IMG/VR virus record: IMGVR_UViG_3300031774_000001
Length of the DNA stretch: 64,000 nt
Direction: 5' to 3' (one strand)
DNA from: a virus
Shown: one piece after another, positions 1 through 64,000 of the stretch
How the letters are laid out: every line of letters begins with the position of its first letter
How positions within the stretch are numbered: the first letter of the stretch is position 1
Notes under the pieces: generated by a model
Seen by the model: only the letters and a program-made list of their open reading frames with translations
What the model was told of the DNA's origin: nothing
Databases searched by the model: none
Position numbers and translations under genes: made by a program

Positions 1-1809
1 GGTAGACCTAATACATATTATTCATTGTATGGTATTGCAATGTTAGATTATCTTGATTTATATAAATGGTTTATACCAGTAAGACAAGAGAGTTATAGAT
101 TATCTCATATAGGTGAAACTGAATTAGGTGAATCTAAAGTAGATAATCCATATGATACTTTTAAAGATTTCTATACAAAAGATTATCAAAAATTTGTAGA
201 GTATAATATTCAAGACGTAGAAATAGTTGATGGTTTAGAAGATAAGTTAGGTCTAATTGATTTATCTTTAACCTTTGCATATGAAACTAAAGTAAACTAT
301 AACGATATATTCTCACAGGTAAGAGTTTGGGATACATTAATCGCAAACCACTTGATGACAAAAAAGATTTGTGTACCTCCTAGGGAAGACCACATAAAGG
401 ACACCAAGTATGAAGGTGCGTATGTAAAAGAACCTAGACTTGGTATGCAAAAATGGGTGGTGTCTTTTGATATCAACTCACTTTATCCACATATTATTGT
501 ACAATATAATATTTCTCCCGAAAAGATATTAGGTGTTAAACCATCTGGTGTTTCTGTGAATAAAATGCTTGATAAGAAGACACCCCTAGATTATTTAAAA
601 ACAGAAGGTGCTTGTATAACACCTAATGGTGCAATGTTTAAAAATGATAGTCAAGGTTTTTTACCTGAAATGATTGAAAAGATTTATAAAGACCGTGTGA
701 TATATAAGAAACGTGAATTAAAAGCAAAGAAAGAATATCAAAATAATCCAACAATAGAATTAAAAAAAGAAATTGCTAGGTGCCACAATGTACAATGGGC
801 AAGAAAGATTGCGTTGAATAGTTGTTATGGTGCAATAGGTAATCAATACTTTAGATACTATGATATAGCACAAGCAAGTGCTGTAACTACAGCAGGTCAG
901 TTTATAATCAGATTTATAGAACAAAAAGTAAATGAATATTTAAATCAAGTATTACAAACACACGGTGAAATAGATTATGTACTAGCGTCTGATACAGATT
1001 CAATATATGTTTCATTAGATAAACTTGTAGAGAAAACTTGTAAGGGTAAAACAGACCAACAAATATGTGATTTTATAGGTAAGGTATGTGATAATAAATT
1101 AGAACCTTTTATTGCAAAACAATTTGAAGATGTTGCAGATTATACTAACGCATACAAGAACGCAATGGTTATGGCACGTGAAGTTATTGCTAACAAAGGT
1201 ATATGGGTTGCGAAAAAAAGATATATGTTAAACGTATTAGATGAGGAAGATGTTAGATTGTCTGAACCTAAATTAAAGATTATGGGTATAGAGGCAATTA
1301 AATCTTCAACTCCACAAGTATGCCGAGGTAAGATTAAAGAAGCAATTAAAATAATTATGTCAAAAGAAGAATCTGATTTACATACTTTCATTGCAGATTT
1401 TAAAAAAGAATTTATGAGTATGTCTGCTGAGCAGATATCATTTCCTAGGTCTTGTAATAATATGAGAAAATATGGTAGTAGTAAAGATGTGTTTATCAAA
1501 GGTACACCAATACACGTTAAAGGTTCATTGATTTATAATCATCAAGTAAAACAATTTGGATTACAGAATAAGTATCCTTATATTCAAGAAGGAGATAAGA
1601 TTAAATTTATTAAATTGTTAGCGGCAAATCCATTTAAGTTTGATGTGATTAGTTATATAACTAAACTACCAAAAGAGTTTAATCTACAAGAATATATTGA
1701 TTATGAAGTACAGTTTGAGAAAACTTTCCTAGACCCTATGAGATTTATATTGAATTCAATAGGTTGGGAACACGAAAAGAAAGCAAGTCTGGAGGCGTTT
1801 TTTGGATGA
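1..1809 (+). CDS. gp43: T4-like family B DNA polymerase (5'-truncated by window edge)
   Basis: Motifs SFDINSLYPHII, KIALNSCYG, ASDTDS, KKRY; frame is open from base 1. Confidence 0.97.
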   Translation, partial: GRPNTYYSLYGIAMLDYLDLYKWFIPVRQESYRLSHIGETELGESKVDNPYDTFKDFYTKDYQKFVEYNIQDVEIVDGLEDKLGLIDLSLTFAYETKVNYNDIFSQVRVWDTLIANHLMTKKICVPPREDHIKDTKYEGAYVKEPRLGMQKWVVSFDINSLYPHIIVQYNISPEKILGVKPSGVSVNKMLDKKTPLDYLKTEGACITPNGAMFKNDSQGFLPEMIEKIYKDRVIYKKRELKAKKEYQNNPTIELKKEIARCHNVQWARKIALNSCYGAIGNQYFRYYDIAQASAVTTAGQFIIRFIEQKVNEYLNQVLQTHGEIDYVLASDTDSIYVSLDKLVEKTCKGKTDQQICDFIGKVCDNKLEPFIAKQFEDVADYTNAYKNAMVMAREVIANKGIWVAKKRYMLNVLDEEDVRLSEPKLKIMGIEAIKSSTPQVCRGKIKEAIKIIMSKEESDLHTFIADFKKEFMSMSAEQISFPRSCNNMRKYGSSKDVFIKGTPIHVKGSLIYNHQVKQFGLQNKYPYIQEGDKIKFIKLLAANPFKFDVISYITKLPKEFNLQEYIDYEVQFEKTFLDPMRFILNSIGWEHEKKASLEAFFG

Positions 1810-1949
1810 TAGACCAGTTATTATTTCTAGCTATTATAGTATTTGCTGTAAGAGTAGGAGAGATATTTGCTATGACTAAAATATCATTTTGGAAGTTTTG
1901 TTTAATGTTATTATTAATTAAATTTGTGGCGGTAAGTTATGTTAGTTAA
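1806..1949 (+). CDS. small membrane protein
   Basis: ATG overlaps the gp43 stop (ATGA); two hydrophobic stretches. Confidence 0.6.
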   Translation: MIDQLLFLAIIVFAVRVGEIFAMTKISFWKFCLMLLLIKFVAVSYVS

Positions 1950-2844
1950 CGAAGAAAGTTTAAAACATTTAAAAACACTTAAAGAGAATACGTTTGATTC
2001 GTGTGTAACTGATCCACCATATCATTTGGCGTCTATACTTAAACGATTTGGACCAGGTCAAAAAGGAATTAATAATAAAGATGAGAAAGAAGGTCGTAAT
2101 GGACCTTATCATAGAGCTGCAAAAGGATTTATGGGACAGACTTGGGACGGTGGTGATATAGCATTTAATAAAGATTTTTGGAAAGAAGTATATAGAGTTA
2201 TGAAACCTGGTTGTGTTCTATTGGCATTTGCTGCCACTAGAAATTATCATAGAATGGCAGTTGCAATTGAAGACGCAGGTTTTGAAATTTTTGATATGAT
2301 AAACTGGATATATGGTAGTGGATTTCCTAAAAGAAAAAATTATTTGAAACCTGGTCACGAACCTATTGTAATGGCACGTAAAGGAGTTAATAAAAGTTTA
2401 AACATAGATGAGAGTAGAGTACCTGGATATGAGTGGGACACAACTAAAAACAGAAGAGAACCTAAAAAACATAAAGAAGCAGTTTATAAATTAGGTTTAA
2501 AGAAAACAGGTGCAGGAGAAAAAATAAAAGGAAGATATCCTGCTAATGTTATACACGATGGAATAGCAGAAGAGTGGGCAAAGTATTTTTATTGTCATAA
2601 GGCAAGTAAAAAAGAAAAAGGAGATACTGAACACCCTACAGTTAAACCATTAGATTTAATGAGATATCTTGTTAAGTTAGTTACACCTAAAGATGGTACA
2701 GTATTGGATCCATTTGCAGGTACAGGTACTACTGGTGAGGCTGCATTATTAGAAGGTAGAAAATACTATTTAATAGAAAGAGAAAAGAATTATTTTAAAG
2801 ACATAGAGAATAGATTAAAGAAAGTGAATAAGTTTTTTGTATGA
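1939..2844 (+). CDS. DNA N6-adenine/N4-cytosine methyltransferase, beta-class motif order
   Basis: TDPPY (motif IV) near N-terminus; HPTVKP and LDPFAGTGTT (motif I) near C-terminus. Confidence 0.93.
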   Translation: MLVNEESLKHLKTLKENTFDSCVTDPPYHLASILKRFGPGQKGINNKDEKEGRNGPYHRAAKGFMGQTWDGGDIAFNKDFWKEVYRVMKPGCVLLAFAATRNYHRMAVAIEDAGFEIFDMINWIYGSGFPKRKNYLKPGHEPIVMARKGVNKSLNIDESRVPGYEWDTTKNRREPKKHKEAVYKLGLKKTGAGEKIKGRYPANVIHDGIAEEWAKYFYCHKASKKEKGDTEHPTVKPLDLMRYLVKLVTPKDGTVLDPFAGTGTTGEAALLEGRKYYLIEREKNYFKDIENRLKKVNKFFV

Positions 2845-2936
2845 CATTATTACTTGCATTGACTTTATCAGCTTTATGTATTATAATACCAATGTTATTA
2901 TTAATATTATGGAACAATGAAAAACCTAGACCTTAA
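2841..2936 (+). CDS. 31-aa single-TM peptide (not in ORF track)
   Basis: MTLLLALTLSALCIIIPMLLLILWNNEKPRP; ATGA overlap with upstream stop. Confidence 0.5.
   Translation: MTLLLALTLSALCIIIPMLLLILWNNEKPRP
2859..2887 (+). promoter_or_regulatory. sigma70-type promoter for the second methyltransferase
   Basis: TTGACT-17nt-TATAAT. Confidence 0.75.
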
Positions 2937-4146
2937 ACAATACGCAAACGAAAATAGACTGCCTATAATGGACACTATTCAATTTGATAGATGGACAGAA
3001 GAGTTAGGTAAAGAAAAATTTAGAGAATTATTATCAGAATATATTGCTGAAAATAGACCAGAATTTCCTTTAAGAAAAATATCTTATGATGATATGCGTA
3101 ATAATATAATTGCATTATCAAAGTATGATACTTCTGCTATATGTACACCTAAAGAACAAATAACTAAAGATGTATTTGAAAAGTATGAAGATTACAAATA
3201 TAATTTTAAAGAATATGGTTTAGGTATCATAGATGGTCCTAATACATTTAATACTTCTTCTAATTATTTTATGCAAGAGTTGAGATTAAATTGTTCTAGT
3301 TATGGATTTAGAGCGCCGATAGAAGTTTGGCAAAATGGTAATGCAAGAGATATATGGAAGTGTTTAGGTCCTATATGGAGAGGTATTAATACAAAAAGAG
3401 TTTTAGATGAAGATGTATATATGAGTGCATTTAGATTGGGTACATATATTGCAACACAATTTAAACCAGTTGTTGCAAAAACAATATATGATTTAACCAA
3501 TGCAGAAACAGTATTAGATACCAGTTGTGGTTGGGGAGATAGACTTGCTGGTTTCTTTGCTAGTAAGGCAACACACTATTATGGTTGTGATCCTAATCCA
3601 AATACATATAGAATATATCAAAAACAGATAGAAGAGTATAGTAAATTCTTTAAAAACAAAACTGTTAAGATATGGAATTGTGGTGCAGAAGACTTACCTT
3701 ATAATGAACTACCAAATATAGATTGTGCATTTACAAGTCCACCTTACTTTAGTACTGAACAATATAATAAAGGTGGTGAGAAAGAAGAGAATCAATCTTG
3801 GTTTAAGTTTAATGAATATGAACAATGGAGAGATAATTTTTATCTTCCAGTTGCAGAAAAGACTTTAAGTAAATCAAAATATATGTTTGTTAATATTATG
3901 GATCCAAAAATTAAGACTGTAAGATATAGGTCAAGTGATGAACTAGTTGATAGATTTAAAGATAAGTTTTTAGGTCAGATTGGTATGAGAATTATGCAAA
4001 GACCACAAGGTAATAAGAAATTTAAGACTAAAGAAGAGTTAAATATCTTTATGGCTATGACTTATATTGAAAATGTATGGTGTTTTGGTGAGAAGATAGA
4101 CCTATTTAAGAATTCAAGATTAGGGACGCTAGAGGCATTTATATAA
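2917..4146 (+). CDS. DNA amino-methyltransferase (SPPY type, possibly N4-cytosine)
   Basis: VLDTSCGWGDRL (motif I) followed by FTSPPYF (motif IV). Confidence 0.88.
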   Translation: MKNLDLKQYANENRLPIMDTIQFDRWTEELGKEKFRELLSEYIAENRPEFPLRKISYDDMRNNIIALSKYDTSAICTPKEQITKDVFEKYEDYKYNFKEYGLGIIDGPNTFNTSSNYFMQELRLNCSSYGFRAPIEVWQNGNARDIWKCLGPIWRGINTKRVLDEDVYMSAFRLGTYIATQFKPVVAKTIYDLTNAETVLDTSCGWGDRLAGFFASKATHYYGCDPNPNTYRIYQKQIEEYSKFFKNKTVKIWNCGAEDLPYNELPNIDCAFTSPPYFSTEQYNKGGEKEENQSWFKFNEYEQWRDNFYLPVAEKTLSKSKYMFVNIMDPKIKTVRYRSSDELVDRFKDKFLGQIGMRIMQRPQGNKKFKTKEELNIFMAMTYIENVWCFGEKIDLFKNSRLGTLEAFI

Positions 4147-4149
4147 ATA
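4142..4149 (+). promoter_or_regulatory. T4-type late promoter
   Basis: TATAAATA just upstream of the ORF at 4153. Confidence 0.6.
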
Positions 4150-4152
4150 TGT

Positions 4153-4326
4153 ATGAGAATAACAGTATATAGAAGATATAATGATTACATTAGTCAAAAT
4201 TTTCTACCAACGGAACTTGACTCGGTAAGAGAATTATGTTATATTAACAACATCAAATGGTACACAATAAGTTATACGGAAGAGGAGTGGAACGAATATG
4301 AAAGACTTTCTAAAAGAAATAATTAA
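4153..4326 (+). CDS. 57-aa hypothetical protein (not in ORF track)
   Basis: [15 protein letters not shown]...; fills the gap before uvsX. Confidence 0.55.
4217..4245 (+). promoter_or_regulatory. sigma70-type promoter upstream of uvsX
   Basis: TTGACT-17nt-TATATT. Confidence 0.6.
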
Positions 4327-5323
4327 AGAAACAGGAAATGAATTTGCTAGTTTAGCAAGTGATGGAATCACAGCAGGTGATGTAACTTCATTTATAGATA
4401 CAGGTTCTTATTCTTTTAATGCTCTCTTATCAGGTTCAATTTATGGTGGACTACCAGGCAACCGTATAACAGCAATCGCAGGCGAGGCCGCAACTGGTAA
4501 AACATTTTTTGCATTAGGTATTTTAAAAAATTATTTAGATAAAGACAAAGACGCAGGCGTTGTTTTATTTGAATCAGAAAATGCAGTATCAAAAGATATG
4601 ATAGAGGCAAGAGGTGTTGATAGTTCCAGAGTTGTAGTTGTACCAGTATCAACAGTACAAGAATTTAGAAGTCAATCAATAAAAATATTAGACAAGTATT
4701 TACAACAATCAGATTCAGAAAGAAAACCTTTGATGTTTGTATTAGATAGTTTAGGTATGTTATCTACTACAAAAGAAATGACAGACACAGCAGAAGGTAA
4801 AGAAACAAGAGATATGACTAGAAGTCAAATAGTCAAATCTACATTTAGAGTTTTAACACTTAAACTAGGACAAGCAAATGTTCCTATGTTAATGACCAAT
4901 CACACTTATGATGTTATTGGTTCTATGTTCCCACAAAAAGAAATGGGTGGCGGTTCAGGATTGAAATACGCTGCCTCTACAATCATCTATCTAGGTAAAC
5001 GAAAAGAAAAAATCGGTACAGAAGTAGTTGGTAATATTATTCATTGCAAAACCTATAAGTCAAGAATCACAAAAGAAAATTCTCAAATTGATGTTAAGTT
5101 AACATATAAAAGAGGACTAGATAAACATTATGGTCTTCTTCAACTTGGTGAAGAGGCAGGTATCTTTAAGAAAGTATCAACAAGATATGAAATGCCAGAT
5201 GGTTCTAAAGTATTTGGTAAAGCAATCAATGATGAACCAGAAAAATATTTTACAAAAGAAGTATTAGAAAAAATAGATGAACACGCAAGACAAAAATTCA
5301 CATACGGATCAGACGAAGAGTAA
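4298..5323 (+). CDS. uvsX: RecA-like recombinase UvsX
   Basis: AGEAATGKT Walker [20 protein letters not shown]. Confidence 0.96.
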
Positions 5324-5603
5324 AAGATTCACCTATGCTCAAAGAGAAGGTGATGATTTTTCTTGTATAAAACTTAAAGAAGGTAAGTATAGAGGTGTAA
5401 TATATCATTATGGCAAACTTGGATTTGCTAAAGATGAAAATCCTGATGGTACTTTACCTATGAAGTTTGATTTTGTTGTTAAAGTAAATCCTACAGATGA
5501 AGTATTGAACGTTGACAATAATGAGTTTGTGGAGTATATTGGTGATATATTAATAGAAATTTTAGAAACACAATTAAAAGATGGTACAGCAGTCATTTCA
5601 TAA
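5277..5603 (+). CDS. probable gp40-like head vertex assembly chaperone
   Basis: Occupies the T4 uvsX-40-41 position; size fits; YHYGK and IGDIL motifs. Confidence 0.55.
5512..5540 (+). promoter_or_regulatory. sigma70-type promoter upstream of the helicase
   Basis: TTGACA-17nt-TATATT. Confidence 0.6.
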
Positions 5604-6975
5604 TTCAGATAGATTAGAAACAACTATCTTAAATAATCTTTTCTTTCACGAAGATTATGCTAGAAAAGTATTACCTTTCTTAAAAGAAGATTACTTTCCA
5701 TTACGAACTGATAAGATTTTATTTACAGAAATATATAAGTTTGTTGAGAAGTATAATAATATACCAACAAAAGAATCTATTACAATTGAATTAGGGCAAA
5801 GAAAAGATATTAATGAAGATGAAATTAATACATTAAAAGATAATATTAATTCTATAACTAAAATAGATTCCGATCCTAAATGGTTGTTAGATGTAACTGA
5901 AAAGTTTTGTAAAGATAGAGCAGTACATAATGCTGTATTAGATGGTATTAGAATTTTAGATAAGAAAGATACTAAAAGAACACCAGAAGCAATACCTAGT
6001 ATATTAGCAGACGCATTAGCAGTATCTTTTGACCAACATATAGGTCACGATTATATAGATGACGCTGATAGAAGATTTAAATGGTATCATACTAAAGAAA
6101 CAAAATATCAATTTGATTTAGATTATATGAATAGAATAACCAAAGGTGGTATTCCAAGTAAGACTTTGAATATTGCATTGGCAGGCACAGGTGTAGGTAA
6201 GTCTTTGTTTATGTGTCATTGTGCAAGTGCTTATTTGGCACAAGGTTTAAATGTATTGTATATCACTTTAGAAATGGCAGAAGAAAGAATTGCTGAAAGA
6301 ATTGACGCAAACTTATTAGATGTAACTATGGACGATTTACATACAATGCCAAAAGATTTATATGATAATAAAATAGAGAAGATAAGACAGAAGACTGGTG
6401 GTAAATTAATTATTAAAGAATATCCAACAGCGTCTGCTCATAGTGGACACTTTAGAGCATTGTTTAATGAACTTGCATTAAAGAAAAGTTTTAAACCAGA
6501 TGTAGTGTTCATAGATTATTTAAATATATGTGCGTCAAGTAGATTTAAAGGTGGTAATATAGGTTCTTATTTCTATATCAAAGCAATTGCAGAAGAATTA
6601 AGAGGACTTGCAGTAGAATTTAATGTACCATTGTTTTCTGCTACACAAACAACAAGAACTGGTTTTATGAGTACAGATATAGGACTAGAAGATACAGCAG
6701 AAAGTTTTGGATTACCAGCAACAGCAGACTTTATGTTTGCAATCATATCAAATGAGGATTTAGAAGCATTAGGACAGTTAAAAATTAAACAATTGAAGAA
6801 TAGATATAACGATCCAGGTATTAATAGGTCATTTATTATAGGTGTTGATAGAGCAAAAATGAGATTGTATGACGTAGGTCAACAAGCACAAAACATAGTT
6901 GACTCAAATCAACAAGAAGAACAACCAAAAGAAAAAGATATCGCTTACGATAAGTTTTCGGATTTTAAAGTATAA
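5581..6975 (+). CDS. gp41: DnaB-like replicative helicase
   Basis: LAGTGVGKS, ITLEMAEE, IDYLNIC, SATQTTR, QLKNRY. Confidence 0.96.
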   Translation: MVQQSFHNSDRLETTILNNLFFHEDYARKVLPFLKEDYFPLRTDKILFTEIYKFVEKYNNIPTKESITIELGQRKDINEDEINTLKDNINSITKIDSDPKWLLDVTEKFCKDRAVHNAVLDGIRILDKKDTKRTPEAIPSILADALAVSFDQHIGHDYIDDADRRFKWYHTKETKYQFDLDYMNRITKGGIPSKTLNIALAGTGVGKSLFMCHCASAYLAQGLNVLYITLEMAEERIAERIDANLLDVTMDDLHTMPKDLYDNKIEKIRQKTGGKLIIKEYPTASAHSGHFRALFNELALKKSFKPDVVFIDYLNICASSRFKGGNIGSYFYIKAIAEELRGLAVEFNVPLFSATQTTRTGFMSTDIGLEDTAESFGLPATADFMFAIISNEDLEALGQLKIKQLKNRYNDPGINRSFIIGVDRAKMRLYDVGQQAQNIVDSNQQEEQPKEKDIAYDKFSDFKV

Positions 6976-7526
6976 TGGATACTCAACCAATTTTTACACT
7001 AGATATATGGAAGAAATATAATTTTTTAAATGATGATGAAATAGATTTAGTAACTAATAGTATTTTACAAAAAGATTTATTAGATTATAATTTCTTTAAA
7101 GGTTCTGCTAAGTCAACATACGTTGCTATGCAAGAACAAAACCCTAACATTTTAGATTTTCATAGTGATATACAAAAAAAAATTTTAAAAGAAGTACCAA
7201 TAGCTGCACCTAATCAAAGAATGGCAGACTCTTGGTGTAATATACAAGGTAGAGATAGTACATTAGAGTGGCATAATCATCCTAATTCAGTTATTTCTGG
7301 TATTATATTTCTAAAATGTGATGAACATAGTAGCAAGTTAGTCTTTAAAAATCCACTTACTCCAAGGCCACCAACTGCTGTTTCACCACACGAACAAATT
7401 TATGAATTAACACCTGAAAAAGGACTATTGGTAATGTGGCCTAGTTATTTAATGCACGGTTCAGGTGGTAGTGTTAATCAAAGTGATGAAAGGATAGTAT
7501 TAAGTTTTAATACGTACTGGAAATAA
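6975..7526 (+). CDS. 2OG-Fe(II) oxygenase-like protein
   Basis: WHNHPNS, WPSYLMH and RIVLSFN motifs. Confidence 0.8.
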   Translation: MDTQPIFTLDIWKKYNFLNDDEIDLVTNSILQKDLLDYNFFKGSAKSTYVAMQEQNPNILDFHSDIQKKILKEVPIAAPNQRMADSWCNIQGRDSTLEWHNHPNSVISGIIFLKCDEHSSKLVFKNPLTPRPPTAVSPHEQIYELTPEKGLLVMWPSYLMHGSGGSVNQSDERIVLSFNTYWK

Positions 7527-7527
7527 T

Positions 7528-7683
7528 ATGGGCAGACCTAGATTTTATAAGAGTAATAAAATGGTTCCTACTAAAGAATATAAAGCTAATTGGGAAGATA
7601 TTTTTGGGGATAAAAAGAAAAAGAAAAATGGCAAAACAAAAAGTAAGGTTCAGCAGAAACGACAAGAGACCAGCAAAGTATAA
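7528..7683 (+). CDS. 51-aa basic hypothetical protein
   Basis: MGRPRFYKS...YKANWEDIFG; packs between neighbouring genes. Confidence 0.55.
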   Translation: MGRPRFYKSNKMVPTKEYKANWEDIFGDKKKKKNGKTKSKVQQKRQETSKV

Positions 7684-7891
7684 GTATACACTTTCTTACG
7701 AAACGAAACCAGTTAAGAAAGGTAGAAAGATACTTTGGCAGGTAGTAGAGAAACCTACAGGCTCTATTATATCAGAAACGTTTTTTGAAGAAGACGCAGA
7801 TAAATTAGCAAAATTTCAAAACAAACATAAAGTCTGGCAAGAAAATGGTGGCGTTGTCAAGCACTTATGTGTTCGTGTTCAGCCCAAATAG
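7628..7891 (+). CDS. hypothetical protein; stop codon lies inside the tRNA
   Basis: ORF track, ATG at 7628. Confidence 0.7.
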   Translation: MAKQKVRFSRNDKRPAKYKYTLSYETKPVKKGRKILWQVVEKPTGSIISETFFEEDADKLAKFQNKHKVWQENGGVVKHLCVRVQPK

Positions 7892-7957
7892 CTCAATTGG
7901 TAGAGCAACTGATTTGTAATCAGTAGGTTGGAGGTTCAATTCCTTCTTTGGGCACCA
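7882..7957 (+). tRNA. trnT: tRNA-Thr(UGU)
   Basis: GCCCAAA/TTTGGGC acceptor stem, GCTC/GAGC D arm, ACTGA-TTTGTAA-TCAGT anticodon arm, TTCAATT T loop, encoded CCA; 76 nt. Confidence 0.96.
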
Positions 7958-7965
7958 TATAAATA
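7958..7965 (+). promoter_or_regulatory. T4-type late promoter
   Basis: TATAAATA immediately after the tRNA CCA. Confidence 0.75.
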
Positions 7966-7982
7966 GTTATAAAGAGAGAGAT

Positions 7983-9368
7983 ATGGCATACGAAGCTTCA
8001 GAAATCTGTACAGCGGCAGCATTAATGTTTACTACAGATGAACTAAAAAAATTACAAGTAGGTTTTAATTCAAACAAATTAGATAGGGATGATTTAGTTG
8101 AAAAACTAGAAGAAGCTAAATCACTTATGAAAATTGGTAGACCTAAAGCTAAAGTTGGCCAGGTTGTTTTTGCAGATGGTTCGCAAGAACAAGGGTTTAT
8201 GAAAATACTTGATTCAAGTAATGATAAAATCTTAAGCGATTTTGCTGTAGGTATATCAGCTGCATTAGGTATTCGTGGTTTTGCTAGAAAAAAAGGCGAC
8301 AATCAACCAACTAAAAAAGTTTTTATGACTGGCTCTAAATGGCCTAGTGAGATTGAAAAGTTTTCTTTACCTGAAGGTGGAGGATATCAATATAATTCTG
8401 CTGATATAATGGTTGAAAATAATTCTGCTAAAGCAAGAGTAAAAAAATATTACGGCATTTCTTTAAAGAAAAAATCAACTCAAAAGGCTACCCCACCACC
8501 ACTTATTAATAAAGCATTTGATAGACTTATAGAAGGTGATTCAACCTTTAATAAATTAATGAAAGATGTTGATGAGTTTAAGTATAAATTTTTTGCTGAT
8601 AGATTAAAGCAAGCAATTACCAATAAAATTATAAAAATAAAAGGCTTTTCATTACCATCAAACAATAAAGAAATATTTTATAAAACAATTAAGCATCCTT
8701 ATAAAACAGGAAACATAAAACTAATTGATTTAAAAGGTGAAGGAGTAATAAAAAATAACTTTGATATTAAAAAGGCAGCAGATAAAATTTTAATTCAAAA
8801 ATTATTTGCAAAAAATAAAGATGGCTCAGGAGATTTACCAAATACACAATGGAAATTGAGAAAGTTTATGAACGAATCTTTATATGGTGGTTCTAAAAGT
8901 AAATATTGGCAAGGTGTATTAAAACTTATGAATGAATATGCTGAAAAATTTGCAGAAGGTCTTATTGATGTTATTTTAAAAGTTAATTTATTCAATAAAT
9001 TAAAAAAGAAAGATATAGATGAAGCGGAATTTGATTTTCAATTGACAACAGGTGTAGGTAATGTTACCTCAAAGGGTAATGTAACTGTAGGCAATTCAGT
9101 TGACTTTCAAGTTAATACTTTACTTTGTGGCTATCATAGAATTGAGAAAAAAATGAAAGGTAAGAAGTGGGAAATTGTTATGAGGGATGAAAGTGTTAAA
9201 GGTGATTCTGTTGAAGAAGCAGCTAAAATTAAAATGTGGTTAAAGAGAGGTAATGTTAAAATATTTAATTTAGAATTAAGATATAAAGGTGCCTTCGGAT
9301 CACAACCACAATTTACAGGAACTCTACATCCAGAATTTAAAGAATTGTTAGAGAAAGAATGTACATAA
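7983..9368 (+). CDS. hypothetical protein, possible PD-(D/E)xK-like nuclease
   Basis: Lys-rich; SADIMV...YYGISLKKK resembles a restriction-endonuclease core. Confidence 0.45.
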   Translation: MAYEASEICTAAALMFTTDELKKLQVGFNSNKLDRDDLVEKLEEAKSLMKIGRPKAKVGQVVFADGSQEQGFMKILDSSNDKILSDFAVGISAALGIRGFARKKGDNQPTKKVFMTGSKWPSEIEKFSLPEGGGYQYNSADIMVENNSAKARVKKYYGISLKKKSTQKATPPPLINKAFDRLIEGDSTFNKLMKDVDEFKYKFFADRLKQAITNKIIKIKGFSLPSNNKEIFYKTIKHPYKTGNIKLIDLKGEGVIKNNFDIKKAADKILIQKLFAKNKDGSGDLPNTQWKLRKFMNESLYGGSKSKYWQGVLKLMNEYAEKFAEGLIDVILKVNLFNKLKKKDIDEAEFDFQLTTGVGNVTSKGNVTVGNSVDFQVNTLLCGYHRIEKKMKGKKWEIVMRDESVKGDSVEEAAKIKMWLKRGNVKIFNLELRYKGAFGSQPQFTGTLHPEFKELLEKECT

Positions 9369-9371
9369 ATA
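9364..9371 (+). promoter_or_regulatory. late promoter variant
   Basis: CATAAATA upstream of the ORF at 9436. Confidence 0.55.
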
Positions 9372-9435
9372 GTATTATATGATTTGTTAATGGATATTTG
9401 AAGATAGATTATACTAATGGAATAAATGAGGAATA

Positions 9436-10650
9436 ATGTTTAGTTTTAAAGGTTTTACCACAAACGACAAGAATACACACCTAGAACACCTAGAAGATGA
9501 TATAATCAATAGAGGTTCATCTGGTGGAGTTAATGCAATTAACTTTCTAAAATCAGTAAGAGATATGCTCGCAGGTCACTCGGGAGCAAAAATCAATACT
9601 ACTGTTAAATGGGATGGCGCACCTGCTATTATATGTGGGGTCAATCCTGAAAACGGTAAATTCTTTGTTGGTACTAAATCAATATTCAATAAAACTCCTA
9701 AAATCAATTACACAACAGCAGACATAAGACAAAACCATTCTGGTGCTGTCGCTCAAAAACTAACAGTATGTCTTGCTCATCTATCTAGTTTAAATATTAA
9801 ACAAATTTTACAAGGTGATTTATTATTCACTAACGATACAAAATCAGCTTCAATTGATGGTGAAAAAATGATAACCTTTACACCAAATACAATCACATAT
9901 GCAGTACAGGCAAGTAGCAATATTGGTAAGAAGATTGCTCGTGCTAAAATGGGTATAGTATTTCATACAATGTATACTGGTAAAGATATGAAAAGTTTAA
10001 ATGCAAGTTTTGGTAATGTTAGAGGATCAGGTAATTCAAGAGTATGGGTAGCAAGTGCTTCTTATAAAGACGATTCTGGTTCTATTACTTTTACTAAAAC
10101 AGAATTGAATACATTTAATGCTCAATTAAGAATGGCAGAAGGTTCATTAAGTAGAGCAAGTAAAGTATTAGATGAAATGACAAGTCGTGCTAGTGACCCT
10201 TTATCTGTAGGGTTTAGATTAAAAGCATTTTTCAATCATTACATTAGAAATAATAAAGGTAGTATGGCAAAGGTTAAAGTCTTACAAGATATGTTTAGAG
10301 ATTATTATGAGAACGTTTTGAAGACAGAAATAGACCAAAGAAAAACTGAAAAAGCAAAACAAAAATATAGAGATATATTAGCAAATGGATTAAGATTTAT
10401 TAATCAAAATAAATCAGGTTTATATATGGCGATAGCAAGTCACGTAACTTTAGGCAATGCGAAGAACACATTGATACAAAAGATGAATCAAATTCAACAG
10501 ATAGGACACTACATTAAAACTGGAACAGGTTATAGAGTAACAGCACCTGAAGGATATGTTGCAGTAGATAGAGTAGCGGGTGCAGTAAAAATAGTAGATA
10601 GATTAGAATTTAGTAGGGCAAACTTTACGTTGCCAAAAGGATGGAAATAA
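9436..10650 (+). CDS. conserved T4-like marine phage protein (DUF6267-like)
   Basis: KNTHLEHLED, TVKWDGAPA, FFVGTKS, PEGYV, KIVDRLEFSRANF. Confidence 0.75.
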   Translation: MFSFKGFTTNDKNTHLEHLEDDIINRGSSGGVNAINFLKSVRDMLAGHSGAKINTTVKWDGAPAIICGVNPENGKFFVGTKSIFNKTPKINYTTADIRQNHSGAVAQKLTVCLAHLSSLNIKQILQGDLLFTNDTKSASIDGEKMITFTPNTITYAVQASSNIGKKIARAKMGIVFHTMYTGKDMKSLNASFGNVRGSGNSRVWVASASYKDDSGSITFTKTELNTFNAQLRMAEGSLSRASKVLDEMTSRASDPLSVGFRLKAFFNHYIRNNKGSMAKVKVLQDMFRDYYENVLKTEIDQRKTEKAKQKYRDILANGLRFINQNKSGLYMAIASHVTLGNAKNTLIQKMNQIQQIGHYIKTGTGYRVTAPEGYVAVDRVAGAVKIVDRLEFSRANFTLPKGWK

Positions 10651-13383
10651 ATGAAGTTTAAAGAATTTTTATTACAAGAAGGTTTATATGACCCAGGTAT
10701 ATTTAAAGCTTTCTTTATGGCAGGAGGACCTGGTAGTGGTAAATCATTTATCGCTAGTAATACTTTTGCAGGTTCTGGATTAAAATTTGTAAATTCAGAC
10801 CAAGTATTTGAAAGAGGTTTAAAGAAGGCAAATCTTTCAGATAAAATGCCTGACCAAGAAAAATATTTTAGAGATATTATAAGAAATAATGCCAAAGGTA
10901 CAACAAAAAGACAATTAGATACTTATGTAACTGGTAGATTAGGTTTAGTTATTGACGCAACTGGAAGAGATTATGGAAGAATAAGTGCAGAATATAATCA
11001 ACTACACTCATTAGGTTATGATTGTTATATGATATTTGTTAACACAACATTACCTGTTGCGTTAGAAAGAAATCAAATTAGAAGTAGAACTATACCAGAA
11101 TATATTGTTAAATCATCTTGGGAAAAAGTACAATCTAATATAGGTAAGTTTCAAAGATTATTTGGTCAATCAAATTTTATTGTAGTAGATAACAATAGGT
11201 CAGATAAAGAACTAGTGTCACAAACTTTACAAAACTGTGACAGATTAGTTAGACGATATATGAGGCAGCCAATTAAAAGTTATCTTGCAAAAACTTGGAT
11301 GACAAAAGAAAAAATGTACAGAAACAAATTAAACGAAAGTATTATAGACGCTCCTAGAAATACATATGCACCTGGAGTTTTTGATGACTATGAAACTAAA
11401 ACACCTAGAATTAAACCTAGTGTTAGAGAAATAGTTGACAATCAACTTAAAGAATTTGGTAAAGAATATCCAGTTTTAAAAGTTAGTTTAGTAGGTTCTA
11501 TACTTACAAAGAGATATAGAAAGGACGCAGATTTAGATTTTAATGTACTGTTTGATGTACCTGTAGATAAACAAGAAGAAGAAAGATTAAGATTATCTCA
11601 TAAGTATCTATCTGCTAAAAGTCCAGAAAAGATTAATGGTAAATTAATACCTGATACACAACACCCTATTAACTATTACATCATTACTGATCCTATAACT
11701 CATCAAGACCAAGAGGATAAAGCAGACGCAGTATTTGATTATAGAGGTAATGTATTTACTAAAAGACCAGCAGACTATACGTTTGATATGAAATTATATA
11801 TGTCAGCATATCAAAGAAAGGTACAAGAGATAGATGTAGTTAAAGGAGAATTAAAAAGAGATATTATAGACTATGATGAATTAAAAGATTTACAACCAGA
11901 TGATATTTTAAACTTACAAGAAAAGATTAATGAGAAGTTAGAAGAGATTGAACAATCTATAAAAGATATTGTTGATATTGGAGATGATGTATTAACTGCT
12001 AGAAGAGCTGCGTTTGATTCTGATATGACACCAGAACAAATTAAAACGTTTAGTATTAAAAATAGATTACCTAAAAATGTAGTCTATAAGTTATTAGAGA
12101 AATATCATTACTTAAAATTCTATAAGAAATGTAAAGAGATATTAGATGATAATAAAGTTACAGACGCTGAGATAGATAGTTTAAAATCTGAAGCAGTTGC
12201 TGATAAGTCTATTGCAATTACATTTGGAAGATTTAATCCACCTACAATAGGTCACGAAAAACTTATTAATAAAGTTGTAAGAGCAGATAGAAATTATAAA
12301 ATCTATATCAGTAGGTCAGAAGATAGTAAAAAGAATCCATTATCTGCTAGAGAAAAATTATCTTTTATGAAAAAGATGTTTCCACAATATGCTAGAAACA
12401 TTGAAATCAATACAACAAATATGATTTTAGATTTAGCTACTATGTTATATAACAAAGGACATAATATTTTAAAATTTGTTGTAGGTAGTGATAGAGTAAG
12501 AGAGTTTGATACTATACTTAAAAAGTATAACGACCAGAAAAATAGACACGGATACTATAACTTTAAAACAATAGATGTTATATCTGCTGGAGAGCGTGAT
12601 CCAGACGCTGAAGGCGCTTCAGGTATGAGTGCGAGTAAGATGAGGGATGCTGCTCAAAAAGGTGATGTGGCGTCATTTAAGAGAGGACTACCATCTCAAT
12701 TTAGAGATGTTGATGGACTGTTTAAAGCGGTCAGAAAAGGTATGGGTATAAGAGAAGACTATAAACCAGATATTTCAAAACCTGTTATGACATTAGGACA
12801 GTTTGAACAGAAACAAGTTAGAGACCTATACGTTAGGGAGATGATATTCAATATCGGAGACCAGGTCAAGTATCTTAAAGAAGATAAACAAGGTAAAGTA
12901 GTACGAAGAGGTACGAACTATGTTGTATTAGAAGATACAAATAATAATTTACACAAATGTTGGATATGGGATTGTATTCCAGTTGCCGCTGATAAAGAAC
13001 CAATGTTAAGAGAGTACAACCTAGATATTGATTATGGATTTGAAGCAGTTGAAACAATACCAGTACCAAAACCATACTCACAAATTAAAGATAGTTATGA
13101 AATAGGTGCTGATTATGCTAATCATTGTAAGCAAATGACACCAGGAGAGAAAGAGGACGCACCTCCTGTTGACTCAAAAGACCGTGGAAAACCTACTGAT
13201 ACATACATATCACGACCAGGTAAGGCTACGGATGCTAAAGTTGGTGAGGATAAATTAACTAAAAATGAAGTAAAAGAATGGGCAACTTCAGATTCAGTAA
13301 TAGATAAATATAAGGAACGTTATAAAGAAGAGTGGAAAGCGAAACTAAACGAAGTAGTCGCAAAGATGATTGAGAAACTTTAG
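10651..13383 (+). CDS. three-enzyme fusion: P-loop (zeta-toxin-like) kinase + Pol-beta-like nucleotidyltransferase + HxGH cytidylyl/adenylyltransferase
   Basis: GGPGSGKS; GSILTKRYRKDADLD; FGRFNPPTIGH, VGSDR and MSASKMR. Confidence 0.85.
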   Translation: MKFKEFLLQEGLYDPGIFKAFFMAGGPGSGKSFIASNTFAGSGLKFVNSDQVFERGLKKANLSDKMPDQEKYFRDIIRNNAKGTTKRQLDTYVTGRLGLVIDATGRDYGRISAEYNQLHSLGYDCYMIFVNTTLPVALERNQIRSRTIPEYIVKSSWEKVQSNIGKFQRLFGQSNFIVVDNNRSDKELVSQTLQNCDRLVRRYMRQPIKSYLAKTWMTKEKMYRNKLNESIIDAPRNTYAPGVFDDYETKTPRIKPSVREIVDNQLKEFGKEYPVLKVSLVGSILTKRYRKDADLDFNVLFDVPVDKQEEERLRLSHKYLSAKSPEKINGKLIPDTQHPINYYIITDPITHQDQEDKADAVFDYRGNVFTKRPADYTFDMKLYMSAYQRKVQEIDVVKGELKRDIIDYDELKDLQPDDILNLQEKINEKLEEIEQSIKDIVDIGDDVLTARRAAFDSDMTPEQIKTFSIKNRLPKNVVYKLLEKYHYLKFYKKCKEILDDNKVTDAEIDSLKSEAVADKSIAITFGRFNPPTIGHEKLINKVVRADRNYKIYISRSEDSKKNPLSAREKLSFMKKMFPQYARNIEINTTNMILDLATMLYNKGHNILKFVVGSDRVREFDTILKKYNDQKNRHGYYNFKTIDVISAGERDPDAEGASGMSASKMRDAAQKGDVASFKRGLPSQFRDVDGLFKAVRKGMGIREDYKPDISKPVMTLGQFEQKQVRDLYVREMIFNIGDQVKYLKEDKQGKVVRRGTNYVVLEDTNNNLHKCWIWDCIPVAADKEPMLREYNLDIDYGFEAVETIPVPKPYSQIKDSYEIGADYANHCKQMTPGEKEDAPPVDSKDRGKPTDTYISRPGKATDAKVGEDKLTKNEVKEWATSDSVIDKYKERYKEEWKAKLNEVVAKMIEKL

Positions 13384-13391
13384 AGAGAGAA

Positions 13392-13814
13392 ATGGCAACT
13401 AAATTCAAAGATTACGTACACAACCTATACATTGCTGAAAGCTCGGCTATGGTTTTAAAAGGGGTTGACGATTACCTTAAAATTGCTAGGGAAAAAATTA
13501 AAAGACACCCACAATTTGCTAATTTATATAGAGACCAAAGACGTGATGTAGCTACTAGTATAGGTGGCAAGTACATTAAAATTTGGGATACTGAACGAGG
13601 ACAAAGAAGAGCTATACACGCTTTTGTAGATAAAATTACAGGAGATGTTTTAAAGGCGGCTGGTGTTAATGCTCCAGCAAAAGGTGCCAGAGGAAATGTT
13701 TTAGACAAAAAGTATATGGACTCATTAAACCGTGTATTTGATACACACGGTGGACATTTATACAGTAGACATAGTTTATCATATAATTTTAAAAGAGATA
13801 ATAGATTCAAATAA
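13392..13814 (+). CDS. conserved phage hypothetical protein
   Basis: KYIKI...HAFVDK.TGDVLKAA...APAKGARGN motif typical of marine myophages. Confidence 0.75.
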   Translation: MATKFKDYVHNLYIAESSAMVLKGVDDYLKIAREKIKRHPQFANLYRDQRRDVATSIGGKYIKIWDTERGQRRAIHAFVDKITGDVLKAAGVNAPAKGARGNVLDKKYMDSLNRVFDTHGGHLYSRHSLSYNFKRDNRFK

Positions 13815-13815
13815 A

Positions 13816-15246
13816 ATGGGCGACTTAAAAGAAGAATTAGCAAAGTGGAAAAAAAGTAGGTATCAAAAACCTATGAGCGTTGCTCTTGCGGAAGTAAGAG
13901 AAAGACACGATTGCTCTAAAGTACACCCAGGTAAAAGACACCAAGAGTGGATGAATACCGAACCTGTTAAAACAGTTAAAGAAGAAATGTTTGATGAAGG
14001 ACGTATGAAGGACATCTATACGTTAGATTCAGAAGGCAAATCTGCTCAAGAGATTGCAAAGAGATTAAATTTAAGAGTATCAACAGTTAAATCCATTTTA
14101 GGAGAAAACGTTGAAACATTACACGAATTTTCAGACAGTCAAATATCACAACTTAAAAAAGAATACGAACCATTAAGAGGTAAAACAATTAGTGGAACAA
14201 ATGCTAATAAGTTGATGAAAATATTTGATAAGTTTGATAAGAATAAACAGCTTTTAATTAAGATATTAAAAGCAAATATTCCATTTGTGTCAATGTTAGC
14301 GCAAGCAAGACTCATTTCAAGACACGGAGCAAACGCTTCCCAGTTGGCACAAATGAGAAAAGAAGAATTAGAAGAAGCAAAAGCACCTTTCAGATTATCT
14401 TATGACGACAAGTATGGAAAACACGCAGGTTTTGAAGACGCAAAAACATTACAAGATTTACAAAACAAAGCACAGAAATTAAGAGCTAAAGGATTTAAGA
14501 TTAATAAAATGGGTAGAAATACATCACCTGTTGAACAAAAACTACCAGAACCAGAAGGTAAAACAGAAGTACCAGAAGCGTTTGCTGTACAAGTTACTAA
14601 AATGGATGGTGGTAAATTTATACACGGCAGTTATAAAACTAAAGCAGAAGCAGAAAAATGGATTAAGTGGTATAAAACTGGTGACGTAAGACAAACTAAA
14701 TCAATAGAAATTGTTAAAGAAGATACTGGATATTTACAAAGTAAAATGAGTGATAAACAAATTGCTAATATTAAAAACGTATGGAAGAATAAAAAAGCAA
14801 CAGATGTAACCGACGCTGTTAAACAAATGATTAAGAGAATGGATATACCTACTCAACTAGCAATTAAACACGCAGACATACCACATATATCAAAATTAAT
14901 TGAAGGTTCAAATGAAGAATTAATAGAAGCTTGTTGGAAAGGTTATACGCAAGTTGGTATGAAAGAAAAAGACGGAAGACAAGTACCAAATTGTGTTCCA
15001 AATAAAGACGGTGATATTCCTAAACAACGAAAAGAAGACAACGATAAAGCATATGCAATAGGTATGGCAAAAGCAAAAGAGATTAAAAAAGACCACGGAA
15101 CACCATTGAAAAAATCAACAGTAGAAAAAGGTCACGAAATTGCTAAGGCAATTAAAAAAGATGAACAAGTAGTTGGTGTAGGTCCTAAAGCAACCTTTGA
15201 AAGATTGTGGTTGAAACATAAGCGAGGAGATAAAGCAGGTAAATAA
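13816..15246 (+). CDS. modular, charged, probable internal head protein
   Basis: HTH-like segment, EACWKGY...VPNCVP module, many (L/I/V)xE sites. Confidence 0.6.
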   Translation: MGDLKEELAKWKKSRYQKPMSVALAEVRERHDCSKVHPGKRHQEWMNTEPVKTVKEEMFDEGRMKDIYTLDSEGKSAQEIAKRLNLRVSTVKSILGENVETLHEFSDSQISQLKKEYEPLRGKTISGTNANKLMKIFDKFDKNKQLLIKILKANIPFVSMLAQARLISRHGANASQLAQMRKEELEEAKAPFRLSYDDKYGKHAGFEDAKTLQDLQNKAQKLRAKGFKINKMGRNTSPVEQKLPEPEGKTEVPEAFAVQVTKMDGGKFIHGSYKTKAEAEKWIKWYKTGDVRQTKSIEIVKEDTGYLQSKMSDKQIANIKNVWKNKKATDVTDAVKQMIKRMDIPTQLAIKHADIPHISKLIEGSNEELIEACWKGYTQVGMKEKDGRQVPNCVPNKDGDIPKQRKEDNDKAYAIGMAKAKEIKKDHGTPLKKSTVEKGHEIAKAIKKDEQVVGVGPKATFERLWLKHKRGDKAGK

Positions 15247-15249
15247 CCT

Positions 15250-15257
15250 TATAAATA
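15250..15257 (+). promoter_or_regulatory. T4-type late promoter
   Basis: TATAAATA 5 nt before the ATG at 15263. Confidence 0.75.
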
Positions 15258-15262
15258 GTACT

Positions 15263-16753
15263 ATGACATATTTAAAACAAAAACCAGGTAGTGTTGAAGA
15301 AGTAATTGCTAAACAGCAATCACAATATCAAGACCCTAATTACAAAGCAAAATTTGACGAAGCATTAAAAAACTCTATGGGTGGAATTGGTTCAATGACA
15401 CCTAAAGAAAAGTCAGAATTTTTTAATAAGTTAGACACAGTTAAAAAAGAAGACGCAAAAAAAGCTCAGAAGCAAAACGTTGATAGTAAAAGAGAATTAA
15501 AAAAAGAAGAATGGAAACCTTCTAATGGAAAACACGCTGATGAAACATTAATGAAAGACTTTATTGACAAAGGCGGAAAAGTAGAAAAGATACCTGAAGG
15601 TAAAACTGCTTACATAGGTAACAAAATTAAACCACATCTAGCAAACGAAAGAAATTTAGAACGTCAAAAACAAATGACAGAAGAAACTATTTCTGAAAGA
15701 GGTGGTGCCAATACATCTTCAAAACAAGGTAGTTTTGCTAAAAGTAGAAAACCAAAATATAGATTTGGATATAGAGTTGCAGAAAAACAACCTAAAGGTG
15801 ATGATATAGAAGAATCATTTTCTCAACAACAAATCAAACAAGCATACGGTATATTAAACGACCCTAGATACAAAGCAGGTAATTATTCAGGTGCAGTTGC
15901 AGCTATTGAAAAACTTGCAAAAGGATTATCAAAACATCCAGATGTTGCTAACGCATTAAAAAGAGCAAATGAATCAGTAGACCACGATAGTGCTTTTGCT
16001 ATTTCAGGTGTAGAAACACAAAGACCTACAGAAGATATGCAAGAAACTATTGACGCAGGCGAAGTATCTAAAATGAAAGACAAGAAAAAAGAAGTTGATT
16101 TTAAAACTGCTAACGTATCTACTACAGAAGATAAAAAAGATCCAAAAAAAGAAGTTATTGGTAATGAAAAACCAGAAACAAATTTAGAAAATACTATTAG
16201 AAATATTTGGAATAAAGCAGCTAATGAAACAACAGAAAGAGGAGACTCTGTACTGTTACCTACAAGAAATGAAAGTAAAATTCCACCTATTGAAAAAGAT
16301 AATAAACCAGGTGTTAAAATTGCAAAGATAAGAGCGACAAGAGATAAAGAAGATGGACAATCTGATGGTGCAAAAGACCCTACAGCAATGGAGAAACAAA
16401 TTTTAACTTTGCAAGGTCAAGTAAATGTTTTAAAAGCAAAATTAGAAAATGAAAAAGGTAAAGTAATTAAACCTGTTGCAGATAAAGAAACAGGTCAAGT
16501 TCCTTTAACAGTTGGAATTGCAAACAAACTTTTACGAGATAAAGCAGAAAAAGAAGCTGATAAAAAAGAAATTAAAAAAGAAGCAGTCAGTCCTTACAAA
16601 TTAAAATATGAAACTTTGAGAGCAAGACTTAAAGAAAAAGCTGAAAAAGAAAAACTTGCTAAGAAAAAAGATGAACCTACCAAGGGTAGAACAATGACTG
16701 GAAATCCTGCTTCAAAAGTAAATACAGATCCAGAGATAAACTATAATACCTAG
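15263..16753 (+). CDS. Lys/Glu-rich probable internal head protein
   Basis: Low complexity, late promoter, many xxE sites. Confidence 0.55.
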   Translation: MTYLKQKPGSVEEVIAKQQSQYQDPNYKAKFDEALKNSMGGIGSMTPKEKSEFFNKLDTVKKEDAKKAQKQNVDSKRELKKEEWKPSNGKHADETLMKDFIDKGGKVEKIPEGKTAYIGNKIKPHLANERNLERQKQMTEETISERGGANTSSKQGSFAKSRKPKYRFGYRVAEKQPKGDDIEESFSQQQIKQAYGILNDPRYKAGNYSGAVAAIEKLAKGLSKHPDVANALKRANESVDHDSAFAISGVETQRPTEDMQETIDAGEVSKMKDKKKEVDFKTANVSTTEDKKDPKKEVIGNEKPETNLENTIRNIWNKAANETTERGDSVLLPTRNESKIPPIEKDNKPGVKIAKIRATRDKEDGQSDGAKDPTAMEKQILTLQGQVNVLKAKLENEKGKVIKPVADKETGQVPLTVGIANKLLRDKAEKEADKKEIKKEAVSPYKLKYETLRARLKEKAEKEKLAKKKDEPTKGRTMTGNPASKVNTDPEINYNT

Positions 16754-16767
16754 GAGGCAATTAGATT

Positions 16768-17256
16768 ATGCCTCTTCCTAAACTCTATTGTGATATGGAT
16801 GGTGTCTTGGCAGACTTTAAAAAAGGTGCTGAGAAAGCAACTGGCGTCCCTATCAGTAAATGGATGAGCCTCACAAAACAAGACAAGTGGAACCCAATTA
16901 TGAATGATAAAACTTTTTGGGAAAAACTACCGTGGATGTCAGATGGTAAAACATTATGGAACTATATCAAAAAGCATTCACCAGATATTCTATCAGCATA
17001 TACAGATAGAGACCCAAATTGTAAACCTGGTAAAAGTAAATGGTGTAGAAGTCAATTAGGTATAAGTGGTGCAAGAGTTAATCTTGTAAAGAGAAGTCAA
17101 AAACAAAACTATGCTCAAACAGGATACAGAAGTCCTGCTGTATTAATTGATGATTATAAACCTAATACGGATCAATTTACAAGACGAGGTGGTATTGGTA
17201 TCTTTCATAGAAATACATCAAATACTATCCGAGAACTAAAAAAGCTAGGTTTCTAG
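16768..17256 (+). CDS. HAD-family 5'(3')-deoxyribonucleotidase-like protein
   Basis: DMDGVLADF, ILSA, LIDD, GGIGI. Confidence 0.85.
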   Translation: MPLPKLYCDMDGVLADFKKGAEKATGVPISKWMSLTKQDKWNPIMNDKTFWEKLPWMSDGKTLWNYIKKHSPDILSAYTDRDPNCKPGKSKWCRSQLGISGARVNLVKRSQKQNYAQTGYRSPAVLIDDYKPNTDQFTRRGGIGIFHRNTSNTIRELKKLGF

Positions 17257-17269
17257 CACACCTTCCCAT

Positions 17270-17277
17270 TATAAATA
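17270..17277 (+). promoter_or_regulatory. T4-type late promoter
   Basis: TATAAATA. Confidence 0.75.
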
Positions 17278-17332
17278 TACACATATATTAAGAATTGAGT
17301 ACTTTAACATAAAATTTAAAGGAGAGAATAAT

Positions 17333-17623
17333 ATGTCAAGTCATACAAATAAAGACGAAGCAGCTGGAGCACCATTATGGGCAACAGCAGCAATCAGAAA
17401 AGAATGGTCTAGTGCTAACCGTACTGACCTTTTTAATGACGCAACTGCTGACAATTTCATCACAGGTGTTACTATTGGTTTGTTTAATTACAAAGATAGT
17501 GAAGTATCAGATGGAAAAGTTGCTCACGCAGGTTGGAACCTAAAAACAACTGGTTCTGGTGGCAGAGCAGGTCGTGTATCACACGAAACATTAGTCGTAT
17601 TGACTAATTCAGCTGACGCTTAA
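17333..17623 (+). CDS. probable virion structural protein
   Basis: Late promoter, strong RBS, HAGW...GGRAGRV.HETLV motif. Confidence 0.65.
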   Translation: MSSHTNKDEAAGAPLWATAAIRKEWSSANRTDLFNDATADNFITGVTIGLFNYKDSEVSDGKVAHAGWNLKTTGSGGRAGRVSHETLVVLTNSADA

Positions 17624-17636
17624 TAATCAATAACGT

Positions 17637-17664
17637 AGGGGCAATCCTCTATAGGGTTGCCCTT
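17637..17664 (+). terminator. GC-rich stem-loop (terminator or processing hairpin)
   Basis: AGGGGCAATCCT-CTAT-AGGGTTGCCCTT. Confidence 0.6.
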
Positions 17665-17671
17665 ATAAATA
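17664..17671 (+). promoter_or_regulatory. T4-type late promoter
   Basis: TATAAATA abutting the hairpin. Confidence 0.75.
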
Positions 17672-17733
17672 ATATTATGATGTAGTCAACTGGCTACAGT
17701 AGCATTCCCGAAAGGGTTAATAGGAGAAAACAA

Positions 17734-18195
17734 ATGGCAGATAAAAAAGTCACACAGCTTACCGATTTAGGTAACGCATTAGCGAGTGTAGACCTGTTTC
17801 ACGTAATAGATGATCCATCAGGCACACCGATAAACAAAAAAGTATCAGCGGCAAATGTATTTAATAACGTACCAACGTTTTTAGGTCTTGCTCAAGCATC
17901 CCAATCATTAACAGGCACAGGTTCTGGAACTTTAGTTGCAGATGTAGAAAGTGCAGTTACAGAAGTAGAAGCAACTTCAGGAACAGCGGCAGTATCTTTA
18001 GCAGACGGCACAAGCGGTCAAGTTAAAACGTTTATAGATACAGCAACAGCAGGTACTAACGCAATAACTATAACACCAGCAAATTTAAGAGGCGGAACAA
18101 CCGTAACTTTAAATGCGCCAGGTGAAACAGTTACTTTATTATTTAAAAATTCAAATTGGAACGTAATTGCAGGTCACGGATACGCAGTTGCATAA
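17734..18195 (+). CDS. probable virion structural/decoration protein
   Basis: MADKKVTQLT N-terminus; Ala/Thr/Gly-rich beta-type composition. Confidence 0.65.
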   Translation: MADKKVTQLTDLGNALASVDLFHVIDDPSGTPINKKVSAANVFNNVPTFLGLAQASQSLTGTGSGTLVADVESAVTEVEATSGTAAVSLADGTSGQVKTFIDTATAGTNAITITPANLRGGTTVTLNAPGETVTLLFKNSNWNVIAGHGYAVA

Positions 18196-18216
18196 TATAT
18201 AATATAGGAGATAATT

Positions 18217-18438
18217 ATGGATATAAATTTGGAACAACTTACCTCGGAGAAACTTGGTCTACAAAAAGACTTTGATACTTTAGGTAAAAATATAAAACAA
18301 GTTGAAACTGATTTGGGTCAGATGAAAGCAAATTTAAATGCAATCAATGGCGCTATTCAACAAGTTAATAAATTAATAGGAATGGCTGGAGGAGATACAA
18401 CAAATCCAGTTAAAAAAGAAGATGATAAAAAAGTTTAA
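18217..18438 (+). CDS. coiled-coil hypothetical protein
   Basis: Heptad pattern; GGAG RBS. Confidence 0.7.
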   Translation: MDINLEQLTSEKLGLQKDFDTLGKNIKQVETDLGQMKANLNAINGAIQQVNKLIGMAGGDTTNPVKKEDDKKV

Positions 18439-18550
18439 GATTTTTTATGAAGATAAAGACTTGGACGATTTTGAGGAAGAAGTAATCGCTGATTGTCCTG
18501 AAGAGGACACAGCAAAAGAAAAGGAAAAAACAAAAAATGAAAACGTTTAA
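18422..18550 (+). CDS. 42-aa acidic peptide with CTS-like N-terminus (not in ORF track)
   Basis: MIKKFKIFYEDKDLDDFEEE... Confidence 0.5.
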   Translation: MIKKFKIFYEDKDLDDFEEEVIADCPEEDTAKEKEKTKNENV

Positions 18551-18962
18551 ACAACATATTACAGAAGACGGCAAGATGGTTGGCACAGCTACATCTAACG
18601 CTGTTGAAGATGGTAATTTAGGCGCTCATAACATTTCCGATCCAGAAGTATTAAATAGAGTTAATGCTTTTGTAGGTTCTATTGCAGACGTAGAATTCAT
18701 TAAACCACAACAAGCGGTAGATAGTTTAAGAGAAAAACTAAACCGAATAGGTTTAACTGTTTCTCCAGTTACAATGGAAGGAACATCTGGAAAAGTTAGT
18801 GCGAAAGTTAGTCAATTTGGTGGAAGATTTGGGAAAGATACTGATGGTTCTGATTTAAATGATGATGGTATATCACACAAAAAATCTGGCGGTCTAAATT
18901 TAGAAGTTAGTTATGAAACTTTAAAGAACGGTACATCCAAGGTCTACGCTAAGTTAGTGTAG
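18537..18962 (+). CDS. probable internal head protein
   Basis: Starts MKTFKQHITE, like the T4 IP capsid-targeting sequence. Confidence 0.7.
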   Translation: MKTFKQHITEDGKMVGTATSNAVEDGNLGAHNISDPEVLNRVNAFVGSIADVEFIKPQQAVDSLREKLNRIGLTVSPVTMEGTSGKVSAKVSQFGGRFGKDTDGSDLNDDGISHKKSGGLNLEVSYETLKNGTSKVYAKLV

Positions 18963-18968
18963 GTCAAA

Positions 18969-19331
18969 ATGTTTGAAGAGATAACCAAAGATAATTGGTT
19001 GCTATTTGCAAGCAAAAATTATAGTAATCCTACATTGGAAACCAATGTAGAGTTTTTGGAAGATATTAAAAGATTTAAATATCTTAAAAGGTTATTTCGT
19101 AAGTATAAGACTACAGGTGAAGTTAAAATAAGATTAATTATTAATCACATTGTAGTATTACAAAATGTTTTTAGTGCAGATGTAGCGATAACTTTATTAT
19201 TATTTAAGATAGATAGAGAATATTGGTCAGTATTAAAAACAGTATTGAACTATCTTAAATTACTTTATGAACACGAAATGGGTGATGTTGAAGAAGATGA
19301 AAAGATAAAACAAATGTTAAAGGAACTTTAA
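18969..19331 (+). CDS. conserved T4-like hypothetical protein
   Basis: Y.NP...EF.EDIKRFKYLKRL...RLIINH motif. Confidence 0.75.
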   Translation: MFEEITKDNWLLFASKNYSNPTLETNVEFLEDIKRFKYLKRLFRKYKTTGEVKIRLIINHIVVLQNVFSADVAITLLLFKIDREYWSVLKTVLNYLKLLYEHEMGDVEEDEKIKQMLKEL

Positions 19332-19810
19332 TGGCTAGTAGAGCAGTAGATATGTTAATAACTTACCGAGTAGTTAAACTATTGGTAACACCTTGGGAGA
19401 AGCAAGAAGCATTTAAACAAGGTATTATTGATAAAAAAGGTACTGTATTAAGACCTAATAAGACATTAAAAACAACTAAAGATAAAAAAGCATATACTTA
19501 TTTACATAGATTTGTTTTTAATATGAAAAGACTATTTGCAAAAGTAGGATTAGGTAGTAAGTTTGGTTCTTTTTTTGGTGCTATGGCAATGATATTGAGA
19601 GAAGATAATAGATTAATGACACACAAAGACGCTATAGAAGCAGGTGTTGTTTCATATTTAAAAGAAACTAATCAGTATGATAATATGTTAAATGAAGTAA
19701 GAGATATACCAGACATAGAAGATGAACCTGTGATGACTTGTTTAGGTGTGGGTATCTATGAACAAAATAATAAACTAGTATCGGAGTACGAATATGCCAA
19801 AACATTATAA
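19331..19810 (+). CDS. conserved T4-like hypothetical protein
   Basis: KLLVTPWEK..AFK.GIIDKKG...HRFVFNMKR. Confidence 0.75.
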   Translation: MASRAVDMLITYRVVKLLVTPWEKQEAFKQGIIDKKGTVLRPNKTLKTTKDKKAYTYLHRFVFNMKRLFAKVGLGSKFGSFFGAMAMILREDNRLMTHKDAIEAGVVSYLKETNQYDNMLNEVRDIPDIEDEPVMTCLGVGIYEQNNKLVSEYEYAKTL

Positions 19811-20126
19811 AGATATGATGGATGAAATCATCAACAAGATTGATGAAGATGATAAAAAAGAAGTCAAAAAAGAAGACGCACCAGCAAATGCAGTAGCACA
19901 CGGTGGCGTAGATATGAATCCAACAGGTAAGAAAAGAGTTATGGGTACTTTAAAAAGAAAAGTACAAGAGAGTGATGATAACAATAATGTTGTATTGAAA
20001 GGTGTTTATAGTGTACTAAATAAACTTGAAGAAAAGATTGATGAATTAAGTGGAGTTGTGAAAGAAGAAATTAAAATTGAAACACCTAAAAGAAAAAAGA
20101 CTATTAAAGAAAAAGCAAGACTATGA
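19794..20126 (+). CDS. hypothetical protein
   Basis: EDAPANAV motif, coiled coil. Confidence 0.7.
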   Translation: MPKHYKDMMDEIINKIDEDDKKEVKKEDAPANAVAHGGVDMNPTGKKRVMGTLKRKVQESDDNNNVVLKGVYSVLNKLEEKIDELSGVVKEEIKIETPKRKKTIKEKARL

Positions 20127-20404
20127 AAAGTTTTAAAGAATTTATAGGTACAACAGGTGTTAGAATAGGAAACTATTCAAATGTACAACCTATAGCAAGT
20201 TTAGGTGATGTGCCACCTAAAAAAAGAGCGGGTGGTAAAAATGTTAGGGGTGTTGGATTACACGCAAATTATACAAGTGCTATGAATCAAAGACCTTTTA
20301 CAAATGCTGCTCCGAAAAAAAAGAAAGACGAAAATACTATGGGTGGTATGGTTCACGTAAGAGGTGCCCAACCAACATCTAGTATGAGAACAAGGAAAAA
20401 ATAA
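20123..20404 (+). CDS. basic probable internal head protein
   Basis: Starts MKSFKEFIG. Confidence 0.65.
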   Translation: MKSFKEFIGTTGVRIGNYSNVQPIASLGDVPPKKRAGGKNVRGVGLHANYTSAMNQRPFTNAAPKKKKDENTMGGMVHVRGAQPTSSMRTRKK

Positions 20405-20986
20405 ATGGAACTAATAATAAGTTTAGCAATTAAATTTTGGATGTGGTCAATAGTAATTTTAGTTATTATATTAGGATTAATTATCAATTTATTTGATAAG
20501 AAAAAACCAAAGTGTCATAATTTTAGTTATAAAACAATGCCAGTAATGAGACCCATACCAATAAGAACAAAAGGCAAAGGATTTTTTAAAGGAATACTTT
20601 TATGGTTACTCGGTGTTAGACATTGGGAAATTGTAGAAGATTTTAACTACGAAATAAATGACGTTAAATACGTTATACCAGCAGGTTTTAAATTTGATGG
20701 TGCAAGTATACCAAAATTCTTGCATACATTTTTATCACCAGTTGGAGTACTTTTAATGGGTGGATTGGTACACGATTATGCTTATAAGTATCAGACACTA
20801 TTAAAAATAAATAAGGCAGATACCCTTGGTATTATATCTCAAAAAAGAGCAGACGAAATCTTTAGAGATATTAATATTGGCGTAAATGGTTTCTATCTTA
20901 TGAACTACTTAGCATACTGGTCGTTAAGACTAGGTGGCTTTGTTGCGTGGAATAAACACCGTAAAGTCAACGCTAAGATTAAGTAA
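20405..20986 (+). CDS. DUF1353-family protein with N-terminal TM helix
   Basis: IPAGFKFDGASIP...LVHDYAY...ADEIF. Confidence 0.8.
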   Translation: MELIISLAIKFWMWSIVILVIILGLIINLFDKKKPKCHNFSYKTMPVMRPIPIRTKGKGFFKGILLWLLGVRHWEIVEDFNYEINDVKYVIPAGFKFDGASIPKFLHTFLSPVGVLLMGGLVHDYAYKYQTLLKINKADTLGIISQKRADEIFRDINIGVNGFYLMNYLAYWSLRLGGFVAWNKHRKVNAKIK

Positions 20987-21001
20987 AAAGGAGAAAAACT
21001 A

Positions 21002-21160
21002 ATGGAGTTTATAACAGGAAGAATTAAAGAACTAACATCTTTACACGGTGCAGTATTAATCGGTTTAGGTGTTGTGGTTTTATTTTTTAGTCCCATTGCT
21101 AAAATTGCGGCTTGGGCTGCAATTGCTTACGGCGCTTGGGCAATTTTAAAGAAAGACTAA
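21002..21160 (+). CDS. 52-aa two-TM protein, holin candidate (not in ORF track)
   Basis: AAGGAG RBS; two hydrophobic helices; charged C-terminus. Confidence 0.6.
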   Translation: MEFITGRIKELTSLHGAVLIGLGVVVLFFSPIAKIAAWAAIAYGAWAILKKD

Positions 21161-21164
21161 AACA

Positions 21165-21641
21165 ATGTTTGGCACAATGAAAATGGTAATGGTTGTAATA
21201 ATGATAGGCGGACTTGCTGGAGCAGGTATGTATGTTATGAAATTACGATCCGATAATGCCATTTTAAAAGCCAATCAAATTAAACTTGAAGAAGCGGTCA
21301 GCTCTCAAAAGGAGCTGATTGCTAAACAGCAAGAAGACTTTAAAGAAATTTTAAAAGCAAATAAAAAATTTAATGAGTTAGTGAACGCTCTTAAAAAAGA
21401 TATAGATGATTTAGATAATAGATTTAACAAAGGTGGAAGAGATTTTGGTAAACTTGCAATAGAAAAAACAGAAGCAATTGAAAGAATAGTTAATGGCGCA
21501 AGTGATAAAGCAATCAGATGTGTTGAGATAGCAGGTGGGTCACCACTTACAGAAGAAGAAATCAACGCAACAAAAAAATCAGAAATTAATAGAGAGTGTC
21601 CGTCAATAGCGAACCCAAATTATGTACCGTATAATAATTAG
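21165..21641 (+). CDS. inner-membrane spanin-like protein
   Basis: N-terminal TM helix, long coiled coil, C-terminal Cys residues. Confidence 0.6.
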   Translation: MFGTMKMVMVVIMIGGLAGAGMYVMKLRSDNAILKANQIKLEEAVSSQKELIAKQQEDFKEILKANKKFNELVNALKKDIDDLDNRFNKGGRDFGKLAIEKTEAIERIVNGASDKAIRCVEIAGGSPLTEEEINATKKSEINRECPSIANPNYVPYNN

Positions 21642-21996
21642 TATCATTGCTGTTTTAATACTTACTGGTTGTTCAATCGGTGAGAAACGACTTAAAATAT
21701 TTAAGTTAGAAGAACCTAGGCAGGAGTTAGACTTACAGAAACCTACAATGCCTGAACTAGAAAAGTTGAGATGGATTATTATTACTTCTGACAATGCAGA
21801 AGAAGTATTCCAAAAGATGGAAGCAGAAGGACTTGATCCAGTATTATTTGGATTAAGTGATAAAGACTTCCAATTAATTGCAAAAAACTTTGCTCAAATA
21901 AGAGCACATTTAAAACATACAAATGATTTACTTGAACAATATAAAGAATATTATGAACCAAGTGATGAGAAAAAAGAAGAAAAGGAGAGTGAATAA
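21622..21996 (+). CDS. outer-membrane spanin-like lipoprotein
   Basis: Lipobox LTGC; overlaps the i-spanin candidate. Confidence 0.6.
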   Translation: MYRIIISIIAVLILTGCSIGEKRLKIFKLEEPRQELDLQKPTMPELEKLRWIIITSDNAEEVFQKMEAEGLDPVLFGLSDKDFQLIAKNFAQIRAHLKHTNDLLEQYKEYYEPSDEKKEEKESE

Positions 21997-22208
21997 TGAC
22001 CGATTCATATAAAGGCGCAGACGGCAATGAAATATATTTTATAGACCATAGATATGACTCAAAATTAAAAAAAAGAGTTGCAGAAAAACGAACCCCTAGA
22101 GCTAAAACTGCTATCTATAATTTACAAGGTCTAGCTATGCAACCTGAAGTTAAAAAACAAGAGCAGAAAATTATAACAGCAGTTGAAGACAGTAAAAAAG
22201 GAAAGTAA
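21996..22208 (+). CDS. hypothetical protein
   Basis: ORF track; TAATG coupling. Confidence 0.6.
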   Translation: MTDSYKGADGNEIYFIDHRYDSKLKKRVAEKRTPRAKTAIYNLQGLAMQPEVKKQEQKIITAVEDSKKGK

Positions 22209-22211
22209 ACA

Positions 22212-23408
22212 ATGAAAATATTATGTATATTATATGATGACCCAAAAGACGGAATGCCAAAATCATATCCAGTCAAAGACTTACCAAAATTAGAAAAGTA
22301 TCCAGATGGTATGACATTACCATCTCCTAAAGGAAGAGATTTCAACGCAGGAGAATTATTAGGTTGTGTTTCTGGTGAATTAGGATTAAGAAAATTTTTA
22401 GAAGACGCAGGACATACTTTAGTAGTTACGTCTGATAAAGACGCTGATGGTTGTACAGCAGATAAAGAATTAGTTGACGCAGATGTAGTCATTTCACAAC
22501 CATTTTGGCCTTACTATCTAACAAGAAAAAGAATAGAGAGTGCTCCAAAATTAAAGATGGCAATTACAGCAGGAATTGGTTCTGACCACGTAGATTTACA
22601 AGCGGCTATGGATCATAAAGTTGATGTAGTTGAAGTAACTTATTGTAATAGTAGAAGTGTTGCGGAACATATTGTTATGATGATACTAGCACTAGTTAGA
22701 GATTATCACAATCAATATAAAATAGTTAACGAAGGTGGTTGGCATATCGCAGACGCAGTTAAACGTTCTTATGATGTAGAAGGTATGCATATAGGAACAA
22801 TTGCCGCTGGTAGAATTGGTTATGATATGTTAAGAAAAATGAAACCATTTGATGTACACTTACATTACTTTGATAGACATAGATTGCCAGAAGAAAAAGA
22901 AAAAGAATTAGGTTTAATCTATCACGAATCAGTAGAAGATATGGTTAAAGTTTGTGATGTAATTAATATAAGTTGTCCTTTACATCCTGAAACTGAACAT
23001 ATGTTTAATGATGATTTAATTAGTAAGTGTAAAAAAGGTGCTTACATAATTAATACAGCAAGAGGAAAGATTTGTGATAAGGATGCTATTGCAAGAGCAG
23101 TAGAGTCAGGACAATTAAGTGGCTACGCAGGTGATGTATGGTTTCCACAACCAGCACCTAACGACCACGTATGGAGAACAATGCCTCATCACGGTATGAC
23201 ACCACACACTTCAGGTACTTCACTATCAGCGCAGACTAGATATGCAGATGGTGTAAGAGAAATACTTGAATGCTTTTTTGATGGTTCAGAAATTAGAAAT
23301 CAATATCTAATTGTTAAAGATGGAGACCTTGCAGGTATGGGTGCTCACTCTTACTCAAAAGGAACTGCTACTGGTGGTTCAGAAGAGGCGGCAAAGTTTA
23401 GGAAGTAA
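22212..23408 (+). CDS. fdh: NAD-dependent formate dehydrogenase (metal-independent)
   Basis: Follows the Pseudomonas sp. 101-type FDH along its length: ISQPFWP, TAGIGSDH, AAGRIG, DRHR, NTARG, GDVWFPQPAP, MTPH.SG, SYSKG.ATGGSEEAAKF. Confidence 0.95.
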   Translation: MKILCILYDDPKDGMPKSYPVKDLPKLEKYPDGMTLPSPKGRDFNAGELLGCVSGELGLRKFLEDAGHTLVVTSDKDADGCTADKELVDADVVISQPFWPYYLTRKRIESAPKLKMAITAGIGSDHVDLQAAMDHKVDVVEVTYCNSRSVAEHIVMMILALVRDYHNQYKIVNEGGWHIADAVKRSYDVEGMHIGTIAAGRIGYDMLRKMKPFDVHLHYFDRHRLPEEKEKELGLIYHESVEDMVKVCDVINISCPLHPETEHMFNDDLISKCKKGAYIINTARGKICDKDAIARAVESGQLSGYAGDVWFPQPAPNDHVWRTMPHHGMTPHTSGTSLSAQTRYADGVREILECFFDGSEIRNQYLIVKDGDLAGMGAHSYSKGTATGGSEEAAKFRK

Positions 23409-23409
23409 A

Positions 23410-23574
23410 ATGGACGCAGATATATTATTAATGATAAGTAGATTATGGCCGATTTTTGTAGCATTTATATTATTAATAGTTACTTTAGCACAAGCACACT
23501 ATAGAATTAAAGTGTTGGAAGAAAAAGTTAAAGTAGCATTTGAACTTATTAATAAGTTAACAGACAGAAAATGA
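23410..23574 (+). CDS. small membrane protein
   Basis: One TM helix plus short coiled coil. Confidence 0.65.
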   Translation: MDADILLMISRLWPIFVAFILLIVTLAQAHYRIKVLEEKVKVAFELINKLTDRK

Positions 23575-23660
23575 AGACAGTATATACCTTAGCGGGTATT
23601 GTCGCAGTATTAGGAATTGTTATAGGTATAAGTGGTTATTTTATATTTCTACTTATTTAA
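23571..23660 (+). CDS. 29-aa TM peptide
   Basis: MKTVYTLAGIVAVLGIVIGISGYFIFLLI; ATGA overlap. Confidence 0.4.
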   Translation: MKTVYTLAGIVAVLGIVIGISGYFIFLLI

Positions 23661-25281
23661 TAGAATAACAATTAATCTTTTCTTTTTTACCTTTTACGGT
23701 ACAAATACCTAGTTTATAAAACTTAAAGTCTAAATCTTTTTTAGTATTTTGAGATATTACTATTGTAGTATTGAAATCTTTACTCTTACCTTCTAATCTA
23801 CTTGCCAAATTAACAGCGTCACCAATGACAGAATAATCAAAACGTTGTTCAGACCCCATATTACCTACAAGACACTCGCCAGTATTGATACCTATACCAA
23901 TGTTTAAAGGTGGGTCAAACTCTCTACTCTTATTCATTTTTCTAACTGTTTCTCTCATTTCGTATGCAGATAATACTGCTAGTTTTTTGTGTTGAGGTGT
24001 ATCAAGTGGTGCGTTCCAAAATGCCATTATACAATCGCCCATATACTTATCAATAGTACCACCATTTTTTAATATTATACCCGTCATTGCAGTTAAAAAT
24101 TTGTTAACATATCGGGTAAGTTTTTCTGGATTACCTTTCATAGATTCCGATATAGGAGTAAAGCCACGTATATCAGAAAATAAAAACGTCATTTCTTTTC
24201 TTTCACCACCAAGTTTTAATAGAGATGGATTCTTTTGTAGTTTCTTAACCATATCAGGAGATAGGTAGTGTTCAAATTGTTTCTTAATTTGTAGTCTTAA
24301 TTTATTTTCTTTTGCATAGTTTTGATACGTTAATTGACCCCATATAATAGAACCTATTACAAGAGGACTAAACCAATCAGTTATGATTAAGTGTTGTGTC
24401 CATAGATAAGAACTTGCAAGTGTTAAATCAAATAAGTATCCACCAAACCATATCGCAGACCATATCACACTACATCTAGGTATAACTATGAGAAAGAATA
24501 GAGCACCTAATATTATAAATGCTAATTCACTATGTGGTAACCAATAAGGTCTACTAATAAAATTACCTGACAATAAAGTTTCTGTACTGATTGCCATAAT
24601 TTCGTGTGTGTTCTTTAAACCATTCGGAGTAGTTACAAACGTTGAACCTTTGAACGTTGTACCTATGAAAACTATTTTACCTTTTACAGACGACCAATCT
24701 TTATCAGTAAAATCTATTCTAGGAATATGGTGTCTGAAATCTATCCAAATAGTATCTTCTGCTGATGTTTTTGCATTGATAACTTTTAAGATAACATCAG
24801 GTATGGATTTATCAAGTGGTAATTTTCTTATAGTACCATCTATATCAACTGGTACAGATACATTACCTATTGCAAGTGCTTTACGTGAAATACTTTGTAG
24901 ATTTTTTACTTCATCCGTTTCAGTAAGTATGACTGGATATTTTGAAATCATTTTTAAAAATACTTCATCACCACCTAATCTATCTTTATGTGGGAAGACT
25001 ACTTGAAGAACTACTAGAGCGGCACCATTTTTATATGCGTTAATTATAACACGACCAAGTAAATCTCTTTTCCACGGCCATTGTCCATTCTTTTTTAATG
25101 CTTTATCTGAAATGTCTATTAGAACTAAACTCCTTGATTCATAATTCTTACCAAATGATTGGTAGAAATCAAAGGTGTTTAGCTTTGCTGTCTGTAGCAG
25201 TACTGGATTTGATAAGTATATTCCTAGCAATATTATCAAAGTTAGATATACAGTCCACGATTTAGCCAATATTTTAATCAT
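23653..25281 (-). CDS. CHASE2-domain class III adenylate cyclase
   Basis: N-terminal TM; CHASE2 (LIDISD..L...GQWPWKR, DIDGTIR); 3 TMs; FSDIRGFT, DKYMGDCIMAFW, FDYSVIGDAVNLASRLE, VKGK. Confidence 0.93.
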   Translation of the reverse strand: MIKILAKSWTVYLTLIILLGIYLSNPVLLQTAKLNTFDFYQSFGKNYESRSLVLIDISDKALKKNGQWPWKRDLLGRVIINAYKNGAALVVLQVVFPHKDRLGGDEVFLKMISKYPVILTETDEVKNLQSISRKALAIGNVSVPVDIDGTIRKLPLDKSIPDVILKVINAKTSAEDTIWIDFRHHIPRIDFTDKDWSSVKGKIVFIGTTFKGSTFVTTPNGLKNTHEIMAISTETLLSGNFISRPYWLPHSELAFIILGALFFLIVIPRCSVIWSAIWFGGYLFDLTLASSYLWTQHLIITDWFSPLVIGSIIWGQLTYQNYAKENKLRLQIKKQFEHYLSPDMVKKLQKNPSLLKLGGERKEMTFLFSDIRGFTPISESMKGNPEKLTRYVNKFLTAMTGIILKNGGTIDKYMGDCIMAFWNAPLDTPQHKKLAVLSAYEMRETVRKMNKSREFDPPLNIGIGINTGECLVGNMGSEQRFDYSVIGDAVNLASRLEGKSKDFNTTIVISQNTKKDLDFKFYKLGICTVKGKKEKINCYSIK

Positions 25282-25287
25282 ATACTA

Positions 25288-25313
25288 TATTTAGTACAGA
25301 TATCTTATAAATA
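25288..25313. promoter_or_regulatory. back-to-back late promoters
   Basis: TATAAATA at 25306-25313 (+) and ACTAAATA read on the - strand toward the cyclase. Confidence 0.6.
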
Positions 25314-25337
25314 TATACATCAACGAGAGAGAGAAAA

Positions 25338-25796
25338 ATGAGATTAATTAGTTTTATTTTAGCAGTATTATTGTTCGTTCCTAGTGCCTACGCAAGTGAA
25401 TTGGGGTTTAAATTTCATAGTCCATCATTTTCAGGTCAAGGTAAGTCTTCACACTATCTAACGATAGAGAACATTGAAAAGACTAGGAAAGACGCCATAA
25501 AAGCAGCCGAAAAAGCGGCGGCAGATAAAGTAATAGCAGACGCTAAAAATACAGCAATAGCAAAATTCAAAGCAAATGTTGAATCAAGATTTTATACAGC
25601 ACTTGCTAAACAAATTACAGACAACGTTTTTGGTACAGATGGTCTACAACAAGACTCTGGAACATTTACATCACCTATTGGTGGTGAAGTTGTTGAGTGG
25701 ACAACACCATCAGGTACAGGTAATGTAGTTGTAACTGTTACAGAATCAGACGGAACTGTAACGACATTTACAATGCCTAAAGAGGATAACTCATAA
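25338..25796 (+). CDS. csgF: curli assembly protein CsgF-like
   Basis: Signal peptide, then SELGFKFHSPSFSG (CsgF N-terminal F.NP.FGG motif); C-terminal V.VT...G.VT. Confidence 0.85.
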   Translation: MRLISFILAVLLFVPSAYASELGFKFHSPSFSGQGKSSHYLTIENIEKTRKDAIKAAEKAAADKVIADAKNTAIAKFKANVESRFYTALAKQITDNVFGTDGLQQDSGTFTSPIGGEVVEWTTPSGTGNVVVTVTESDGTVTTFTMPKEDNS

Positions 25797-26965
25797 TGTT
25801 TAAATACATAGGAATATTCCTACTTTCTTTAATGTTAGTGGGTTGTGCAGGTAAGCCAAAGTTTGATGTAAGAACTCAAACAGTTGCTTATAAAGATTTG
25901 TCAGTTATATCAGCACCGAAAGGCGATCCTGTTATAATTGCTGTCTATGACTTTTTAGATATGACAGGTCAAAAGAAACCTGGAGGAAACTTTGCGTCTA
26001 TGAGTACAGCAGTAACTCAAGGTTCATATCAGTTGTTGATTAAAGCATTACAAGACGCAGGAGAAGGCAAATGGTTTAGAGTAGTAGAACGAGCAAGTTT
26101 GCCAAGTTTATTACAAGAAAGAAAATTAATACGTTCTACAAGACAATCAATTAATGGAGAAGGTGCAGAACCATTACCACCATTATTATTTGCAGGTGCA
26201 TATATAACAGGTGGTATTGTAGGATATGATAGTGATATTAAATCAGGTGGTTTAGGTGCTAGAATATTAGGTATTCAAAGCAACAAACAATTTAGACAAG
26301 ATATAGTTACTATTATATTAAGACTAGTTAATGTACAAACTGGTGAAGTAGTTATAACAACTACTGTTGAAAAGACTATTGTTTCAACAATGACAGGTGG
26401 AGATATATTTAAGTACTTTGATACTGATACAATGTTATTAGAAGTTGAAGCAGGATATGCTAAAAACGAACCAGTAACTTTTGCAGTAAGAAAAGCAATA
26501 GAAAAAGGTGTAGTAGATTTAATTAATCAAGGTGCAGAAAAAGGACTATGGGAGTTTGAACCAATAGTTGAAGTGCCTGAAATTAAAGACTACCTAGATG
26601 AAACTGGTACAAGTGATATTAAAGTTGATATGGGTGAAGTAAAACCAGAAAAAACATATGAAGATTTTAAGAAAGAAAAGAAAGCTAGAAAAGAATTAAA
26701 GAAAGCACAAAAACTTGAAGTAAAAAATTATAATAAAAAACACGGTACAAAATTTAAAACTTGGGACGAATATCAAGCACATTTAGCACACTTAATAGCA
26801 ATTGAAGCTAAAGAAGTAGAAAAAGAAAACCGTAAGAACGGTATACAAGAGAAAATAACTGAAGAAGAAGAGTGGAACCAAGTAGACAAAGATACAGAAA
26901 CAAAGGAGAATGCTGATGAAAAAGATAATGATAGCGATAGTGATTCTTCTGGCGACAACGATTAA
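25796..26965 (+). CDS. csgG: curli secretion channel CsgG-like lipoprotein with charged C-terminal extension
   Basis: Lipobox LVGC; AVYDFLDMTGQKK, STAVTQG, WFRVVER, LLQERKLIR, GGIVGYDSD, NEPV. Confidence 0.93.
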   Translation: MFKYIGIFLLSLMLVGCAGKPKFDVRTQTVAYKDLSVISAPKGDPVIIAVYDFLDMTGQKKPGGNFASMSTAVTQGSYQLLIKALQDAGEGKWFRVVERASLPSLLQERKLIRSTRQSINGEGAEPLPPLLFAGAYITGGIVGYDSDIKSGGLGARILGIQSNKQFRQDIVTIILRLVNVQTGEVVITTTVEKTIVSTMTGGDIFKYFDTDTMLLEVEAGYAKNEPVTFAVRKAIEKGVVDLINQGAEKGLWEFEPIVEVPEIKDYLDETGTSDIKVDMGEVKPEKTYEDFKKEKKARKELKKAQKLEVKNYNKKHGTKFKTWDEYQAHLAHLIAIEAKEVEKENRKNGIQEKITEEEEWNQVDKDTETKENADEKDNDSDSDSSGDND

Positions 26966-27992
26966 AAGTTTCGCAGGTAATTCGGTCTGGATTCAACAAA
27001 ATAACCAAGATAGCGACGGATCAGTCTTTATAAAACAAGATGGTACTGGTAATAAAGTAGGTATATCTACTTCAGCACCATTTGTAATAGATGGTGAGAA
27101 CTTAACACTTATTATCAGACAAATAGGTGACAATAATGTAACCTCAATGTCTTCACACCTTGAATTGTTTGGTGAAGATATGACTGTAGATTTATATATC
27201 AAAGGTGACGCTAACGTATTAAGATTAGAAGGTGATACAGATTCAACTGGTCATTGGTATGATTTTGATGTAACTGGCAATTCAAATACAATGAGAGTTG
27301 ATGGTAATGATGATGACAATACTCATAAGACTAATATTGATTTAGATATTGTTGGAGACTCAAATGAGTTTTGGTTAAAAAGTAGAGGTGATGGTCACTT
27401 CATCTATGTTCTTATGTCAGGTGATTCAAACCGAGTACATTTTTATACTCATACAGACTCAGCAGGTTTCAATACAAACTCTAACGTATCAATTGGTCCT
27501 AACGTTGCTTCACACGGACAGTTTGCAGACACTTCAGGAAGTGAAGGTGCAACACTTGACGCATACATAATAGGAAATTCAAACAGATTAGATAGTTCCT
27601 CATACGGCACAGGTAACTATCAAGTACACGACATTATAGGTAATTCAAATATTATAGACTTACACGCTTCTCATAGTGGCGACTATGATTTAGCTACAAT
27701 TAAAGGTAACAATAACTATTTAAAAACTGTTATCAATGGCAACAGTAATGTTTTAAGAATACATCAAGAAGGTGGTAGTAATACTGCTAGAATTTATGTT
27801 TATACTTCTGAAGCAGCTGTTAATATGGCACAAACAGGTGGTAGTAATACATCAAACATTACCATATCAGGTGATTCAATTTACGATTATACATTAAACT
27901 TTACACAAAACGGTTCAGATAATTGTACATATTCATTTAATAGAAACACACAAACAGCAGACGTAACAGCAACAGTAGCTAATGGGTGTTAA
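26910..27992 (+). CDS. secreted curlin-like repeat protein
   Basis: Signal peptide; about 12 imperfect Q/I-x-G-x-x-N repeats (QDGTGN, QIGDNN, IVGDSN, IIGNSN, QEGGSN, QTGGSN). Confidence 0.75.
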   Translation: MLMKKIMIAIVILLATTIKSFAGNSVWIQQNNQDSDGSVFIKQDGTGNKVGISTSAPFVIDGENLTLIIRQIGDNNVTSMSSHLELFGEDMTVDLYIKGDANVLRLEGDTDSTGHWYDFDVTGNSNTMRVDGNDDDNTHKTNIDLDIVGDSNEFWLKSRGDGHFIYVLMSGDSNRVHFYTHTDSAGFNTNSNVSIGPNVASHGQFADTSGSEGATLDAYIIGNSNRLDSSSYGTGNYQVHDIIGNSNIIDLHASHSGDYDLATIKGNNNYLKTVINGNSNVLRIHQEGGSNTARIYVYTSEAAVNMAQTGGSNTSNITISGDSIYDYTLNFTQNGSDNCTYSFNRNTQTADVTATVANGC

Positions 27993-28127
27993 ATGAAAGC
28001 ATTTTTAACTTTCATTTTAATATTCGGTGGTATATGTTTAGCAAGTGGTATAATATGTACTATAATATCCTTATACTGGCCAGAAAAATGGAAAAGAAAG
28101 AAAAAAGAAGTTAAATTTAAAAGATGA
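27993..28127 (+). CDS. 44-aa TM protein with basic tail (not in ORF track)
   Basis: MKAFLTFILIFGGICL...KRKKKEVKFKR; coupled to both neighbours. Confidence 0.55.
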   Translation: MKAFLTFILIFGGICLASGIICTIISLYWPEKWKRKKKEVKFKR

Positions 28128-30268
28128 AAAAATTATTATTTTTAGTATCGTTTCTAGTACTCTTCTGTACTAGTGTATTTTCTCAAACTGTAGGAACAGT
28201 TATAGGACAAATGGGTACAACTTGGAATGAAAGAGGTGGTCAAATCCAAAATACTACAATGGGTTATGAGTTGCAAATGTTTGACTTTCTACAAACTGGT
28301 GAAGATGGTGGTATGATATTAAAGTATGCTGATAATACTAAATTTACAATGGGACCAGGTACAGAATTAACTATTGATGAATATTCTTTTGATACTTCTG
28401 TTATACCAATTCAACTTGCAATGAACGTATCAGTTAATGTTGGTACATTTACATACGAATCAGGACAAGTATCTACTTTAGGTGGTGAAGTTAATATAAC
28501 TGCTGGTAATGCCACAATTACAGTACAAGGTACTGCTTTTTCAGGAACAGTTGACTCAATGGGTGGGGCAACAATTACTTTACTACCTGATAGTAATGGT
28601 GAAGTAGGACAAGTAACTGTATCTAATGACGCAGGTTCTCAAACAATAACTAACGCTTTCAATTCAGTAACCGTTATATCAAATGATTTAGCACCAACAC
28701 CTCCAAAAATAGAAACTAATAAACAAAATATTATTGAGTTAGATAAATTTGAAGAAGAAATAAAAGATGAATCACAAAAGACTTTTGGTGATGTAGAAAA
28801 AAAATCTGAAATGTCTAAAGAAGAAACTAAAGCACAGGAGATGGAAGAGGCAATCATTGCTGAAGAAGCAAATATAGTAGAAGATAATAATACAATTGTT
28901 GCTACAGACTTATCTGTTGGTGAAACAGACGCAATAATTGAAATGGAATCAGTAGAAGAAAGTAATTTAGTTGAAGTTATAGAAGAAGTTGATACATCTT
29001 ATTATGATTCCTGGGAAGAAGATTTAAAAGATTGGGGTTATATAGATGAAGATAATCAGATTTCAGTTTGGGATGCTGAAGGTGAACAAACTATGGATTG
29101 GGATGACGCAAAGAAAATGTATGCAGAAATGGATCAAGCATACTTTGACGCCATTGATTGTTCAGATTGTACTTGGGATACTATTAATTGGGATGAGGTA
29201 GATTGGGACGCAGTTGATTGGGATGCTTACTATGACGAGTATAATGAATTATTAGAAGCATATGGATTAACTTCTTGGGCAGTTGAAGAAGAAGAGGTTA
29301 ACGTAGTTGAAGAAACTAAAGAAGAAACAGAAGCTAGTACAGTTGAAGGATATACTTGGGAAGATTTTGCTTTAGATGATGACTACTATAACAATGCAGA
29401 ATACAAAGCGGCAGGTGGTCCTCCAACATTAACTGTACAAAACTATTGTGAGTACAATGGATACGAAGACTATTGGTGCAACCAAGACTATGTTGATTAC
29501 TTAAATGATTGGTATAAAAATGACTGGACTTTAAAAGTAACTAACGATAGTTGGACTAAAGAATCTAAAAAGATATGGGGTAAATTATATGGTTGGTGTG
29601 GTAGTTATCCTAATTATAAAATGTGTGAAAATCAACCTAGACCTTGGAAGATGAAAGACTTAAAAAATATGTATGTAACTGACTGGAGTTGGTCAGATTG
29701 GAGTACATATTGGGACGCAGTATATGATTGGTGGTACACAGGTTATGATTATAACAATGAAGATGACCAAAGTAATTGGGAAGATGAATATAATTATGAA
29801 GATGATTATGATATAGACGCAGAATTAGAATTGTTATTAGCAAGTTATGATAAAGAAGACTGTTTAAATTATGGATACTATTGGGACAATGCCAAGTCTA
29901 GTTGTGGTACTGAATGGGTAGACAATAGTGGTTCAGAAACGCAAGTAACTGCTAGTGGTGAAACATTAAACTATTCTACTGGAGATGTAACTCAAACCTT
30001 AACTACAACAGATGGTGTAACAGGTGCGACTTCAAGTGCAACTTCAACAGGAAGAGTATCAACGTTAGACAATGATTTTAATGCTCAAGCGTCAACTTCT
30101 GGTGATTACACAATCATAAATAGATATAACGACAACCATAGAGCTTATATAAAGACTGAAACGAGTAAAGAAGCAGATATACAGATTTTACAAGATTCAG
30201 AAGCTCAACACATTGACGTAGGGAATTCCACTACACAAAATAATATTACAATAATACAAACGGATTAA
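28124..30268 (+). CDS. secreted FecR-domain protein with long acidic Trp/Tyr-rich region
   Basis: Signal peptide; D.LQTGEDG...YADNT.FTMGP.TELTIDEY...ATITVQGTAF (FecR domain); ends NNITIIQTD. Confidence 0.85.
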   Translation: MKKLLFLVSFLVLFCTSVFSQTVGTVIGQMGTTWNERGGQIQNTTMGYELQMFDFLQTGEDGGMILKYADNTKFTMGPGTELTIDEYSFDTSVIPIQLAMNVSVNVGTFTYESGQVSTLGGEVNITAGNATITVQGTAFSGTVDSMGGATITLLPDSNGEVGQVTVSNDAGSQTITNAFNSVTVISNDLAPTPPKIETNKQNIIELDKFEEEIKDESQKTFGDVEKKSEMSKEETKAQEMEEAIIAEEANIVEDNNTIVATDLSVGETDAIIEMESVEESNLVEVIEEVDTSYYDSWEEDLKDWGYIDEDNQISVWDAEGEQTMDWDDAKKMYAEMDQAYFDAIDCSDCTWDTINWDEVDWDAVDWDAYYDEYNELLEAYGLTSWAVEEEEVNVVEETKEETEASTVEGYTWEDFALDDDYYNNAEYKAAGGPPTLTVQNYCEYNGYEDYWCNQDYVDYLNDWYKNDWTLKVTNDSWTKESKKIWGKLYGWCGSYPNYKMCENQPRPWKMKDLKNMYVTDWSWSDWSTYWDAVYDWWYTGYDYNNEDDQSNWEDEYNYEDDYDIDAELELLLASYDKEDCLNYGYYWDNAKSSCGTEWVDNSGSETQVTASGETLNYSTGDVTQTLTTTDGVTGATSSATSTGRVSTLDNDFNAQASTSGDYTIINRYNDNHRAYIKTETSKEADIQILQDSEAQHIDVGNSTTQNNITIIQTD

Positions 30269-30270
30269 AT

Positions 30271-30363
30271 ATGGACTACGGAACTATCAATTTATTCATA
30301 ATTTTTGGATTACTAATTTATATGGACTGGTCTATTTACAGATGGATAGATAGAGAATTCTAA
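30271..30363 (+). CDS. 30-aa TM peptide
   Basis: MDYGTINLFIIFGLLIYMDWSIYRWIDREF; TAATG coupling. Confidence 0.45.
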   Translation: MDYGTINLFIIFGLLIYMDWSIYRWIDREF

Positions 30364-30776
30364 TGCCTGATTTACAAGTAGATATAGCAAAACTAAAAAA
30401 AGATATAGAGCAGGTCAATAATATCAATTCACGTTTAGACACAGCAATAGATAAATTAACAGATGTTTCAACGTCTATTAAGTCTATGTTGGCTGTACAC
30501 TCCGAAAAAATTGCTAGACAAGAACAAGTTGATGAAATAATATTTGAGAAACTTAAAGATAGAGCAGGTGAAATAGACAAAGTAAAATCAGATTTATCTA
30601 GTGAATTATACAACGTAGAAAAAAGACTATTATTAGAGATTAAAGCAATAAGAGTAGATATAGGTCAAAGAGTTGGTATGTTAGAAAAATACAGATGGAT
30701 TATACTAGGTGGTGCTATAGTAATAGGATGGATAGTATCTAATAATTTTGAAGCAATAATGAAGCTAATGAACTAG
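30363..30776 (+). CDS. coiled-coil protein with C-terminal TM helix, next to primase
   Basis: LDTAIDKLTDVS...LAVH; LEKYRW then TM. Confidence 0.7.
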   Translation: MPDLQVDIAKLKKDIEQVNNINSRLDTAIDKLTDVSTSIKSMLAVHSEKIARQEQVDEIIFEKLKDRAGEIDKVKSDLSSELYNVEKRLLLEIKAIRVDIGQRVGMLEKYRWIILGGAIVIGWIVSNNFEAIMKLMN

Positions 30777-30794
30777 AGAAAAATTGTTAGCTTT

Positions 30795-30825
30795 TAGCCC
30801 TGGAAAATACGCAGGCTATTTTTTT
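30795..30825 (+). terminator. probable intrinsic terminator
   Basis: TAGCC(C)TG...CAGGCTA stem followed by T7. Confidence 0.55.
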
Positions 30826-30849
30826 GTTATGGACCTTTTTCGTACAGAC

Positions 30850-30878
30850 TTGACTATTTTTGTTAAATGATGTATATT
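30850..30878 (+). promoter_or_regulatory. sigma70-type promoter for primase-nrd genes
   Basis: TTGACT-17nt-TATATT. Confidence 0.65.
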
Positions 30879-30891
30879 ATGAGATAGTGTT

Positions 30892-31887
30892 ATGTCAAGT
30901 TATATAGATTTAAAGTATATTAATTCAATCTCTTCAGGATTGGATAAGTTTAAAAAGAAAACAGATTATCTTTTCAATTTTAGGTGTCCACATTGTGGAG
31001 ACTCACAGAAAAGTAAGACTAAAGCAAGAGCATATCTTTATAGAGTAAAAAACGATATGTTCTTTAAATGCCACAATTGTGGTATGGGTCAGAATTTAGC
31101 AAATTTCATTAAATTCTTGGATCCTAAAAAATACGGAGAATACTTATTAGAGAGATACAAGGGATCGGCACCATCCACGCCCCAACCTAAATTTGACTTT
31201 AAACCTACAAAATTTGAAGAAACAAATTTATTAGATTCCTGTACTAAAGTAAGTACGTTAAAAGACGGACATCCTGTAAAGGAGTACGTAAAGAAAAGAT
31301 TGATACCTCCACAATATTATGAGATAATTTATTTTGTTGACAAATTTCACAATTTTGCCAATAAAGTGAAACCAGGAACTTTTAAAGAAAGATATGAACA
31401 CCCTAGATTAATTATACCTTTCTTTGATGTAACTGGTAAGTTGTTTGCATTTCAAGGCAGAGCTTTTGGAAAAGAACAACCAAAATATGTTACTATTAAA
31501 CTTGATGAAACAAAACAAAAAGTATATGGACTTGAACGTGTAAATTATCAAAAACATATTTACATAGTTGAAGGACCACTTGATAGTTTGTTTTTAGATA
31601 ATTGTTTAGCGGCAGGTGGTGCTGACTTAACATTGAGAGTGTCAAGTGACCAAGTTACATATATATTTGACAACGAACCTCGTAATAAAGAAATCATAAA
31701 AAGGATGTACGCAGTAGTTGAAAAGGATTACAACGTAGTTGTTTGGCCAAATGATGTGCAACTTAAAGATGTAAATGAAATGATTATGAGTGGTATGAAA
31801 AGAGAAGAGTTAATAGATATTATAAGTAAGAATACATTTAGCAAATTAGAGGCATTAACGAAATTAAACTATTATAAGAAATGTTAG
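30892..31887 (+). CDS. gp61: DNA primase
   Basis: Zn finger RCPHCGDS...CHNC; TOPRIM EGPLDS, FDNEPRN, KDVN. Confidence 0.95.
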   Translation: MSSYIDLKYINSISSGLDKFKKKTDYLFNFRCPHCGDSQKSKTKARAYLYRVKNDMFFKCHNCGMGQNLANFIKFLDPKKYGEYLLERYKGSAPSTPQPKFDFKPTKFEETNLLDSCTKVSTLKDGHPVKEYVKKRLIPPQYYEIIYFVDKFHNFANKVKPGTFKERYEHPRLIIPFFDVTGKLFAFQGRAFGKEQPKYVTIKLDETKQKVYGLERVNYQKHIYIVEGPLDSLFLDNCLAAGGADLTLRVSSDQVTYIFDNEPRNKEIIKRMYAVVEKDYNVVVWPNDVQLKDVNEMIMSGMKREELIDIISKNTFSKLEALTKLNYYKKC

Positions 31888-31903
31888 GAGTGTGTAAATA
31901 AAA

Positions 31904-34219
31904 ATGGTGAATGAGAATATAAGTGTAGTGAAGCGAAATGGTAGAGGTAAGGAATCTCTAAACATTGAAAAGATACATCAAATGGTAGAATATGCGTGTG
32001 AAGACATAACGCAAGTTTCTGCTTCTTCTGTAGAAATGAATAGTGGTCTACAATTTTATGATGGCATATCAACAAACGAAATTCAACAAATCTTAATTAA
32101 ATCAGCAAACGATTTAATCACTTTAGAAAATCCAAATTATCAATATGTTGCCGCTAGACTATTACTCTATAGTTTAAGAAAACAACTATTTCATAAAATG
32201 TGGGATCATCCACATATTTACGACCACGCAAAAAAATGCATTGAGTTAGGTGTTTATGATAAAGAAGTTTTAAATTGGTATGATAAAAAAGATTTTGATA
32301 GAATGGAAAATTGGTTAAATCACGAAAGAGATTATACTTTTACATATGCAGGTTTAAGACAAGTCATTGACAAATATCTAGTGCAAGATAGAAGTACAGG
32401 ACAAATTTTTGAAACACCACAATTTATGTATATGATGATATCTGCTACATTATTTGCAAAATACCCAAAGAACAAAAGGATGAGTTATGTTAAAAAATAT
32501 TATGACGCTATTTCACGTTTTAAAATCAATATTCCAACACCTGTTATGGCTGGTGTACGAACTCCTATTAGGCAGTATGCGAGTTGTGTCTTGGTGGATG
32601 TTGATGATACTTTGTCTAGTATCTTTTCTAGTGATATGGCCATTGGTAAGTATGTTGCCCAAAGAGCAGGAATTGGTATCAATGCAGGAAGAATTAGAGG
32701 GATCAACTCACGTATTAGAGGTGGCGAAGTACAACATACTGGCGTTATTCCTTTTCTTAAAAAATTTGAAGCAACTGTTAAGTGTTGTACTCAAAACGGA
32801 GTACGAGGAGGGTCGGCAACTGTTCACTTCCCTATTTGGCACAAAGAAATAGAAGATATAATTGTTTTAAAAAATAATAAAGGTAGTGAAGATAATAGAG
32901 TAAGAAAATTAGATTACTCTATACAGTTATCAAAATTATTTTATGAAAGATTTATTAATGATGAAGAGATAACTTTATTTTCACCACACGAAGTACCAGA
33001 ATTGTATGAAGCGTGGGGAACAAAAGAATTTGACGAACTATATACAACGGCAGAAAGAAAAACTAGTGTATGGAAAACTAAAATATCAGCACAACAATTG
33101 TTTATGGCAATTTTAAAAGAAAGAGCAGAAACAGGTCGTATTTACATTATGAATATAGACCATTGTAATACACACTCTAGTTTTAAAGATAGAGTTTATA
33201 TGTCTAACTTATGTCAAGAGATTACTTTACCTACAGACCCAATAAGTCATATAGATGGTGAAGGAGAAATTGCATTATGTATTTTATCAGCAGTTAATGT
33301 AGGACTTTTAAAAGATTTAGATGAATTAGAAACCTTATGCGATTTAGCAGTAAGGTCATTAGACGAAGTTATAGACCATCAAAGATATCCAGTTAAAGCG
33401 GCAGAAATTTCTACAAAAAGACGAAGAAGTTTAGGAATTGGATATATAGGTCTTGCTCACTACTTAGCAACATTAGGACTTGGTTATGAAACTAAAACTG
33501 CTTGGAAAGAAGTAGATAAGTTATCAGAAGCATTCCAGTATTATCTATTAAAATCTAGTAATGAATTAGCAAAAGAAAAAGGCAAGTGCGAAGCATTTGA
33601 CAAAACAAAGTATTCAGATGGTATCTTACCAATAGACACCTACAAAAAAGAAGTTGATGAGATTGTATCTCGGAAACTTTCATATAAATGGGAAGACTTG
33701 AGGAAAGATATTAAGGAATTTGGGTTAAGACATAGCACACTCACGGCTCAAATGCCTTCTGAAAGCTCTAGTGTGGTTTGTAATGCCACAAACGGCATTG
33801 AACCACCTAGAGATTATATTTCAGTTAAGAAGAGTAAGAAAGGTACTTTAAAACAAGTTGTACCTGATTACAAAAGATTAAAAAATAATTATACGTTATT
33901 ATGGGATATGAAAAGTAATGAAGGATATATAAACATAGTAGCAGTAATGCAAAAATATTTTGACCAATCAATTAGTGGTAATTGGTCATATAATCCTGAA
34001 AATTATGATGAAGGAGAAATACCTTTATCAATAATGGCAGAAGATTTATTAACAACTTATAAATTAGGTTGGAAGACTTCTTATTATCAAAACACATATG
34101 ATAGTAAGAAAGATGTTGAGGAACCTGTACATCCTATCGGTTGGAAAGATGATGTACCAGAATCTAAAACTATAACGGAGATAAAAGACGAAGAAGAATG
34201 TGAAACCTGTGTAATTTAA
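31904..34219 (+). CDS. nrdA: class Ia ribonucleotide reductase alpha subunit
   Basis: ATP cone VVKRNG, QYASCVL, SNLCQEI, KTSYY, C-terminal CETC. Confidence 0.97.
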   Translation: MVNENISVVKRNGRGKESLNIEKIHQMVEYACEDITQVSASSVEMNSGLQFYDGISTNEIQQILIKSANDLITLENPNYQYVAARLLLYSLRKQLFHKMWDHPHIYDHAKKCIELGVYDKEVLNWYDKKDFDRMENWLNHERDYTFTYAGLRQVIDKYLVQDRSTGQIFETPQFMYMMISATLFAKYPKNKRMSYVKKYYDAISRFKINIPTPVMAGVRTPIRQYASCVLVDVDDTLSSIFSSDMAIGKYVAQRAGIGINAGRIRGINSRIRGGEVQHTGVIPFLKKFEATVKCCTQNGVRGGSATVHFPIWHKEIEDIIVLKNNKGSEDNRVRKLDYSIQLSKLFYERFINDEEITLFSPHEVPELYEAWGTKEFDELYTTAERKTSVWKTKISAQQLFMAILKERAETGRIYIMNIDHCNTHSSFKDRVYMSNLCQEITLPTDPISHIDGEGEIALCILSAVNVGLLKDLDELETLCDLAVRSLDEVIDHQRYPVKAAEISTKRRRSLGIGYIGLAHYLATLGLGYETKTAWKEVDKLSEAFQYYLLKSSNELAKEKGKCEAFDKTKYSDGILPIDTYKKEVDEIVSRKLSYKWEDLRKDIKEFGLRHSTLTAQMPSESSSVVCNATNGIEPPRDYISVKKSKKGTLKQVVPDYKRLKNNYTLLWDMKSNEGYINIVAVMQKYFDQSISGNWSYNPENYDEGEIPLSIMAEDLLTTYKLGWKTSYYQNTYDSKKDVEEPVHPIGWKDDVPESKTITEIKDEEECETCVI

Positions 34220-34228
34220 AGGAGCCAA

Positions 34229-34900
34229 ATGGCGTTTTTATGTGCAAATGTTCCTCATATAGAGGTACTAGTTAAAAAACAATACCTTTACGATTTGAAG
34301 AAAGGTCACGGAGAGTTTGAACCAGGTATCTGGTGTACAGTTAAAAGTATTCAAGGTAGAGCATTATATTTTGAAACATATCTGTATGAAAGCGGAGCAT
34401 TATATGATAAGTTGCCTATAAATGCTTTTGTATGGAAAGAAACGAAAGAGGATATAAAATTGAGTGAATTACAGTTATGGGATTGTTTTGATTATGATAT
34501 ATCAGTTATTGAGAAACAATTAGTAAGTGGAAATAGATGTACATATTTGTCGCCATCTAAAAAAATGTTTGAAGGAAATTATATGTTTAGTATAGATAGT
34601 TGTAGTGCAACGAATAAAGAGTTGAACGTAGGATATAGTGAAACTCCTTCTCAACATAAATCATTTAACATAATAAAATTAGATAATGGTCATTTTGCCG
34701 CTCAACCAAACAATAGAGTTTTATTTTATGACAAGTCTTTAACACCAAGTAAACCAAAAAGACCTGATTATAAAGTATCTACTAGAGAATATAGTGTAGA
34801 TAATATTGATAAATGGACAGCAGGTGATAGTGATGAACACCATTATAAATTAACAGAATCAGAAAGATTACAAAACGAGTTAGAACCAATAAATGACTAA
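34229..34900 (+). CDS. conserved phage hypothetical protein between nrdA and nrdB
   Basis: LQLWDCF, QHKSFN, NGHFAAQPNNR. Confidence 0.75.
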   Translation: MAFLCANVPHIEVLVKKQYLYDLKKGHGEFEPGIWCTVKSIQGRALYFETYLYESGALYDKLPINAFVWKETKEDIKLSELQLWDCFDYDISVIEKQLVSGNRCTYLSPSKKMFEGNYMFSIDSCSATNKELNVGYSETPSQHKSFNIIKLDNGHFAAQPNNRVLFYDKSLTPSKPKRPDYKVSTREYSVDNIDKWTAGDSDEHHYKLTESERLQNELEPIND

Positions 34901-35996
34901 AAGCGTATTTAATACAGAAAAAAAATTAGACTATACTAAACAACCTATGTTTTTTGGTCAAGATTTACAAGTACAAAGATATGATGAAATGAAATATCCT
35001 ATCTTTAATAAACTCTTTCAACAACAATTAGGTTACTTCTGGAGACCAGAAGAAGTATCTTTACAGAAAGATATATCAGACTATAAAGAGTTAAATGAAC
35101 AACAAAAGTTTATCTTTACATCTAATTTAAAATATCAAACAATGATGGATAGTGTGCAAGGACGAGGACCGGCTTTAGCATTTTTACCTTTTGTTTCAAT
35201 ACCTGAATTAGAGAGTTGTGTTCTTGCGTGGGACTTTTTTGAAAACATACACTCTCACTCATATACATATATCATTAAAAATTTATATTCAAATCCTAGT
35301 GAAGTTTTTGATACTATAATTTCAGATGAAAAGATTGAGAAAAGAGCAATTAGTATAACACAAAGATATGATGATATGATAAATTTAGGTTATAAATGGC
35401 AATTAAAACCAGATAGTGTTGATATGTATGAGTTGAAAAAGAAATTATATTTAACATTGATGACTGTTAATATATTAGAAGGATTAAGATTTTATGTTTC
35501 TTTTGCGTGTTCGTTTGCATTTGGAGAATTAAAAATGTTAGAAGGTTCTGCTAAAATATTATCATTAATAGCACGTGATGAAACTTTACATTTATCAATC
35601 TCACAAAGAATACTTAATAACTATCGTGATAATGAAAATGATAGAATTATGAATAAAGTGATGAAAGATACAGAAAAAGAAGTTTATACAATGTATGAAA
35701 ATGCAGTAGGACAAGAGAAACGTTGGGCGACTTATTTGTTCTCTAAAGGTTCTATGATAGGATTATCAGAAAAACTATTACATCAATTTGTAGAGTATAT
35801 GGCAAATAGACGTATGAGAGCAATAGGATTAGAACCACAATATGACCAAAAAGTAAATCCATTACCTTGGGTTGACCATTGGTTAAATAGTAGGTCATTA
35901 CAAAATGCACCACAGGAAACAGAAATTGAAAGTTATGTCATAGGTGGCATTAAACAAGATGTACAAAAGGATCAGTTTAAGAAATTTAAATTATAA
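34893..35996 (+). CDS. nrdB: class Ia ribonucleotide reductase beta subunit
   Basis: FWRPEEV, ENIHSHSY, LEGLRFYVSF, ARDETLH, APQETEIESY. Confidence 0.97.
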   Translation: MTKSVFNTEKKLDYTKQPMFFGQDLQVQRYDEMKYPIFNKLFQQQLGYFWRPEEVSLQKDISDYKELNEQQKFIFTSNLKYQTMMDSVQGRGPALAFLPFVSIPELESCVLAWDFFENIHSHSYTYIIKNLYSNPSEVFDTIISDEKIEKRAISITQRYDDMINLGYKWQLKPDSVDMYELKKKLYLTLMTVNILEGLRFYVSFACSFAFGELKMLEGSAKILSLIARDETLHLSISQRILNNYRDNENDRIMNKVMKDTEKEVYTMYENAVGQEKRWATYLFSKGSMIGLSEKLLHQFVEYMANRRMRAIGLEPQYDQKVNPLPWVDHWLNSRSLQNAPQETEIESYVIGGIKQDVQKDQFKKFKL

Positions 35997-36010
35997 AAAA
36001 GTATATTATT

Positions 36011-36193
36011 ATGGAAGATGAAATAGTAAAGAGTATTAGGTTAAGTTGTGGCAATTGCAAGGTGACTTATACTATAAAGTATGATGAAGAAGAAACAGAT
36101 ATGAAACCTATGTCTTGTCCATTTTGTAGTTATGAAATAGATGAAGAAGAAGATGATATTGGAGATGAAAATGAAGAAACTAGTTGGGATTGA
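36011..36193 (+). CDS. small zinc-ribbon protein
   Basis: CGNC...CPFC, acidic tail. Confidence 0.7.
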   Translation: MEDEIVKSIRLSCGNCKVTYTIKYDEEETDMKPMSCPFCSYEIDEEEDDIGDENEETSWD

Positions 36194-36728
36194 TTATAGT
36201 TTAACAAGTCCTGCCATATGTGTTACAGATGACTTTAAGTTTGAAAATAGTCATTTCTATTTTCTTACTAATAAGAAAAAACATATGGGCAAATTTGGTA
36301 ATATAATTGGTTATGAACATCAACCTTATACAGACCCTATCCAAAGATTTACTCAAATTTCTGATTGGGTTTTAAAAGTATTAAAATTAAATCACTCTAA
36401 AGACAATATAGATACATTAGCAATAGCAATAGAAAACTATTCTTATGGTTCTAAAGGTCAAGCATTATTTCAAATAGCAGAAAATTGTGGCATACTTAAA
36501 TATAGATTAGCAGAACAAAAATACAAATATAGTGTTATTGTACCAAGTGTTGTTAAGAAACTTGCTACAGGTAAGGGTAATGCAGATAAAGAAATGATGT
36601 ATGAACAATTTTCTAAAGATACAAAAACAGATTTAAAGAAATTATTAGACACAACAAAAGCAGGCAATCCAGTATCAGATATAGTTGATAGTTGGTATAT
36701 AGCAAAGGCACATTATGGGCGACTTTAA
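36171..36728 (+). CDS. RuvC-like Holliday junction resolvase
   Basis: GIDYSLTSPA, IENYSY, VKKLATGKGNADK, SDIVDS. Confidence 0.85.
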   Translation: MKKLVGIDYSLTSPAICVTDDFKFENSHFYFLTNKKKHMGKFGNIIGYEHQPYTDPIQRFTQISDWVLKVLKLNHSKDNIDTLAIAIENYSYGSKGQALFQIAENCGILKYRLAEQKYKYSVIVPSVVKKLATGKGNADKEMMYEQFSKDTKTDLKKLLDTTKAGNPVSDIVDSWYIAKAHYGRL

Positions 36729-37032
36729 AATATTAATACTTGCATATCTAATTGGGCATAGTCCAATAGAAACACAACAAACTTTTCAAATGGAAGGTTG
36801 GTATAAAAGTATGGAAGAGTGTAAAAAAGAATTACTTTTACAAAAACCAGATGGAAGATACGAAGTGATGAACGAGTTTGTTGTAGATGGAGAGTTTAAA
36901 TGGGATTGGTTAGTTGCAGGTTGCAAAAGTGATACAACAGGAGAAGAATTCCAGATTTGGCCTGACTACCCTAAAGGTAAACCAAAAGAGTTAGAAGGCA
37001 TTGAGTTTGATGTTTTTGAATTAAATATATGA
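36715..37032 (+). CDS. hypothetical, possibly secreted
   Basis: Hydrophobic N-terminus, two Cys. Confidence 0.6.
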   Translation: MGDFKILILAYLIGHSPIETQQTFQMEGWYKSMEECKKELLLQKPDGRYEVMNEFVVDGEFKWDWLVAGCKSDTTGEEFQIWPDYPKGKPKELEGIEFDVFELNI

Positions 37033-37472
37033 AATTATTAAAAGCAAGACAATATGTAATCTGTCAACACGCACCATTAAAAGGAATAAAACCTAAAGTT
37101 ACAATAGTGCCTGTTAAAGATATAATGTTAACTGCTGATTATGAATGGATGATAAAAAGATATCCTGCTTTTAAAACTAGTATTGAAAGTGCAGGTATGA
37201 AGTTTCCTATTATCTATACAGATTTAGAACATTATTGGTTGAAAAGAAGATGGAAGAAAGACGAAGAAGGAAATTGTATACCTGGTTTATCAGTACATAC
37301 AGGTAATAAAAGAGTGTATTGGGCAAAGAGAAATGGGTTTACCCATATAGAAGGATACTTTGTTAATAATAAAGATGAACAAGCGGCAATAGTTAGACAA
37401 ACATTTTTAGCACCTGCTAGTTTTCCAACTACAAATGCTCGTGCATATCAAGAGGAGGTTAATAAAATATGA
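37029..37472 (+). CDS. hypothetical, weak ParB/Srx-like
   Basis: SI...GMKFPI...TGNKR pattern. Confidence 0.45.
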   Translation: MKLLKARQYVICQHAPLKGIKPKVTIVPVKDIMLTADYEWMIKRYPAFKTSIESAGMKFPIIYTDLEHYWLKRRWKKDEEGNCIPGLSVHTGNKRVYWAKRNGFTHIEGYFVNNKDEQAAIVRQTFLAPASFPTTNARAYQEEVNKI

Positions 37473-38119
37473 CTTTACCAGATTTAGCTAATTTTTCACC
37501 AGATGAATTAGACAATTTTGCTCAAAATAATTTTATGATATATAATTGGGCAATGCCACCTGAAGATTGTGAAATGATTATTAAGAAATTTGAACAGGTA
37601 GTCAAATATGATAAAACACAGGTAGATGAATTTAAGACTGGTCGTAAAAACTTTACTGAAATAGATATAGACAAATATGGTGATTCAGATTTTTGGAGAG
37701 AACCTAAAAAGAAATTTGTTGCAATGATGGAAGAATATAAAACAAGATTTATGAAAAATTTGGCTATAAAGGATATTCATTTTCCACCAGTAATAGATAT
37801 GGAAAATATAAGAATAAAAAAATATATGCCTAATGACGAAGACCAATTTAAAGTCCACGTAGATGTTGTTCGTTCTATGGGTGATTCAGCAAAAAGATTT
37901 TTAGTTTTTATATTATATCTTAATGATGTTGAAGATGGTGGTCATACAATGTTTCCAAAACCTAATATATGGGTAAAACCAAGAGCAGGAAGATTGTTAG
38001 TGTTTCCACCTTTTTGGACTCACCCACACGCAGGATTAAAACCATTAAGTGGTCCAAAATATGTTATGATGTCTTATTTACATTATGGGGACGCAGATGA
38101 TCCGAGGTATAAAAAATAA
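37469..38119 (+). CDS. 2OG-Fe(II) oxygenase (prolyl-hydroxylase-like)
   Basis: HVD, YLNDVEDGG.T.F, FPPFWTHPH, K. Confidence 0.88.
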   Translation: MTLPDLANFSPDELDNFAQNNFMIYNWAMPPEDCEMIIKKFEQVVKYDKTQVDEFKTGRKNFTEIDIDKYGDSDFWREPKKKFVAMMEEYKTRFMKNLAIKDIHFPPVIDMENIRIKKYMPNDEDQFKVHVDVVRSMGDSAKRFLVFILYLNDVEDGGHTMFPKPNIWVKPRAGRLLVFPPFWTHPHAGLKPLSGPKYVMMSYLHYGDADDPRYKK

Positions 38120-38403
38120 TGTATCAACCATTACCAAGAGAAGTGCAAATTAAAATGAGCAAAATTCACGGAGAAGGATTATTTGCAAAAGAAGATATTG
38201 ATGACAATACAAAGATAGGATTAGGTTGGTTGATTGTAGGTCCTGAATTAATAAGAACTCCATTAGGAGGTTTCATTAATCATAGTGATGAACCAAATAC
38301 AATAAAAATAAAAAAAGATAATAGATATTATCTCTATACAATAAGAGATATAAAAAAAGGTGAAGAGTTAACTTTAAAATATACTTTTTATAGTGTGAAA
38401 TGA
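38119..38403 (+). CDS. minimal SET-domain protein
   Basis: SKIHGEGLFA, GGFINHSDEPN, IKKGEELTLKY. Confidence 0.88.
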   Translation: MYQPLPREVQIKMSKIHGEGLFAKEDIDDNTKIGLGWLIVGPELIRTPLGGFINHSDEPNTIKIKKDNRYYLYTIRDIKKGEELTLKYTFYSVK

Positions 38404-39143
38404 GCAAATTAACTGTTATATTACCAGCGGCTGGAAAAGGAACTAGATTAAATCTACCATATCCAAAAGAAATATTACGATTAGATAATGATAATGCTTT
38501 GATTGATAATTGTTTTAATTTTTTTAGAGATTATGGAAGAAATGATGTTGAATTTATAGTTATTATTAATGAAGACAAACCAGAACTATTAACTTATTTA
38601 GCAAAATATAAAAGTAAATTTAACATATCATTTATATATCAAAATCCTTTTCATCAAGAATATACAGGTGCAATTAAAAGTGCTAGACCTTTATTTGGAG
38701 AACATAATATAGTTTTATTGCCTGATACATTAATGACATTACAACCAAATCAAGATTTATATACTTTAATTATGTCAGCATTACAAGAAACAGGATTTAC
38801 ATTTTTATATAAAGAAGAATTAGATGATTCAGTATTAAAAACTAAAGGTGCATTAAATATAAATGCTGAAAATTTAGTTTTAGATTATTGCGATAAACCT
38901 GAAAATAATAAATTAGGTATATATAATGCGTTTTGGTGTGCATTTGGATTTAGAAGACGAGTATTTGATACTTGTATGAGTTTTATGGAAAAATCTACGT
39001 TAAAAATGAAAGTAAATGGTAAAGATATAAAATCAACACCTATCTATGGTAGTAAAGCAATTAAAGTAAAAGACTATGTTGATTTAGGAACTTGGAGTGA
39101 AATAAGGAGATTATTAATAAATTATGAAAAAGATAATAACTGA
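38400..39143 (+). CDS. sugar-phosphate nucleotidyltransferase
   Basis: LPAAGKGTRL...PKE, LLPD, DLGTW. Confidence 0.85.
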   Translation: MSKLTVILPAAGKGTRLNLPYPKEILRLDNDNALIDNCFNFFRDYGRNDVEFIVIINEDKPELLTYLAKYKSKFNISFIYQNPFHQEYTGAIKSARPLFGEHNIVLLPDTLMTLQPNQDLYTLIMSALQETGFTFLYKEELDDSVLKTKGALNINAENLVLDYCDKPENNKLGIYNAFWCAFGFRRRVFDTCMSFMEKSTLKMKVNGKDIKSTPIYGSKAIKVKDYVDLGTWSEIRRLLINYEKDNN

Positions 39144-39696
39144 CTGTGATGGTGTCCTTTTAGACTGGTGTTTTGCTTTTGACATTTGGATGAGTGAACA
39201 AGGATATACTAGAATGCCTGAAACGGATCATTACTTTAGTCAATCAAAACGATATAACATACCCGAAAAAGAAGCATTAGAACAAGTTAATTTATTTAAT
39301 CAAACAGGAGTGTTAGGATTTGTACCAGCATATAAAGATAGTGTTGAGTATGTAACTAGATTGGCAAGAGAAGGTTATAGATTTGATGTTATTACTATGA
39401 TTGGACCTGACAAGTATGCTCATAAGTTAAGAAAAGCAAATTTAAGACATTTATTTGGTGATGTATTTGATGAAATATATTGTGCAGGAGATTTTAAACA
39501 ACCTAAAAAAGAAATTTTAGAAGAAAGATATAAAGGAACAAATTATGTTTGGATTGAGGATAGAGTTGATTATGCAATGCAAGGTGATGAAGTTGGTTTA
39601 AATACATTTATGATGGATCATCCTTATAATAGAGAATATAAAGGACAACGAGTGAAGAATTGGAAAGAATTATATGACACCACATTTAGAAGCTAA
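39124..39696 (+). CDS. HAD hydrolase (T4 gp30.2-like)
   Basis: TDCDGVLLDW, WIED, HPYN. Confidence 0.8.
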   Translation: MKKIITDCDGVLLDWCFAFDIWMSEQGYTRMPETDHYFSQSKRYNIPEKEALEQVNLFNQTGVLGFVPAYKDSVEYVTRLAREGYRFDVITMIGPDKYAHKLRKANLRHLFGDVFDEIYCAGDFKQPKKEILEERYKGTNYVWIEDRVDYAMQGDEVGLNTFMMDHPYNREYKGQRVKNWKELYDTTFRS

Positions 39697-40339
39697 AATT
39701 GGTGATTATGCTGATACAGTATTATTACCTGGTGATCCGTTAAGAGCAAAATGGATTGCAGAAACATATTTAGATAATGTAAGACAAGTTAATAGTGTGA
39801 GAAATATGTTAGGCTTTACAGGAACATATAAAGGTAAATCTATATCAGTACAAGGAGGTGGTATGGGTATGCCTTCAAACGCAATTTACATACACGAACT
39901 TTATAATACGTATAATGTAAAAACTATTATAAGAGTGGGTAGTTGTGGTGGTATTCATAAAAATTTAAATGTAGGCGATATAGTTGTAGCTACAAGAGCA
40001 ATTACAGACAACGCAATGATAAATGTATCTGTTGTTGAAGGATCAAGTGATTTGTTAAATGCTTATATGAAAGTTGCACCTGAAAATACTATGCAAGGAT
40101 ATATCAAGTCTAGTGATTGGTTTTATAATCCAAATAAAGATTGGTGGAAAGATGAAAATATTGCAATAGCAGTTGAAATGGAAACACATATATTATATAA
40201 TTTAGCAAATAAATTTAACAAGAAAGCATTATCAGTATGTACAGTTGCAGACCATTTTGAAAAACCAGAAGATATGACTTCTAAAGAAAGAGAAACTAGT
40301 TTTAAAGCAATGATAGAGAGTATATTAAAAATATGTTAG
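39674..40339 (+). CDS. deoD: purine nucleoside phosphorylase
   Basis: MTPH, LPGDPLRAKWIA, GMGMPS, IRVGSCG, VEME. Confidence 0.92.
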   Translation: MTPHLEAKIGDYADTVLLPGDPLRAKWIAETYLDNVRQVNSVRNMLGFTGTYKGKSISVQGGGMGMPSNAIYIHELYNTYNVKTIIRVGSCGGIHKNLNVGDIVVATRAITDNAMINVSVVEGSSDLLNAYMKVAPENTMQGYIKSSDWFYNPNKDWWKDENIAIAVEMETHILYNLANKFNKKALSVCTVADHFEKPEDMTSKERETSFKAMIESILKIC

Positions 40340-41307
40340 TCTTTGTAACACCTAAAAGAAGTGAAGAACATAAAGTGCCTTATTCTTATAGAACAAGAGC
40401 AAATATAGTATCGGAGAATATATTTGATAGTAGAGTTACAGATGATATTAAAACTTTACAACAAAATGATGTTGCAGTATTAGGTAAAAGACATACAAGA
40501 GAGGATGCTGAATATTGTATAAAACACGATATTAAATATATTGTTGATGTTGCAGATGATAAGTTTACAATGTTTAAGCATTGGTATCATACAATACCAA
40601 AAGCAACAGCAGTTACTACAACTTGCCAGCATTTAAGAACAATTATATTAGATGAAGTTGGTAAAGGTTCTGTTATTATACCTGACCCTACTGAAAGAAA
40701 AAGAGGTGTACCAAAGTTTGAAGTAAAAGAAACTATGAAAGCATTTTATTATGGTGCAGAAGGTAATTATAGAAAAATAGATTGGTTAAGAGTTAAATCA
40801 ACTTTAAATTCTGTAAGAAAAACTAGAGTTGATATTATGACAAATAAATCAGAAGATCCACCTAAAGCTTACAAATATTTAAATAGATATGGACAATTTT
40901 GGTTAACACCAGAAGATAGAATAGCATTACAGAAAGAAGGTGTTAAAGAATATACCAGTTTAATAAATTGGAACTTTGATAAACAAGAGCAGTTAGTTAA
41001 TGAATCCGATTTTGTTTTATTACCAGTTACTTCTGATAGAGAATCAAGAAGTAAAGGAAATAATAGACCTATTGACGCATTGCAACAAGGTAGAATAGTA
41101 TTAACCAATCCAGGTATAAAGAGTTATGAAGATTTAAAAAAATACTTATATATAGGTGATTTTTATACAACGTATAAATTAATGCTTGAAAATCCTGAAG
41201 AAGTATTATCAAAAATTAGAAATGCTCAAACGTATATAAATGAACATTATACACCAAAAGCAATAGGATTGAAGTGGAAAAGAGTATATGACAGACTACA
41301 TAAATAG
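40333..41307 (+). CDS. glycosyltransferase-like protein
   Basis: DVADD, IPDP, SKGNNR..DAL..G in a glycan-gene context. Confidence 0.55.
   Translation: MLVFVTPKRSEEHKVPYSYRTRANIVSENIFDSRVTDDIKTLQQNDVAVLGKRHTREDAEYCIKHDIKYIVDVADDKFTMFKHWYHTIPKATAVTTTCQHLRTIILDEVGKGSVIIPDPTERKRGVPKFEVKETMKAFYYGAEGNYRKIDWLRVKSTLNSVRKTRVDIMTNKSEDPPKAYKYLNRYGQFWLTPEDRIALQKEGVKEYTSLINWNFDKQEQLVNESDFVLLPVTSDRESRSKGNNRPIDALQQGRIVLTNPGIKSYEDLKKYLYIGDFYTTYKLMLENPEEVLSKIRNAQTYINEHYTPKAIGLKWKRVYDRLHK
41299..41306 (+). promoter_or_regulatory. late promoter variant
   Basis: CATAAATA before the sugar-synthesis genes. Confidence 0.5.
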
Positions 41308-41322
41308 AGATAAGGAGTGATT

Positions 41323-42477
41323 ATGAAATATCCATTAGCCTGTGATACTTGGGATCAAAAAGAACTAGACGCAATACAAGAAGTTATAAAAAGTGGCCGA
41401 TATACAATGGGCCCACACGTCAAGAAGTTTGAGCAAGAGTTTGCTAAATATTTTAGATGTAAAGACGCAGTTATGGTTAATAGTGGTTCAACCGCCAATC
41501 TATTAATGGTAGCATTATTAAAATTAAAATATAAAAAAGGTGGTAATATAATTGTGCCTGCTGTATCTTGGTCAACAACATATTTTCCATTACAACAATA
41601 CGGTTTCAAATTAAATTTTGTAGATGTAGATAGAGAAACTTTAAATATAGACCCTAATAAAGTTAGAGAAGCAATTAATGAGGATACGTGTGCTATATTT
41701 GCAGTTAATCTTTTAGGTAACTCCTGTGACCATTATTCATTAATGCATATTGCTAGAGATAATGGACTTATGTTAATAGAGGATAATTGTGAGAGTTTAG
41801 GTGCTCAGACATATAACTTTGAATATTGTGGAACGTTTGCTGATTTAGGTAGTTTTTCTTTCTTCTTTTCACATCACTTACAAACAATGGAAGGTGGTAT
41901 GATTGCTTGTAGAGATAAAGATGACGCAGATTATTTAAGGTCATTAAGAGCACACGGTTGGTGCCGAGATTTACCAGACGATAATAAGATTTATAAGAAG
42001 ACTGGAGATAAATTTAAAGATAGTTTTACGTTTGTAACTCCAGGATATAGTGTTAGACCATTAGAAATGAGTGGTGCGATAGGTAGTGTGCAACTTAAAA
42101 AAGAATTTGCAATGAGAACACAAAGAATTAAAAATGCTAAATATTTTCAAGAAAGATTTAAAAATAATAAAGATATTTTATTACAGAAAGAAATAGGAAC
42201 ATCTAGTTGGTTTGGATTCTCACTAGTATTACAAAACAATTTAGAAGGTAAACGTGATGAAGTTGTTAAGAAACTTACAGAAAATGGAGTAGAGTGTAGA
42301 CCTATTGTTGCAGGAAACTTTATGAAAAATCCTGTAATAGATTATCTTGAATATTATAGTAATAGTTGTCCTAATGCAGATTATATTCATAAGAATGGTT
42401 TGTTTATAGGAAATGATATAGGAGATTTAACATTAAACATTGATATGGTATACAGTATAATAAAGGAAGTAAAATGA
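41323..42477 (+). CDS. colD: DegT-family PLP enzyme, ColD-like GDP-4-keto-6-deoxymannose 3-dehydratase
   Basis: VNSGSTANL, EDNCESLG, SFFFSHHLQTMEGG (His at the catalytic Lys position), RAHGW.R, RPIVAGNF. Confidence 0.8.
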   Translation: MKYPLACDTWDQKELDAIQEVIKSGRYTMGPHVKKFEQEFAKYFRCKDAVMVNSGSTANLLMVALLKLKYKKGGNIIVPAVSWSTTYFPLQQYGFKLNFVDVDRETLNIDPNKVREAINEDTCAIFAVNLLGNSCDHYSLMHIARDNGLMLIEDNCESLGAQTYNFEYCGTFADLGSFSFFFSHHLQTMEGGMIACRDKDDADYLRSLRAHGWCRDLPDDNKIYKKTGDKFKDSFTFVTPGYSVRPLEMSGAIGSVQLKKEFAMRTQRIKNAKYFQERFKNNKDILLQKEIGTSSWFGFSLVLQNNLEGKRDEVVKKLTENGVECRPIVAGNFMKNPVIDYLEYYSNSCPNADYIHKNGLFIGNDIGDLTLNIDMVYSIIKEVK

Positions 42478-43514
42478 AAAGAGCATTAATAACAGGTATA
42501 ACTGGACAAGACGGCGCCTATCTTGCTAAGTTATTATTAGAAAAAGGATATAAAGTATTTGGTGGACAAAGACGAAGTACATCACCAAAACATTGGCGAT
42601 TAGATGAAATGGGTATTACAGACCAAATAGAGTTTGTTGAACTTGATGTAATAGACCAAGCAAACATAAGAAGAGCAATAGAAGAAACTAAACCAGACGA
42701 AGTATATAATTTAGCGGCACAATCATTTGTATGGTTATCATTTAAACAACCAGAACTTGCTACTCTAATAGACGCAATGGGTCCTTTAAGAATACTAGAA
42801 AGTATTAGACAAGTAAATCCTAAAATAAAATTTTATCAAGCAAGTACAAGTGAAATGTATGGAAAAGTATTTGAAACTCCACAATCAGAAACAACAAAGT
42901 TTTGGCCAAGGTCGCCATATGGTGTTGCAAAACTATATGCTCATCACATAACAATTAACTATAGAGAAGCATATAATATGTTTGCTTGTTGTGGTCTTTT
43001 ATTTAATCACGAAAGTGCTCATAGAGGTGAGGATTTTGTAACTAGAAAGATATCAAAAGGTTTAGCAAAATGGTTGAAAGATAGTACACCTATTGTTTTA
43101 GGAAACTTAACAGCAAAAAGAGATTGGGGACACGCCGAAGATTTTGTTAGAGGTATGTGGCAAATGCTACAACACGATAAACCAGATGACTATGTATTAG
43201 CAACTGGTAAAATTCATACAGTAAAACAATTTGCAGATATGGCATTAGATTATAAAGAGATAGAACACTATTGGAAAGATGATGAGTGTTTTACAAAAGA
43301 TAATAGATTAATTATAACAACTGATAAGAAACATTTAAGACCTGCCGAGGTTGATGTATTACAAGGGGATGCTAGTAAGGCAAAAAGAGTATTAGGTTGG
43401 GAACATAAACATAACGTGGAGAGTTTAATGAAAGAAATGGTAGACGCTGATTGTGATAGAATAGGTGCAGATAAAGAAATGAATTTATGGGATAGTCCAG
43501 AGAGGTGTATATAA
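42474..43514 (+). CDS. gmd: GDP-mannose 4,6-dehydratase
   Basis: ITGITGQDGAYLA, YNLAAQS, YQASTSE, SPYGVAK, LFNHES, RDWGHA. Confidence 0.95.
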   Translation: MKRALITGITGQDGAYLAKLLLEKGYKVFGGQRRSTSPKHWRLDEMGITDQIEFVELDVIDQANIRRAIEETKPDEVYNLAAQSFVWLSFKQPELATLIDAMGPLRILESIRQVNPKIKFYQASTSEMYGKVFETPQSETTKFWPRSPYGVAKLYAHHITINYREAYNMFACCGLLFNHESAHRGEDFVTRKISKGLAKWLKDSTPIVLGNLTAKRDWGHAEDFVRGMWQMLQHDKPDDYVLATGKIHTVKQFADMALDYKEIEHYWKDDECFTKDNRLIITTDKKHLRPAEVDVLQGDASKAKRVLGWEHKHNVESLMKEMVDADCDRIGADKEMNLWDSPERCI

Positions 43515-44263
43515 TGGCTGAATATGTTTTTACTACAACATTTAATAGAAAACTTTATGATGACTATGCTCATCAATTAATTGATACGTTTGTGGCAACA
43601 AAGCAGTTAGCAATGATGTATGTTTTTGTTGAAGATAACCCTAATTTTTACCCTAAAGTAGATAGAGTACACTATTATAATATATTTGATTACGAACCAG
43701 ATTTAAAAGATTTTATTGAAAGAAATAAACATAGAAAAGCAAATACTTTTTATGAAGAAGCAATAAGATTTAGTTATAAAGTATTTGCTCAATCAGCAGC
43801 CAGAGCTAGGGGTGAGAAAATAATTTATGTAGATAGTGATTGTAAGTTTATGGATACAATACCTGGCGAATGGTATCAGCAATGTATACCAAATTTGAAT
43901 TTTTTATCATTTTATGATAGACCAAAACAATATACAGAAACAGGTTTACTTGCATTTAATACTAGTCCAAATGGTAATTATAGCATATGCAATAGGTTTT
44001 TTGAAGAATATAAAAATTGGTATGTAACAGATAAAGTATATTCAATAAACAAATTAGGAAAGAATTTTTGGACAGATTGCCATACATTGGACGCAACTAG
44101 GCAAATGTTTAAAGACGATCCCAATTATAGTGAAAGACCACTAGGGGACGGTGAAAACGGTCATATAATGGCAAGAGATAAGTGGCTTAATCCATATATA
44201 GACCATAGAAAAGGAAAAAGAAAATTTTCCTCAAATAGTCCAGAATGGAGAAAACATAGATGA
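43514..44263 (+). CDS. GT-A-like glycosyltransferase
   Basis: RFSYKVFA, YVDSD, ETG, WTDC, DH.KG. Confidence 0.7.
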   Translation: MAEYVFTTTFNRKLYDDYAHQLIDTFVATKQLAMMYVFVEDNPNFYPKVDRVHYYNIFDYEPDLKDFIERNKHRKANTFYEEAIRFSYKVFAQSAARARGEKIIYVDSDCKFMDTIPGEWYQQCIPNLNFLSFYDRPKQYTETGLLAFNTSPNGNYSICNRFFEEYKNWYVTDKVYSINKLGKNFWTDCHTLDATRQMFKDDPNYSERPLGDGENGHIMARDKWLNPYIDHRKGKRKFSSNSPEWRKHR

Positions 44264-44517
44264 CGGATAAAGATGAGTTACAAAAAGCGTTAGATGGTGA
44301 AATGGGTTTACCAACAGAAACATCTAGCGAACACGATAGAACTTATGAGAACGAAGGCGCTAGAGATTACAGTCCTATGGTTCAAATAAGTATTAAAGAA
44401 TATGATAAATTAAAAGAACAAAATAAGTATATTACAGACCCTACTTTGATTGGTATGATAGATAAGTTAGAGTTTTTTTTAAAAGAGTTGAGAAAACACA
44501 TAGTAAGAAAATTATAA
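44260..44517 (+). CDS. hypothetical protein
   Basis: ORF track; coupled starts and stops. Confidence 0.65.
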   Translation: MTDKDELQKALDGEMGLPTETSSEHDRTYENEGARDYSPMVQISIKEYDKLKEQNKYITDPTLIGMIDKLEFFLKELRKHIVRKL

Positions 44518-45194
44518 TGATTAACATTTTTGTTGGATATGATAGTAAAGAAAAGGTAGCATTTAATGTACTTGCATATAGTATATTAAAGTATAGTACA
44601 AGACCTGTATCTATTACACCAATATATCTTCCTAATATAAAAGATAACTTTATTAGAGAAAGAAGTAATATAGAATCAACTGAATTTAGTTTTAGTAGAT
44701 TTATAGTACCACACCTTATGAATTATAAGGGTTGGGCATTGTTTATGGATTGTGACCAGTTAATGATGACAGATGTTGCTGAATTATGGAGATTACGTGA
44801 TGAGAAATATGCTGTCCAAGTATGTAAACACGATTATATACCAAGAAACTCAAAGAAGTTTTTAGGTCAAACACAAACAAAATATGAAAAGAAAAATTGG
44901 TCAAGTTTTATGTTAATGAATTGTGATAAGTGTACAGCATTAACACCAGATTACGTTAATACTGCTACAGGATTACAATTACATCAATTTAAATGGTTAG
45001 AGAACGATAGTTTAATTGGAGAACTACCATTAGAGTGGAATTGGTTAGTTGGGGAATATCCTCGTAAAGATGATGTTAAGAATGTTCATTTTACAGAAGG
45101 TGGACCTTGGTTTGTAGATTATCTACAATGTGATTATTCAGATGAGTGGCACACTCTTAAAAGAGAAACAACTGAAACGAATATGGTTAAATGA
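44517..45194 (+). CDS. glycosyltransferase (GT8-like)
   Basis: IFVGYD, STEFSFSRF, FMDCD, KNWSS, HFTEGGPW. Confidence 0.85.
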   Translation: MINIFVGYDSKEKVAFNVLAYSILKYSTRPVSITPIYLPNIKDNFIRERSNIESTEFSFSRFIVPHLMNYKGWALFMDCDQLMMTDVAELWRLRDEKYAVQVCKHDYIPRNSKKFLGQTQTKYEKKNWSSFMLMNCDKCTALTPDYVNTATGLQLHQFKWLENDSLIGELPLEWNWLVGEYPRKDDVKNVHFTEGGPWFVDYLQCDYSDEWHTLKRETTETNMVK

Positions 45195-45958
45195 TCCAGG
45201 GACTATTGACAAGACCAGCGACAGATGATATTGTACAAAATTTTGTTGAAAGTGCAAAAGGAACATTACATAGTGATGGACCTAATTTTGATACAGTAAA
45301 CTTTAGTGGAGATATTGCTTGTTTTGGTGTATTAAGAGGTACAAGTGAAGTTATGGCACAGGCGAATAATTTTTATTACTTTGACCACGCTTATATGTTT
45401 GGTAATAGACATAATAAGTCAAAAATATTTGGTGAAAGAATATACAGATTAACAAAGAACTTTCAACATATAAGAGAAATAAAAAAGTTGAAAGCAACAG
45501 ATAGACAAAGAATACAAAAGTATCAACCGTATATTAAATTAAAAGATTGGAAGTATAGTGGAGATTATGTATTAGTGTGTGATATATCTGAACACGCAAA
45601 AAAATTTTATGATAGAACTAATTGGTTAAATGAAACTGTAAAAGAATTAAAGAAACATACAAAAAGAGAGATTAGAGTTAGAAGTAAAGGCGCTAAAACA
45701 TCTTTTAAAAATGATTTAAAAAATGCATATGCAGTTGTATCATTTCAATCAACTGTATGTATTGACGCAATGATAAATGGAATACCAAGTTTTTGTGATA
45801 AATTATCAATGGGGCTACCAGTATCACTAGATGATTTAAGTTTAATTGAAGACCCATTATATCCAAGTAATAGACAAGCGTGGATAGAAAGTTTATTAGC
45901 AAATCAATTTACTATGACAGAAATAAAGAATGGAACAGCGTGGAGAAATATACAATGA
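45191..45958 (+). CDS. putative glycosyltransferase / capsule-synthesis-like protein (paralog of 47540)
   Basis: YYFDHAY, DLKNA..VV..S, GIP, NQFT..EI..GTA. Confidence 0.55.
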   Translation: MIQGLLTRPATDDIVQNFVESAKGTLHSDGPNFDTVNFSGDIACFGVLRGTSEVMAQANNFYYFDHAYMFGNRHNKSKIFGERIYRLTKNFQHIREIKKLKATDRQRIQKYQPYIKLKDWKYSGDYVLVCDISEHAKKFYDRTNWLNETVKELKKHTKREIRVRSKGAKTSFKNDLKNAYAVVSFQSTVCIDAMINGIPSFCDKLSMGLPVSLDDLSLIEDPLYPSNRQAWIESLLANQFTMTEIKNGTAWRNIQ

Positions 45959-46028
45959 GATTAGGTATTGGCGCTTTATTTGTTTTCTTGTCAAGTATAT
46001 TTGCTTGGATAATGAAGAGGAAGAAAAG

Positions 46029-46514
46029 ATGAAAGTATTAAAAAGTAAATTATCAGATTTTTTTAAATGGGTAAAGGGTACTGAACTTGTTGAGTTAGAT
46101 AATATAGACGTATCGGAAGATCCAGTTAGACCTGAATTAACTTTAGGTTGGCGAATAACAAATGGTCGTAAGATATTTGGTTTAAAATATGATGATGAAA
46201 TTGAAGGTATTATGTGTATAGCATTTACTAATGATGTTCCTTCAAGTATAAAAGAACTAGATATTATGAGTGAGTTAGCACATTTAAAAAATGAAAAGAA
46301 AATTGCTATTGCATATACAGTATGGTCAAGAAAAAGAGGTGCAGGTAAAGAGATAGTAAATAAAGTATTAGAATATGCTAAAAAGAATAAAATTGAAAGA
46401 GTAATAACGTTGTCCCCATTAACACCTATGGCGACACACTTTCATATTAGAAATGGTGCAAAACAAATTAATATAAACGAGGTAACCCAAAATTTTGAGT
46501 ATGAGATTAGATAA
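46029..46514 (+). CDS. GNAT-like hypothetical protein
   Basis: YTVWSRKRGAGKEI, TLSP.T.MA..FH.RNGA. Confidence 0.55.
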   Translation: MKVLKSKLSDFFKWVKGTELVELDNIDVSEDPVRPELTLGWRITNGRKIFGLKYDDEIEGIMCIAFTNDVPSSIKELDIMSELAHLKNEKKIAIAYTVWSRKRGAGKEIVNKVLEYAKKNKIERVITLSPLTPMATHFHIRNGAKQININEVTQNFEYEIR

Positions 46515-47556
46515 CGAAATAAAATTAGATTACAAAGACGTATTATTAAAACCTAAAAGGTCAACATTATCATCAAGACGTGATGTAGAAATGACTAGGT
46601 CATTTACATTTAGAAATTCTGGTGAAACATATGAGTGTTGTCCAATAATAGCGTCTAATATGGATGGTGTTGGAACATTTAGTATGGCAAAAGTTATACA
46701 AGAGTATAAGATGATGACCACGATTACGAAGACAACAACACTAGAACAATGGAAAAAAGCAGTTGGGGAAGGTATTAAATTAAAATATCTATCAGTATGT
46801 ACAGGCACAGGTAAGTTATGGGATGATGACGCTGAAGATTATTCTACAATGCAAAAAGTATTGAAGAGTTATCCAGATGTTAAATTTATTACGATAGATG
46901 TTGCAAATGGATATCATACAAATTTTTCAGATTTTGTTGGTGCAGTTAGAGAAGAGTATCCAGATAAAACTATTATTGCAGGTAATGTAGTAACTGCTGA
47001 AATGACAGAAGAACTAATTATACAAGGTGCAGACGTAGTTAAAGTAGGTATTGGACCAGGTAGTGTATGTACGACAAGAACTATGGCAGGTGTAGGTGTA
47101 CCTCAATTTAGTGCAGTAGTAGAATGTGCTGACGCCGCTAATGGTGTTGGTGGTCATATTATTGCAGATGGTGGTTGTAATATGCCAGGAGATATTGCGA
47201 AAGCATTTGGTGGTGGTGCTCACTTTGTTATGTTAGGTGGTATGTTAGCAGGACACAATGAAAGTGAAGTAGAAAGTAAAAATGGTAGAAGAGAATTTTA
47301 TGGTATGTCTTCTGATAGAGCAAGAGAAGTACACGGAAAAAGAAAAGACGGTTATAGAGGTAATGAAGGACGAGCAGTTATATTACCAGATAGAGGACCT
47401 GTTAAAGAAACGATAGAAGATTTATTAGGAGGTGTTCGTTCAAGTTGTACATATATTGGTGCAAGACGATTAAAAGATATTCCTAAATGTGCAAGTTTTG
47501 TTAGATGTGTACAACCATTGAATACAGTATTTGAAGCATATGATAGTAACTCATAA
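46501..47556 (+). CDS. guaC: GMP reductase
   Basis: DVLLKPKRSTLSSR, NMDGVGTF, IDVANG, VGIGPGSVCTTR, FYGMSS, GGVRSSCTY. Confidence 0.93.
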   Translation: MRLDNEIKLDYKDVLLKPKRSTLSSRRDVEMTRSFTFRNSGETYECCPIIASNMDGVGTFSMAKVIQEYKMMTTITKTTTLEQWKKAVGEGIKLKYLSVCTGTGKLWDDDAEDYSTMQKVLKSYPDVKFITIDVANGYHTNFSDFVGAVREEYPDKTIIAGNVVTAEMTEELIIQGADVVKVGIGPGSVCTTRTMAGVGVPQFSAVVECADAANGVGGHIIADGGCNMPGDIAKAFGGGAHFVMLGGMLAGHNESEVESKNGRREFYGMSSDRAREVHGKRKDGYRGNEGRAVILPDRGPVKETIEDLLGGVRSSCTYIGARRLKDIPKCASFVRCVQPLNTVFEAYDSNS

Positions 47557-48352
47557 TATACCTTGGGATAAATGTTTAAGTAAACAATTGTTTCCTGCTA
47601 TAGAAAAAGGATGGTCAAGTGAAGGCAGACCTACTCATTTCTTTTGGGGACTTGCAGGTAAAAATATAAAAGGTATAAGAGAGTGCATAGAGAAAAATGA
47701 AGAGTGGTGGTATGTAGATGTTGGTTATTTAACACAACCAATTACAAGATATCCAGAACCAATTATACACGATTACGATAAGACATATTTTAGAATATGT
47801 AAAGGTAATTTACATACGATAAGAGGTAAAGTAGGGCCTGGAACACGATTACAGAAACTAGAGCATCTTGGGATAGATGTAGATTTTAAAGGGTGGAATA
47901 CTGGAGAAACAACTCATATACTAGTAGCACCTTCTTCTCAAACAGTAACTTACCATATTAATGGAATAAGTCAAGACGATTGGATTAAACAAGTTACAGA
48001 AGAGATTAAGAAACATACAGATTTACCTATTAAGTTTAGAAACAAACCTAGACCTGGTAATGAGTGGTGGGATACTGATATAAAAGATGATTTAAAAAAT
48101 GCTCATTGTTTGGTAACCAATATGAGTTTAGCTGGTGTTGACGCAATATTAAATCAAGTACCTGTTATATGCCATCAAAGAAATGTATGCTCATTTATAT
48201 CATCAAAGGATATAAAGTATATAAAGAAACCTATGAGAGCAGGAAGAAAGACTGTAAATGAGTGGTTAAAAATGATTGCAGAAAATCAATTTACAATACC
48301 TGAAATTGAAGATGGAACTGCTTATAGAATATTACAGGAACAAAACGTATGA
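47540..48352 (+). CDS. putative glycosyltransferase / capsule-synthesis-like protein (paralog of 45191)
   Basis: WYVDVGY, DDLKNAHCLVT..S, NQFT.PEIEDGTA. Confidence 0.55.
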   Translation: MIVTHNIPWDKCLSKQLFPAIEKGWSSEGRPTHFFWGLAGKNIKGIRECIEKNEEWWYVDVGYLTQPITRYPEPIIHDYDKTYFRICKGNLHTIRGKVGPGTRLQKLEHLGIDVDFKGWNTGETTHILVAPSSQTVTYHINGISQDDWIKQVTEEIKKHTDLPIKFRNKPRPGNEWWDTDIKDDLKNAHCLVTNMSLAGVDAILNQVPVICHQRNVCSFISSKDIKYIKKPMRAGRKTVNEWLKMIAENQFTIPEIEDGTAYRILQEQNV

Positions 48353-48867
48353 TAATTAAACCATTTGGAGAAGAAGGCATTTCTATGTTGCAAGGTAATA
48401 GAAAAGACGTTCCTATAACAGATTATATTTGTGCATTGTTAGAAGAAGAAGGTGGTGTTACACCAGGAGATTTTATAGAAGAGGTACAAAAAGCAACTAT
48501 TCAAAATGGAAAAATGAAAAGGGTTCCTTATAATGCAAAAGTAGTTGATTTAATTAATGATATAACATATGAATATGAATCAAAAAATAGAAGTATAAAA
48601 GAAGTATGGGCAGTTTTAATGAGAGAAGGAGATTTCCATATGCTACATAATCATCAGGAAGTTGGTGGTGTATCTGGTGGTCTTTATCTAAAAATACCTG
48701 AAGTGAAACAACCACAAGGTAATATAAATTGGGTATCAGATAATAAAGTGTTTAGTTGGAGTCCAAAAGATGGAGATTATTTTGTTTGGCCTTCACATTT
48801 AATACACGGAGTTTATCCTTTTAAAGGGTCAGGAAATAGGATAATGATTTCTTGGAATAGTGTATGA
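48349..48867 (+). CDS. 2OG-Fe(II) oxygenase-like protein
   Basis: HNH, WPSHLIHGVYP, RIMISWN. Confidence 0.75.
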   Translation: MIIKPFGEEGISMLQGNRKDVPITDYICALLEEEGGVTPGDFIEEVQKATIQNGKMKRVPYNAKVVDLINDITYEYESKNRSIKEVWAVLMREGDFHMLHNHQEVGGVSGGLYLKIPEVKQPQGNINWVSDNKVFSWSPKDGDYFVWPSHLIHGVYPFKGSGNRIMISWNSV

Positions 48868-49541
48868 TAAATTTTGTATGTGTATATTATGGAACAAAGT
48901 ATTCACTAGATTATGTACAAGTGCTATACAATATGGTACAACGACATTTAACTATACCACATAAGTTTATATGTTTTTCAGACCACGTAAAACCTCAAAA
49001 GATATTAACAGGAGATATAGAGTTTAGAAAGTTTAAAGATTCACATTATGAAGGTTGGTGGAATAAAATGCAACTGTTTAGAGAAGAGTCAGACTTAAAA
49101 GGTCCTTGTTTATATATGGATTTAGATGTAGTGCTTTTAGATAACATTAATGATTTAGCGACATTTGGTGATGATATGACATTTGGTGTAATAAACGATT
49201 TTAACATATTGACAAAAGAGTATAATTCAAGTATAATGAAATTCAATAATGAAGTTGCAACAGATTTAGTATGGAAACCATTTCTACAACAAAAGACAGA
49301 ATTGATGAAATTGCAAGGTGACCAAAACGCAATGTCAAAATTAGTAAAAGGTAGTCAATACCTAAAAGTTATGCCAGACGAATGGTCATATTCCTACAAA
49401 TGGTTCAGCAGACAAGACCCTAGATTTGATAAGAGTAAATGGACGTTTGAAAAGAAAGATAAAGCTAAGGTTGCAGTATTTCACGGTAGACCTTTTCCTC
49501 ACGAATCTACACAGGAATGGGTTAAAAAAGAGTGGAATTAG
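48864..49541 (+). CDS. GT-A glycosyltransferase-like protein
   Basis: GTKY, GWWNK, YMDLDV, NSS, GDQ, FHGRP.PH. Confidence 0.8.
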   Translation: MINFVCVYYGTKYSLDYVQVLYNMVQRHLTIPHKFICFSDHVKPQKILTGDIEFRKFKDSHYEGWWNKMQLFREESDLKGPCLYMDLDVVLLDNINDLATFGDDMTFGVINDFNILTKEYNSSIMKFNNEVATDLVWKPFLQQKTELMKLQGDQNAMSKLVKGSQYLKVMPDEWSYSYKWFSRQDPRFDKSKWTFEKKDKAKVAVFHGRPFPHESTQEWVKKEWN

Positions 49542-49555
49542 AACAAAACTAGAAC
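49541..49555. promoter_or_regulatory. GAAC-N7-GAAC direct repeat (alphaproteobacterial LexA-box-like)
   Basis: GAAC AAAACTA GAAC, 40 nt upstream of a -35 box. Confidence 0.6.
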
Positions 49556-49595
49556 AAATATCTCTAAAAACCGCATAAAATAGTGTTTTATTTAC

Positions 49596-49624
49596 TTGAC
49601 TTTTGAGTAAAAAACCTGTATAGT
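49596..49624 (+). promoter_or_regulatory. sigma70-type early promoter
   Basis: TTGACT-17nt-TATAGT with A-tract upstream element. Confidence 0.75.
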
Positions 49625-49635
49625 ATACGTATACT

Positions 49636-50097
49636 ATGAAAAAAAACACTATGAACAAATCAAAAAAAGTTAAATTAAATAAAGTAGACTATACTTTCAA
49701 CGTATGTTATTTAAGAGAGTATATGGATCCCGAACACGAAGGTGATTTTTTCTACGCATACGAAACAATCTACAGAAACGTTCCATACAAATATAAAGAT
49801 AAATTCAATACAACAAAAATGAAGTTTAAAATTCTTAAACATTGTGATTGGAATTATAAAGAAAATGCTAAGAACTTTGCAAATTCAACTAGAATTGAAC
49901 TAATTGACCAAGACCAATACTATCAAACATATGAACAAGTATTTGGTGATGTTGCAGATAACGATAAACATATGTTTAATGATTACGGACAATCTTACGA
50001 TACAAGACAATCTTTCAGAAAAGATTTTAATCCTAAATTAACATATAAATTAAACCCAATAAAAGCAAAAATAGAAAAAGCGAAAGGACTACACTAA
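49636..50097 (+). CDS. hypothetical early protein
   Basis: ORF track. Confidence 0.7.
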   Translation: MKKNTMNKSKKVKLNKVDYTFNVCYLREYMDPEHEGDFFYAYETIYRNVPYKYKDKFNTTKMKFKILKHCDWNYKENAKNFANSTRIELIDQDQYYQTYEQVFGDVADNDKHMFNDYGQSYDTRQSFRKDFNPKLTYKLNPIKAKIEKAKGLH

Positions 50098-50282
50098 TGA
50101 GTAAAGTAAAACAATGGGCTACAGACGAAGCCGAAAAAGCAGTTGACAAAATATTGTCAGATGTTAAAAGTAATATAATGAGTATTGATATTGCTAGAAA
50201 TAAAATAATGCAAGTTAATAATGTTAACTTAACAGGAATTGATGAGTTTAATGTTGACGAAGTAATAGCGGAGAATATATAA
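50097..50282 (+). CDS. hypothetical early protein
   Basis: ORF track; TAATG coupling. Confidence 0.7.
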   Translation: MSKVKQWATDEAEKAVDKILSDVKSNIMSIDIARNKIMQVNNVNLTGIDEFNVDEVIAENI

Positions 50283-50749
50283 TGAGTGATTTAACAGACG
50301 TATATGTAAATAAAGACGATATCGGTAAAAACCTATATAGAAAAAAAACATACTATACATTATGCATTGAGCAAGATGTATTAGCAAAAGATAAAGATGA
50401 AGCAGATAAATTGCTTTCAGATTGCGGAATAGACCACTCAAAAATCAATAGAGAATTAACAGAAGAAAAAAACGGTGTTGAAACTTATATGACAGACGCC
50501 AATTATACAGATTCAGATACAACCAAGTATATTGCAAAAGTTGTTTATGATGACTATGACGGTTTAGAAAACGCCAAAGAAAACGGTGATGTTGAGTTAG
50601 ACACATATGCTTTAGAAGATGATACAATTGATCCAGAAACAGGAGAGTGTATGAGTAAACCACTTGATGATTTACACGAAGCATTAAATCCAAATAACAA
50701 ATATGTTTTAAAAGACGGTGAAGTAAAAATCGTGAAAGAGAATCAATAA
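50282..50749 (+). CDS. acidic hypothetical early protein
   Basis: ORF track; TAATG coupling. Confidence 0.7.
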   Translation: MSDLTDVYVNKDDIGKNLYRKKTYYTLCIEQDVLAKDKDEADKLLSDCGIDHSKINRELTEEKNGVETYMTDANYTDSDTTKYIAKVVYDDYDGLENAKENGDVELDTYALEDDTIDPETGECMSKPLDDLHEALNPNNKYVLKDGEVKIVKENQ

Positions 50750-50925
50750 TGGATAGTACACATTTAATATTTTTAGGAATTATCGGAATGCTTTTAACTG
50801 TAATTGGATTTGGTATTGCTTTCTATATTGGAAGTAAATCAAATAAAGTAGAAGTAAAATTAACAGAAGTACAAAAATCATTAAGAGATTTAAATAGAAT
50901 AAATGGAAGGGATGATACTGAATAA
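50749..50925 (+). CDS. 58-aa single-TM protein (not in ORF track)
   Basis: MDSTHLIFLGIIGMLL...; coupled at both ends. Confidence 0.6.
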   Translation: MDSTHLIFLGIIGMLLTVIGFGIAFYIGSKSNKVEVKLTEVQKSLRDLNRINGRDDTE

Positions 50926-51191
50926 TGAAATACAACGAAGATAAAATATTAAAAGAAGTTTTAGACTATGTAAAAGGTACATATTCAAAACACTATTCTA
51001 CTACTAAAGAAGGATTCCAAGTACAAGATTTATTAAGACATTTAAAGATAGATAAAGATTTCAGTTTATCAAATGCAATTAAATACCTTTGTAGATACGG
51101 TAAAAAAGAAGGTAAAAATAAATTAGATTTATATAAAGCAATACACTATATTGTATTGTTAATTAATAGTGAAGAAAACAATGGCAAATAA
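50925..51191 (+). CDS. DUF3310-like protein
   Basis: TYSKHY, NAIKYLCRYGKKEG, DLYKAIHY. Confidence 0.8.
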   Translation: MKYNEDKILKEVLDYVKGTYSKHYSTTKEGFQVQDLLRHLKIDKDFSLSNAIKYLCRYGKKEGKNKLDLYKAIHYIVLLINSEENNGK

Positions 51192-51447
51192 AACAATATA
51201 CGTAGAACTAAAAAAGAAAACTGTACAATCAGCATATAATCAAGTAAAAATGTTGAGTGATTTAGATTTTCCTAATTTTCAAAAAGGAGAACCTTTACAC
51301 AATTTAGTTATGGAAATTAAAAGAGATATAAAAAAACAAATGAAACAACCACCTGCTTGGAAAGAATTTTTAGAATTCTGGCCTTTGAGTATAGTTATTC
51401 CAGGTATGTTAATATTAATATTAATGGCAAATGTATTTCAATGGTAA
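51181..51447 (+). CDS. hypothetical protein with C-terminal TM helix
   Basis: ORF track. Confidence 0.65.
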   Translation: MANKTIYVELKKKTVQSAYNQVKMLSDLDFPNFQKGEPLHNLVMEIKRDIKKQMKQPPAWKEFLEFWPLSIVIPGMLILILMANVFQW

Positions 51448-51815
51448 GTAATAAAATAATATACAACAATATGAATTTCTATTATGACGTATATAATTTA
51501 GATGTATCTATTTACGGTAAAGAGTGGAAACCAGTTGAGTATTTAAGTGATTCAGAAAGAAGAGAGAAAGTAAAACAACATATATTAAAAAAAGACTTAA
51601 CACAAAGAATAGGAGGAAAAAAGTATATGGCATTATTAACAGAAAATCAAACAATCAACGGATTTGATAATACAGCAGATGTATTAATCTCTATTAAAGA
51701 GAACGTTGAGAATAATAATAAAGAAACAGCGATTGATATGCTAAATCAATTAATTGATAATGAGAAGACAGAATCAGATATTGATGTTGCATTAAATCTA
51801 CAAAATGATGAATAA
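51441..51815 (+). CDS. hypothetical protein with a possible in-frame second start at 51627
   Basis: Internal AGGAGG RBS before ATG 51627. Confidence 0.6.
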   Translation: MVSNKIIYNNMNFYYDVYNLDVSIYGKEWKPVEYLSDSERREKVKQHILKKDLTQRIGGKKYMALLTENQTINGFDNTADVLISIKENVENNNKETAIDMLNQLIDNEKTESDIDVALNLQNDE

Positions 51816-51919
51816 TCCCGCTATAGCAGACTATCAAAGCAGTTGGAAAAGCTCGCCAGCGACCCTGCTAGGGGCTTGGAAATGCAAAAAAGTGAGTAAA
51901 ATAGGGGTTATTTTAAGGA

Positions 51920-51948
51920 TTGACATTTCCAGAGTTTTATGTTAGTAT
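51920..51948 (+). promoter_or_regulatory. sigma70-type early promoter
   Basis: TTGACA-17nt-TAGTAT. Confidence 0.6.
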
Positions 51949-51976
51949 TAATACAATTGAGAAAGGAACATACATT

Positions 51977-52351
51977 ATGAGTAGTGTAATATACAATAAA
52001 GAGAACATCTATAAAGAGTTTGATGTAGCAAAACAAAAAGACATTGAACTATCAGATAAAAAAACACCAGAAGAAAAAGAGAACGATATCCATACAAACA
52101 GGTTACAGTTTTGTAAAGACCATAAAGAACTAAATGAGAAAGACCCAGGTTTATACGATTGTGATATTAAGTGGGACAGTTTAATAACTGCTTATTCTTC
52201 ACCAAATCCTAGAGACCATTTCTATAAAAGTGTGTTCGGTAGAACTTATGCAGAACAAATGGCCTTTGAAACTTCTGAATCAGAATCAGATGACGGAGGA
52301 GAAGATTCGTATTATAGAAGTAGAAGAAAGAACAGAAACTACAAAAGATAA
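51977..52351 (+). CDS. hypothetical protein
   Basis: AAGGA RBS; ORF track. Confidence 0.7.
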   Translation: MSSVIYNKENIYKEFDVAKQKDIELSDKKTPEEKENDIHTNRLQFCKDHKELNEKDPGLYDCDIKWDSLITAYSSPNPRDHFYKSVFGRTYAEQMAFETSESESDDGGEDSYYRSRRKNRNYKR

Positions 52352-52352
52352 T

Positions 52353-52598
52353 ATGTCAAAACCTAAATTTAAAGAAATTTTTGACCCACAACAAACCGTT
52401 TGTGATGACTTTCACGAATGGGTGAGATTAGAAACTGAAAAAGTTTCTGATCCCATTATGGTACATATGACAATATTGGGTCAAACATTAAAAATTATGA
52501 AGTCAGTAATGCCTAGTGCAGATTATGATGGAATAATGGAAACGGTTTATCAATCAAAAGATAGAATTGAACCGTTTAAGAAAGTAACTACACATTAA
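52353..52598 (+). CDS. hypothetical protein
   Basis: ORF track. Confidence 0.65.
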   Translation: MSKPKFKEIFDPQQTVCDDFHEWVRLETEKVSDPIMVHMTILGQTLKIMKSVMPSADYDGIMETVYQSKDRIEPFKKVTTH

Positions 52599-52619
52599 TA
52601 TGAGAGGAGTGATTTAATT

Positions 52620-52850
52620 ATGAAAAAACTATTAATGATTGCTACAGTATTATTTACTACAAATGCTATAGCAGAAGATAAGAAGATAACACCACAAGAG
52701 TTTGGTACAGCACTTGCTGAAACGCCAGCTAAACTTGTTAATTTTATTAGTGGTGAAGTTGATAAAACAAAAGAGTATCAAAAGAAAACTTGGTCAGAAG
52801 CAAAAACAAAGTGGCCTTGGAAACATTTATTTAAAACGGATAGTGAATAA
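52620..52850 (+). CDS. small secreted protein
   Basis: Signal peptide MKKLLMIATVLFTTNAIA. Confidence 0.7.
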   Translation: MKKLLMIATVLFTTNAIAEDKKITPQEFGTALAETPAKLVNFISGEVDKTKEYQKKTWSEAKTKWPWKHLFKTDSE

Positions 52851-53056
52851 TGATTGGTGATTTTGTTTGTACTAGTGCTAATGATGGCACACATTTATTC
52901 AGACCTGTTTCTGCTAGAGCACAAACACTTTGGCAGGAAAAAGGTTTTAATAATTATGTAATTGATAATAATGAAGATTATTACATTGTAAAGAGTGTTA
53001 ATAGTCAGAAAATATGTGATGAAATACGCAAGAATAATATGGATTTTACTAGTTAG
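52850..53056 (+). CDS. hypothetical protein
   Basis: ORF track. Confidence 0.65.
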   Translation: MIGDFVCTSANDGTHLFRPVSARAQTLWQEKGFNNYVIDNNEDYYIVKSVNSQKICDEIRKNNMDFTS

Positions 53057-53507
53057 TTTAACACTAACTAATTGTGCTAACAGGTCTCATACAGGTGCCG
53101 TGTTAGGTGCAGGTACAGGAACAACTGTATGTTTAGAATACATATCAGATAATCCTTACTTAATTGCTACGTGTGCTGTAGGGGCTGCTTTTGCAGGTGC
53201 AGAAATTTTATACAATAGTGATAAAGATGTACATAACGCTGTATTCGTAGACCATTTAAATACAAGTGGATACGGTTCAAGTTATACTAATTGGTATAAT
53301 AAACAAACAGGTAATAATGGAATTATACACATAACAAGGTCTTATATGGTTGGACCTCTTAAATGTAAAGATTATGACCATACAGTAGATATAACAAGTC
53401 AATGGCCTTTAATTGGTGTTGGTAATGTTAATAGAAAAGTTGTATTTGGAACTGCTTGTCAGTTGCCAGACGGAAGATGGATTGAAAAACCTGAAGGAGT
53501 GAATTAA
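53019..53507 (+). CDS. 17-kDa surface-antigen-like glycine-zipper lipoprotein
   Basis: Lipobox LTNC, GAVLGAG, W.N..TGN.G, GTACQLPDGRW. Confidence 0.8.
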   Translation: MKYARIIWILLVSLTLTNCANRSHTGAVLGAGTGTTVCLEYISDNPYLIATCAVGAAFAGAEILYNSDKDVHNAVFVDHLNTSGYGSSYTNWYNKQTGNNGIIHITRSYMVGPLKCKDYDHTVDITSQWPLIGVGNVNRKVVFGTACQLPDGRWIEKPEGVN

Positions 53508-53508
53508 T

Positions 53509-54009
53509 ATGGATCCCAAAAATTATAAAATTTATATGTATGCAACGTTAATTATGATAACAGTATTGTTATGTATGGAAATGGCTTGGGGTTGTGTAGA
53601 TTGTGATTTAAATAAGAAAGCTTTTGATAAAAAGGCTGAAGTAATGGAGATAGAGTGGCATAATCCAGATGGAACTATTCAACGTAGTACTAAAGTTGTA
53701 GATGGTTCTGAAAAAATATTATATGATAATGTAAAACCAGTAACTAAAAATGATACTGAACAATTTTGTTATGTTAAAGTTATTATTAAACAAGAAGCAA
53801 ATGGAAACATTTCTAAAGAAGAGAAATTATATTGTTCCGATGGAAGAAGTGGTGTAGATACACCTTCTTATTGGGAACTTTTTGCCCAGTTTTACTACCG
53901 TGATGTCTATACTCCAGAGTATTGCAGATATTATAGTCGTAAAAGTCACGCTTTTAAATCGTACGGAAAAGTGTGTTTAAATGAGTACGGAGAATGGAAG
54001 GTAAAATAA
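53509..54009 (+). CDS. secreted Cys-rich protein
   Basis: N-terminal TM/signal; C-terminal G.VC....GEW like the upstream lipoprotein. Confidence 0.65.
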   Translation: MDPKNYKIYMYATLIMITVLLCMEMAWGCVDCDLNKKAFDKKAEVMEIEWHNPDGTIQRSTKVVDGSEKILYDNVKPVTKNDTEQFCYVKVIIKQEANGNISKEEKLYCSDGRSGVDTPSYWELFAQFYYRDVYTPEYCRYYSRKSHAFKSYGKVCLNEYGEWKVK

Positions 54010-54152
54010 TGATTAAAAATATAATCATACTTACTCTCCTATTGGTTATTGTATATGGAGTTACTGCTGAACAGTTTTTGGGCTATGCTCAATCCAGCGT
54101 TGACTTATTACAAGAACTGTTATATAATGTACAAAGGAGTGTGAAAAACTAA
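54009..54152 (+). CDS. 47-aa membrane or secreted peptide
   Basis: MIKNIIILTLLLVIVYG...; coupled at both ends. Confidence 0.55.
   Translation: MIKNIIILTLLLVIVYGVTAEQFLGYAQSSVDLLQELLYNVQRSVKN
54100..54128 (+). promoter_or_regulatory. sigma70-type promoter
   Basis: TTGACT-17nt-TATAAT. Confidence 0.7.
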
Positions 54153-54775
54153 TGAACAAATACATTAAGATTTTATCAGTTGCTGTCTTTGGTCTGTTAT
54201 TGACTAATTGTGCAGGAAATTATAAAATCAAAAGTGAAAAAGGTAAAGTAGTTAATACTGTTCCAAAATGGTATATGGCTGATTTTTCTGAAACTAAAGC
54301 TTGTGATATAGCAAGATTTGGTAAAGGTAAAGAAAAGCAATGTATATTTGGAGTTGGTACTAGCGTTTCACCAGACTTGAATCTCGCAATTGAGAAAGCT
54401 AAAATGATAGCGAAAGCTGAATTAGCAGACATTATCAAAGGGGAGATGAATAAAGAGTCGAAACAATTTATTACTGAAATTGGTAAACATAACAGTAAGA
54501 ACGTTGTTAGTGAAGTAGAATCTGTATTGGTCAATATTATTAAAGATACACCAGTTAGAGGATATGAAATATTTGAGCAAGATGTAACCCTTACAAAAAA
54601 TGGTTATTATAGAGCTTGGATAGGCTTAAGATTGCCATTAGGTGAATATAATAAAATGTTCAACTATACAATTGCTGAAGCTACAGACGCTTATAACTTA
54701 AAGTATCACGCTAATAAGTCATTTGAGAAACTTATGAAAAAAGAAGAGGTTTCAGATGGACAAGTTAGTAATTAA
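54152..54775 (+). CDS. LPP20-like lipoprotein
   Basis: Lipobox LTNC, VPKWY, GVG...S.DL.LA.EKA...AKAELA. Confidence 0.75.
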   Translation: MNKYIKILSVAVFGLLLTNCAGNYKIKSEKGKVVNTVPKWYMADFSETKACDIARFGKGKEKQCIFGVGTSVSPDLNLAIEKAKMIAKAELADIIKGEMNKESKQFITEIGKHNSKNVVSEVESVLVNIIKDTPVRGYEIFEQDVTLTKNGYYRAWIGLRLPLGEYNKMFNYTIAEATDAYNLKYHANKSFEKLMKKEEVSDGQVSN

Positions 54776-55046
54776 AGATATCACAGTATATACGAAACAA
54801 AATTGTGTATACTGTGTAAAGGCAAAGGCCTTGCTAAAAGGCCTTGGTCTAACTTATACGGAAAAAAGTTTAGAAACAGATTTTAATAATGATCCTACAA
54901 AGTTAATTGAAGACATTGGTAAAAAAGTAAGAGCAATGCCTCAAATTAAAATAGAAGGTGAACTAGTCGGCGGATATAATCAACTAATAGAATATTTTAA
55001 CAATAAAGGTTTAGTAAATTTTAAAGGTGAGATTACACGTGACTAA
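54756..55046 (+). CDS. nrdC: glutaredoxin
   Basis: CVYC, MPQI, VGGY. Confidence 0.9.
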   Translation: MDKLVIKDITVYTKQNCVYCVKAKALLKGLGLTYTEKSLETDFNNDPTKLIEDIGKKVRAMPQIKIEGELVGGYNQLIEYFNNKGLVNFKGEITRD

Positions 55047-55536
55047 TGATAAAGATAAAAAAGGAAAGATAATTATATTTCCTGAAAACAGAATTAAAAA
55101 GAAGATAACTCATCCACAGGAATCTCCATTTACAAAACGATTAAAAGAACAACAAACTAGAGAATTTGTTGAAGGTAGTGTAGATGAAATTGGATTTGAA
55201 TTATTAAGAAAATTTAGTGATATGGGATTAAGAACTAATAAAGAAACATTTACAAAAGACCTTGCGTTAGTTATTGATTGTATAAGAGGTTTAATCTATA
55301 GAGATTTTAATATGGCACACGCAGCTCAATTAATGGCAAATAAAATGGTATCAATCAAATTTAATAGAGGTGGTAAGGCAAGTGCCGCTAGAATAGACTA
55401 TAATGATTTTATGAAGAAACCAAAAAGACCAAATGTTTTTAATAAAGAATTTAAAGAAGAGTTAAACGATTTACAAGATGGATCAGATATGTTTGAATCT
55501 GATATGGATTTAAATGGAGATGATGATAAAAAATAG
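55027..55536 (+). CDS. hypothetical protein
   Basis: KIIIFP motif; ORF track. Confidence 0.7.
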   Translation: MRLHVTNDKDKKGKIIIFPENRIKKKITHPQESPFTKRLKEQQTREFVEGSVDEIGFELLRKFSDMGLRTNKETFTKDLALVIDCIRGLIYRDFNMAHAAQLMANKMVSIKFNRGGKASAARIDYNDFMKKPKRPNVFNKEFKEELNDLQDGSDMFESDMDLNGDDDKK

Positions 55537-55672
55537 TTTAATGATATTAGTAATGCTTACTTTTGTAGGTTGTGCAAAAGAAAAACCTACACTCAATTCA
55601 ATGGAGAAATTTTTTGATTGTTTAGGGGATAGTAGTAAGTGTGAGAAATTGAAGAATTCCGTGGAGGAATAG
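55520..55672 (+). CDS. 50-aa lipoprotein (not in ORF track)
   Basis: Lipobox FVGC; two further Cys. Confidence 0.55.
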   Translation: MMIKNSLMILVMLTFVGCAKEKPTLNSMEKFFDCLGDSSKCEKLKNSVEE

Positions 55673-55718
55673 TCCTATGCAGACTTTAAAAAGCAAAAAT
55701 AAAGGAGGAAGAAACATT

Positions 55719-56012
55719 ATGTTTTTTTCAAAAAGTAAAGTTGCAACAGCAACTAAAGGCAGAAAAAGACTGTCTAAAACTCAAAAAGTAATAAACTTAT
55801 TTGAGAAAGGTGAACCAGTTTCTTGGAAAGTTTTAAGAAACAGATACGACCTTATATCACCAAGAGCGATGGTTGACAAACTACGTTCAAAAGGTCATAT
55901 GATTTATATTAATAAATCATCTTCAGGTACATCTTATAGATTGGGTACTCCTACAAAAGCTATTATAGCTGCTGGGATAACTAAACTATACGGTACTGAC
56001 TACGCATACTAA
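55719..56012 (+). CDS. winged-HTH DNA-binding protein
   Basis: SKTQKVINL...PRAMVDKLRSKGHMIY.N...YRLGTP; GGAGG RBS. Confidence 0.75.
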   Translation: MFFSKSKVATATKGRKRLSKTQKVINLFEKGEPVSWKVLRNRYDLISPRAMVDKLRSKGHMIYINKSSSGTSYRLGTPTKAIIAAGITKLYGTDYAY

Positions 56013-56024
56013 TGCGTTAATTGA

Positions 56025-56081
56025 ATCGTAACCAATACGATTGACACAGGCGACCATATATGTATAAAATTCGCCTGTGTC
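56025..56081. other. two adjacent inverted repeats
   Basis: AATCGTA-ACCAA-TACGATT, then GACACAGGCGA-17nt-TCGCCTGTGTC. Confidence 0.7.
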
Positions 56082-56096
56082 TTAATAAAAGGAATT

Positions 56097-56432
56097 ATGA
56101 AAGAAGAAAAATTTATAAAATTAAACGATAAAATAAAAGCATTAAATTCAACAAGAGTATTTAAAAAGATTACACCTAAAGGTGATTTATCTTGGTATAT
56201 AAAATGGGTAGCAAGTTTAATGTTAATGATTGCAGTTTGCTTTAGAGCAGCTGACTTTAATCATATGTTTGATTTGTATTTTAGTTTTATGGGAACAACT
56301 GGTTGGTTAGTAGTAGGATTTTTATGGCACGATAGAGCATTAATATTCTTAAATGCTGTATTATCAACAGTATTATTAATAGGTATATTAAAAGAATTAA
56401 CAACTTGTTCCACTTGTATGATACCATTATAA
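56097..56432 (+). CDS. three-TM membrane protein
   Basis: LSWYIKW, GWLVVGFLWHDRAL. Confidence 0.7.
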   Translation: MKEEKFIKLNDKIKALNSTRVFKKITPKGDLSWYIKWVASLMLMIAVCFRAADFNHMFDLYFSFMGTTGWLVVGFLWHDRALIFLNAVLSTVLLIGILKELTTCSTCMIPL

Positions 56433-56433
56433 T

Positions 56434-57318
56434 ATGAAAACAACTGATTTAACTCCAGTAGAAATTCACAATAAAATATATTATAAAAGGGATGATTATT
56501 ATGCTCCCTATGGTAGAGATAATGTTAATGGTGGTAAGACAAGACAGGCAATTTGTTTGTTTGAAGAAGTAAAAGATGATATTGTAAAAAACCACAATGG
56601 TGGTGTAATAACAGGTTCATCTGTACATAGTCCACAAGCACCAATTATAGCTGCCGTTGCTCAAGACTTTGGTTTTAAATGTATTATAGGTGTAGGTGGT
56701 ACAAAACCTAATACAATAGATAATCACCATATGATAAGATTATCAAGACACTATGGTGCTGATATTGAAAACGTTGCAGGTCACGGTATGACTTCAGCGA
56801 TAGACGCTAATATTAAAAGAAAATTAATATCTAAAAATGGTTATATGTTAATCAAGTTTGGTAATAGTGCTGCTACGAATCCAGAATCAATATTTGATAG
56901 TGTTGCTAATCAAGTTAAAAACATACCTGATAAGTTAGACAATATAGTAATTGCAGTAGGTAGTGGTATACAGTTTGCAGGTATAGTAAAAGGTATAGAG
57001 AAGTTTAAGAAAAAGGTAAAAAGAATTATAGGGGTCACCTTTGTTGACCGTAGTAAAAAGATTAATGAGTATTTAAATCAATTTAGTAATCTTGAATCAG
57101 GATTTAAGAAGTATCAAGATTATGAAATGTACAAAACAACTTTACCATACGCAAAACCAGTATGGGAAGATGTGGGTAATGGCTTTATTGACGATATATA
57201 CGAAGGTAAAGCACATAAATGGATGAGAGAGAATATAGATACTACAAAAGAAAAGACGCTATTTTGGAGTATAGGGAGAAGATTAACAGCGGAACAGGTA
57301 GATAAGTTATATAAATAG
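56434..57318 (+). CDS. fold-type II PLP enzyme (ACC deaminase / D-Cys desulfhydrase-like)
   Basis: TP...YKRDD...GGKTRQ, SPQ, VGSG, D.IYEGK, TLFW. Confidence 0.8.
   Translation: MKTTDLTPVEIHNKIYYKRDDYYAPYGRDNVNGGKTRQAICLFEEVKDDIVKNHNGGVITGSSVHSPQAPIIAAVAQDFGFKCIIGVGGTKPNTIDNHHMIRLSRHYGADIENVAGHGMTSAIDANIKRKLISKNGYMLIKFGNSAATNPESIFDSVANQVKNIPDKLDNIVIAVGSGIQFAGIVKGIEKFKKKVKRIIGVTFVDRSKKINEYLNQFSNLESGFKKYQDYEMYKTTLPYAKPVWEDVGNGFIDDIYEGKAHKWMRENIDTTKEKTLFWSIGRRLTAEQVDKLYK
57310..57317 (+). promoter_or_regulatory. T4-type late promoter
   Basis: TATAAATA. Confidence 0.7.
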
Positions 57319-57352
57319 ATATAATGATTAATATTAAAAATTGGAGTATAAA

Positions 57353-57877
57353 ATGGCAGAAGAACCAAAACAACATCCATCATTAATGAGTAAGTCTTCT
57401 ATGCAAGCAATGTCAGCTACGGCTGGTTCAGGTGACTTGTTATTTTCAGAAGTCTTAACTAAAGTAAATAACGCAAAAGATAAAGCTAAAAAGATAGAGG
57501 TCTTAAAAAGATACGACCATCCATCTTTAAGAATGCTTTTAAAAGGATCGTTTGATCCTAGCATTGAGTGGGAATTACCAGAAGGTACACCACCTTTTAT
57601 GGAAAATCCAGCACCGAAAGGTACTGAGCATACAATCCTTAAAACTGAAGCAAAACGTTTGTGGCATTTTATTAAAGGCGCAGATACTAAAACTACAAAA
57701 ACTCAAAAAGAAACTTTGTTTATCCAAATGTTAGAAGGATTACATAGTGATGAAGCAAGACTCTTGCTTAATGTAAAAGATAAAACTTTACATAGAGCAT
57801 ATAAAGGGTTAAGTGATTCTGTAGTAAAAGAATCTTTCGGATGGAACGAATTGTATCAAAAATTAGAACAAAAATAG
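57353..57877 (+). CDS. conserved T4-like marine phage protein
   Basis: FD....W.LPEG.PP, E.LFIQMLEGLH.DEA. Confidence 0.75.
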   Translation: MAEEPKQHPSLMSKSSMQAMSATAGSGDLLFSEVLTKVNNAKDKAKKIEVLKRYDHPSLRMLLKGSFDPSIEWELPEGTPPFMENPAPKGTEHTILKTEAKRLWHFIKGADTKTTKTQKETLFIQMLEGLHSDEARLLLNVKDKTLHRAYKGLSDSVVKESFGWNELYQKLEQK

Positions 57878-57880
57878 AAC
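57866..57880. promoter_or_regulatory. GAAC-N7-GAAC direct repeat (alphaproteobacterial LexA-box-like)
   Basis: GAAC AAAAATA GAAC, 41 nt upstream of a -35 box. Confidence 0.6.
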
Positions 57881-57921
57881 ACTTTGTTAAAAAACCCTTA
57901 TAAAACAAGGGTTATTTGTGC

Positions 57922-57950
57922 TTGACTTTCCTTGTGGATTTGTGTATAAT
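57922..57950 (+). promoter_or_regulatory. sigma70-type early promoter
   Basis: TTGACT-17nt-TATAAT. Confidence 0.8.
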
Positions 57951-57990
57951 AAACACATATAAACAATAAATATTAGGAGAGAAATATATT

Positions 57991-58320
57991 ATGAAAAAAG
58001 TGATGTTTATTATATTATTGAATTTAGCCCTATGGTTTGGATTAACAAGTCTATCCAATGTAGCTAATGCAAATGATTATAACAAAGCAGTTATTGGCCA
58101 CGTTATCAAATCAAGTATTGATAAAACCAATGTAGATACAACTGCTTTAATGGAGCAAGAACTACATAGGTTAGTATACGTTATGATAAATGAGTTTAGT
58201 GGCGTATTACAATCACACCTACCAAATATACTAGAAGGTCTTGCTAGTGAAATCAGACAACAAAATGATAAAGAGTTTAAATGTGCTCTTTTAAAAGGTA
58301 GTAACTATGAGTGTAATTGA
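57991..58320 (+). CDS. secreted hypothetical protein
   Basis: Signal peptide ending ANA. Confidence 0.7.
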   Translation: MKKVMFIILLNLALWFGLTSLSNVANANDYNKAVIGHVIKSSIDKTNVDTTALMEQELHRLVYVMINEFSGVLQSHLPNILEGLASEIRQQNDKEFKCALLKGSNYECN

Positions 58321-58501
58321 AAACATAGTTAATACCTTGAACTGGATATATCAATATGTTCCTAAAGAACTATTGATTATAATTTTATCAAGTTTAGTAA
58401 TGTTTATTTTTTTAGAAATAGGAGATAGAAAAAGGAAAAAGCAATGGCTAAAAGAGTTAGAACCAAAACCAGTAAAAGGCAGAAAGTCAAAAAAAGACTA
58501 A
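58307..58501 (+). CDS. small TM protein
   Basis: One TM helix, basic tail. Confidence 0.6.
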   Translation: MSVIENIVNTLNWIYQYVPKELLIIILSSLVMFIFLEIGDRKRKKQWLKELEPKPVKGRKSKKD

Positions 58502-58881
58502 AGATGGAATTGGCCGAAGTGAAAACTCGTAAGTATAAAACTACATTTAAAGATATTAAAAAGTATTTTAAACTTATTAATAAACACGTATTTGATGGTA
58601 AACTATCTCCGTTTAATGATATTAAAATTAAACAAATAAAGGATAGAGAATATCCTAGAGTGTGGGGTCAAGTTGTTATTAATGACCAAGAAAGAAAAGG
58701 AACTAGAAACTACGTATTAGAAATGATACCTAGTTATAAGAATAAAAAAGAATTTGTGGACACATTAGGACACGAAATGATACACCTGTTTCAAATGAGT
58801 AATTTAGGGGATACAGGAAATCATAATGATATGTTTTATAGCTTTAGACCTAAACTGAATGCTATAGGATTAGATATATAA
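58444..58881 (+). CDS. SprT-like zinc metalloprotease
   Basis: IN..VF.G.L, TLGHEMIH, H...F. Confidence 0.8.
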   Translation: MAKRVRTKTSKRQKVKKRLKMELAEVKTRKYKTTFKDIKKYFKLINKHVFDGKLSPFNDIKIKQIKDREYPRVWGQVVINDQERKGTRNYVLEMIPSYKNKKEFVDTLGHEMIHLFQMSNLGDTGNHNDMFYSFRPKLNAIGLDI

Positions 58882-58898
58882 TAAAAAAAGGATATATT

Positions 58899-59180
58899 AT
58901 GGGTGAGGTGAGAAAGACAAAAGAACTAGACCACTATTTAAAGAGAATAATCTTAAAAGTTCCAGACAAAATTCAACAGTTTATAGATAATGCAGACGGT
59001 GAATTCTCTATGACTTATTATACTGGAGATTGGTCAAAAGACATATATGATAACTTTACTGAATTACAAGCAGAAAAGATATTTAAAAGTATGGCTAAAT
59101 TTCAAAACAAAATAAGTTTTGTTCAAAAGAAAAATCAACCATCAATCGGTGGTTATGAGTACAAAGTAGCGAGGTTTTAA
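58899..59180 (+). CDS. hypothetical protein
   Basis: ORF track. Confidence 0.7.
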   Translation: MGEVRKTKELDHYLKRIILKVPDKIQQFIDNADGEFSMTYYTGDWSKDIYDNFTELQAEKIFKSMAKFQNKISFVQKKNQPSIGGYEYKVARF

Positions 59181-59872
59181 TGAAACTGAAACCAAGTACA
59201 TCTAATTTTTTCAAAAAAGCATATTGGTGGTTTAAAGCAACATTATTAGTTGTTGCAATATCAACTATAACATATGGTATAGGAACATTTACACCTAATC
59301 CTATTGCAGTTAAACAAGCAACAGAAGAAGTTAGAATAGAACACGCTGAATGGGCAGAAAAATTAGGATTAAATGAACCTAGTTTTGAATATACAAACTC
59401 AAAAGAATTTATAATAGAACTTAACAAGTGTGTTGATTTTTTAAATTATCATACACCACCAAGTAAAAGAGTACCTATTCAAATGGTGACAGCACAAGCC
59501 GCTTTAGAGAGTGCTTGGGGTAAGAGTAGATTTGCTGTAGAAGCAAATAACTTATTTGGTATTAGAGTATTTAAAAGTACTAAAAAACATTTATTACCAC
59601 AAGGTGTTGATAAGTGGCCAGGTTGGGGTGTTAGAGTATTTGAAACAAAATGTAATAGTGTAAAAGAATACATAAGATTATTAAATGAACACCCAGCATA
59701 TAAAGAATTTAGAGAGTTAAGAGCAAAATTATTACAAGACGGTGAATTACTAGACGCAAAAGCATTAGTAAAAACTTTAGATAAGTTTTCTACTACAGAA
59801 GATTATGACCAAAGAGTTATTAATATAATGGGTAAAGTAGAAAAAGTATTAAACGATATTAAAGAGGAATAA
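59180..59872 (+). CDS. GH73/Bax-like glucosaminidase with N-terminal TM helix
   Basis: AQAALESAWGKSRFA..ANNLFGI, LN.HPAY..FR. Confidence 0.88.
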   Translation: MKLKPSTSNFFKKAYWWFKATLLVVAISTITYGIGTFTPNPIAVKQATEEVRIEHAEWAEKLGLNEPSFEYTNSKEFIIELNKCVDFLNYHTPPSKRVPIQMVTAQAALESAWGKSRFAVEANNLFGIRVFKSTKKHLLPQGVDKWPGWGVRVFETKCNSVKEYIRLLNEHPAYKEFRELRAKLLQDGELLDAKALVKTLDKFSTTEDYDQRVINIMGKVEKVLNDIKEE

Positions 59873-60927
59873 TGAGAAATTTGTTTTTCATTTTAGTAGT
59901 ACTGTTAAGTGCCATATCTATATCAGGTATAGCAGCTGCATATAGTATTATAGGACTAGCAACTCTTTTTGCTGGTGCGAAGATAGCAATTATTGCTATG
60001 GGTACTTCATTAGAAGTTGGTAAGTTAGTTGCCGCCAGTTGGTTATATCATAACTGGAAGAATCCAAATCTACCACAATCAATAAAAGGATATTTAACAA
60101 CGTCTGTTATTGTATTAGTATTTGTAACTAGTATGGGTATCTTTGGTTTTCTATCAAAGGCACACCTAGACCAAGTAAGACCTACGAGTGATAATAATGT
60201 ACAGATACAATTAATAGATAGACAGATTATACAAGAAAACGTTGTTATAGATAGAGCAGAAAATACATTAAACTTATTAGATAAAGCATTAGAGGTATAT
60301 ATAGATAAGGAATATGTTAGTAGAGGACTAAAAGAACGTAAGAAACAAAAAGAAGAAAGAGATTTTTTAAATAATGAAATAAGAGTTGCAATGGATAAGA
60401 TTGCAAAATTGACATTAGATAAAGGTAATATAGAACTAGAACAATTAAAGATAGAAGCAGATGTAGGTCCACTTAAATATGTTGCAGAATTAATATATGG
60501 TGATGAAGCAAAAGAACATTTTGATAAAGCAGTTAGATGGATTATCATTGTATTAATATTTGTATTTGATCCATTAGCAGTATTATTATTGATTGCCGCT
60601 AATATATCATTAAGAGAAAGAAAATTAGCAAATGAAGCGAAAAGTAAGAAAAAAGAAAAAGAAGTCAATTGGCAAAGGGAAGCGACTAGAGCGAAAACTA
60701 TATCGCAAGGTCTCCGAGATAAGCAAAAGTTTTACAAAACATTTTTTGCAAAACTAGGTAAGAGAGATTTAAAGAATAGAGATTATGAAGAGTTTTTTAA
60801 GAGTATGGGTACAGAAGAGTTAATGAAACTAGGTTTGGATCCAGATGAAATACGAATCAAACTAGACCAGATAATGGAATGGAATGAAAAACCAAAAAAC
60901 TATTTAGAGCCAGGAGTTAAGAAATGA
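59872..60927 (+). CDS. multi-TM coiled-coil protein
   Basis: LEVGKLV, TSMGIFGFLSKAH, VGPLKY, FVFDPLA. Confidence 0.75.
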   Translation: MRNLFFILVVLLSAISISGIAAAYSIIGLATLFAGAKIAIIAMGTSLEVGKLVAASWLYHNWKNPNLPQSIKGYLTTSVIVLVFVTSMGIFGFLSKAHLDQVRPTSDNNVQIQLIDRQIIQENVVIDRAENTLNLLDKALEVYIDKEYVSRGLKERKKQKEERDFLNNEIRVAMDKIAKLTLDKGNIELEQLKIEADVGPLKYVAELIYGDEAKEHFDKAVRWIIIVLIFVFDPLAVLLLIAANISLRERKLANEAKSKKKEKEVNWQREATRAKTISQGLRDKQKFYKTFFAKLGKRDLKNRDYEEFFKSMGTEELMKLGLDPDEIRIKLDQIMEWNEKPKNYLEPGVKK

Positions 60928-61319
60928 AAATAATAGACTGGCATAAAGAAAGAATAGAGTGGTTTAAGAAAAAAACTGGTTGTTCTACTTATGGAGTATA
61001 TTGGATATCTTTTATTAAAGGTATTATGATTGGTGCAGTTATTATGTTATTAACAGGTTGTGGTACAGCACCTGCTTGGTTAGCAACTAGTACTGGTTCT
61101 TATTCACAATATAAGGTAACTTCACTTGTTAAAACAGGTACAGACTTGGCATTATCAGCTGCCGATTTACCTACAACTAACGATTGGGCGTTATCAAAGA
61201 TAACAGGTTATGATTGTAAAGTAACTAGAGCTATTAAAGAAGGAGTTGAGTATATTTGTAAGAACGTAGAAATACACGCCCCTACAAATACTACCATTGA
61301 CAAAGATGATAAAAAATGA
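60924..61319 (+). CDS. membrane protein or lipoprotein
   Basis: Hydrophobic stretch ending LLTGC. Confidence 0.6.
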   Translation: MKIIDWHKERIEWFKKKTGCSTYGVYWISFIKGIMIGAVIMLLTGCGTAPAWLATSTGSYSQYKVTSLVKTGTDLALSAADLPTTNDWALSKITGYDCKVTRAIKEGVEYICKNVEIHAPTNTTIDKDDKK

Positions 61320-61324
61320 TATTA
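61296..61324 (+). promoter_or_regulatory. sigma70-type promoter
   Basis: TTGACA-17nt-TATTAT. Confidence 0.55.
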
Positions 61325-61497
61325 TGATACTTATGAATACACACTTATACGCTTGCCCTAGATGTGCTGATGTTTTAATTAAAAAAGCAGAAAAAGCATT
61401 AGATAGGTCACAAACAGAATGGTCAAAGAACTTTTGGCACGGAGTATGGCAGAAGTTAAGGGCTAAATATCAACCAGAAAAGGTAACATATCATTAA
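61297..61497 (+). CDS. hypothetical protein (true start probably further downstream)
   Basis: CPRC; WSKNFW. Confidence 0.55.
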   Translation: MTKMIKNDIMILMNTHLYACPRCADVLIKKAEKALDRSQTEWSKNFWHGVWQKLRAKYQPEKVTYH

Positions 61498-61691
61498 TGA
61501 AACAATTAATAATAGACGCAGTTAAACAACACGCTGAAGGTAATATTGCAAAGTCAAAAGCAAACATACAGGTATTTTTAAATAATCCTGTTGGTGTTGC
61601 AACGCATATGGATTCAGTTGAAACAGTTGTTAAAGAATTAAAAGTCATTGCAGATAATAAAGAAATTATTGAAACTCTAAAGGACATTTAA
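61497..61691 (+). CDS. conserved small phage protein
   Basis: HAEG.I.K..AN..VFL.NPVGV..H. Confidence 0.7.
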   Translation: MKQLIIDAVKQHAEGNIAKSKANIQVFLNNPVGVATHMDSVETVVKELKVIADNKEIIETLKDI

Positions 61692-61696
61692 AATAT

Positions 61697-62269
61697 ATGT
61701 TAAATTATGTTTTAAATGGTGGAATAGTAACTCTTCCAGGTTTTTTCCCAGCAGACAAATATTGGGAAATTAAAAAAGATTTAGATAATTTACAATGGCG
61801 TGAATCACATCAACCATTTAAAAATCATTATGGAAATAGATTACAGGCGTTTCCTTGTTATGAAAGTCCATATGATAAAGAGAACGATTTTACTATAAAC
61901 AAGATAGAAAGTATTTTACAAAATAAAATTACTGATTTCAAGACACTTGCTAGAAAAATTGTATTGAGTGAGATAAAACAATCTCCACAAAACTTTGGTA
62001 AATATGGTTTCATACATAGAGATACTTCTATAGAAGATAAAGAACCTTTAATAGCAGCAGTTATGTATTTTGACCAAGCATATGATGGTGGTACGGCATT
62101 TTTTCATACTCAAATGGAGAAAACACCAGACATATATATAAGTGCTATTCCAAATAGATTGGTTTTATATAGTGGTGCTAACCAACACGCACCTTGTTTA
62201 GATTATACTTTTAAAGAAAGAAAAACAATATCTTACTTTTTTAGATTACAGAAAAAAGATGACAAGTAA
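61697..62269 (+). CDS. 2OG-Fe(II) oxygenase-like protein
   Basis: HRD, GGTAF, NRLVLY...H, R. Confidence 0.75.
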   Translation: MLNYVLNGGIVTLPGFFPADKYWEIKKDLDNLQWRESHQPFKNHYGNRLQAFPCYESPYDKENDFTINKIESILQNKITDFKTLARKIVLSEIKQSPQNFGKYGFIHRDTSIEDKEPLIAAVMYFDQAYDGGTAFFHTQMEKTPDIYISAIPNRLVLYSGANQHAPCLDYTFKERKTISYFFRLQKKDDK

Positions 62270-62426
62270 AAAGAATATGACAACTAATAGAACTCCTAGA
62301 CGAATTGATAGAAGTGCTGGAGGTAGAAGCAAAGGTGTAATTGCTCCTATGTTAAAGAAATACTTTGCACCAAAAAATGAAGATGAATATAACAAATTGA
62401 AAAAGAAATATGAAGTTAAAAATTAA
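62259..62426 (+). CDS. 55-aa basic hypothetical protein
   Basis: Open frame MTSKKNM...; overlaps neighbours. Confidence 0.5.
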   Translation: MTSKKNMTTNRTPRRIDRSAGGRSKGVIAPMLKKYFAPKNEDEYNKLKKKYEVKN

Positions 62427-62553
62427 AAAATCAGAATATCAAGATATAGCTGATTGTATTCTAATGGAACAAGTATCTGCTCCTGAAATAGTGGAGTTAT
62501 TTGAAGACAAAGGTTTTTATAAGTGGTACAAGAAGAGATATCTTAATGCCTAG
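62410..62553 (+). CDS. 47-aa hypothetical protein
   Basis: MKLKIKKSEYQDIADCI... Confidence 0.55.
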   Translation: MKLKIKKSEYQDIADCILMEQVSAPEIVELFEDKGFYKWYKKRYLNA

Positions 62554-62866
62554 ATATACGTTTGAAAATAAGAAGACAGGTAAGAAGTGGACAGATATGA
62601 TGATGATTTCAGAAATGGAAGATTATCTAAAGAAGAATAAACATATTAGACAAGTACCTGTACCCATAAATATAGTTGCTGGCGTCCAAGGGATTTCTTA
62701 TAGAGAAGACGGCGGTTGGAAAGATGTTAAACAAAAAATAGCAGAAGCACACCCAAATAGCTCTTTTGCTAAACATCATAGACGTAGAGGAACAAAAGAA
62801 ATTAAAACGGACCAAGCAAGAGCTAGAGCAAGAATAAAAGCTAGACGACAAGGAGTACCAGATTAA
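62546..62866 (+). CDS. FmdB-like small protein
   Basis: MPRYTFENKKTG...GWKDV...I...HP. Confidence 0.7.
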   Translation: MPRYTFENKKTGKKWTDMMMISEMEDYLKKNKHIRQVPVPINIVAGVQGISYREDGGWKDVKQKIAEAHPNSSFAKHHRRRGTKEIKTDQARARARIKARRQGVPD

Positions 62867-63255
62867 TGAGTAAAGATATACCAGACTTTATGCGTGGGTT
62901 TGATTTAGATAACGATTGGGGTTTCACTCCAGTATCATCTAAACCATCAGACACACCGAGCATTGATCCTAAAGTAGTAGAAGGAACAAACATTGAACTA
63001 TCTAAAGTTAAGTCAGATGTTTCTACTATCAAAAGTATGATGAACGAAATTATGCAAATAGTGAACGATAAAGAAACGATAACAAAAGAAATTAGTGATG
63101 AAGAAACTAAAGCAAGGTTTAAAGATATTGAAAAGATTGTGTTACCGTTCTTATATAATTTACAAAAAAGTGATGAACCTTATATACATTGGCCTAATAG
63201 AGGTCCAATTATTAAGGCGCAAATAGAGAAACTATTAAAACTAACAAGAGGATAA
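62866..63255 (+). CDS. conserved T4-like hypothetical protein
   Basis: DWGFT, LPFLYNL, YIHWPNR. Confidence 0.7.
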   Translation: MSKDIPDFMRGFDLDNDWGFTPVSSKPSDTPSIDPKVVEGTNIELSKVKSDVSTIKSMMNEIMQIVNDKETITKEISDEETKARFKDIEKIVLPFLYNLQKSDEPYIHWPNRGPIIKAQIEKLLKLTRG

Positions 63256-63258
63256 TAA

Positions 63259-63729
63259 ATGAAATTAACCGAAAACTTTTCGTTGAAAGAAATGACTAAA
63301 AGCCAGACCGCTGAACGGAATGGTATTAGTAATAATCCTAGTGAAGACCATCAAGATAATTTAAAGAAATTATGTGAGAACATACTACAACCAATTAGAA
63401 CTCATTACGGTAAGGTAGTATCAGTATCAAGTGGTTACCGTTCACCAGAATTATGTGTTAAGATAGGTTCAAGCTTAAAATCACAGCACGCCAAAGGCCA
63501 AGCCGCTGATTTTGAAATATTTGGGTTACCAAATGCTGAACTAGCAAAATACATCATTGACAATTTAGATTTTGACCAATTGATATTAGAGTACCACAAT
63601 GTGGATGAACCTAATAGCGGTTGGATCCATTGCTCATATAAGAATTCAGAAGATAATAGAAAGCAGATATTAAGAGCTTATAGAAATTCTGATGGAAAGA
63701 CGATATATGAGCCATATGACCCTAGCTGA
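63259..63729 (+). CDS. peptidase M15A (D-Ala-D-Ala carboxypeptidase-like), probable endolysin
   Basis: NFSLKE, SSGYRS, SQHAKGQAAD, WIHCS. Confidence 0.9.
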   Translation: MKLTENFSLKEMTKSQTAERNGISNNPSEDHQDNLKKLCENILQPIRTHYGKVVSVSSGYRSPELCVKIGSSLKSQHAKGQAADFEIFGLPNAELAKYIIDNLDFDQLILEYHNVDEPNSGWIHCSYKNSEDNRKQILRAYRNSDGKTIYEPYDPS

Positions 63730-63813
63730 GAGGTAAATACTCTTAATAATGAGCAAATAAAGGAACGTAAGAAACTTACCGACCATTATATGCTACACAG
63801 GTCTATTTAAGCA

Positions 63814-63842
63814 TTGACAAAGTGCTAATATAATGTTATTAT
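63814..63842 (+). promoter_or_regulatory. sigma70-type promoter
   Basis: TTGACA-17nt-TATTAT. Confidence 0.6.
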
Positions 63843-63848
63843 AAGATT

Positions 63849-64000
63849 ATGAATATACAAAAGCAGATTACAGTATTAAAAGATACAATCAAGTGGTTTA
63901 GAACTCAAATTGAACCACACGATTGTGGATGGATGTACACAACAATAGACGGTATCAAACACCGAATAAGTGATTTGAGAAAGAAATTGAGGAAACAAAA
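63849..64000 (+). CDS. hypothetical protein (3'-truncated)
   Basis: MNIQKQITVLKDTIKWFR...HDCGWMYTTI. Confidence 0.55.
   Translation, partial: MNIQKQITVLKDTIKWFRTQIEPHDCGWMYTTIDGIKHRISDLRKKLRKQ

Follow-up and report, generated by a model that had tools for sequence, protein, structure and literature searches.

What allows a phage to keep a restriction-type word beside one neighbouring base and to lose it beside the others? This question is raised by a stretch of viral DNA of 64,000 nucleotides, hereafter the window, in which GATC occurs at 49 sites and never in the form [ACT]GATC[AGT] (HGATCD).

By its sequence, the window is a T4-like pelagimyophage with a putative SAR11-type host. It is syntenic with G001, a complete IMG/VR genome of 177 kb that matches 83 of the 93 window ORFs, and with the cultured Pelagibacter phage HTVC008M, which matches 46 of the 93 at 28-78% identity with the order mostly kept. 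The features described for the pelagimyophage group (PMC7029224) are present: synteny and similarity to HTVC008M, curli-type genes, and GC content within 30-35% (31.1% for the whole window). Nearly all genes lie on the plus strand. The polymerase part is 95% identical to that of G001 and 50% identical to that of HTVC008M, and the recombinase is 67% identical to HTVC008M UvsX. The variable slot between these two genes holds two predicted methyltransferase genes, named MT1 and MT2 here. Coordinates are given in Table 1.

Table 1. Features of the window discussed in the text.
Feature	Position	Strand	Remarks
Family-B DNA polymerase (gp43 type), C-terminal part	1..1809	+	Pfam PF00136; upstream edge of the variable slot
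MT1, predicted beta-class amino-methyltransferase, 301 aa	1939..2844	+	PF01555; variable slot following the polymerase gene
MT2, probable amino-methyltransferase, 409 aa	2917..4146	+	Motifs in the translation
UvsX/RecA-like recombinase	4298..5323	+	Pfam PF00154; downstream edge of the variable slot
Curlin repeat ORF	26910-27992		
GATC purge except GGATC/GATCC	1..64000	.	49 sites; first 2011, last 63624
Sole CCGG	35169..35172	.	About 16 expected
Sole GATGC not preceded by G (AGATGCT)	47863..47867	-	
Sole TCGA	54458..54461	.	64 expected

Words kept beside one neighbour and words lost altogether

Expected counts were derived from 200 synonymous-codon shuffles among the 93 called ORFs, which keep the protein sequence and the codon usage; paired counts such as 0/53 are observed/expected. 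HGATCD is absent from the window against 91.3 ± 6.5 expected (z = -14). The original prediction that all GATC are GGATC or GATCC thus holds at 49 of 49 sites: TGATCC (15), GGATCA (15), GGATCC (7), CGATCC (6), AGATCC (4) and GGATCG (2). A G on either strand spares the site. GGATC is near normal (56 vs 67.5 ± 5.8), with GGATCA at 30/19 and GGATCC at 7 vs 5.2, and all six HGATCD hexamers are at zero. GGATCT is itself depleted, with four copies against 23 expected from the shuffles and 18 from base composition alone. The z scores of the whole words are -13.7 for GATC, -15.9 for CATG, -11.2 for GATGC and -9.5 for TCGA; that is, the target words are under-represented against a null that preserves proteins and codon usage, as in restriction-site avoidance.

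Codon choice leads to the same conclusion, and the synonymous dodges that had been noticed by eye are real. Before a codon starting with C, Asp is encoded 60 times by GAC and never by GAT if the base ahead is not G, and eight times by GAT and once by GAC if it is G; the overall numbers in the window are 1020 GAT and 343 GAC. Arg before a TCN codon is AGG (14) or CGT (6) and never AGA, which is used 644 times elsewhere. Of 165 Ile ATC codons, none follows a codon ending in HG. Both the shuffles and these counts demonstrate selection against GATC and GCATC that acts at synonymous sites.

GATGC follows a similar rule. HGATGC is found once against 64.9 ± 5.3 expected, and GGATGC is at its normal level (9 vs 9.3). 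It had been claimed that GATGC appears only as GGATGC/GCATCC with one exception near 47862; indeed, nine of the ten survivors are GGATGC and the tenth lies at 47863. All ten are followed by T.

One-neighbour rules for CTAAG, CAGAG, GAGAC and CATCG form a wider pattern that the original prediction had missed: HCTAAG 0/53 vs GCTAAG 11/16, DCAGAG 3/45 vs CCAGAG 8/11, GAGACD 3/41 vs GAGACC 11/8, DCATCG 0/26 vs CCATCG 3/6. Other words are purged from the window regardless of the flank, namely CATG (0/123), TCGA (1/64), CASTG (CACTG at 0/39), CCGG (1/16) and CGCG (0/8). A GG/CC edge is not sufficient for survival, since GATGCC, CAGAGG, CCATG (0/56), CCTAAG and GACTCC are not spared. Some exceptions are instead of the AGC/GCT type (GCTAAG, CTCAGC, the T after GATGC). 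RGCY was considered as the source of GCTAAG and CTCAGC and rejected, as the flanks are YGCT and AGCR. AGCT is partially depleted, and no context dependence was found for it at the ±1 positions.

Flank rules are conserved in relatives and absent from same-host podophages

In G001, HGATCD is at 0/353, GGATC at 136/159 and CATG at 0/500; the flanks of GATGC, CTAAG, CAGAG, GAGAC and CATCG match those of the window, and a rule for CTCAG is observed as well. HTVC008M has HGATCD at 0/306 and GGATC at 111/148, and HGATGC at 9/123 vs GGATGC at 14/25. In 28 pooled loci with MT1, the observed-to-expected ratio (O/E) is 0.01 for HGATCD and 1.41 for GGATC. Where relatives purge GANTC, the survivors are again preceded by G and have the form GGANTC only (GGATTC, GGACTC). 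In HTVC008M, GGATTC is at 22/48, against 6/246 for GATTC with any other flank, and GGACTC at 15/24, against 0/123; relatives G003 and G004 behave in the same way. A rule of the GGA/GGAT type therefore spans three unrelated site types and, since GGACTC is spared too, the context is GGA and not GGAT.

The details vary between genomes. G002 spares GGATCC only. G003 and G004 have lost GGATC (2/55 and 0/52) and still spare GGATGC (4/9 and 3/7), contrary to the proposal of one GGAT mark behind both exceptions. Four genomes show a gradient by the second flank, GGATCA > GGATCC > GGATCG > GGATCT. The cyanomyophage S-MbCM100 was uninformative as a comparison, because it does not avoid GATC and carries a Dam gene.

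Podophages HTVC011P and HTVC019P, which infect the same host, have neither GATC (0/80, 0/88) nor, in particular, GGATC (0/36, 0/44), and GGATTC is at 0/12 and 0/14. Hence GGATC is among the targets of the selecting nuclease, and its sparing is a trait of the myophages. CCWGG and GGWCC are likewise absent from both podophages and kept by all myophages compared. Myo- and podophages from one laboratory strain may meet different nucleases in nature. The SAR11 hosts do not avoid the words (HGATCD 566/587, CATG 703/815), and thus the purge in the phages is not a shared mutation bias.

On balance, and with modest confidence, the spared sites are best explained by a context-specific DNA mark on the phage. 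A SAR11-type host population would expose the T4-like pelagimyophage to many restriction-type nucleases, whose words the phage has eliminated from its genome through synonymous codon choice. For several words, the kept copies are exactly those that form, together with one particular adjoining base, a GG/CC step beside A or T, as in GGATC, GGATGC, GGANTC (in relatives), GGTCTC, CCAGAG and CCATCG. A covalent mark at such steps would block double-strand cutting by mark-sensitive nucleases even if it sat on one strand, and nucleases insensitive to it (CATG, TCGA and CASTG types) would cause a complete purge.

A distinctly unlikely alternative is that there is no mark: the host nucleases would be degenerate (HGATCD, HGATGC, HCTAAG, GAGACD), and copies flanked by G or C would simply not be their targets. 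Sharp, word-specific rules in which only one edge rescues (GCATCC but not GATGCC) are consistent with this, and a dimeric enzyme with half-site preferences would account for the gradient by the second flank. HTVC008M, with no recognisable methylase, obeys the rule too, and the relatives differ as if they faced different enzymes, with GGATCC alone spared in G002 and no GATC in G003 and G004. However, podophages of the same strain have purged GGATC and GGANTC completely, and at least six independent nucleases would each need to refuse sites with a G:C neighbour in one orientation. The retention in every myophage of CCWGG and GGWCC, purged in the podophages, also points to a property of myophage DNA.

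A very improbable reading is that the phage itself encodes nucleases that cut the purged words and break down host DNA, that it is safe from them through its lack of sites, and that the flank rules arise from those enzymes or their partner methylases. Such an origin would fit the absolute purge of CATG in G001 and the normal frequency of the words in SAR11, whose genomes are described as nearly devoid of restriction-modification systems (PMC7029224). Among 301 Pelagibacterales genomes sampled, no members of the DpnII or MutH/Sau3AI families were found, and D12 methyltransferases numbered 19. Some pairs resembling restriction-modification systems are nevertheless present in SAR11 genomes. In at least four Pelagibacterales genomes a D12 methyltransferase is paired with a 182-aa protein, probably similar to the GIY-YIG restriction enzyme Hpy188I, which its structure model matches (pLDDT 95.5), and one locus contains two D12 methyltransferases and a 542-aa ORF. 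TCNGA, considered as the target of this Hpy188I-like enzyme, is not purged in any phage compared and was rejected as such. Further, the dozens of different words purged are beyond the nuclease-coding capacity of any phage, unrelated podophages purge overlapping sets of words, and a scan of about 30 window ORFs revealed no restriction-type nuclease.

Candidate makers of the proposed mark

If the phage DNA is marked, the slot methyltransferases are the first candidates. MT1 matches Pfam PF01555 (E 1.7e-40, 139.8 bits, cut-off 26.7), as expected of its predicted class, and contains motif IV (DPPY at residue 25) followed by motif I of the form FxGxG (FAGTGTT at about residue 260, near the C-terminus). 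Like the GANTC enzymes of the CcrM/HinfI type from Alphaproteobacteria and phages, it is by its sequence a beta-class PF01555 enzyme, and CcrM is its best relative both among solved structures (E 4e-17) and in NCBIfam. However, it scores 78.5 bits against NCBIfam NF050803 (CcrM/HinfI), far under the equivalog cut-off of 830, is 24% identical to SAR11 CcrM and has a different segment at the target-recognition region; a close CcrM orthology was thus rejected. Avoidance of GANTC is relaxed only where MT1 or the MT-A70a enzyme is present, a correlation confounded with subclade, and MT1 more probably covers GANTC. Gene neighbours of bacterial homologs gave no clue to its specificity, all close homologs being marine metagenome proteins from short phage-like contigs.

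In MT2, about 190 aa form an N-terminal domain; the translation also contains motif I (DTSCGWGDR) and, at residue 283, SPPY, the signature usual in N4-cytosine enzymes. Its score against PF01555 is 24.0 bits, below the cut-off of 26.7, and sequence search found no solved relative. Phage genes with the annotation N4-cytosine methylase or DNA methylase show about 30% identity to it, and 240 viral loci are related. A paralog, MT3, is encoded elsewhere in G001, and both MT2 and MT3 are present in G003 and G004. Among the window genes, MT2 is the best candidate to place a cytosine mark on CC steps.

In 15 relatives an MT-A70 enzyme replaces MT1 and GGATC is still spared. In the metagenomic set, tolerance of GGATC accompanies a slot methyltransferase: the pooled O/E of GGATC is 1.41 with MT1, 1.34 with MT-A70a, 0.48 with a divergent MT-A70 and 0.23 without a slot methyltransferase, a contrast confounded with subclade (GC 30-31% vs 33% in the relatives lacking the enzymes). 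In loci with the divergent MT-A70, GGATCC is the sole survivor. When loci with MT1 were compared with MT-A70a loci for differential word usage, only pseudo-replicated site differences emerged.

The original prediction had assigned the mark to MT1 or MT2, either of which, by methylating GGAT/ATCC, would alone produce the GGATC and GGATGC exceptions. We consider this unlikely. The O/E contrast is in its favour, as are the DPPY motif of MT1, usual in N6-adenine enzymes, and the fact that GGAT contains the A at which GATC, GATGC and GATTC can be methylated. On the other hand, the profile of NGATCN is the same in phages with MT1, with MT-A70a and with no methyltransferase, the same specificity would be needed in two unrelated families, PF01555 and MT-A70, and the exceptions GCTAAG, CCAGAG and GAGACC contain no GGAT. 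HTVC008M obeys the rule and has no homolog of MT1, MT2, MT3 or MT-A70, no match to PF01555, PF02086, PF00145 or PF05063, and no plausible protein with the [DNS]PP[YFW] motif of methylases. This genome, together with the loss of GGATC and retention of GGATGC and GGANTC in G003 and G004, led us to reject a single GGAT-specific methyltransferase as the sole cause. A protective mark stands as the best reading, and neither slot methyltransferase can be named as its maker.

Other routes were considered. No TGT/DpdA match, which would indicate the 7-deazaguanine pathway, was found in G001, G002, G003, G005 or HTVC008M, and no Mom-like or other known modification gene was found among the slot ORFs compared with PHROGs and Pfam (P0004 and several others). 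No maker is common to all phages that obey the rule, which argues against a mark. Conversely, if HTVC008M is marked, its lack of MT1 and MT2 requires one or more non-canonical makers. Tentatively, it is possible, though doubtful, that pelagimyophages, HTVC008M among them, carry a hitherto undescribed modification at GG/CC steps beside A or T (GGA/TCC, CCA/TGG), that its enzyme belongs to none of the known methylase families, and that it shields a defined subset of many kinds of restriction site; its specificity would then be legible in the flank-conditional word usage of the genome.

Known systems and implications for SAR11 phages

Staphylococcus phage K is GATC-free. As in other lytic phages, for which restriction-site avoidance has been surveyed (PMC6286503), the window has lost short words through synonymous codons, some 4-base palindromes completely. 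Unlike in known cases, several of its words are purged only in some flanks and stay at the expected frequency in one. None of the papers searched describes avoidance that depends on the flank in this way.

The closest mechanistic analogue is Mom of phage Mu, a phage-borne mark on adenine with S-A-S-N-Y as its short, degenerate context; it shields only overlapping restriction sites and gives partial protection against many restriction enzymes. However, S-A-S-N-Y does not fit GGAT, and no Mom homolog was detected here. To our knowledge, Mu is not known to show a flank-conditional genomic footprint. In marine Myoviridae-like viral genomes, SMRT sequencing revealed shared m4C motifs CCWGG, GGWCC and RGCY and about two methyltransferase genes per genome (PMC8919816). 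The window falls into the ecological group of these viruses and resembles them in having more than one methyltransferase gene, motifs with CC/GG steps and SPPY in MT2, as in MT3 of relatives. In those genomes m4C is dominant, the motifs are full palindromes, and no tie to site avoidance was made.

SAR11 bacteria outnumber every other bacterial group in the sea, and their large phages bear some of the heaviest footprints of restriction avoidance seen. Such a footprint next to a reported near-absence of restriction systems suggests that SAR11 defence is probably under-counted. Surveys of avoidance based on whole words miss the flank-conditional layer, which shows, from the sequence alone, where the phage DNA is protected and against what. 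The flank rules turn an otherwise invisible mark into a testable prediction on the cultured phage HTVC008M. If the mark is real and its maker non-classical, a globally abundant group of viruses would have a new kind of anti-restriction chemistry.

Flank-conditional purge of short words in the window

Word counts (given as observed/expected) were compared with 200 synonymous-codon shuffles among all window ORFs, which preserve the proteins and the codon usage. All 49 GATC sites of the window have G before or C after the word. GATC without either flank (HGATCD; H is A, C or T, D is A, G or T) is absent, against 91 +/- 6.5 expected, and GGATC is seen 56 times against 67.5. HGATGC occurs once, at position 47863, against 65 expected, and GGATGC nine times against 9.3. 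The original prediction, that GATC is kept only as GGATC or GATCC and GATGC as GGATGC with one exception near 47862, is thus borne out by the counts. The synonymous dodges that it described are exact in the codon counts as well. Before a codon starting with C, Asp not preceded by G is encoded by GAC 60 times and never by GAT, and with a preceding G GAT is used in 8 of 9 cases. Arg AGA never precedes Ser TCN, and is found elsewhere 644 times.

The flank-conditional purge extends beyond the words named in that prediction. CTAAG occurs only as GCTAAG (11 of 11 sites), surviving CAGAG is mostly CCAGAG, and GAGAC and CATCG survive as GAGACC and CCATCG. Each surviving form has its expected frequency. 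The words purged without exception are CATG (0/123), TCGA (1/64), CASTG (0/39), CCGG and CGCG; depletion also reaches dozens of other 5-7-mers. In the window, AGCT and CATTC occur at roughly half their expected numbers (82 vs 181 and 45 vs 105). AGCT follows no clear flank rule and is almost absent from the related phages G003 (8/164) and G004 (9/154).

Related phages

The window (GC 31%, 90 of 93 called ORFs on the plus strand) begins inside a family-B DNA polymerase gene, followed by two methyltransferase-like genes, UvsX and a DnaB-type primase-helicase. The complete IMG/VR genome G001 (177,460 bp, terminal repeats) matches 83 of the 93 ORFs at roughly 45-99% protein identity, most above 60%, and the cultured Pelagibacter myophage HTVC008M matches 46 at 28-78%; the order is mostly kept in both. 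The curli-type genes and the sugar-nucleotide cluster fit the published pelagimyophage description. The table lists a fusion gene, the sole long minus-strand gene, which adjoins the curli-type genes, and accessory genes with no counterpart in G001 and HTVC008M.

Two IMG/VR scans with the window methyltransferases as queries yielded 133 marine metagenome loci, the majority of which lack HGATCD, CATG and TCGA and have normal GGATC. G001 obeys all the flank rules over a larger number of sites (HGATCD 0/353, GGATC 136/159, G before 40 of 50 GATGC). The rules hold in HTVC008M too, among the words that this phage avoids (HGATCD 0/306, GGATC 111/148, HGATGC 9/123, GGATGC 14/25). The avoidance is specific to phages, since SAR11 genomes carry these words at normal frequency.

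Related phages form a gradient, from GGATC spared, through only GGATCC spared (G002, 19 sites), to nothing spared (G003, G004). It would fit nucleases of unequal sensitivity, such as adenine-sensitive and cytosine-sensitive GATC cutters; MboI and Sau3AI are the basis for this contrast. In G002, where GATC is left almost only as GGATCC, an extra PF01555 methylase lies just upstream of MT3, a paralog of MT2; it is absent from the same place in the GATC-free G003. This methylase is a candidate for BamHI-type protection.

Candidate methyltransferases

The content of the slot that separates the polymerase and UvsX genes differs between phages (see the table).

Features of the window, its relatives and SAR11 genomes (L-numbers are sequence pieces examined)
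Feature	Source	Position (strand)	Content
Slot	window	1810-4297	MT1 + MT2
MT1	window	1939-2844 (+)	PF01555, DPPY
MT2	window	2917-4146 (+)	SPPY
Slot	G001		MT1
Slot	L079	9355-9900	
Slot	L102	9448-9960	
Slot	HTVC008M	99535-100911	weakly DruA-like protein (gp122)
Slot	15 loci		MT-A70 enzyme unrelated to MT1 (MT-A70a) + MT2
Slot	9 loci		divergent MT-A70 + small ORF
Slot	G003, G004		no methylase
Slot	other relatives		170-aa ORF of no known family + MT2
Extra methylase	G002 (L135)	1378-2073	231 aa
Fusion gene	window	10651-13383	910 aa: P-loop (zeta/AAA_33-like) kinase, Pol-beta-type nucleotidyltransferase, cytidylyltransferase-like domain; conserved in G001, partly in HTVC008M
Minus-strand gene	window	23653-25281 (-)	90% identical to G001, 34% to HTVC008M adenylate/guanylyl cyclase gene
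Curli-type genes	window	25338-27992	
Accessory genes	window	38400-41307, 7983-9368, 22212-23408	nucleotidyltransferase, HAD/5'-nucleotidase-like, purine or uridine phosphorylase-family, 324-aa unknown, 461-aa unknown (phrog_3060), D-2-hydroxyacid dehydrogenase
D12 locus	SAR11, L277	5285-6854	
D12 locus	SAR11, L278	3428-6946	

In the metagenomic set, GGATC tolerance accompanies MT1 or MT-A70a, but GC content also sets these groups apart as a subclade. As stated, the proposal that one of the window methyltransferases makes a protective mark lacks support. MT1 phages, the MT-A70a phage G005 and methylase-free HTVC008M share one and the same NGATCN profile. Searches of HTVC008M gave no match to four DNA-methylase families and no homolog of MT1, MT2, MT3 or MT-A70. 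G003 and G004 have MT2 and MT3 and have lost GGATC, yet spare GGATGC, GGANTC and GCTAAG.

Pooled GANTC observed/expected ratios are 0.77 with MT1 and 0.67 with MT-A70a, against 0.09 with no slot methylase and 0.10 in HTVC008M, a contrast between relaxed and strong avoidance that is confounded with subclade. It hints that MT1 and MT-A70a are GANTC-type enzymes; the hint is weak, given this confounding and the low identity, 24%, between MT1 and a SAR11 CcrM. Both MT2 and MT3 contain SPPY, the usual signature of N4-cytosine enzymes. In marine Myoviridae-like viral genomes, a SMRT survey detected m4C at CCWGG, GGWCC and RGCY (PMC8919816). Given the signature and these motifs, MT2 would be the window's best candidate for marking cytosine at CC steps.

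Host nucleases and a proposed mark on myophage DNA

Of more than 100 SAR11 genomes, a single one was reported to have a restriction-modification system (PMC7029224). Among 301 sampled Pelagibacterales genomes we found no DpnII-family or MutH/Sau3AI-family genes, and a D12-class adenine methylase in 19. In at least four SAR11 genomes it adjoins a 182-aa protein, one database homolog of which is named type II restriction endonuclease. The structural model of this protein has pLDDT 95.5 and matches both T4 EndoII and the GIY-YIG restriction enzyme Hpy188I. A further genome carries two D12 methylases in tandem, along with a 542-aa ORF. From these loci we infer that restriction-modification systems are probably present in SAR11 at low frequency. 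TCNGA, considered as a target for the Hpy188I-like protein, is not purged in the phages.

The podophages HTVC011P and HTVC019P, which share the host strain of HTVC008M, have no GATC in any context (GGATC 0/36 and 0/44). GANTC is purged in HTVC008M, G003 and G004, and the survivors are again preceded by G: in HTVC008M, GATTC is 22/48 with G in front and 6/246 with the three remaining flanks, and the corresponding figures for GACTC are 15/24 and 0/123. The two podophages have no such survivors. CCWGG and GGWCC are purged completely in the podophages and kept in every myophage. Finally, GATC is spared whichever strand carries the G, as expected of a one-strand mark. These four results favour a property of myophage DNA over intrinsic nuclease specificity.

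The podophages lack CCGG and CGCG as well as CCWGG and GGWCC. AGTACT and GAATTC are purged (0-1 sites each) in all four HTCC1062-isolated phages (HTVC011P, HTVC019P, HTVC010P, HTVC008M; pieces L269-L271, L162-L164) and kept in window-type phages. TCAAGA is missing (0/100) from HTVC008M alone.

A phage-borne, context-specific DNA mark would spare the flanked sites, and a mark on one strand would suffice. We hold this, with slightly more belief than doubt, to be the best explanation of the purge. The predicted protective mark around GGAT was close to the data as an idea. What the spared sites have in common is better captured by a GG/CC step next to A or T. This step is insufficient, as GATGCC, CAGAGG, CCATG, CCTAAG and GACTCC are not spared, and GCTAAG, CTCAGC and T after GATGC represent a separate AGC/GCT-type context.

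Our literature search found no paper on such flank-conditional avoidance or on any DNA modification of HTVC008M. The flank-conditional purge is real, strong and conserved, and extends the known forms of restriction avoidance. HTVC008M, being in culture, allows a direct test of the proposed mark.

What the first reader, a model, noticed from the sequence alone, without database searches (positions are those of the whole stretch)
10651..13383. Kinase / Pol-beta NTase / HxGH NTase polyprotein with protease-like sites at the domain borders
Seen: three enzyme domains in one ORF, with Glu sites at or near the junctions: LQE (aa 10), LNE (aa 229), LKSE (aa 514, imperfect) and IRE (aa 702). Inference: a polyprotein matured inside the capsid into separate nucleotide-handling enzymes. 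A kinase plus an HxGH adenylyltransferase recalls NadR-type NAD salvage chemistry. The Pol-beta domain (GS...DLD plus helical bundle) could NMPylate a host target or make or alter a nucleotide signal. A role against NAD-depleting or nucleotide-signalling defences is speculative; substrates cannot be read from the sequence.
Basis: inference. Interest (0 to 1): 0.72.

Follow-up and report, generated by a model that had tools for sequence, protein, structure and literature searches.

The report
Head-loaded three-enzyme phage cargo protein
A marine T4-like phage fuses a kinase and two different nucleotide-transferring enzymes into one late protein that starts with a T4-style "load me into the head" tag, so it is probably packed into the capsid, trimmed (perhaps cut apart) by the head protease and injected with the DNA; what the enzymes act on is unknown.

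Summary
The ORF is real: 910 aa, window 10651-13383 (+), with full-length relatives at 58-97% identity. It joins a P-loop kinase, a Pol-beta nucleotidyltransferase with a helical domain, and an HxGH-family (NMNAT/PPAT-like) nucleotidyltransferase with a beta-barrel and a helical tail.

[LI]xE sites are not enriched overall (12 seen, 8.3 expected). The support is comparative.
- Relatives encode the modules as separate, overlapping genes or in other combinations.
- Whichever module comes first starts with a roughly 10-residue leader like the T4 capsid-targeting sequence, ending hydrophobic-x-Glu.
- Glu229 is invariant, and fused forms keep a hydrophobic residue three positions before it.
- Glu514 is at least 90% conserved and is a point of domain insertion.
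- IRE702 is not conserved.
- A T4-type late-promoter motif heads the operon in relatives.
- A complete relative, about 87% identical in DNA, encodes a gp21-type prohead protease.
- The HxGH homologue was detected by mass spectrometry in two purified cyanophage virions.

Capsid loading is likely. Internal cutting is plausible but unproven. NadR membership fails, and the substrates are unknown. First readers and follow-up agents of this scan reached similar readings on other genomes.

The parts
7958..7965 (+). T4-type late promoter motif TATAAATA, 18 nt upstream of the first gene of the block
   Evidence: 7 copies in the window against 18.6 expected, all on the + strand; the motif lies within about 120 nt upstream of the DUF6267 gene in 50 of 52 related loci and of the phrog_3060 gene in 8 of 8, but upstream of helicase in 0 of 29 and of the HAD nucleotidase in 0 of 42.
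7983..9368 (+). First gene of the block, phrog_3060, function unknown
   Evidence: Present in only some relatives.
9436..10650 (+). DUF6267 gene; its stop abuts the start of the 910-aa ORF (TAAATG)
   Evidence: Pfam DUF6267, E 3e-124. Invariant K58-W-D-G, Q126-G-D, E372-G-x-V and K385 recall ligase motifs, but a profile search found no solved ligase. A leader-like N-terminus occurs in relatives. PHROG 455 fuses this family to the HxGH domain.
10651..10680 (+). Ten-residue leader MKFKEFLLQE, a candidate capsid-targeting propeptide with an L-x-E cleavage site
   Evidence: The T4 CTS and its key positions are taken from PMC8442874 and PMC9026906.
10681..11337 (+). P-loop kinase module (aa 11-229), Walker A at aa 25-32, ending in a disordered linker and L-N-E229
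11338..12192 (+). Pol-beta nucleotidyltransferase plus helical domain (aa 230-514); G282-S283, D294, D296; ends in L-K-S-E514
   Evidence: Pfam NTP_transf_2; pLDDT above 90. Weak Foldseek matches to LinB, AAD(9), ANT(6) and CdnE. There are 573 relatives in the representative library, many of them stand-alone proteins of about 290 aa. No match in 50,697 deposited phage records.
12193..12756 (+). HxGH-family nucleotidyltransferase (aa 515-702); T532-I-G-H535 and S660-x-S-x-x-R665
12757..13383 (+). C-terminal region (aa 703-910): small beta-barrel (about aa 738-780), disordered variable stretch, conserved terminal helix with a nearly invariant L899-x-E901, then the stop codon

Best explanation
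The gene encodes a late-expressed cargo protein of the phage head. SHOWN: it fuses three enzyme modules, a P-loop kinase, a Pol-beta nucleotidyltransferase and an HxGH nucleotidyltransferase. Related marine T4-like phages encode these modules as separate, translationally coupled genes or in other combinations. INFERRED: the first ten residues act as a T4-type capsid-targeting sequence. This would bind the protein to the scaffolding core of the prohead. The gp21-type prohead protease would then remove it by cutting after Glu10. The hydrophobic-x-Glu sites kept at the two inter-module linkers (Glu229, Glu514) are what remains of the leaders of the formerly separate genes. They are probably cut as well, freeing three enzymes inside the head. 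The enzymes would enter the host with the DNA and act before any phage gene is expressed. MOST LIKELY CHEMISTRY, a weak inference: with the ligase-like DUF6267 protein of the same operon, they handle nucleic-acid ends or nucleotide cofactors. That could be polynucleotide 5'-phosphorylation plus nucleotide addition, or NMN-type adenylylation. Either would repair or pre-empt damage done by host defences.
For: (1) Modularity. Seen architectures are kinase-PolB-HxGH, kinase-PAP2-PolB-HxGH, PAP2-PolB-HxGH, PolB-HxGH and HxGH alone, plus kinase and PolB-HxGH as adjacent genes that overlap by 4 nt.
(2) Portable leader. Whichever module comes first begins with a leader such as MKFKEFLLQE (kinase), MRFKDFIKE (PolB), MKFKDFIDLE (PAP2) or MKKFSAFLKE (cyanophage HxGH enzyme). 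The T4 CTS is MKTYQEFIAE; positions 4 and 7 govern targeting and positions 8 and 10 govern processing. A loose leader pattern fits 10/11 kinase-first, 63/112 PolB-first and 6/16 HxGH-first N-termini, against 6/214 ORFs of a complete relative and 2.6% of internal Met positions. The strict T4 rule fits 17/91 PolB-first and 8/22 DUF6267 N-termini against 5/503 other ORFs, and those five are small proteins with the same kind of leader.
(3) Junctions. E229 is invariant, all 7 fused lineages keep L, I, M or F at P3, and the linker before it has pLDDT below 50. E514 is at least 90% conserved and is where a roughly 70-aa insert sits in some relatives.
(4) Late promoter motif conserved upstream of the operon.
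(5) A complete 177-kb relative, about 87% identical in DNA and syntenic with the window, encodes a Peptidase_S77 prohead protease. gp21 cuts after Glu in I/LxE motifs.
(6) The cyanophage HxGH homologue was detected by mass spectrometry in CsCl-purified virions of S-CREM2 and S-SZBM1. S-CREM2 gp154 carries the leader.
(7) T4-family Aeromonas and Cronobacter phages have a P-loop kinase with the same kind of leader.
Against: No cleavage or packaging has been measured for this protein or for any pelagimyophage. The authors of the S-CREM2 paper themselves warn that abundant non-structural proteins may co-purify with virions. This protein's own leader is shifted by one residue relative to T4, with aromatics at positions 3 and 6. 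Leaders within one family are related by descent, so the counts are not independent. Glu229 is also kept in distant stand-alone PolB homologues that have almost no leader, so it may belong to the fold. [LI]xE sites are not enriched overall, and IRE702 is not conserved. The gene sits next to replication genes, not head genes. The window itself does not contain the protease gene, and no genome is held for it. Substrate assignments rest on tied structural matches.
Confidence: 0.55

Rival explanations
1. The protein is loaded into the head and loses only its N-terminal leader. It stays one roughly 100-kDa three-enzyme protein, and the internal Glu sites are not cut.
For: T4 Alt is trimmed only at its termini. 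E229 may be part of the PolB fold, because distant homologues keep it without a leader. The E514 linker is only about 6 residues long, between a helix and a strand. In this protein LKSE has its Leu at P4, not P3.
Against: All 7 fused lineages keep a hydrophobic P3 before E229 in an otherwise unconserved, disordered linker. Many relatives have a perfect L-K-E or I/M-H-E at the second junction. gp21 also cuts non-canonical xxE sites.
Confidence: 0.3
2. It is an ordinary cytoplasmic metabolic enzyme of the infected cell, not packaged. In this reading it is a NadR-, COASY- or HldE-like pair of kinase and HxGH adenylyltransferase that makes a nucleotide cofactor or an activated sugar. The leader is then just a conserved N-terminal helix.
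For: Fusions of a P-loop kinase with an HxGH transferase are common in cofactor pathways. The structural neighbours include NMNAT, PPAT, dephospho-CoA kinase, PAPS synthase and HldC. The gene lies beside replication and nucleotide-metabolism genes. Virion detection of the homologue could be carry-over.
Against: The same leader occurs on non-homologous modules and on the DUF6267 protein, far more often than in other ORFs. The late-promoter motif is conserved. Virion detection comes from two independent studies. This reading gives the Pol-beta module no role. The NadR model scores far below its cut-off.
Confidence: 0.2
3. On function, whether packaged or not: the operon is a nucleic-acid end-healing and sealing kit. 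Its parts would be a Pnk-like kinase, a phosphatase (PAP2 in some relatives, the HAD enzyme at 16768-17256), the ligase-like DUF6267 and nucleotide-adding enzymes. It would repair tRNA or other RNA cut by host nucleases, as T4 Pnk and Rnl1 do.
For: The kinase's five best Foldseek matches are a bacterial polynucleotide kinase, and it matches the PHROG polynucleotide kinase family. The DUF6267 protein is translationally coupled and has invariant K-x-D-G and E-G-x-V motifs. PAP2 inserts occur in relatives. A HAD enzyme closes the conserved block.
Confidence: 0.25
4. On function: an NAD salvage or regeneration module. An NMNAT-like enzyme plus a ribosylnicotinamide-type kinase would counter NAD-depleting defences.
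Confidence: 0.15

Closest known systems
[quoted passage not shown]
   Same: A roughly 10-residue N-terminal leader with aromatic residues three apart, a hydrophobic residue at P3 and Glu at P1. A T4-family phage with a Peptidase_S77 protease in a near relative. Late promoter. Cargo proteins that differ widely between related phages.
   Different: The cargo here is a chain of three enzymes with candidate internal cleavage sites, not one small basic protein or a single enzyme. Neither packaging nor cleavage has been measured. The host is a marine alphaproteobacterium (pelagimyophage), not an enterobacterium.
The 'cytidylyltransferase' core gene of T4-like cyanophages (T4-GC 190, PHROG 395), detected in S-CREM2 and S-SZBM1 virions
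   Same: Homologous HxGH domain plus beta-barrel (38% identity, E 1e-50). Same genomic neighbourhood after the gp41 helicase. Same kind of leader.
   Different: The cyanophage protein has only that one enzyme module. Here it is the last of three modules in one ORF.
NadR (NMN adenylyltransferase plus ribosylnicotinamide kinase), with COASY (PPAT plus dephospho-CoA kinase) as the parallel case
   Same: An HxGH adenylyltransferase and a P-loop kinase in one polypeptide.
   Different: The domain order is reversed, there is no HTH, and an extra Pol-beta module sits in between. Scores are far below family cut-offs, and the kinase is closer to polynucleotide kinase.
Bacterial Pnkp and T4 Pnk/Rnl1 RNA repair systems
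   Same: A Pnk-like P-loop kinase next to a ligase-like gene, with phosphatase modules in relatives.
   Different: The phosphatase is PAP2 or a separate HAD enzyme. The ligase identity is unproven. Two extra nucleotidyltransferases are present.

Membership tests
T4-type CTS cargo (head internal proteins) | N-terminal leader of about 10 residues: aromatic at positions 4 and 7 (targeting), I/L at 8 and Glu at 10 (processing) | tested here: met
   This protein has L8 and E10, with aromatics at positions 3 and 6 (a shift of one residue). Its relatives at 58-59% identity (MKDFKTYLHE) and the cyanophage HxGH enzymes (MKKFSAFLKE) fit all four positions.
T4-type CTS cargo (head internal proteins) | The phage encodes a gp21-type (Peptidase_S77) prohead protease | tested here: met
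   Found in the complete 177-kb relative that is syntenic with the window at about 87% DNA identity (E 1e-36). It was not found in the window itself, and no genome is held for the window.
T4-type CTS cargo (head internal proteins) | The protein is present in purified virions and lacks its leader | not testable with these tools
   There is only literature evidence for the HxGH homologue in two cyanophage virions. No data on protein termini exist.
HxGH (cytidylyltransferase-like) nucleotidyltransferase superfamily | (H/T)xGH motif, SxxxxR motif and a Rossmann-like fold | tested here: met
NadR | Match to the curated nadR NMNAT model, with HTH, NMNAT and RNK domains in that order | tested here: not met
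   TIGR01526 scores 27.4 bits against a cut-off of 341. No HTH was found, and the kinase is N-terminal.
NMN adenylyltransferase (NadM/archaeal type) | Closest structural class and nicotinamide-ribotide binding residues | tested here: inconclusive
Pol-beta nucleotidyltransferase (NTP_transf_2) | G-S motif, DxD metal ligands and a third carboxylate | tested here: inconclusive
   G282, D294 and D296 are invariant across 51 diverse relatives, and S283 is invariant among the 25 close relatives. The Pfam score is above the cut-off. The third carboxylate was not assigned.
Polynucleotide 5'-kinase (Pnk/Pnkp kinase domain) | P-loop kinase fold closest to Pnk, with a nucleic-acid substrate | tested here: inconclusive

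The most novel reading that the evidence does not exclude
The whole late operon is a pre-made enzyme kit: the ligase-like DUF6267 protein, a Pnk-like kinase, a Pol-beta transferase and an NMNAT-like transferase. Each part would be addressed to the prohead by a T4-style leader and released by the head protease. The kit would be injected with the DNA of some of the ocean's most abundant myoviruses (pelagimyophages and cyanomyophages). It would repair or pre-empt defence damage to tRNA, other RNA or nucleotide cofactors before any phage gene is transcribed.
Probability: 0.25. Interest if true: 0.85.

Novelty: new variant of a known kind. Interest (0 to 1): 0.62.

Why it matters
T4's head-targeting tag is known for small internal proteins and for Alt. 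Here the same logic appears to load a modular set of nucleotide-handling enzymes, present in thousands of marine T4-like phage sequences. That would explain why the enigmatic cyanophage core 'cytidylyltransferase' keeps turning up in virion proteomes. It makes the question testable by looking for processed termini in virions. It also points to a class of injected enzymes whose targets may reveal defence and counter-defence chemistry in SAR11 and picocyanobacteria. The leader could serve as a packaging tag in marine phages as well.

Tried and rejected
- Plain counting of [LI]xE sites gives no enrichment, so it was dropped as evidence.
- Sequence searches of solved structures gave nothing usable: the whole protein, the HxGH profile, the PolB profile and the DUF6267 profile.
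- PADLOC gave only one weak match.
- A wide VIA search of the N-terminal model was filled by kinase matches and says nothing about the PolB module.
- tblastn of the PolB module against 50,697 deposited phage records found nothing.
- The window's own genome is not held, so the protease had to be sought in a relative.
- The sigma-70 promoter scan of the block was at chance level.
- Pfam on giant proteins that contain the PolB module found nothing.
- Literature searches for the misspelt annotation, for DUF6267 and for CTS together with cyanophage found no paper linking the leader to these enzymes.
- I did not use complex prediction, sequencing-run tools or RNA tools.
Full report
WHAT THE WINDOW IS. 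The window is 30% G+C and almost all of its genes are on the + strand. The genes around the finding are UvsX, a gp41-type helicase, a 2OG-Fe oxygenase and a HAD deoxyribonucleotidase. The nearest cultured relatives are Pelagibacter phage HTVC008M and Methylophilales phage Melnitz, both Kyanoviridae. The window is syntenic, at about 87% DNA identity, with positions 82-147 kb of a complete 177,460-bp viral contig that has terminal repeats. It also carries the curli genes described for pelagimyophages (PMC7029224). It is therefore a marine T4-like myovirus, probably of SAR11.

THE OBSERVATION. ORF 10651-13383 (+) encodes 910 residues without interruption. Fifteen clusters of 89-97% identity have essentially the same length, and more distant full-length relatives reach down to 58%.
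- Pfam finds AAA_33 (aa 22-161), NTP_transf_2 (aa 264-315) and CTP_transf_like (aa 523-627).
- PHROGs place aa 514-839 in the 'cytidyltransferase' families 395 and 3041.
- AlphaFold models built from alignments give a confident Pol-beta plus helical module (aa 230-514, pLDDT above 90), a confident Rossmann-like HxGH domain (aa 515-700), a small beta-barrel (about aa 738-780), a disordered stretch and a terminal helix. The kinase is modelled with only moderate confidence.

As a bare count the sites mean little: 12 [LI]xE against 8.3 expected.

WHAT RELATIVES SHOW. The family is very large: 3,926 proteins passed E 0.001 among the scored candidates. It is also modular. I found these architectures:
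- kinase-PolB-HxGH (this protein);
- kinase-PAP2-PolB-HxGH;
- PAP2-PolB-HxGH;
- PolB-HxGH (the majority);
- PolB-insert-HxGH;
- HxGH alone (cyanophages).

Across 79 related viral loci the gene order is conserved: helicase, then DUF6267, kinase, PolB-HxGH, two Lys/Glu-rich proteins and a HAD nucleotidase. In many loci the kinase is a separate gene of about 225-230 aa that overlaps the PolB-HxGH gene by 4 nt. The window's 910-aa form is the fused state of two neighbouring genes.

THE LEADER. Whichever module is first, the protein begins with the same kind of short leader that ends in hydrophobic-x-Glu directly before the folded domain.
- MKFKEFLLQE, or MKDFKTYLHE in relatives, precedes the kinase.
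- MRFKDFIKE precedes the PolB domain.
- MKFKDFIDLE precedes PAP2.
- MKKFSAFLKE precedes the cyanophage HxGH enzyme.
- MQGFQKYLIE precedes DUF6267 in some relatives.

The T4 capsid-targeting sequence is MKTYQEFIAE (PMC8442874). Positions 4 and 7 govern targeting and positions 8 and 10 govern processing (PMC9026906). Many of these leaders fit all four positions. The window's own leader keeps L8 and E10 and has its aromatics at positions 3 and 6.

A loose pattern fits 10/11 kinase-first, 63/112 PolB-first and 6/16 HxGH-first N-termini. It fits 6/214 ORFs of the complete relative and 2.6% of internal Met positions. The strict T4 rule fits 17/91 PolB-first and 8/22 DUF6267 N-termini against 5/503 other ORFs of the loci, and those five are small proteins with the same leader. 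Counts within one family are not independent. What carries weight is that the leader recurs on four non-homologous modules. T4-family Aeromonas phage 65 and Cronobacter phage S13 also have a P-loop kinase with such a leader.

THE JUNCTIONS.
- Glu229 is invariant in 25 diverse relatives. In stand-alone PolB-HxGH proteins it is the last residue of the leader. In all 7 fused lineages the residue three positions before it is L, I, M or F, although the rest of the linker is not conserved and has pLDDT below 50. One caution: distant stand-alone PolB homologues with almost no leader also keep this Glu, so it may belong to the fold.
- Glu514 is at least 90% conserved. Many relatives have a canonical L-K-E or I/M-H-E there, and a roughly 70-residue insert sits exactly after it in some.
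- IRE702 is present in only 5 of 25, so I do not count it.
- A nearly invariant L899-x-E901 lies nine residues from the C-terminus, but inside a predicted helix.

INDEPENDENT SUPPORT FOR PACKAGING.
- TATAAATA, the T4-type late-promoter consensus (established knowledge), is depleted in the window: 7 copies against 18.6 expected, all on the + strand. One copy lies 18 nt upstream of the first gene of the block.
- In related loci the motif lies upstream of DUF6267 in 50/52 and of the phrog_3060 gene in 8/8. It is upstream of the helicase in 0/29 and of the HAD gene in 0/42.
- The 910-aa ORF starts at the stop codon of DUF6267 (TAAATG), so it is probably part of that late transcript.
- The complete relative encodes a Peptidase_S77 prohead protease. 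T4 gp21 cuts after Glu in I/LxE motifs and, more weakly, at other xxE sites (PMC12991175).
- The cyanophage homologue of the HxGH module was detected by mass spectrometry in purified virions of S-CREM2 (PMC10665884) and S-SZBM1 (PMC9146016). The S-CREM2 authors remark that kinases and cytidyltransferases are frequently found in cyanophage virion proteomes, while warning of possible carry-over. S-CREM2 gp154 carries the leader.

I found no paper that connects these observations to a capsid-targeting sequence.

WHAT THE ENZYMES MIGHT DO.
- Kinase. Its five best Foldseek hits are the polynucleotide kinase of C. thermocellum Pnkp, and it matches the PHROG polynucleotide kinase family. By VIA it is tied with many small-molecule kinases.
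- PolB module. It resembles two-domain antibiotic/MNT-type transferases only weakly. It has no relative in deposited phage genomes, yet it has 573 relatives in the metagenomic representative library.
- DUF6267. Its invariant motifs recall ligase motifs I, III, IV and V, but no solved ligase is detected.

Two readings fit parts of this: an end-healing/sealing kit, and nucleotide-cofactor (NAD-type) chemistry. Neither explains all the modules. NadR membership is rejected.

VERDICT. The three-enzyme fusion is real. Head loading through a T4-type leader is likely (about 0.55-0.6). Cutting at Glu229 and Glu514 is plausible (about 0.35). Cutting at 702 is unsupported. The chemistry is open. The kind of system is known (T4 CTS cargo); a chain of enzymes used as cargo is a new variant as far as the searched literature goes. 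First readers and follow-up agents of this scan reached similar readings on other genomes and on this stretch. I reached mine before reading them, and I tested the leader, the late promoter and the ligase-motif claims here.

Noticed in passing
window 7882-7957 (+): A tRNA-Thr (anticodon TGT) ends one base before the late-promoter motif at 7958-7965 that heads the cargo block.
   Followed up: partly
window 9436-10650 (+): The window's DUF6267 protein keeps the aromatic positions 4 and 7 of the leader (MFSFKGFTTN) but has Thr8 and Asn10 where relatives have I/L/V and Glu. In T4, changing position 10 blocks processing but not targeting. This copy might therefore be loaded uncut.
   Followed up: partly
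window 18537-18962 and 20123-20404 (+): Two small ORFs of unknown function begin with CTS-like leaders (MKTFKQHITE and MKSFKEFIG). Homologues in related loci fit the strict T4 rule, so they are possible further head cargo.
   Followed up: partly
window 13732-16753 (+): Two Lys/Glu-rich proteins downstream share repeated segments with each other. They also share a Cys-containing module (C-W-x-G-Y ... P-N-C-V-P) with the variable C-terminal region of PolB-HxGH relatives. The annotated GTG start at 13732 overlaps the previous gene and is probably too far upstream.
   Followed up: partly
whole window: TATAAATA occurs only 7 times against 18.6 expected, always on the + strand, which suggests it is avoided except where it works as a promoter.
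   Followed up: partly
proteins P0341, P0352, P0364, P0376, P0387, P0388: The PolB module also occurs inside giant proteins of 1,574-3,974 aa. Several of them start with a DxDxT (HAD-like) motif. Pfam finds nothing in the two I scanned.
   Followed up: no
phage records listed: The HxGH module also occurs in jumbo phages of enterobacteria and Pseudomonas (slurp01, CBB, PA5oct, RCIP0023, fHe-Yen9-03). Some of these have published virion proteomes that could be checked.
   Followed up: no

Follow-up and report, generated by a model that had tools for sequence, protein, structure and literature searches.

A predicted NAD-dependent formate dehydrogenase resident in the genome of a T4-like marine myophage

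Why would a phage genome carry an intact gene for formate dehydrogenase (FDH), does the gene belong there, and what could it do in an infected cell? These questions are raised by a single gene in the IMG/VR record IMGVR_UViG_3300031774_000001, of which we analyzed a stretch of 64,000 nucleotides (the window). An initial annotation of this DNA had proposed an auxiliary metabolic gene (AMG) that taps host C1 oxidation for energy. The window has a uniform strand bias and a GC content of ~31%, and its PHROG matches identify a T4-type DNA polymerase, UvsX, and a replicative helicase. Class Ia NrdA and NrdB represent nucleotide metabolism, and comparison with Pelagibacter phage HTVC008M gives nucleotide matches of 76%. 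On these sequence grounds, we assign the window to a T4-like pelagimyophage.

The FDH gene lies in a variable island. The nucleotide match to HTVC008M stops at window position 20986, which corresponds to position 117033 of the HTVC008M record and to the end of gp144. Three small ORFs separate the DUF1353 gene gp144 of HTVC008M from the primase gene gp148 downstream of it; in the window, the homologues of gp144 and gp148 are ~10 kb apart, and between them lie, in order, a 52-aa ORF, a spanin pair, a 70-aa ORF, FDH, a 54-aa ORF, a cyclase, CsgF, CsgG, a curlin-repeat protein, and a 714-aa protein. The features of the island are as follows.

20405 to 20986, plus strand: DUF1353 / 'tail assembly chaperone' gene (Pfam DUF1353; phrog_1158), homologue of HTVC008M gp144 and left anchor of the variable island
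21165 to 21641, plus strand: inner-membrane spanin-like protein with an N-terminal membrane helix followed by a charged region (phrog_739, Rz-like spanin, E 1e-8)
21622 to 21996, plus strand: outer-membrane spanin-like lipoprotein with lipobox LTGC, its start overlapping the preceding gene (phrog_812, Rz-like spanin, E 3.8e-7)
21996 to 22208, plus strand: 70-aa ORF directly 5´ of FDH, weakly conserved (56-75% identity among relatives), no Pfam or PHROG family
22212 to 23408, plus strand: predicted NAD+-dependent FDH of the single-subunit metal-free type, 398 aa (ATG to TAA ORF; NF005750; PDB 2gsd_A; key residues)
23410 to 23574, plus strand: 54-aa ORF with a single hydrophobic helix, beginning 2 nt past the FDH stop codon, no PHROG family
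23653 to 30268, no strand assigned: curli/cyclase block adjoining FDH and separate from it (Pfam: CHASE2 adenylate cyclase, CsgF, CsgG, curlin-repeat protein; 714-aa protein)
23653 to 25281, minus strand: CHASE2 adenylate cyclase (Pfam)
28124 to 30268, strand not given: 714-aa protein within the curli/cyclase block, no family match
30892 to 31887, plus strand: DNA primase, homologue of HTVC008M gp148 and right anchor of the variable island (NCBIfam and Pfam primase matches well under the curated cut-offs; HTVC008M gene order)

The lysis-like and small ORFs that the initial annotation had placed around FDH are thus present, the former as two spanin matches, the second with a lipobox. The curli/cyclase block corresponds to the viral T8SS (curli) region described earlier (Zaragoza-Solas 2020, PMC7029224; Wittmers 2022, PMC9599517). 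Elsewhere, the window encodes a GMP-reductase homologue, a GDP-mannose dehydratase, and several 2OG oxygenases.

The identity of the enzyme is given by family, structure, and residue comparisons. Pfam recognizes 2-Hacid_dh and 2-Hacid_dh_C, which are both halves of the D-2-hydroxyacid dehydrogenase fold, together with NAD_binding_2. Against the NCBIfam equivalog NF005750 ('NAD-dependent formate dehydrogenase', EC 1.17.1.9), for which the curated cut-off is 329 bits, the protein scores 652 bits over model positions 3-385 of 386, about four times the score of the runner-up NCBIfam family (155 bits). The top solved structure is 2gsd_A (E 1.4e-193, query residues 2-398 against chain residues 3-399), and the enzymes of Moraxella sp. 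C-1 (2GSD/3FN4) and Pseudomonas sp. 101 (2NAC/2NAD/2GO1) make up the top structure matches (E 1e-190 to 1e-193); the match is collinear over the full length, and the displayed alignment is free of indels. In enzymes of this type, N146, R284, and H332 paired with Q313 are catalytic, P97, F98, and I122 belong to the substrate channel, and an acidic D221 selects NAD+ over NADP+. All eight are present in the window protein at Pseudomonas sp. 101 numbering (P97, F98, I122, N146, D221 in HYFDRHR, R284 in NTARGK, Q313 in FPQPAP, and H332 in MTPHTSG), and the Rossmann GxGxxG motif is found as AAGRIG at residues 198-203. By its equivalog score, catalytic and substrate-channel residues, and Rossmann motif with D221, the protein belongs with the NAD+-dependent FDHs, and the initial reading of an intact, full-length enzyme from the Arg of NTARG, the Gln/His pair of PQP and TPH, and the Asp of DRHR was correct.

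The window protein shares with the Moraxella and Pseudomonas sp. 101 FDHs not only the catalytic and NAD-binding residues and their numbering but also the bacterial N- and C-terminal extensions, and we predict no biochemical difference from them. What distinguishes the window gene is that it is phage-encoded, rich in AT (GC3 18%), and purged of restriction-type words avoided by the phage. Pfam detected no molybdopterin, Fe-S, or membrane family in the protein, and its domains, solely of the 2-Hacid type, set it apart from the Mo/W-dependent FDHs (FdhF/FDH-H type). Its sequence is that of a simple, soluble, cofactor-free enzyme. Function appears to have been retained in phages: 60 full-length viral copies, all free of stop codons, show no variation at the eight key residues, and dN/dS values of 0.06-0.13 among phage copies indicate purifying selection.

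Host contamination or a chimeric assembly could in principle have put a bacterial FDH into a phage contig, and the protein is indeed 92% identical to the copy on a 647-kb contig of a SAR86 single-cell genome. We give this explanation practically no chance, since identical junctions recur in independent contigs. The spanin pair is directly 5´ of FDH in 10 IMG/VR contigs from nine datasets (L001-L005, L007-L009, L057, L066), nine of which also show cyclase or curli genes downstream, and FDH identity in these ten is 88-98%. Other window genes are absent from the 80 cellular FDH loci compared, and no flanking gene is common to those loci and the 80 viral loci. The same observation disposes of the idea that IMG/VR loci lacking window-like genes are misfiled host DNA: their flanking genes are not shared with cellular loci, and terminase, portal, tail sheath, neck, and baseplate proteins are encoded there. 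In addition, dS between the window gene and its closest cellular relative (SAR86) is saturated, at 1.8-2.4, which speaks against both recent capture and an assembly artefact, and 57 public contigs, of up to 173,605 bases, encode exactly this protein (its 90% cluster has 3160 members).

The gene also bears the compositional marks of this phage. Its synonymous codon usage correlates with that of the other window genes at r 0.975, compared with 0.82-0.93 for cellular FDH genes, and its GC3 is 17.8% against 17.9% for window genes. Several short words are depleted from the window, as seen for CATG (0, with 154 expected), CGCG (0, 17 expected), TCGA (1, 28 expected), CCGG (1, 15 expected), GATC (49, 154 expected), and GATGC (7, 37 expected, all seven within GGATGC). 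The six strongly purged words occur once in the window FDH and 4-41 times (median 10) in the 80 cellular FDH genes, and FDHs in other phage lineages obey the purge of their own lineage, with, for example, no GATC in L028-L045. This purge explains the dicodon habit that the initial annotation had noticed, His-Val written as CAC GTA and Asp-Ala as GAC GCA: CAT GTx would create CATG, which is absent from the window, and GAT GCx would create GATGC. In the other window genes, all 68 His codons that precede a codon starting with G are CAC, while cellular FDH genes have CAT GTx and GAT GCx at the same positions. FDH is a genuine, selectively maintained phage gene and not contamination, as had been argued from that habit. 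T4-like genes on both sides, repeated junctions, codon usage, and the site purge locate it in a bona fide phage genome, and its nesting among SAR86/SAR11 homologues, together with the dN/dS values above, indicates a cellular origin with retained function.

The arrangement upstream of FDH bears on how it might be expressed. Two short sequence elements are relevant.

17664 to 17671, plus strand: nearest TATAAATA (T4-type late-promoter word) upstream of FDH
22198 to 22203, plus strand: Shine-Dalgarno-like AAGGAA, 8 nt 5´ of the FDH ATG, read from the sequence, with a putative function in translation initiation

The word TATAAATA occurs seven times in the window, always on the plus strand and each time at or just 5´ of the start of a listed ORF. 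Genes are tightly packed from 17734 to 23574, and the ORF preceding FDH ends 3 nt short of the FDH start codon. A terminator scan of positions 20000-26000 found no plus-strand terminator-like site between FDH and the preceding genes, and a sigma-70 promoter scan around FDH gave fewer sites than shuffled sequence. Because the nearest plus-strand TATAAATA is at 17664 and no plus-strand terminator-like site intervenes, it is plausible that FDH is co-transcribed with the preceding phage genes, including the spanin pair and small ORFs.

The initial annotation did not know FDH as a common phage gene. For deposited phages this holds: tblastn against 50,697 deposited phage records gave no credible phage match, the best hits (44%) being unannotated multi-contig Staphylococcus 'phage' records that are apparently host DNA, and PHROGs contain no FDH-specific family. 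For uncultured marine phages it does not. A viral database search, a check proposed with the annotation, found relatives with 76-98% identity on 109 IMG/VR viral contigs, and FDH is common rather than rare among these phages, occurring in genomes of several architectures and in at least three viral clades, not counting a singleton. In one contig, FDH is directly 5´ of primase without curli genes (L006), and in another it adjoins a GMP-reductase homologue (L010). It precedes a divergent csgF/csgG pair in four loci (L015, L016, L020, L022) and lies between the replicative helicase and the next conserved gene in four others (L025, L026, L055, L062). At 17 loci (e.g. L042, L032), it is located between the gp16-like small terminase and gp17 large terminase genes, accompanied by a PAP2 gene and preceded by gp13/14 neck and gp15 genes. 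It is flanked by nrdA-like and nrdB-like genes in L065, L068, L070, L072-L075, and L077-L080, and L012 is a phage with a different terminase type.

Where did these genes come from? We placed 110 sequences on a maximum-likelihood tree, with four FDHs of larger proteobacterial genomes as the outgroup, in which the marine FDHs form a clade with full support (100/100). The window copy falls in a clade of 42 sequences (V1; support 100/99) with 36 other viral sequences, four SAR86-type genomes that share one common cellular context (L081-L084), and a contig from a Dehalococcoidia bin. Moderate support (86/88) places V1 beside the main SAR86 clade as its sister. The nrd-linked copies fall in another viral clade, which has 10 sequences (100/100) and a long stem; a third viral clade (8 sequences; 96/87) has the main SAR11 clade as its sister; and one further viral contig groups with a Bacteroidetes-bin contig. 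The viral label requires seven changes on the tree, at least five of them forced by well-supported branches. A single SAR86 clade excluding the phages was rejected (AU p 0.0115), which is moderate evidence, given that the group was chosen after inspection of the tree. The topology supports several acquisitions of FDH, as well as exchange between phages and SAR86-type cells.

SAR11 FDHs had been suggested for comparison at the outset; the nearest cellular relatives of the window FDH turned out to be in a SAR86 subgroup (92% identity), with SAR11 sequences at 82-85%, and forcing V1 to group with the main SAR11 clade gives an AU p of 0.19, such that a SAR11 origin is not rejected. The window FDH clusters with the SAR86 subgroup and the phage backbone is SAR11-phage-like; the phage tRNA-Thr matches a SAR11 tRNA at 81% over 69 nt and a SAR86 tRNA at 88% over 41 nt. 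Among 301 sampled Pelagibacteraceae genomes, many of them incomplete, 96 have an NAD-type FDH (a count that includes the unpublished genome G071), and in the wider phylum the gene is rare (5 of 401).

The surroundings of the cellular genes point to a pathway. At the SAR86 locus, a formate-THF ligase gene (FTHFS) is directly upstream of FDH and an HPP membrane protein gene is downstream, together with an MTHFR-like gene and three GcvT-type aminomethyltransferase genes, and the HPP gene accompanies FDH in 50 cellular loci. In SAR86 and SAR11, FDH is the end of a tetrahydrofolate C1-oxidation island. The phage gene encodes the same enzyme, with 82-92% protein identity, but whereas the cellular copies are flanked by formate-THF ligase, HPP, MTHFR-like, and GcvT-type genes, the phage FDH stands alone. 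The cellular genes are those of a route known from SAR11, in which demethylation and C1 oxidation are linked to tetrahydrofolate and the conversion of formate to CO2 comes last; cultured SAR11 Ia strains run this step with a Mo-dependent FDH (fdhF/fdsB/fdhD, plus mobA and moeA) (PMC3160333). In transcriptomes of pelagiphage infection, host THF-oxidation genes, including fdhD, are up-regulated (PMC12753301), which fits a demand for this pathway.

The identity, intactness, residence, selection, spread, and cellular context of the gene give us good confidence that it is a host-derived AMG of a T4-like marine myophage encoding a soluble, single-polypeptide, cofactor-free FDH; we infer its expression, activity, formate source, and benefit. 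In this model, the phage FDH would oxidize formate to CO2 in the infected cell and reduce NAD+ to NADH, the phage having taken only the terminal step of C1 oxidation without the rest of the island. Terminal formate oxidation would be added or restored, and the extra NADH would probably feed respiration. The reaction would probably also pull on the ATP-yielding formate-THF ligase step and release free tetrahydrofolate, and remove formate, including that released by peptide deformylase, which is reported to be a core pelagimyophage gene (PMC7029224); no peptide deformylase was found among the scanned window ORFs of at least 90 aa. The form of the enzyme was probably favored in itself, as one 1.2-kb gene would suffice without the molybdenum cofactor, Fe-S clusters, and maturation factors that fdhF/fdsB/fdhD imply. 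How large a gain in flux would follow in a tiny oligotrophic cell is uncertain, because NAD-FDHs are slow and have a millimolar Km for formate. The neighbors of FDH vary between phage lineages, so no conserved partner points to a single pathway. Since the cellular relatives are in the tetrahydrofolate C1-oxidation island, tapping of host C1 oxidation is the natural reading; of the initial proposal, the intact, host-derived phage metabolic gene and the link to C1 oxidation stand, and the role in energy supply may be taken as its best-supported interpretation.

Other roles have to be weighed against this one. FDH might be a dedicated NADH generator for another phage pathway in nucleotide or sugar metabolism rather than a general energy booster, as could be suggested by its location in one viral clade (L065-L080), with an nrdA-like gene on one side and an nrdB-like gene on the other, by the abutting GMP-reductase homologue in L010, and by the GMP reductase, GDP-mannose dehydratase, and 2OG oxygenases of the window. 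We regard this as unlikely, however: D221 marks a preference for NAD+, ribonucleotide reductase and GMP reductase use NADPH, and other lineages place FDH between the gp16-like and gp17 packaging genes or near spanins, such that the partner is not conserved. A protein kept for something other than formate, be it another 2-hydroxyacid substrate or a non-catalytic role, has a slimmer chance still. The enzyme function is a prediction, and the sole PHROG match is a family of unknown function (phrog_26092, 91 bits), but every FDH-specific residue checked is invariant in the 60 viral copies under strong purifying selection, and the equivalog score far exceeds that of the next family.

A further role comes from the one published account of such a gene. 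Among the genes that Zaragoza-Solas et al. (2020) give as unique to PMP-MAVG-4, a deep-water genome with read recruitment mainly below 200 m, are 'a formate dehydrogenase', a GMP reductase, and heme genes. A single sentence deals with the FDH; it suggests generation of a proton gradient and cites the structure of the molybdenum enzyme FDH-H (PMC7029224). The window is of the same phage type with matching genes, including the GMP reductase and variable-region curli genes, and probably represents PMP-MAVG-4 or a close relative, as judged by gene content. The recruitment from depth would accord with direct generation of a proton gradient in the dark ocean in place of rhodopsin, yet we consider this very improbable, more so than a non-formate role. 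The enzyme cited is a Mo/selenocysteine FDH-H, whereas the window protein is of the soluble D-2-hydroxyacid-dehydrogenase type and matches such families only; any effect on the proton-motive force would be indirect, by way of NADH and the respiratory chain; and the FDH-bearing viral contigs stem from many datasets. By its predicted sequence class, the window protein does not fit the published enzyme class and mechanism: it appears to be a metal-free NAD type, found on 109 viral contigs and of several origins. Apart from this mis-classified mention, our literature search brought up no account of an NAD-type FDH encoded by marine phages, and formate is not mentioned in the treatment of pelagiphage AMGs by Wittmers et al. 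(2022) (PMC9599517).

The enzyme is thus an ordinary one and its presence in this phage type had already been published (PMC7029224), so the gain is incremental; it includes a correction of the literature, in that the phage enzyme is of the metal-free NAD type and not a molybdenum enzyme. More speculatively, the gene of V1, the largest FDH clade, may be maintained mainly by phages, having moved among at least five phage architectures and returned to the SAR86 subgroup, where it would have taken the place of the native gene within the C1-oxidation island; coupled with peptide deformylase, it could close a phage-encoded loop in which formate from nascent proteins yields NADH. We hold this only as a tentative idea, less likely than its opposite, but, if it is true, marine phages would both store and pass on a core enzyme of energy metabolism in two of the most abundant bacteria of the ocean.

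SAR11 and SAR86 dominate the heterotrophs of the ocean, and oxidation of C1 compounds and methyl groups supplies a large share of their energy. The terminal enzyme of C1 oxidation has entered uncultured marine myophages several times, is found in many of them, and is kept under selection. This points to formate oxidation as a limit on phage production in such streamlined cells, or at least as an aid to it. Like psbA, talC, and zwf/gnd in T4-like cyanophages, FDH is a single host-derived metabolic enzyme in a variable region, kept under selection (for the AMG concept, see PMC7029224). It differs from them in acting on heterotrophic C1 oxidation, where theirs serve photosynthesis and the pentose-phosphate pathway, and in lacking a credible match among the 50,697 deposited phage records. 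The phage FDH may be seen as the heterotrophic counterpart to the photosynthesis-linked genes of cyanophages.

Directly upstream of the FDH gene in the window lies an overlapping spanin-like pair, and spanin homologues are found near FDH in a second phage lineage as well (viral contigs L046, L049, L052, L053 and L058). A different arrangement is seen in viral loci L028-L045, which belong to a T4-like lineage unlike that of the window, with a GC content of about 37% and GATC entirely absent. Here, the packaging and neck module, otherwise conserved, contains an insertion of FDH together with a gene for a PAP2-family phosphatase, located between the genes for the gp16-like small terminase and the gp17 large terminase. 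In a long-branched viral clade, FDH sits between a divergent nrdA-like gene and an nrdB-like gene (L065, L068, L070, L072-L075 and L077-L080), the nrdA-like product having about 21% identity to NrdA of the window. FDH is adjoined by a class-3 lipase gene in one locus of this clade, L074, and in another member, L076, it has a GH19 chitinase-like gene on its flank.

Positions of these features and of the late-promoter-like words and SAR86-type copy discussed below:
Window 21165-21996: spanin-like pair, made up of overlapping inner-membrane (phrog_739) and outer-membrane (phrog_812; lipobox LTGC) genes
L042:7979-12212 and L032:3520-11079: FDH and PAP2 gene insertion, example loci
L074:6354-12306: nrd-linked FDH, example locus
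Window 4142, 7958, 15250, 17270, 17664, 25306 and 57310, all + strand: TATAAATA words
L081, about 6001-7197: FDH of a SAR86-type genome

The window (1-64000) lacks, wholly or almost wholly, several short palindromes: CATG (0 versus 154 expected), CGCG (0 versus 17), TCGA (1 versus 28) and CCGG (1 versus 15). GATC is reduced to one third of its expected number, all seven occurrences of GATGC read GGATGC, and CAC is the His codon in 68 of 68 cases preceding a G-starting codon. The word TATAAATA is also under-represented (7 versus 18.6 in shuffles); every copy either coincides with the start of a listed ORF or shortly precedes one, a placement that, together with the shared strand, is consistent with T4-type late promoters.

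Some FDH copies carrying cellular labels, on contigs binned to unrelated phyla, form tight clusters with copies from viruses or SAR11: Dehalococcoidia (L136), Bacteroidetes (L132) and Flammeovirgaceae (L125). These contigs may be phage or SAR11 DNA that was mis-binned in metagenome bins. In one sampled Pelagibacteraceae genome, the FDH match (G064:C2:43569-44729) is broken by seven stop codons (three TGA and four TAA) and is an apparent pseudogene.

The FDH genes of four SAR86-type genomes (L081-L084, single-cell and metagenome) group in the mainly viral clade, apart from other SAR86 copies (AU p 0.0115). They occupy a normal cellular C1 island, with fhs (formate-tetrahydrofolate ligase) upstream and the HPP membrane protein gene downstream, and it could be that a phage-derived copy replaced the FDH of these genomes in situ.

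Follow-up and report, generated by a model that had tools for sequence, protein, structure and literature searches.

A rearranged viral curli region that joins a curli-type secretion unit to an exported FecR-fold protein and a CHASE2 adenylate cyclase

Introduction

What links a curli pore, an exported FecR-domain protein and a CHASE2 adenylate cyclase in a single phage locus? The question is raised by positions 23653–30268 of a 64,000-nucleotide stretch of viral DNA (IMG/VR record IMGVR_UViG_3300031774_000001, referred to here as the window), whose source genome is an uncultured SAR11-type, HTVC008M-like T4-like marine phage. An earlier note on this DNA had described a six-gene locus and read it as one circuit from the outer membrane to the cytoplasm. 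The locus is real: all six ORFs were confirmed at the coordinates given there, with Pfam matches for five of them (a weak one for FecR) and a 56-nt divergent gap. The accompanying statement that csgF and csgG alone had been reported in pelagimyophages fell short, as the whole block is already known. CsgF, CsgG, CsgA/B, FecR and adenylate cyclase were published for podo- and myo-pelagiphages by Wittmers et al. 2022 (PMC9599517), and all six genes are annotated in GenBank for phage Melnitz. Region 23653–30268 is a rearranged form of the published pelagiphage “viral T8SS” (viral curli) region.

The identity of the module as curli pore, fibre subunit, exported FecR-fold protein and membrane adenylate cyclase is close to certain, because Pfam and structural matches, the Melnitz annotation, its presence in HTVC008M and the description in PMC9599517 agree. 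It is a composite of a curli-type secretion unit (CsgG pore, CsgF cap and curlin-like solenoid) and an envelope unit of two genes, one for an exported protein headed by a FecR fold and one for the CHASE2 adenylate cyclase. Contributed here are the curli-free bacterial FecR + CHASE2 pair, the giant adhesin-like proteins, the LapG neighbour and the likeness to a retention plug.

Results and discussion

The curli-type secretion unit

The first plus-strand gene (25338–25796) encodes a CsgF homologue of 152 aa with a Sec signal (Pfam CsgF, 1e-11) and a predicted mature N-terminus FKFHSPSFSG. It is followed on the same strand by the gene of the CsgG lipoprotein pore subunit (25796–26965; 389 aa; Pfam CsgG, 5.5e-49; lipobox LVGC), in which the domain at residues 46–253 precedes a K/E-rich C-terminal extension of ~130 aa. 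The length of this extension is variable, relatives measuring 328–474 aa in total. The third plus-strand gene (26910–27992, the real start probably being 26916) codes for a curlin-like β-solenoid subunit of 360 aa with a Sec signal and about seven G[ND]SN repeat units. Its Curlin_rpt match (2e-5) exceeds the curated Pfam cut-off, and the top PDB sequence match of the family profile is E. coli CsgA (8ENQ, E 0.004). An AlphaFold model of the subunit (pTM 0.73) finds its best structural match in Pontibacter CsgA (8c50_A, Z 23.1, 282 residues aligned), with other β-helices next in the ranking at Z ≤17.7. A full-length, Sec-exported curlin-type solenoid is kept directly downstream of csgG in all relatives.

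The adjacent plus-strand ORF call (27993–28127) yields 44 aa with one hydrophobic segment, a predicted single TM. This small TM ORF had been counted as part of the locus, a view that had to be abandoned: neither a homologue nor room for one was found in relatives, the closest included, and one variant contig skips 27963–28142, which spans the ORF. It is an insertion private to the source genome and lies outside the conserved module.

Divergent control region and late expression

The csgF operon and the cyclase gene diverge from a control region of 56 nt (25282–25337) that carries TATAAATA on the plus and ACTAAATA on the minus strand. The earlier reading of back-to-back late-promoter motifs stands in full on the csgF side, where the exact motif TATAAATA occupies 25306–25313, 24 nt before the csgF ATG; on the cyclase side, ACTAAATA at 25295–25288 (minus strand), 6 nt from the cyclase ATG, differs from NATAAATA by one mismatch. 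Relatives sharing the divergent layout carry the exact NATAAATA 4–7 nt from the cyclase ATG. Moreover, 43 of 98 distinct relatives have NATAAATA no more than 80 nt before csgF, compared to a background of 1.8%. The csgF operon is preceded by a conserved T4-type late promoter motif, and both transcription units are most likely late. All module genes are covered by RNA-library contigs from three studies. In two studies, contig starts fall at 25319 and 25321, 6–8 nt past the plus-strand motif, and a single contig on the side of the cyclase has its end at 25289; these ends are weak hints, and RNA-library contigs cannot prove transcription or 5′ ends.

The exported FecR-fold protein

The last gene (28124–30268, plus strand) encodes an exported protein of 714 aa in which a cleavable Sec signal is directly followed by the FecR fold, with neither a cytoplasmic anti-sigma domain nor a transmembrane helix. 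A β domain (residues 22–212) is succeeded by a disordered acidic linker (219–286), Trp/Asp-rich, partly helical regions and a C-terminal β region (607–712) ending in ITIIQTD; the conserved strand motif IxIxQ ends all FecR proteins. The middle of the protein is predicted to be partly folded, which speaks against its being simply threaded through the narrow channel of CsgG, and a suggested “curlin-like tail” found no support in profile–profile comparison.

The description as a secreted FecR-domain protein is borne out for fold and Sec signal, albeit the Pfam FecR match of the window protein itself is sub-threshold (E 0.0094, 16.8 bits versus a cut-off of 24). The assignment holds because the first 200 residues of the window protein align to its HTVC008M counterpart (E 4e-20), which clears the Pfam threshold (35.8 bits), and because the AlphaFold model matches solved FecR-type domains (VIA-align; Z 15.1 to 4m0n, Z 14.8 to PupR 6ovk_R). 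Residues 20–117 additionally match the retention domain of MpIBP (5ix9; Z 11.1, rmsd 2.2 Å, 74/76 residues; PMC5550230). The periplasmic FecR-fold domain is common to FecR/PupR-type anti-sigma factors of cell-surface signalling (Z 14.8–15.1). Unlike in those proteins, the phage fold is N-terminal, and no ECF sigma factor or TonB-dependent transducer partner was seen beside the phage FecR gene.

The CHASE2 adenylate cyclase

The class III adenylate cyclase (23653–25281, minus strand; 542 aa; Pfam CHASE2, 1.3e-27, and Guanylate_cyc, 3.7e-24) shows, by hydropathy, an N-terminal TM segment, a periplasmic CHASE2 domain, a hydrophobic block at 247–320 and a cytoplasmic cyclase domain. That it is the only minus-strand gene is true among window ORFs of at least 280 aa, and GC skew drops to about 0 over it. 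The metal Asp pair, the ATP-specifying Lys/Asp and the N...R pair are all retained, as had been read from the sequence: D370 (FSD), K412 (DKY), D416 (GD), R480/D482 (RFDY) and N491...R495 are complete and invariant in an alignment of 11 diverse viral homologues, and make up a full ATP-specific catalytic set. The CHASE2 domain is shorter than in HTVC008M and bacterial forms. Its core motifs are invariant in distant viral homologues (GQWPW.R; D100, R101 and D105 of the DR(L/F/M)xxD stretch).

Comparison with HTVC008M and Melnitz

The same gene set is found in the viral T8SS of the pelagiphages (PMC9599517; Zaragoza-Solas et al. 2020, PMC7029224), represented by HTVC008M and Methylophilales phage Melnitz. 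The T4-like Kyanoviridae genome type is shared, as is the absence of CsgC, CsgD and CsgE; the lack of csgE and csgD observed earlier is a trait of the phage block (PMC9599517). Conversely, the window cyclase is inverted and lies upstream of csgF across 56 nt, whereas that of HTVC008M and Melnitz closes a co-linear operon. At 714 aa, the FecR protein has roughly double the length of theirs (about 370 aa), a separate second curlin/PA14 gene is missing, CHASE2 is shortened and CsgG bears its charged tail. A histidine kinase was not found upstream of the window block, another difference from the HTVC008M/Melnitz region. The cyclase and CsgG share only 34% and 45% protein identity, respectively, with HTVC008M.

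Co-inheritance across viral loci

In 36 eligible cyclase-centred viral loci, FecR was present in all 36, and csgG and csgF in 35 each. The 33 eligible csgG-centred loci all contained FecR and csgF, and 30 contained the cyclase; none had a cyclase without FecR. The remaining three keep FecR with no cyclase within 6–10 kb, which points to a role of FecR independent of the cyclase. Among loci with csgG, 36 are co-linear, 10 divergent as in the window and one convergent, so that the linkage of FecR, curli genes and cyclase is kept through three gene orders. Among cultured phages, HTVC008M and four strains of Melnitz carry both CsgG and the cyclase, and none carries one without the other. The viral loci are all related, and the counts do not represent independent events. 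Curli genes, FecR gene and CHASE2 cyclase are one co-inherited unit, as the earlier note had proposed; the independent distribution that would have spoken against it was seen from neither the cyclase nor the csgG side.

The FecR–CHASE2 pair in bacteria

A FecR-domain ORF lies within 8 kb in 32 of the 79 closest bacterial (alphaproteobacterial) cyclase loci, mostly directly upstream of the cyclase and on the same strand, while chance would predict ~1% (six FecR matches in one 8.6-Mb genome). No curli genes are nearby; the sole locus with csgG is a mis-binned phage contig. Pairing of FecR with CHASE2 kinases and cyclases is also found in the literature (PMC5192318, PMC9239204, PMC5498481). FecR with CHASE2 is a genuine, recurrent bacterial pair.

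Examples are S. meliloti CyaD1 with SMc02177, a Thalassospira TPR–FecR–cyclase arrangement, and a Bradyrhizobium locus in which a cyclase and a giant FecR-headed protein accompany a LapG-like protease. These pairs share the cyclase architecture (30–43% identity) and have the FecR-fold gene directly upstream but, unlike the phage, lack CsgG, CsgF and curlin genes. In Alphaproteobacteria, the FecR fold often stands at the head of giant adhesin-like proteins, commonly of 1300–2500 aa and without a Sec signal, and a LapG-family protease gene adjoins the genes of FecR-headed proteins in 18 loci. In favour of a regulatory role for CHASE2, a plasmid with CHASE2-deleted CyaD1, pCyaD1deltaCHASE2, makes cAMP constitutively (PMC5498481), and the outer-membrane protein NsrA is required for signal perception (PMC13001267). 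The S. meliloti FecR-domain gene described alongside CHASE2 cyclases is a cAMP-Clr target and dispensable for signal perception (PMC5498481). The FecR–CHASE2 pair could accordingly be sensor and output rather than sensor and co-sensor. Bacteria possess Clr/CRP-type receptors, whereas five block-carrying phage genomes, including one with a rating of 100% complete, yielded no cNMP-binding protein or domain.

Possible mechanism and alternatives

The mechanism considered here comprises two late transcription units, a FecR-fold head of the 714-aa protein that would stay periplasmic, at or under the CsgG/CsgF pore, and a CHASE2 domain for which this head would be the periplasmic protein partner. As a whole, we give it an even chance. 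The Lap system (LapA retention module, LapE pore, LapG protease, LapD receptor) and the Marinomonas primoryensis adhesin MpIBP offer a parallel in their workings: a folded N-terminal domain is held in the periplasm, the remainder exits via an outer-membrane pore and an inner-membrane signalling protein watches. The likeness is one of analogy and suggests no membership. The phage has neither T1SS nor LapG and, as we read the Pfam results, no LapD; its pore is CsgG and not TolC-like, and periplasmic entry is by Sec. The messenger would be cAMP instead of c-di-GMP, and the direction outside-in instead of inside-out.

The strongest competitor, though a doubtful one, takes the FecR protein as a structural component or chaperone of the T8SS, such as a gate, plug or nucleator in the periplasm that makes up for the missing CsgE/CsgB functions. 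The cyclase would then be separate, acting inside-out or in parallel, with cAMP as an input to secretion or host physiology and not a read-out of FecR. The presence of FecR in every csgG locus, including the three cyclase-free ones, agrees with such a role, as do the missing CsgE, CsgC and CsgD (PMC9599517), the IxIxQ terminus, and the S. meliloti FecR-domain gene that is downstream of cAMP-Clr and unneeded for sensing (PMC5498481). Conversely, the curli-free bacterial pairs show that the pairing does not depend on a T8SS, the operon is apparently driven by phage late promoters rather than a cAMP-dependent regulator, and the five block-carrying phage genomes yielded no cAMP receptor.

It is unlikely that the CsgG/CsgF pore is a repurposed device for lysis timing or permeability (a gated secretin or pinholin-like channel) that senses no fibre and is merely modulated or accompanied by the curlin-like, FecR and cyclase genes. 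This was put forward for Melnitz, whose infected cells showed no clumping (PMC9004378), and would fit the motif-based late timing and the long, variable, charged C-terminal extension of the clade's CsgG. However, the conserved solenoid after csgG, with a solved CsgA as best structural match, implies that a substrate for the pore exists, and the strict FecR–cyclase linkage and the bacterial pair are left unexplained.

Slightly less probable still is a take-over or counter-defence enzyme whose cAMP production or ATP consumption reprograms the host or blocks its response late, with CHASE2 mainly a membrane anchor and the curli linkage owed to shared ancestry only. The fully conserved catalytic centre is in line with this, as is the lack of a phage cNMP receptor in the five genomes, which would leave as target either a protein of the host or one of an unconventional kind. 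The invariant CHASE2 core motifs, the linkage persisting through three rearrangements and the pair in free-living bacteria speak against it. An iron-responsive FecR tying curli or pore import to iron availability, as the Pfam family name and a discussion in PMC9599517 might suggest, is very improbable given the exported architecture without anti-sigma domain or membrane helix, the restriction of the PupR match (Z 15) to the periplasmic fold (residues 111–251), and the same fold heading giant adhesin-like proteins and matching an adhesin retention plug.

Conclusions

For the periplasmic partnership of FecR head and CHASE2, confidence differs by part. FecR protein and cyclase are probably functionally coupled; that the sensed signal is the state of fibre or pore is a tentative possibility. 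Physical FecR–CHASE2 contact, the outside-in direction and the cAMP target are what we infer. The earlier note, which had fibre state relayed inwards and cAMP controlling lysis or exclusion, went further than the evidence supports. In the mechanism favoured here, the cyclase would turn the state of the secretion or fibre apparatus into cAMP.

Gene content and earlier descriptions of the block

The block comprises a CHASE2 class III adenylate cyclase gene on the minus strand (23653-25281, 542 aa; Pfam E-values of 1.3e-27 for CHASE2 and 3.7e-24 for the cyclase domain) and, on the plus strand, csgF (25338-25796, 152 aa; Pfam CsgF 1e-11), csgG (25796-26965, 389 aa; Pfam CsgG 5.5e-49, lipobox LVGC), a curlin-like gene (26910-27992, 360 aa; Sec signal and a Curlin_rpt match above the curated cut-off), a 44-aa ORF with a single hydrophobic (TM) segment (27993-28127) and the gene of a FecR-fold protein (28124-30268, 714 aa; Sec signal and a weak Pfam FecR match). 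The plus-strand genes abut or overlap, and 56 nt separate csgF from the cyclase gene, the sole minus-strand ORF of at least 280 aa in the window. ORFs, Pfam matches and catalytic residues show the genes to be intact, and the gene observation of the earlier note was correct in this respect. The 44-aa ORF, which had been counted as a block member, is private to this genome and absent in all relatives. As one RNA-library contig, a population variant, skips 27963-28142, this stretch is attributed to an insertion/deletion polymorphism in the population. The GC content of the window is about 30%, and the surrounding genome is that of a T4-like marine phage with Pelagibacter phage HTVC008M as the closest cultured relative. 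Immediately past the 3' end of the cyclase gene lies a full-length NAD-dependent 2-hydroxyacid/formate-dehydrogenase-type gene (22212-23408; 2-Hacid_dh_C 4e-48).

Related blocks have been described in three papers, none of which mentions CHASE2. In pelagimyophages, Zaragoza-Solas et al. 2020 (PMC7029224) described csgF and csgG together with three genes linked to them, and Buchholz et al. 2022 (PMC9004378) detected these genes in the OM43 phage Melnitz, for which they proposed a lysis-timing role. The earlier note had taken csgF and csgG alone as the published part, but the whole set of CsgF, CsgG, CsgA/B, FecR and adenylate cyclase was found in podo- and myo-pelagiphages by Wittmers et al. 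2022 (PMC9599517), who also saw the block genes expressed in metatranscriptomes and assigned them an alphaproteobacterial origin. Their viral T8SS (curli-type secretion) region is a cluster of CsgF, CsgG, CsgA/B-like, FecR and cyclase genes in a pelagiphage-type genome, all of which is found in the window. In GenBank, the Melnitz order is csgF, csgG, curlin, FecR, curlin and cyclase, with all six annotated, and the order in HTVC008M is identical. The window locus is a rearranged member of this published phage module. In podovirus versions, a histidine kinase gene constantly precedes the cluster, the kinases being short and divergent (PMC9599517). A histidine kinase is annotated in neither the HTVC008M nor the Melnitz block, and Pfam revealed no kinase domain in the six ORFs upstream of the window's block, where such a kinase can be short and divergent.

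The cyclase, the curli pore and its putative substrate

The Guanylate_cyc match (PF00211) scores 85.8 bits against a cut-off of 21.9 and covers residues 362-541, including the metal-binding Asp D370 and D416, the ATP-specifying K412 and D482, the transition-state residues N491 and R495, and R480; these roles we take to be those established for class III cyclases. D370, K412, D416, R480, D482, N491 and R495 are invariant in 11 viral homologues, with identity down to 36%. From its sequence the protein is thus assigned as a class III adenylate cyclase with a complete catalytic set, predicted to synthesise cAMP. The CHASE2 match (PF05226; 97.4 bits, cut-off 26.3) places residues 15-262 on profile positions 3-254 of 257; the domain is cut down by internal deletions compared to other viral forms. 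It is located between hydrophobic segments at 10-31 and 247-280, the latter followed by further hydrophobic sequence to 320.

CsgG (PF03783, 166.8 bits) carries a lipoprotein signal with the LVGC lipobox, and CsgF (PF10614, 45.6 bits against a cut-off of 25.8) a Sec signal; their genes overlap by one base. Residues 254-389 of CsgG (window 26557-26965) form a C-terminal extension of about 130 aa, rich in Lys and Glu, whose coding sequence reaches 56 nt into the curlin gene. The length of this extension is highly variable within the window's clade (CsgG totals of 328-474 aa), whereas it is short or missing in HTVC008M-type CsgG (266-347 aa).

The curlin-like protein was matched by Curlin_rpt with 24.9 bits (cut-off 20.7) for one repeat only, and the best PDB sequence match of the family profile is E. 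coli CsgA (8ENQ, E 0.004). Its AlphaFold model (pTM 0.73) shows a succession of short strands. The top structural match is solved CsgA (8c50_A; Z 23.1, 282 residues aligned, 18% identity, rmsd 9.1 Å), more than 5 Z units above other beta-helices (Z ≤17.7), a distinction provided solely by VIA-align re-scoring. Foldseek gave no match to the model at E 0.001 or better and did not separate CsgA from other beta-helices. As judged from the model, the 360-aa protein is a curlin-type subunit with a CsgA-like beta-solenoid fold, for which secretion via CsgG and amyloid formation are predicted.

Identity of the FecR-fold protein

The Pfam FecR match (PF04773) of the 714-aa protein remains under the curated cut-off of 24 (16.8 bits, E 0.0094). 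Its first 200 residues align with an HTVC008M protein (E 4e-20) that itself passes the FecR cut-off with 35.8 bits. The AlphaFold model features a confident beta domain at 22-185, where pLDDT lies mostly in the 80s, and residues 51-212 superimpose on the periplasmic domains of two anti-sigma factors, BDI_1681 (4m0n, Z 15.1) and PupR (6ovk_R, Z 14.8). Thus, the FecR assignment holds by homology and by modelled fold. Beyond the beta domain, the model continues with an acidic, disordered linker (219-286), then with Trp/Asp-rich stretches that are partly helical, and closes with a beta region at the C-terminus.

Several other identities were considered and rejected. The reading of the FecR gene as an iron regulator (PMC9599517) is dismissed here, and the gene product is recast as the probable, conserved protein partner of the CHASE2 cyclase. 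A fusion of the long FecR protein with the second curlin/PA14 gene of HTVC008M was ruled out, as no similarity was found. A curlin-like tail was a motif-level impression; when the profile of the FecR-protein family was compared with that of the curlin family, the probability of a relationship was 7.7%. FecR-type anti-sigma factors are built from a cytoplasmic anti-sigma domain, one TM helix and a periplasmic FecR domain, whereas in the phage protein the Sec signal is followed directly by the FecR fold, with no other hydrophobic segment.

A C-terminal strand motif, IxIxQ, was identified in all 46 viral FecR proteins inspected, long or short. Their last strand is hydrophobic and carries a Gln that lies two or three residues before the terminus (e.g. 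ITIIQTD, ITINQTN, IVIYQSE and VIIIRQGG); in the bacterial FecR partners this motif is not present. The motif may mediate docking to the CsgG/CsgF pore or mark the protein for secretion through it.

Late promoter motifs and RNA-library contigs

The T4-type late promoter octamer TATAAATA occurs exclusively on the plus strand of the window, at 4142, 7958, 15250, 17270, 17664, 25306 and 57310. With 7 copies against 18.6 expected from shuffles it is under-represented, which suggests selection against stray copies. The copy at 25306 stands 24 nt before the csgF ATG. In 43 of 98 distinct relatives, NATAAATA is found no more than 80 nt upstream of csgF (background 1.8%); it is never found upstream of csgG or the FecR gene, so that csgF to FecR would seem to constitute a single late operon. 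Ahead of the cyclase gene the window reads ACTAAATA, ending 6 nt before the cyclase ATG, and eight relatives with the divergent layout carry an exact NATAAATA 4-7 nt from this ATG. At such a spacing, a late cyclase mRNA would be leaderless or nearly so. The back-to-back late-promoter motifs described in the earlier note stand in full on the csgF side, whereas on the cyclase side the exact motif is seen in relatives.

RNA-library contigs from three studies cover all genes of the block; they hold no information on strand or level, and parts uncovered in some runs are uninformative. In two of the studies contigs start at 25319 and 25321, 6-8 nt past the motif, and a single cyclase-side contig has its end at 25289. 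As these are contig ends rather than mapped starts, they provide a weak hint. A scan of the block region for sigma-70 promoters and terminators gave nothing above shuffled controls.

Co-inheritance of the block among phages

The earlier note linked the curli and FecR genes to the cyclase, and an independent distribution was looked for and not found. Among 36 cyclase-centred viral loci with at least 6 kb of upstream flank, FecR was present in all, and csgG and csgF in 35 each. The 33 csgG-centred loci with flanks of ≥3 kb upstream and ≥6 kb downstream all contain FecR and csgF, and 30 contain the cyclase; in none of them does a cyclase occur without FecR. A search of 50,697 phage records recovered CsgG and cyclase only in HTVC008M and four Melnitz strains, always both; one extra CsgG match, in a 1.5-kb unannotated Salmonella phage record too short to judge, was set aside. 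Taken together, the block genes are not distributed independently, with the counts to be read as those of related loci and not of independent events. The rearranged layouts are a stronger argument for linkage than the counts: of the loci with csgG, 36 are co-linear, 10 are divergent like the window and one is convergent.

Three viral loci (L197, L218 and L235) contain csgG and FecR, with no cyclase found within 6-10 kb downstream. Two others (L056 and L057) contain the cyclase, with no csg genes found in upstream flanks of 4.6 and 10 kb; L057 also encodes a 1299-aa FecR-domain protein 3.5 kb upstream of the cyclase. The window's clade differs by a FecR protein of 714-798 aa (ca. 360-390 aa elsewhere), a shortened CHASE2 and a variable charged CsgG tail, and has no separate second curlin/PA14 gene.

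FecR–CHASE2 pairs and adhesin-like clusters in bacteria

The closest 80 bacterial cyclase loci are almost all alphaproteobacterial (30-43% identity). A FecR-domain ORF was found within 8 kb in 32 of the 79 loci with a called cyclase ORF, usually directly upstream and on the same strand. With six FecR matches in one such 8.6-Mb genome, chance adjacency would be expected in about 1%. Only one bacterial locus, L083, has csgF and csgG. This 46-kb contig (RGCF01000015.1), labelled as a Bacteroidetes MAG, encodes csgF, csgG, FecR and cyclase as well as several radical SAM genes. As its neighbouring genes match phage families at E 2e-136, it is attributed to a pelagimyophage-like contig mis-binned into a bacterial MAG. 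FecR and CHASE2 cyclase thus form a bacterial unit without curli genes, and joining the pair to the T8SS appears to be a phage feature. Similar arrangements have been reported for Burkholderia, where a LysM-FecR gene adjoins a CHASE2 kinase (PMC5192318), for Campylobacterota, where a CHASE2 cyclase is found with a FecR protein, a TPR protein and a phosphodiesterase (PMC9239204), and for S. meliloti, with cyclase CyaD1 and the FecR-domain gene SMc02177 (PMC5498481). The gene order in Thalassospira is TPR, FecR, cyclase.

In the Bradyrhizobium-type loci the partner is a giant protein of 1300-2500 aa that has no Sec signal, a conserved N-terminus, a FecR domain near residue 150-233 (Pfam 2.7e-8) and a weak RTX repeat near the C-terminus. 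A Peptidase_C93 gene (LapG family, 3.5e-15) is transcribed divergently from it. LapG-family protease homologues were found in 18 of the 80 bacterial loci; by tblastn no BTLCP (LapG-family) homologue was found in the window or any viral locus. The cluster of LapG-family protease, giant FecR-headed protein and, following the latter, CHASE2 cyclase is seen, for example, at L096:542-10157 and L242:154-906 (Bradyrhizobium chromosome) and again in loci L155, L116, L106, L107, L139, L136, L112, L102, L138, L147 and L132. It has the appearance of a Lap-type adhesin system based on cAMP, and our literature search found no paper connecting CHASE2 and LapG. The LapG-type TAAG cleavage motif, considered for the giant proteins, was missing in 9 of 10 inspected.

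The MpIBP N-terminal domain serves as a periplasmic plug that holds LapA-type adhesins threaded in a TolC-like pore (PMC5550230; bioRxiv 10.1101/198937). Residues 20-117 of the 714-aa model match the NMR structure of this domain (5ix9; Z 11.1, rmsd 2.2 Å, 74 of 76 residues), so that the phage FecR protein shares the N-terminal retention-module fold, a likeness to be read as an analogy only. The Lap system relies on a LapG-family protease and type I secretion, whereas the phage block is devoid of LapG and has CsgG as its pore.

Mechanism and implications

The reading with the best support places the FecR-fold head in the periplasm, as the protein partner of CHASE2. The phage would have combined this sensing pair, FecR head and CHASE2 cyclase, with a curli pore and the substrate of that pore, and would express all of them late. 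A plasmid encoding CyaD1 without CHASE2 (pCyaD1deltaCHASE2) makes cAMP constitutively (PMC5498481), and signal perception in S. meliloti needs an outer-membrane protein (PMC13001267); together, these observations make an outside-in relay plausible. We infer a tie between the phage block and the bacterial combination of FecR-headed adhesin and CHASE2, and the sharper hypothesis is that the FecR–CHASE2 pair derived from such adhesin-linked systems. A more specific proposal, which we regard as rather unlikely, is that the FecR head acts as a periplasmic plug while the rest of the protein exits via the outer-membrane pore, and that CHASE2 reads the state of the plug. Bacteria would then use TolC-type pores, giant adhesins and a LapG-like protease, and phages a miniature built on the CsgG curli pore.

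Several observations count against a strong signalling model: the FecR-domain gene of S. meliloti is an output of cAMP-Clr and dispensable for sensing (PMC5498481), three csgG loci retain FecR without a cyclase, a partly folded middle region is predicted for the 714-aa protein, and no cNMP-binding domain was found in five phage genomes with the block. Complex prediction of the FecR head (21-200) with the CHASE2 periplasmic domain (30-252), each entered as an alignment, returned a score of 0.00, which gives no verdict either way. On the host side, a cNMP-binding domain was found in 308 of 401 sampled alphaproteobacterial genomes, a sample that includes one unpublished genome (G228) and in which SAR11 members are not distinguishable; the 20 no-match genomes listed are small (0.5-2.8 Mb).

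In summary, the trans-envelope signalling proposed in the earlier note, from a surface fibre through the FecR protein to CHASE2 and cAMP, is a reasonable model, somewhat sharpened by the putative FecR–CHASE2 partnership and by analogy with the adhesin plug. The advance is a sharper hypothesis, not a discovery. The ocean's most abundant bacterial lineage is SAR11, in which, to our knowledge, curli genes of its own are absent. By supplying infected cells with a new outer-membrane pore, a fibre and a cAMP-making sensor, the phage block could alter their aggregation, superinfection or lysis, and this at a very large scale, which is why it has already been the subject of three papers. The FecR–CHASE2 hypothesis bears on the function of the viral curli block and on what CHASE2 senses. 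If the plug proposal were true, CHASE2, so far an orphan domain, would for the first time have a defined class of ligand, in this case a protein instead of a small molecule, and the infected SAR11 cell would acquire a phage-made surface-to-cAMP sensor late in infection.
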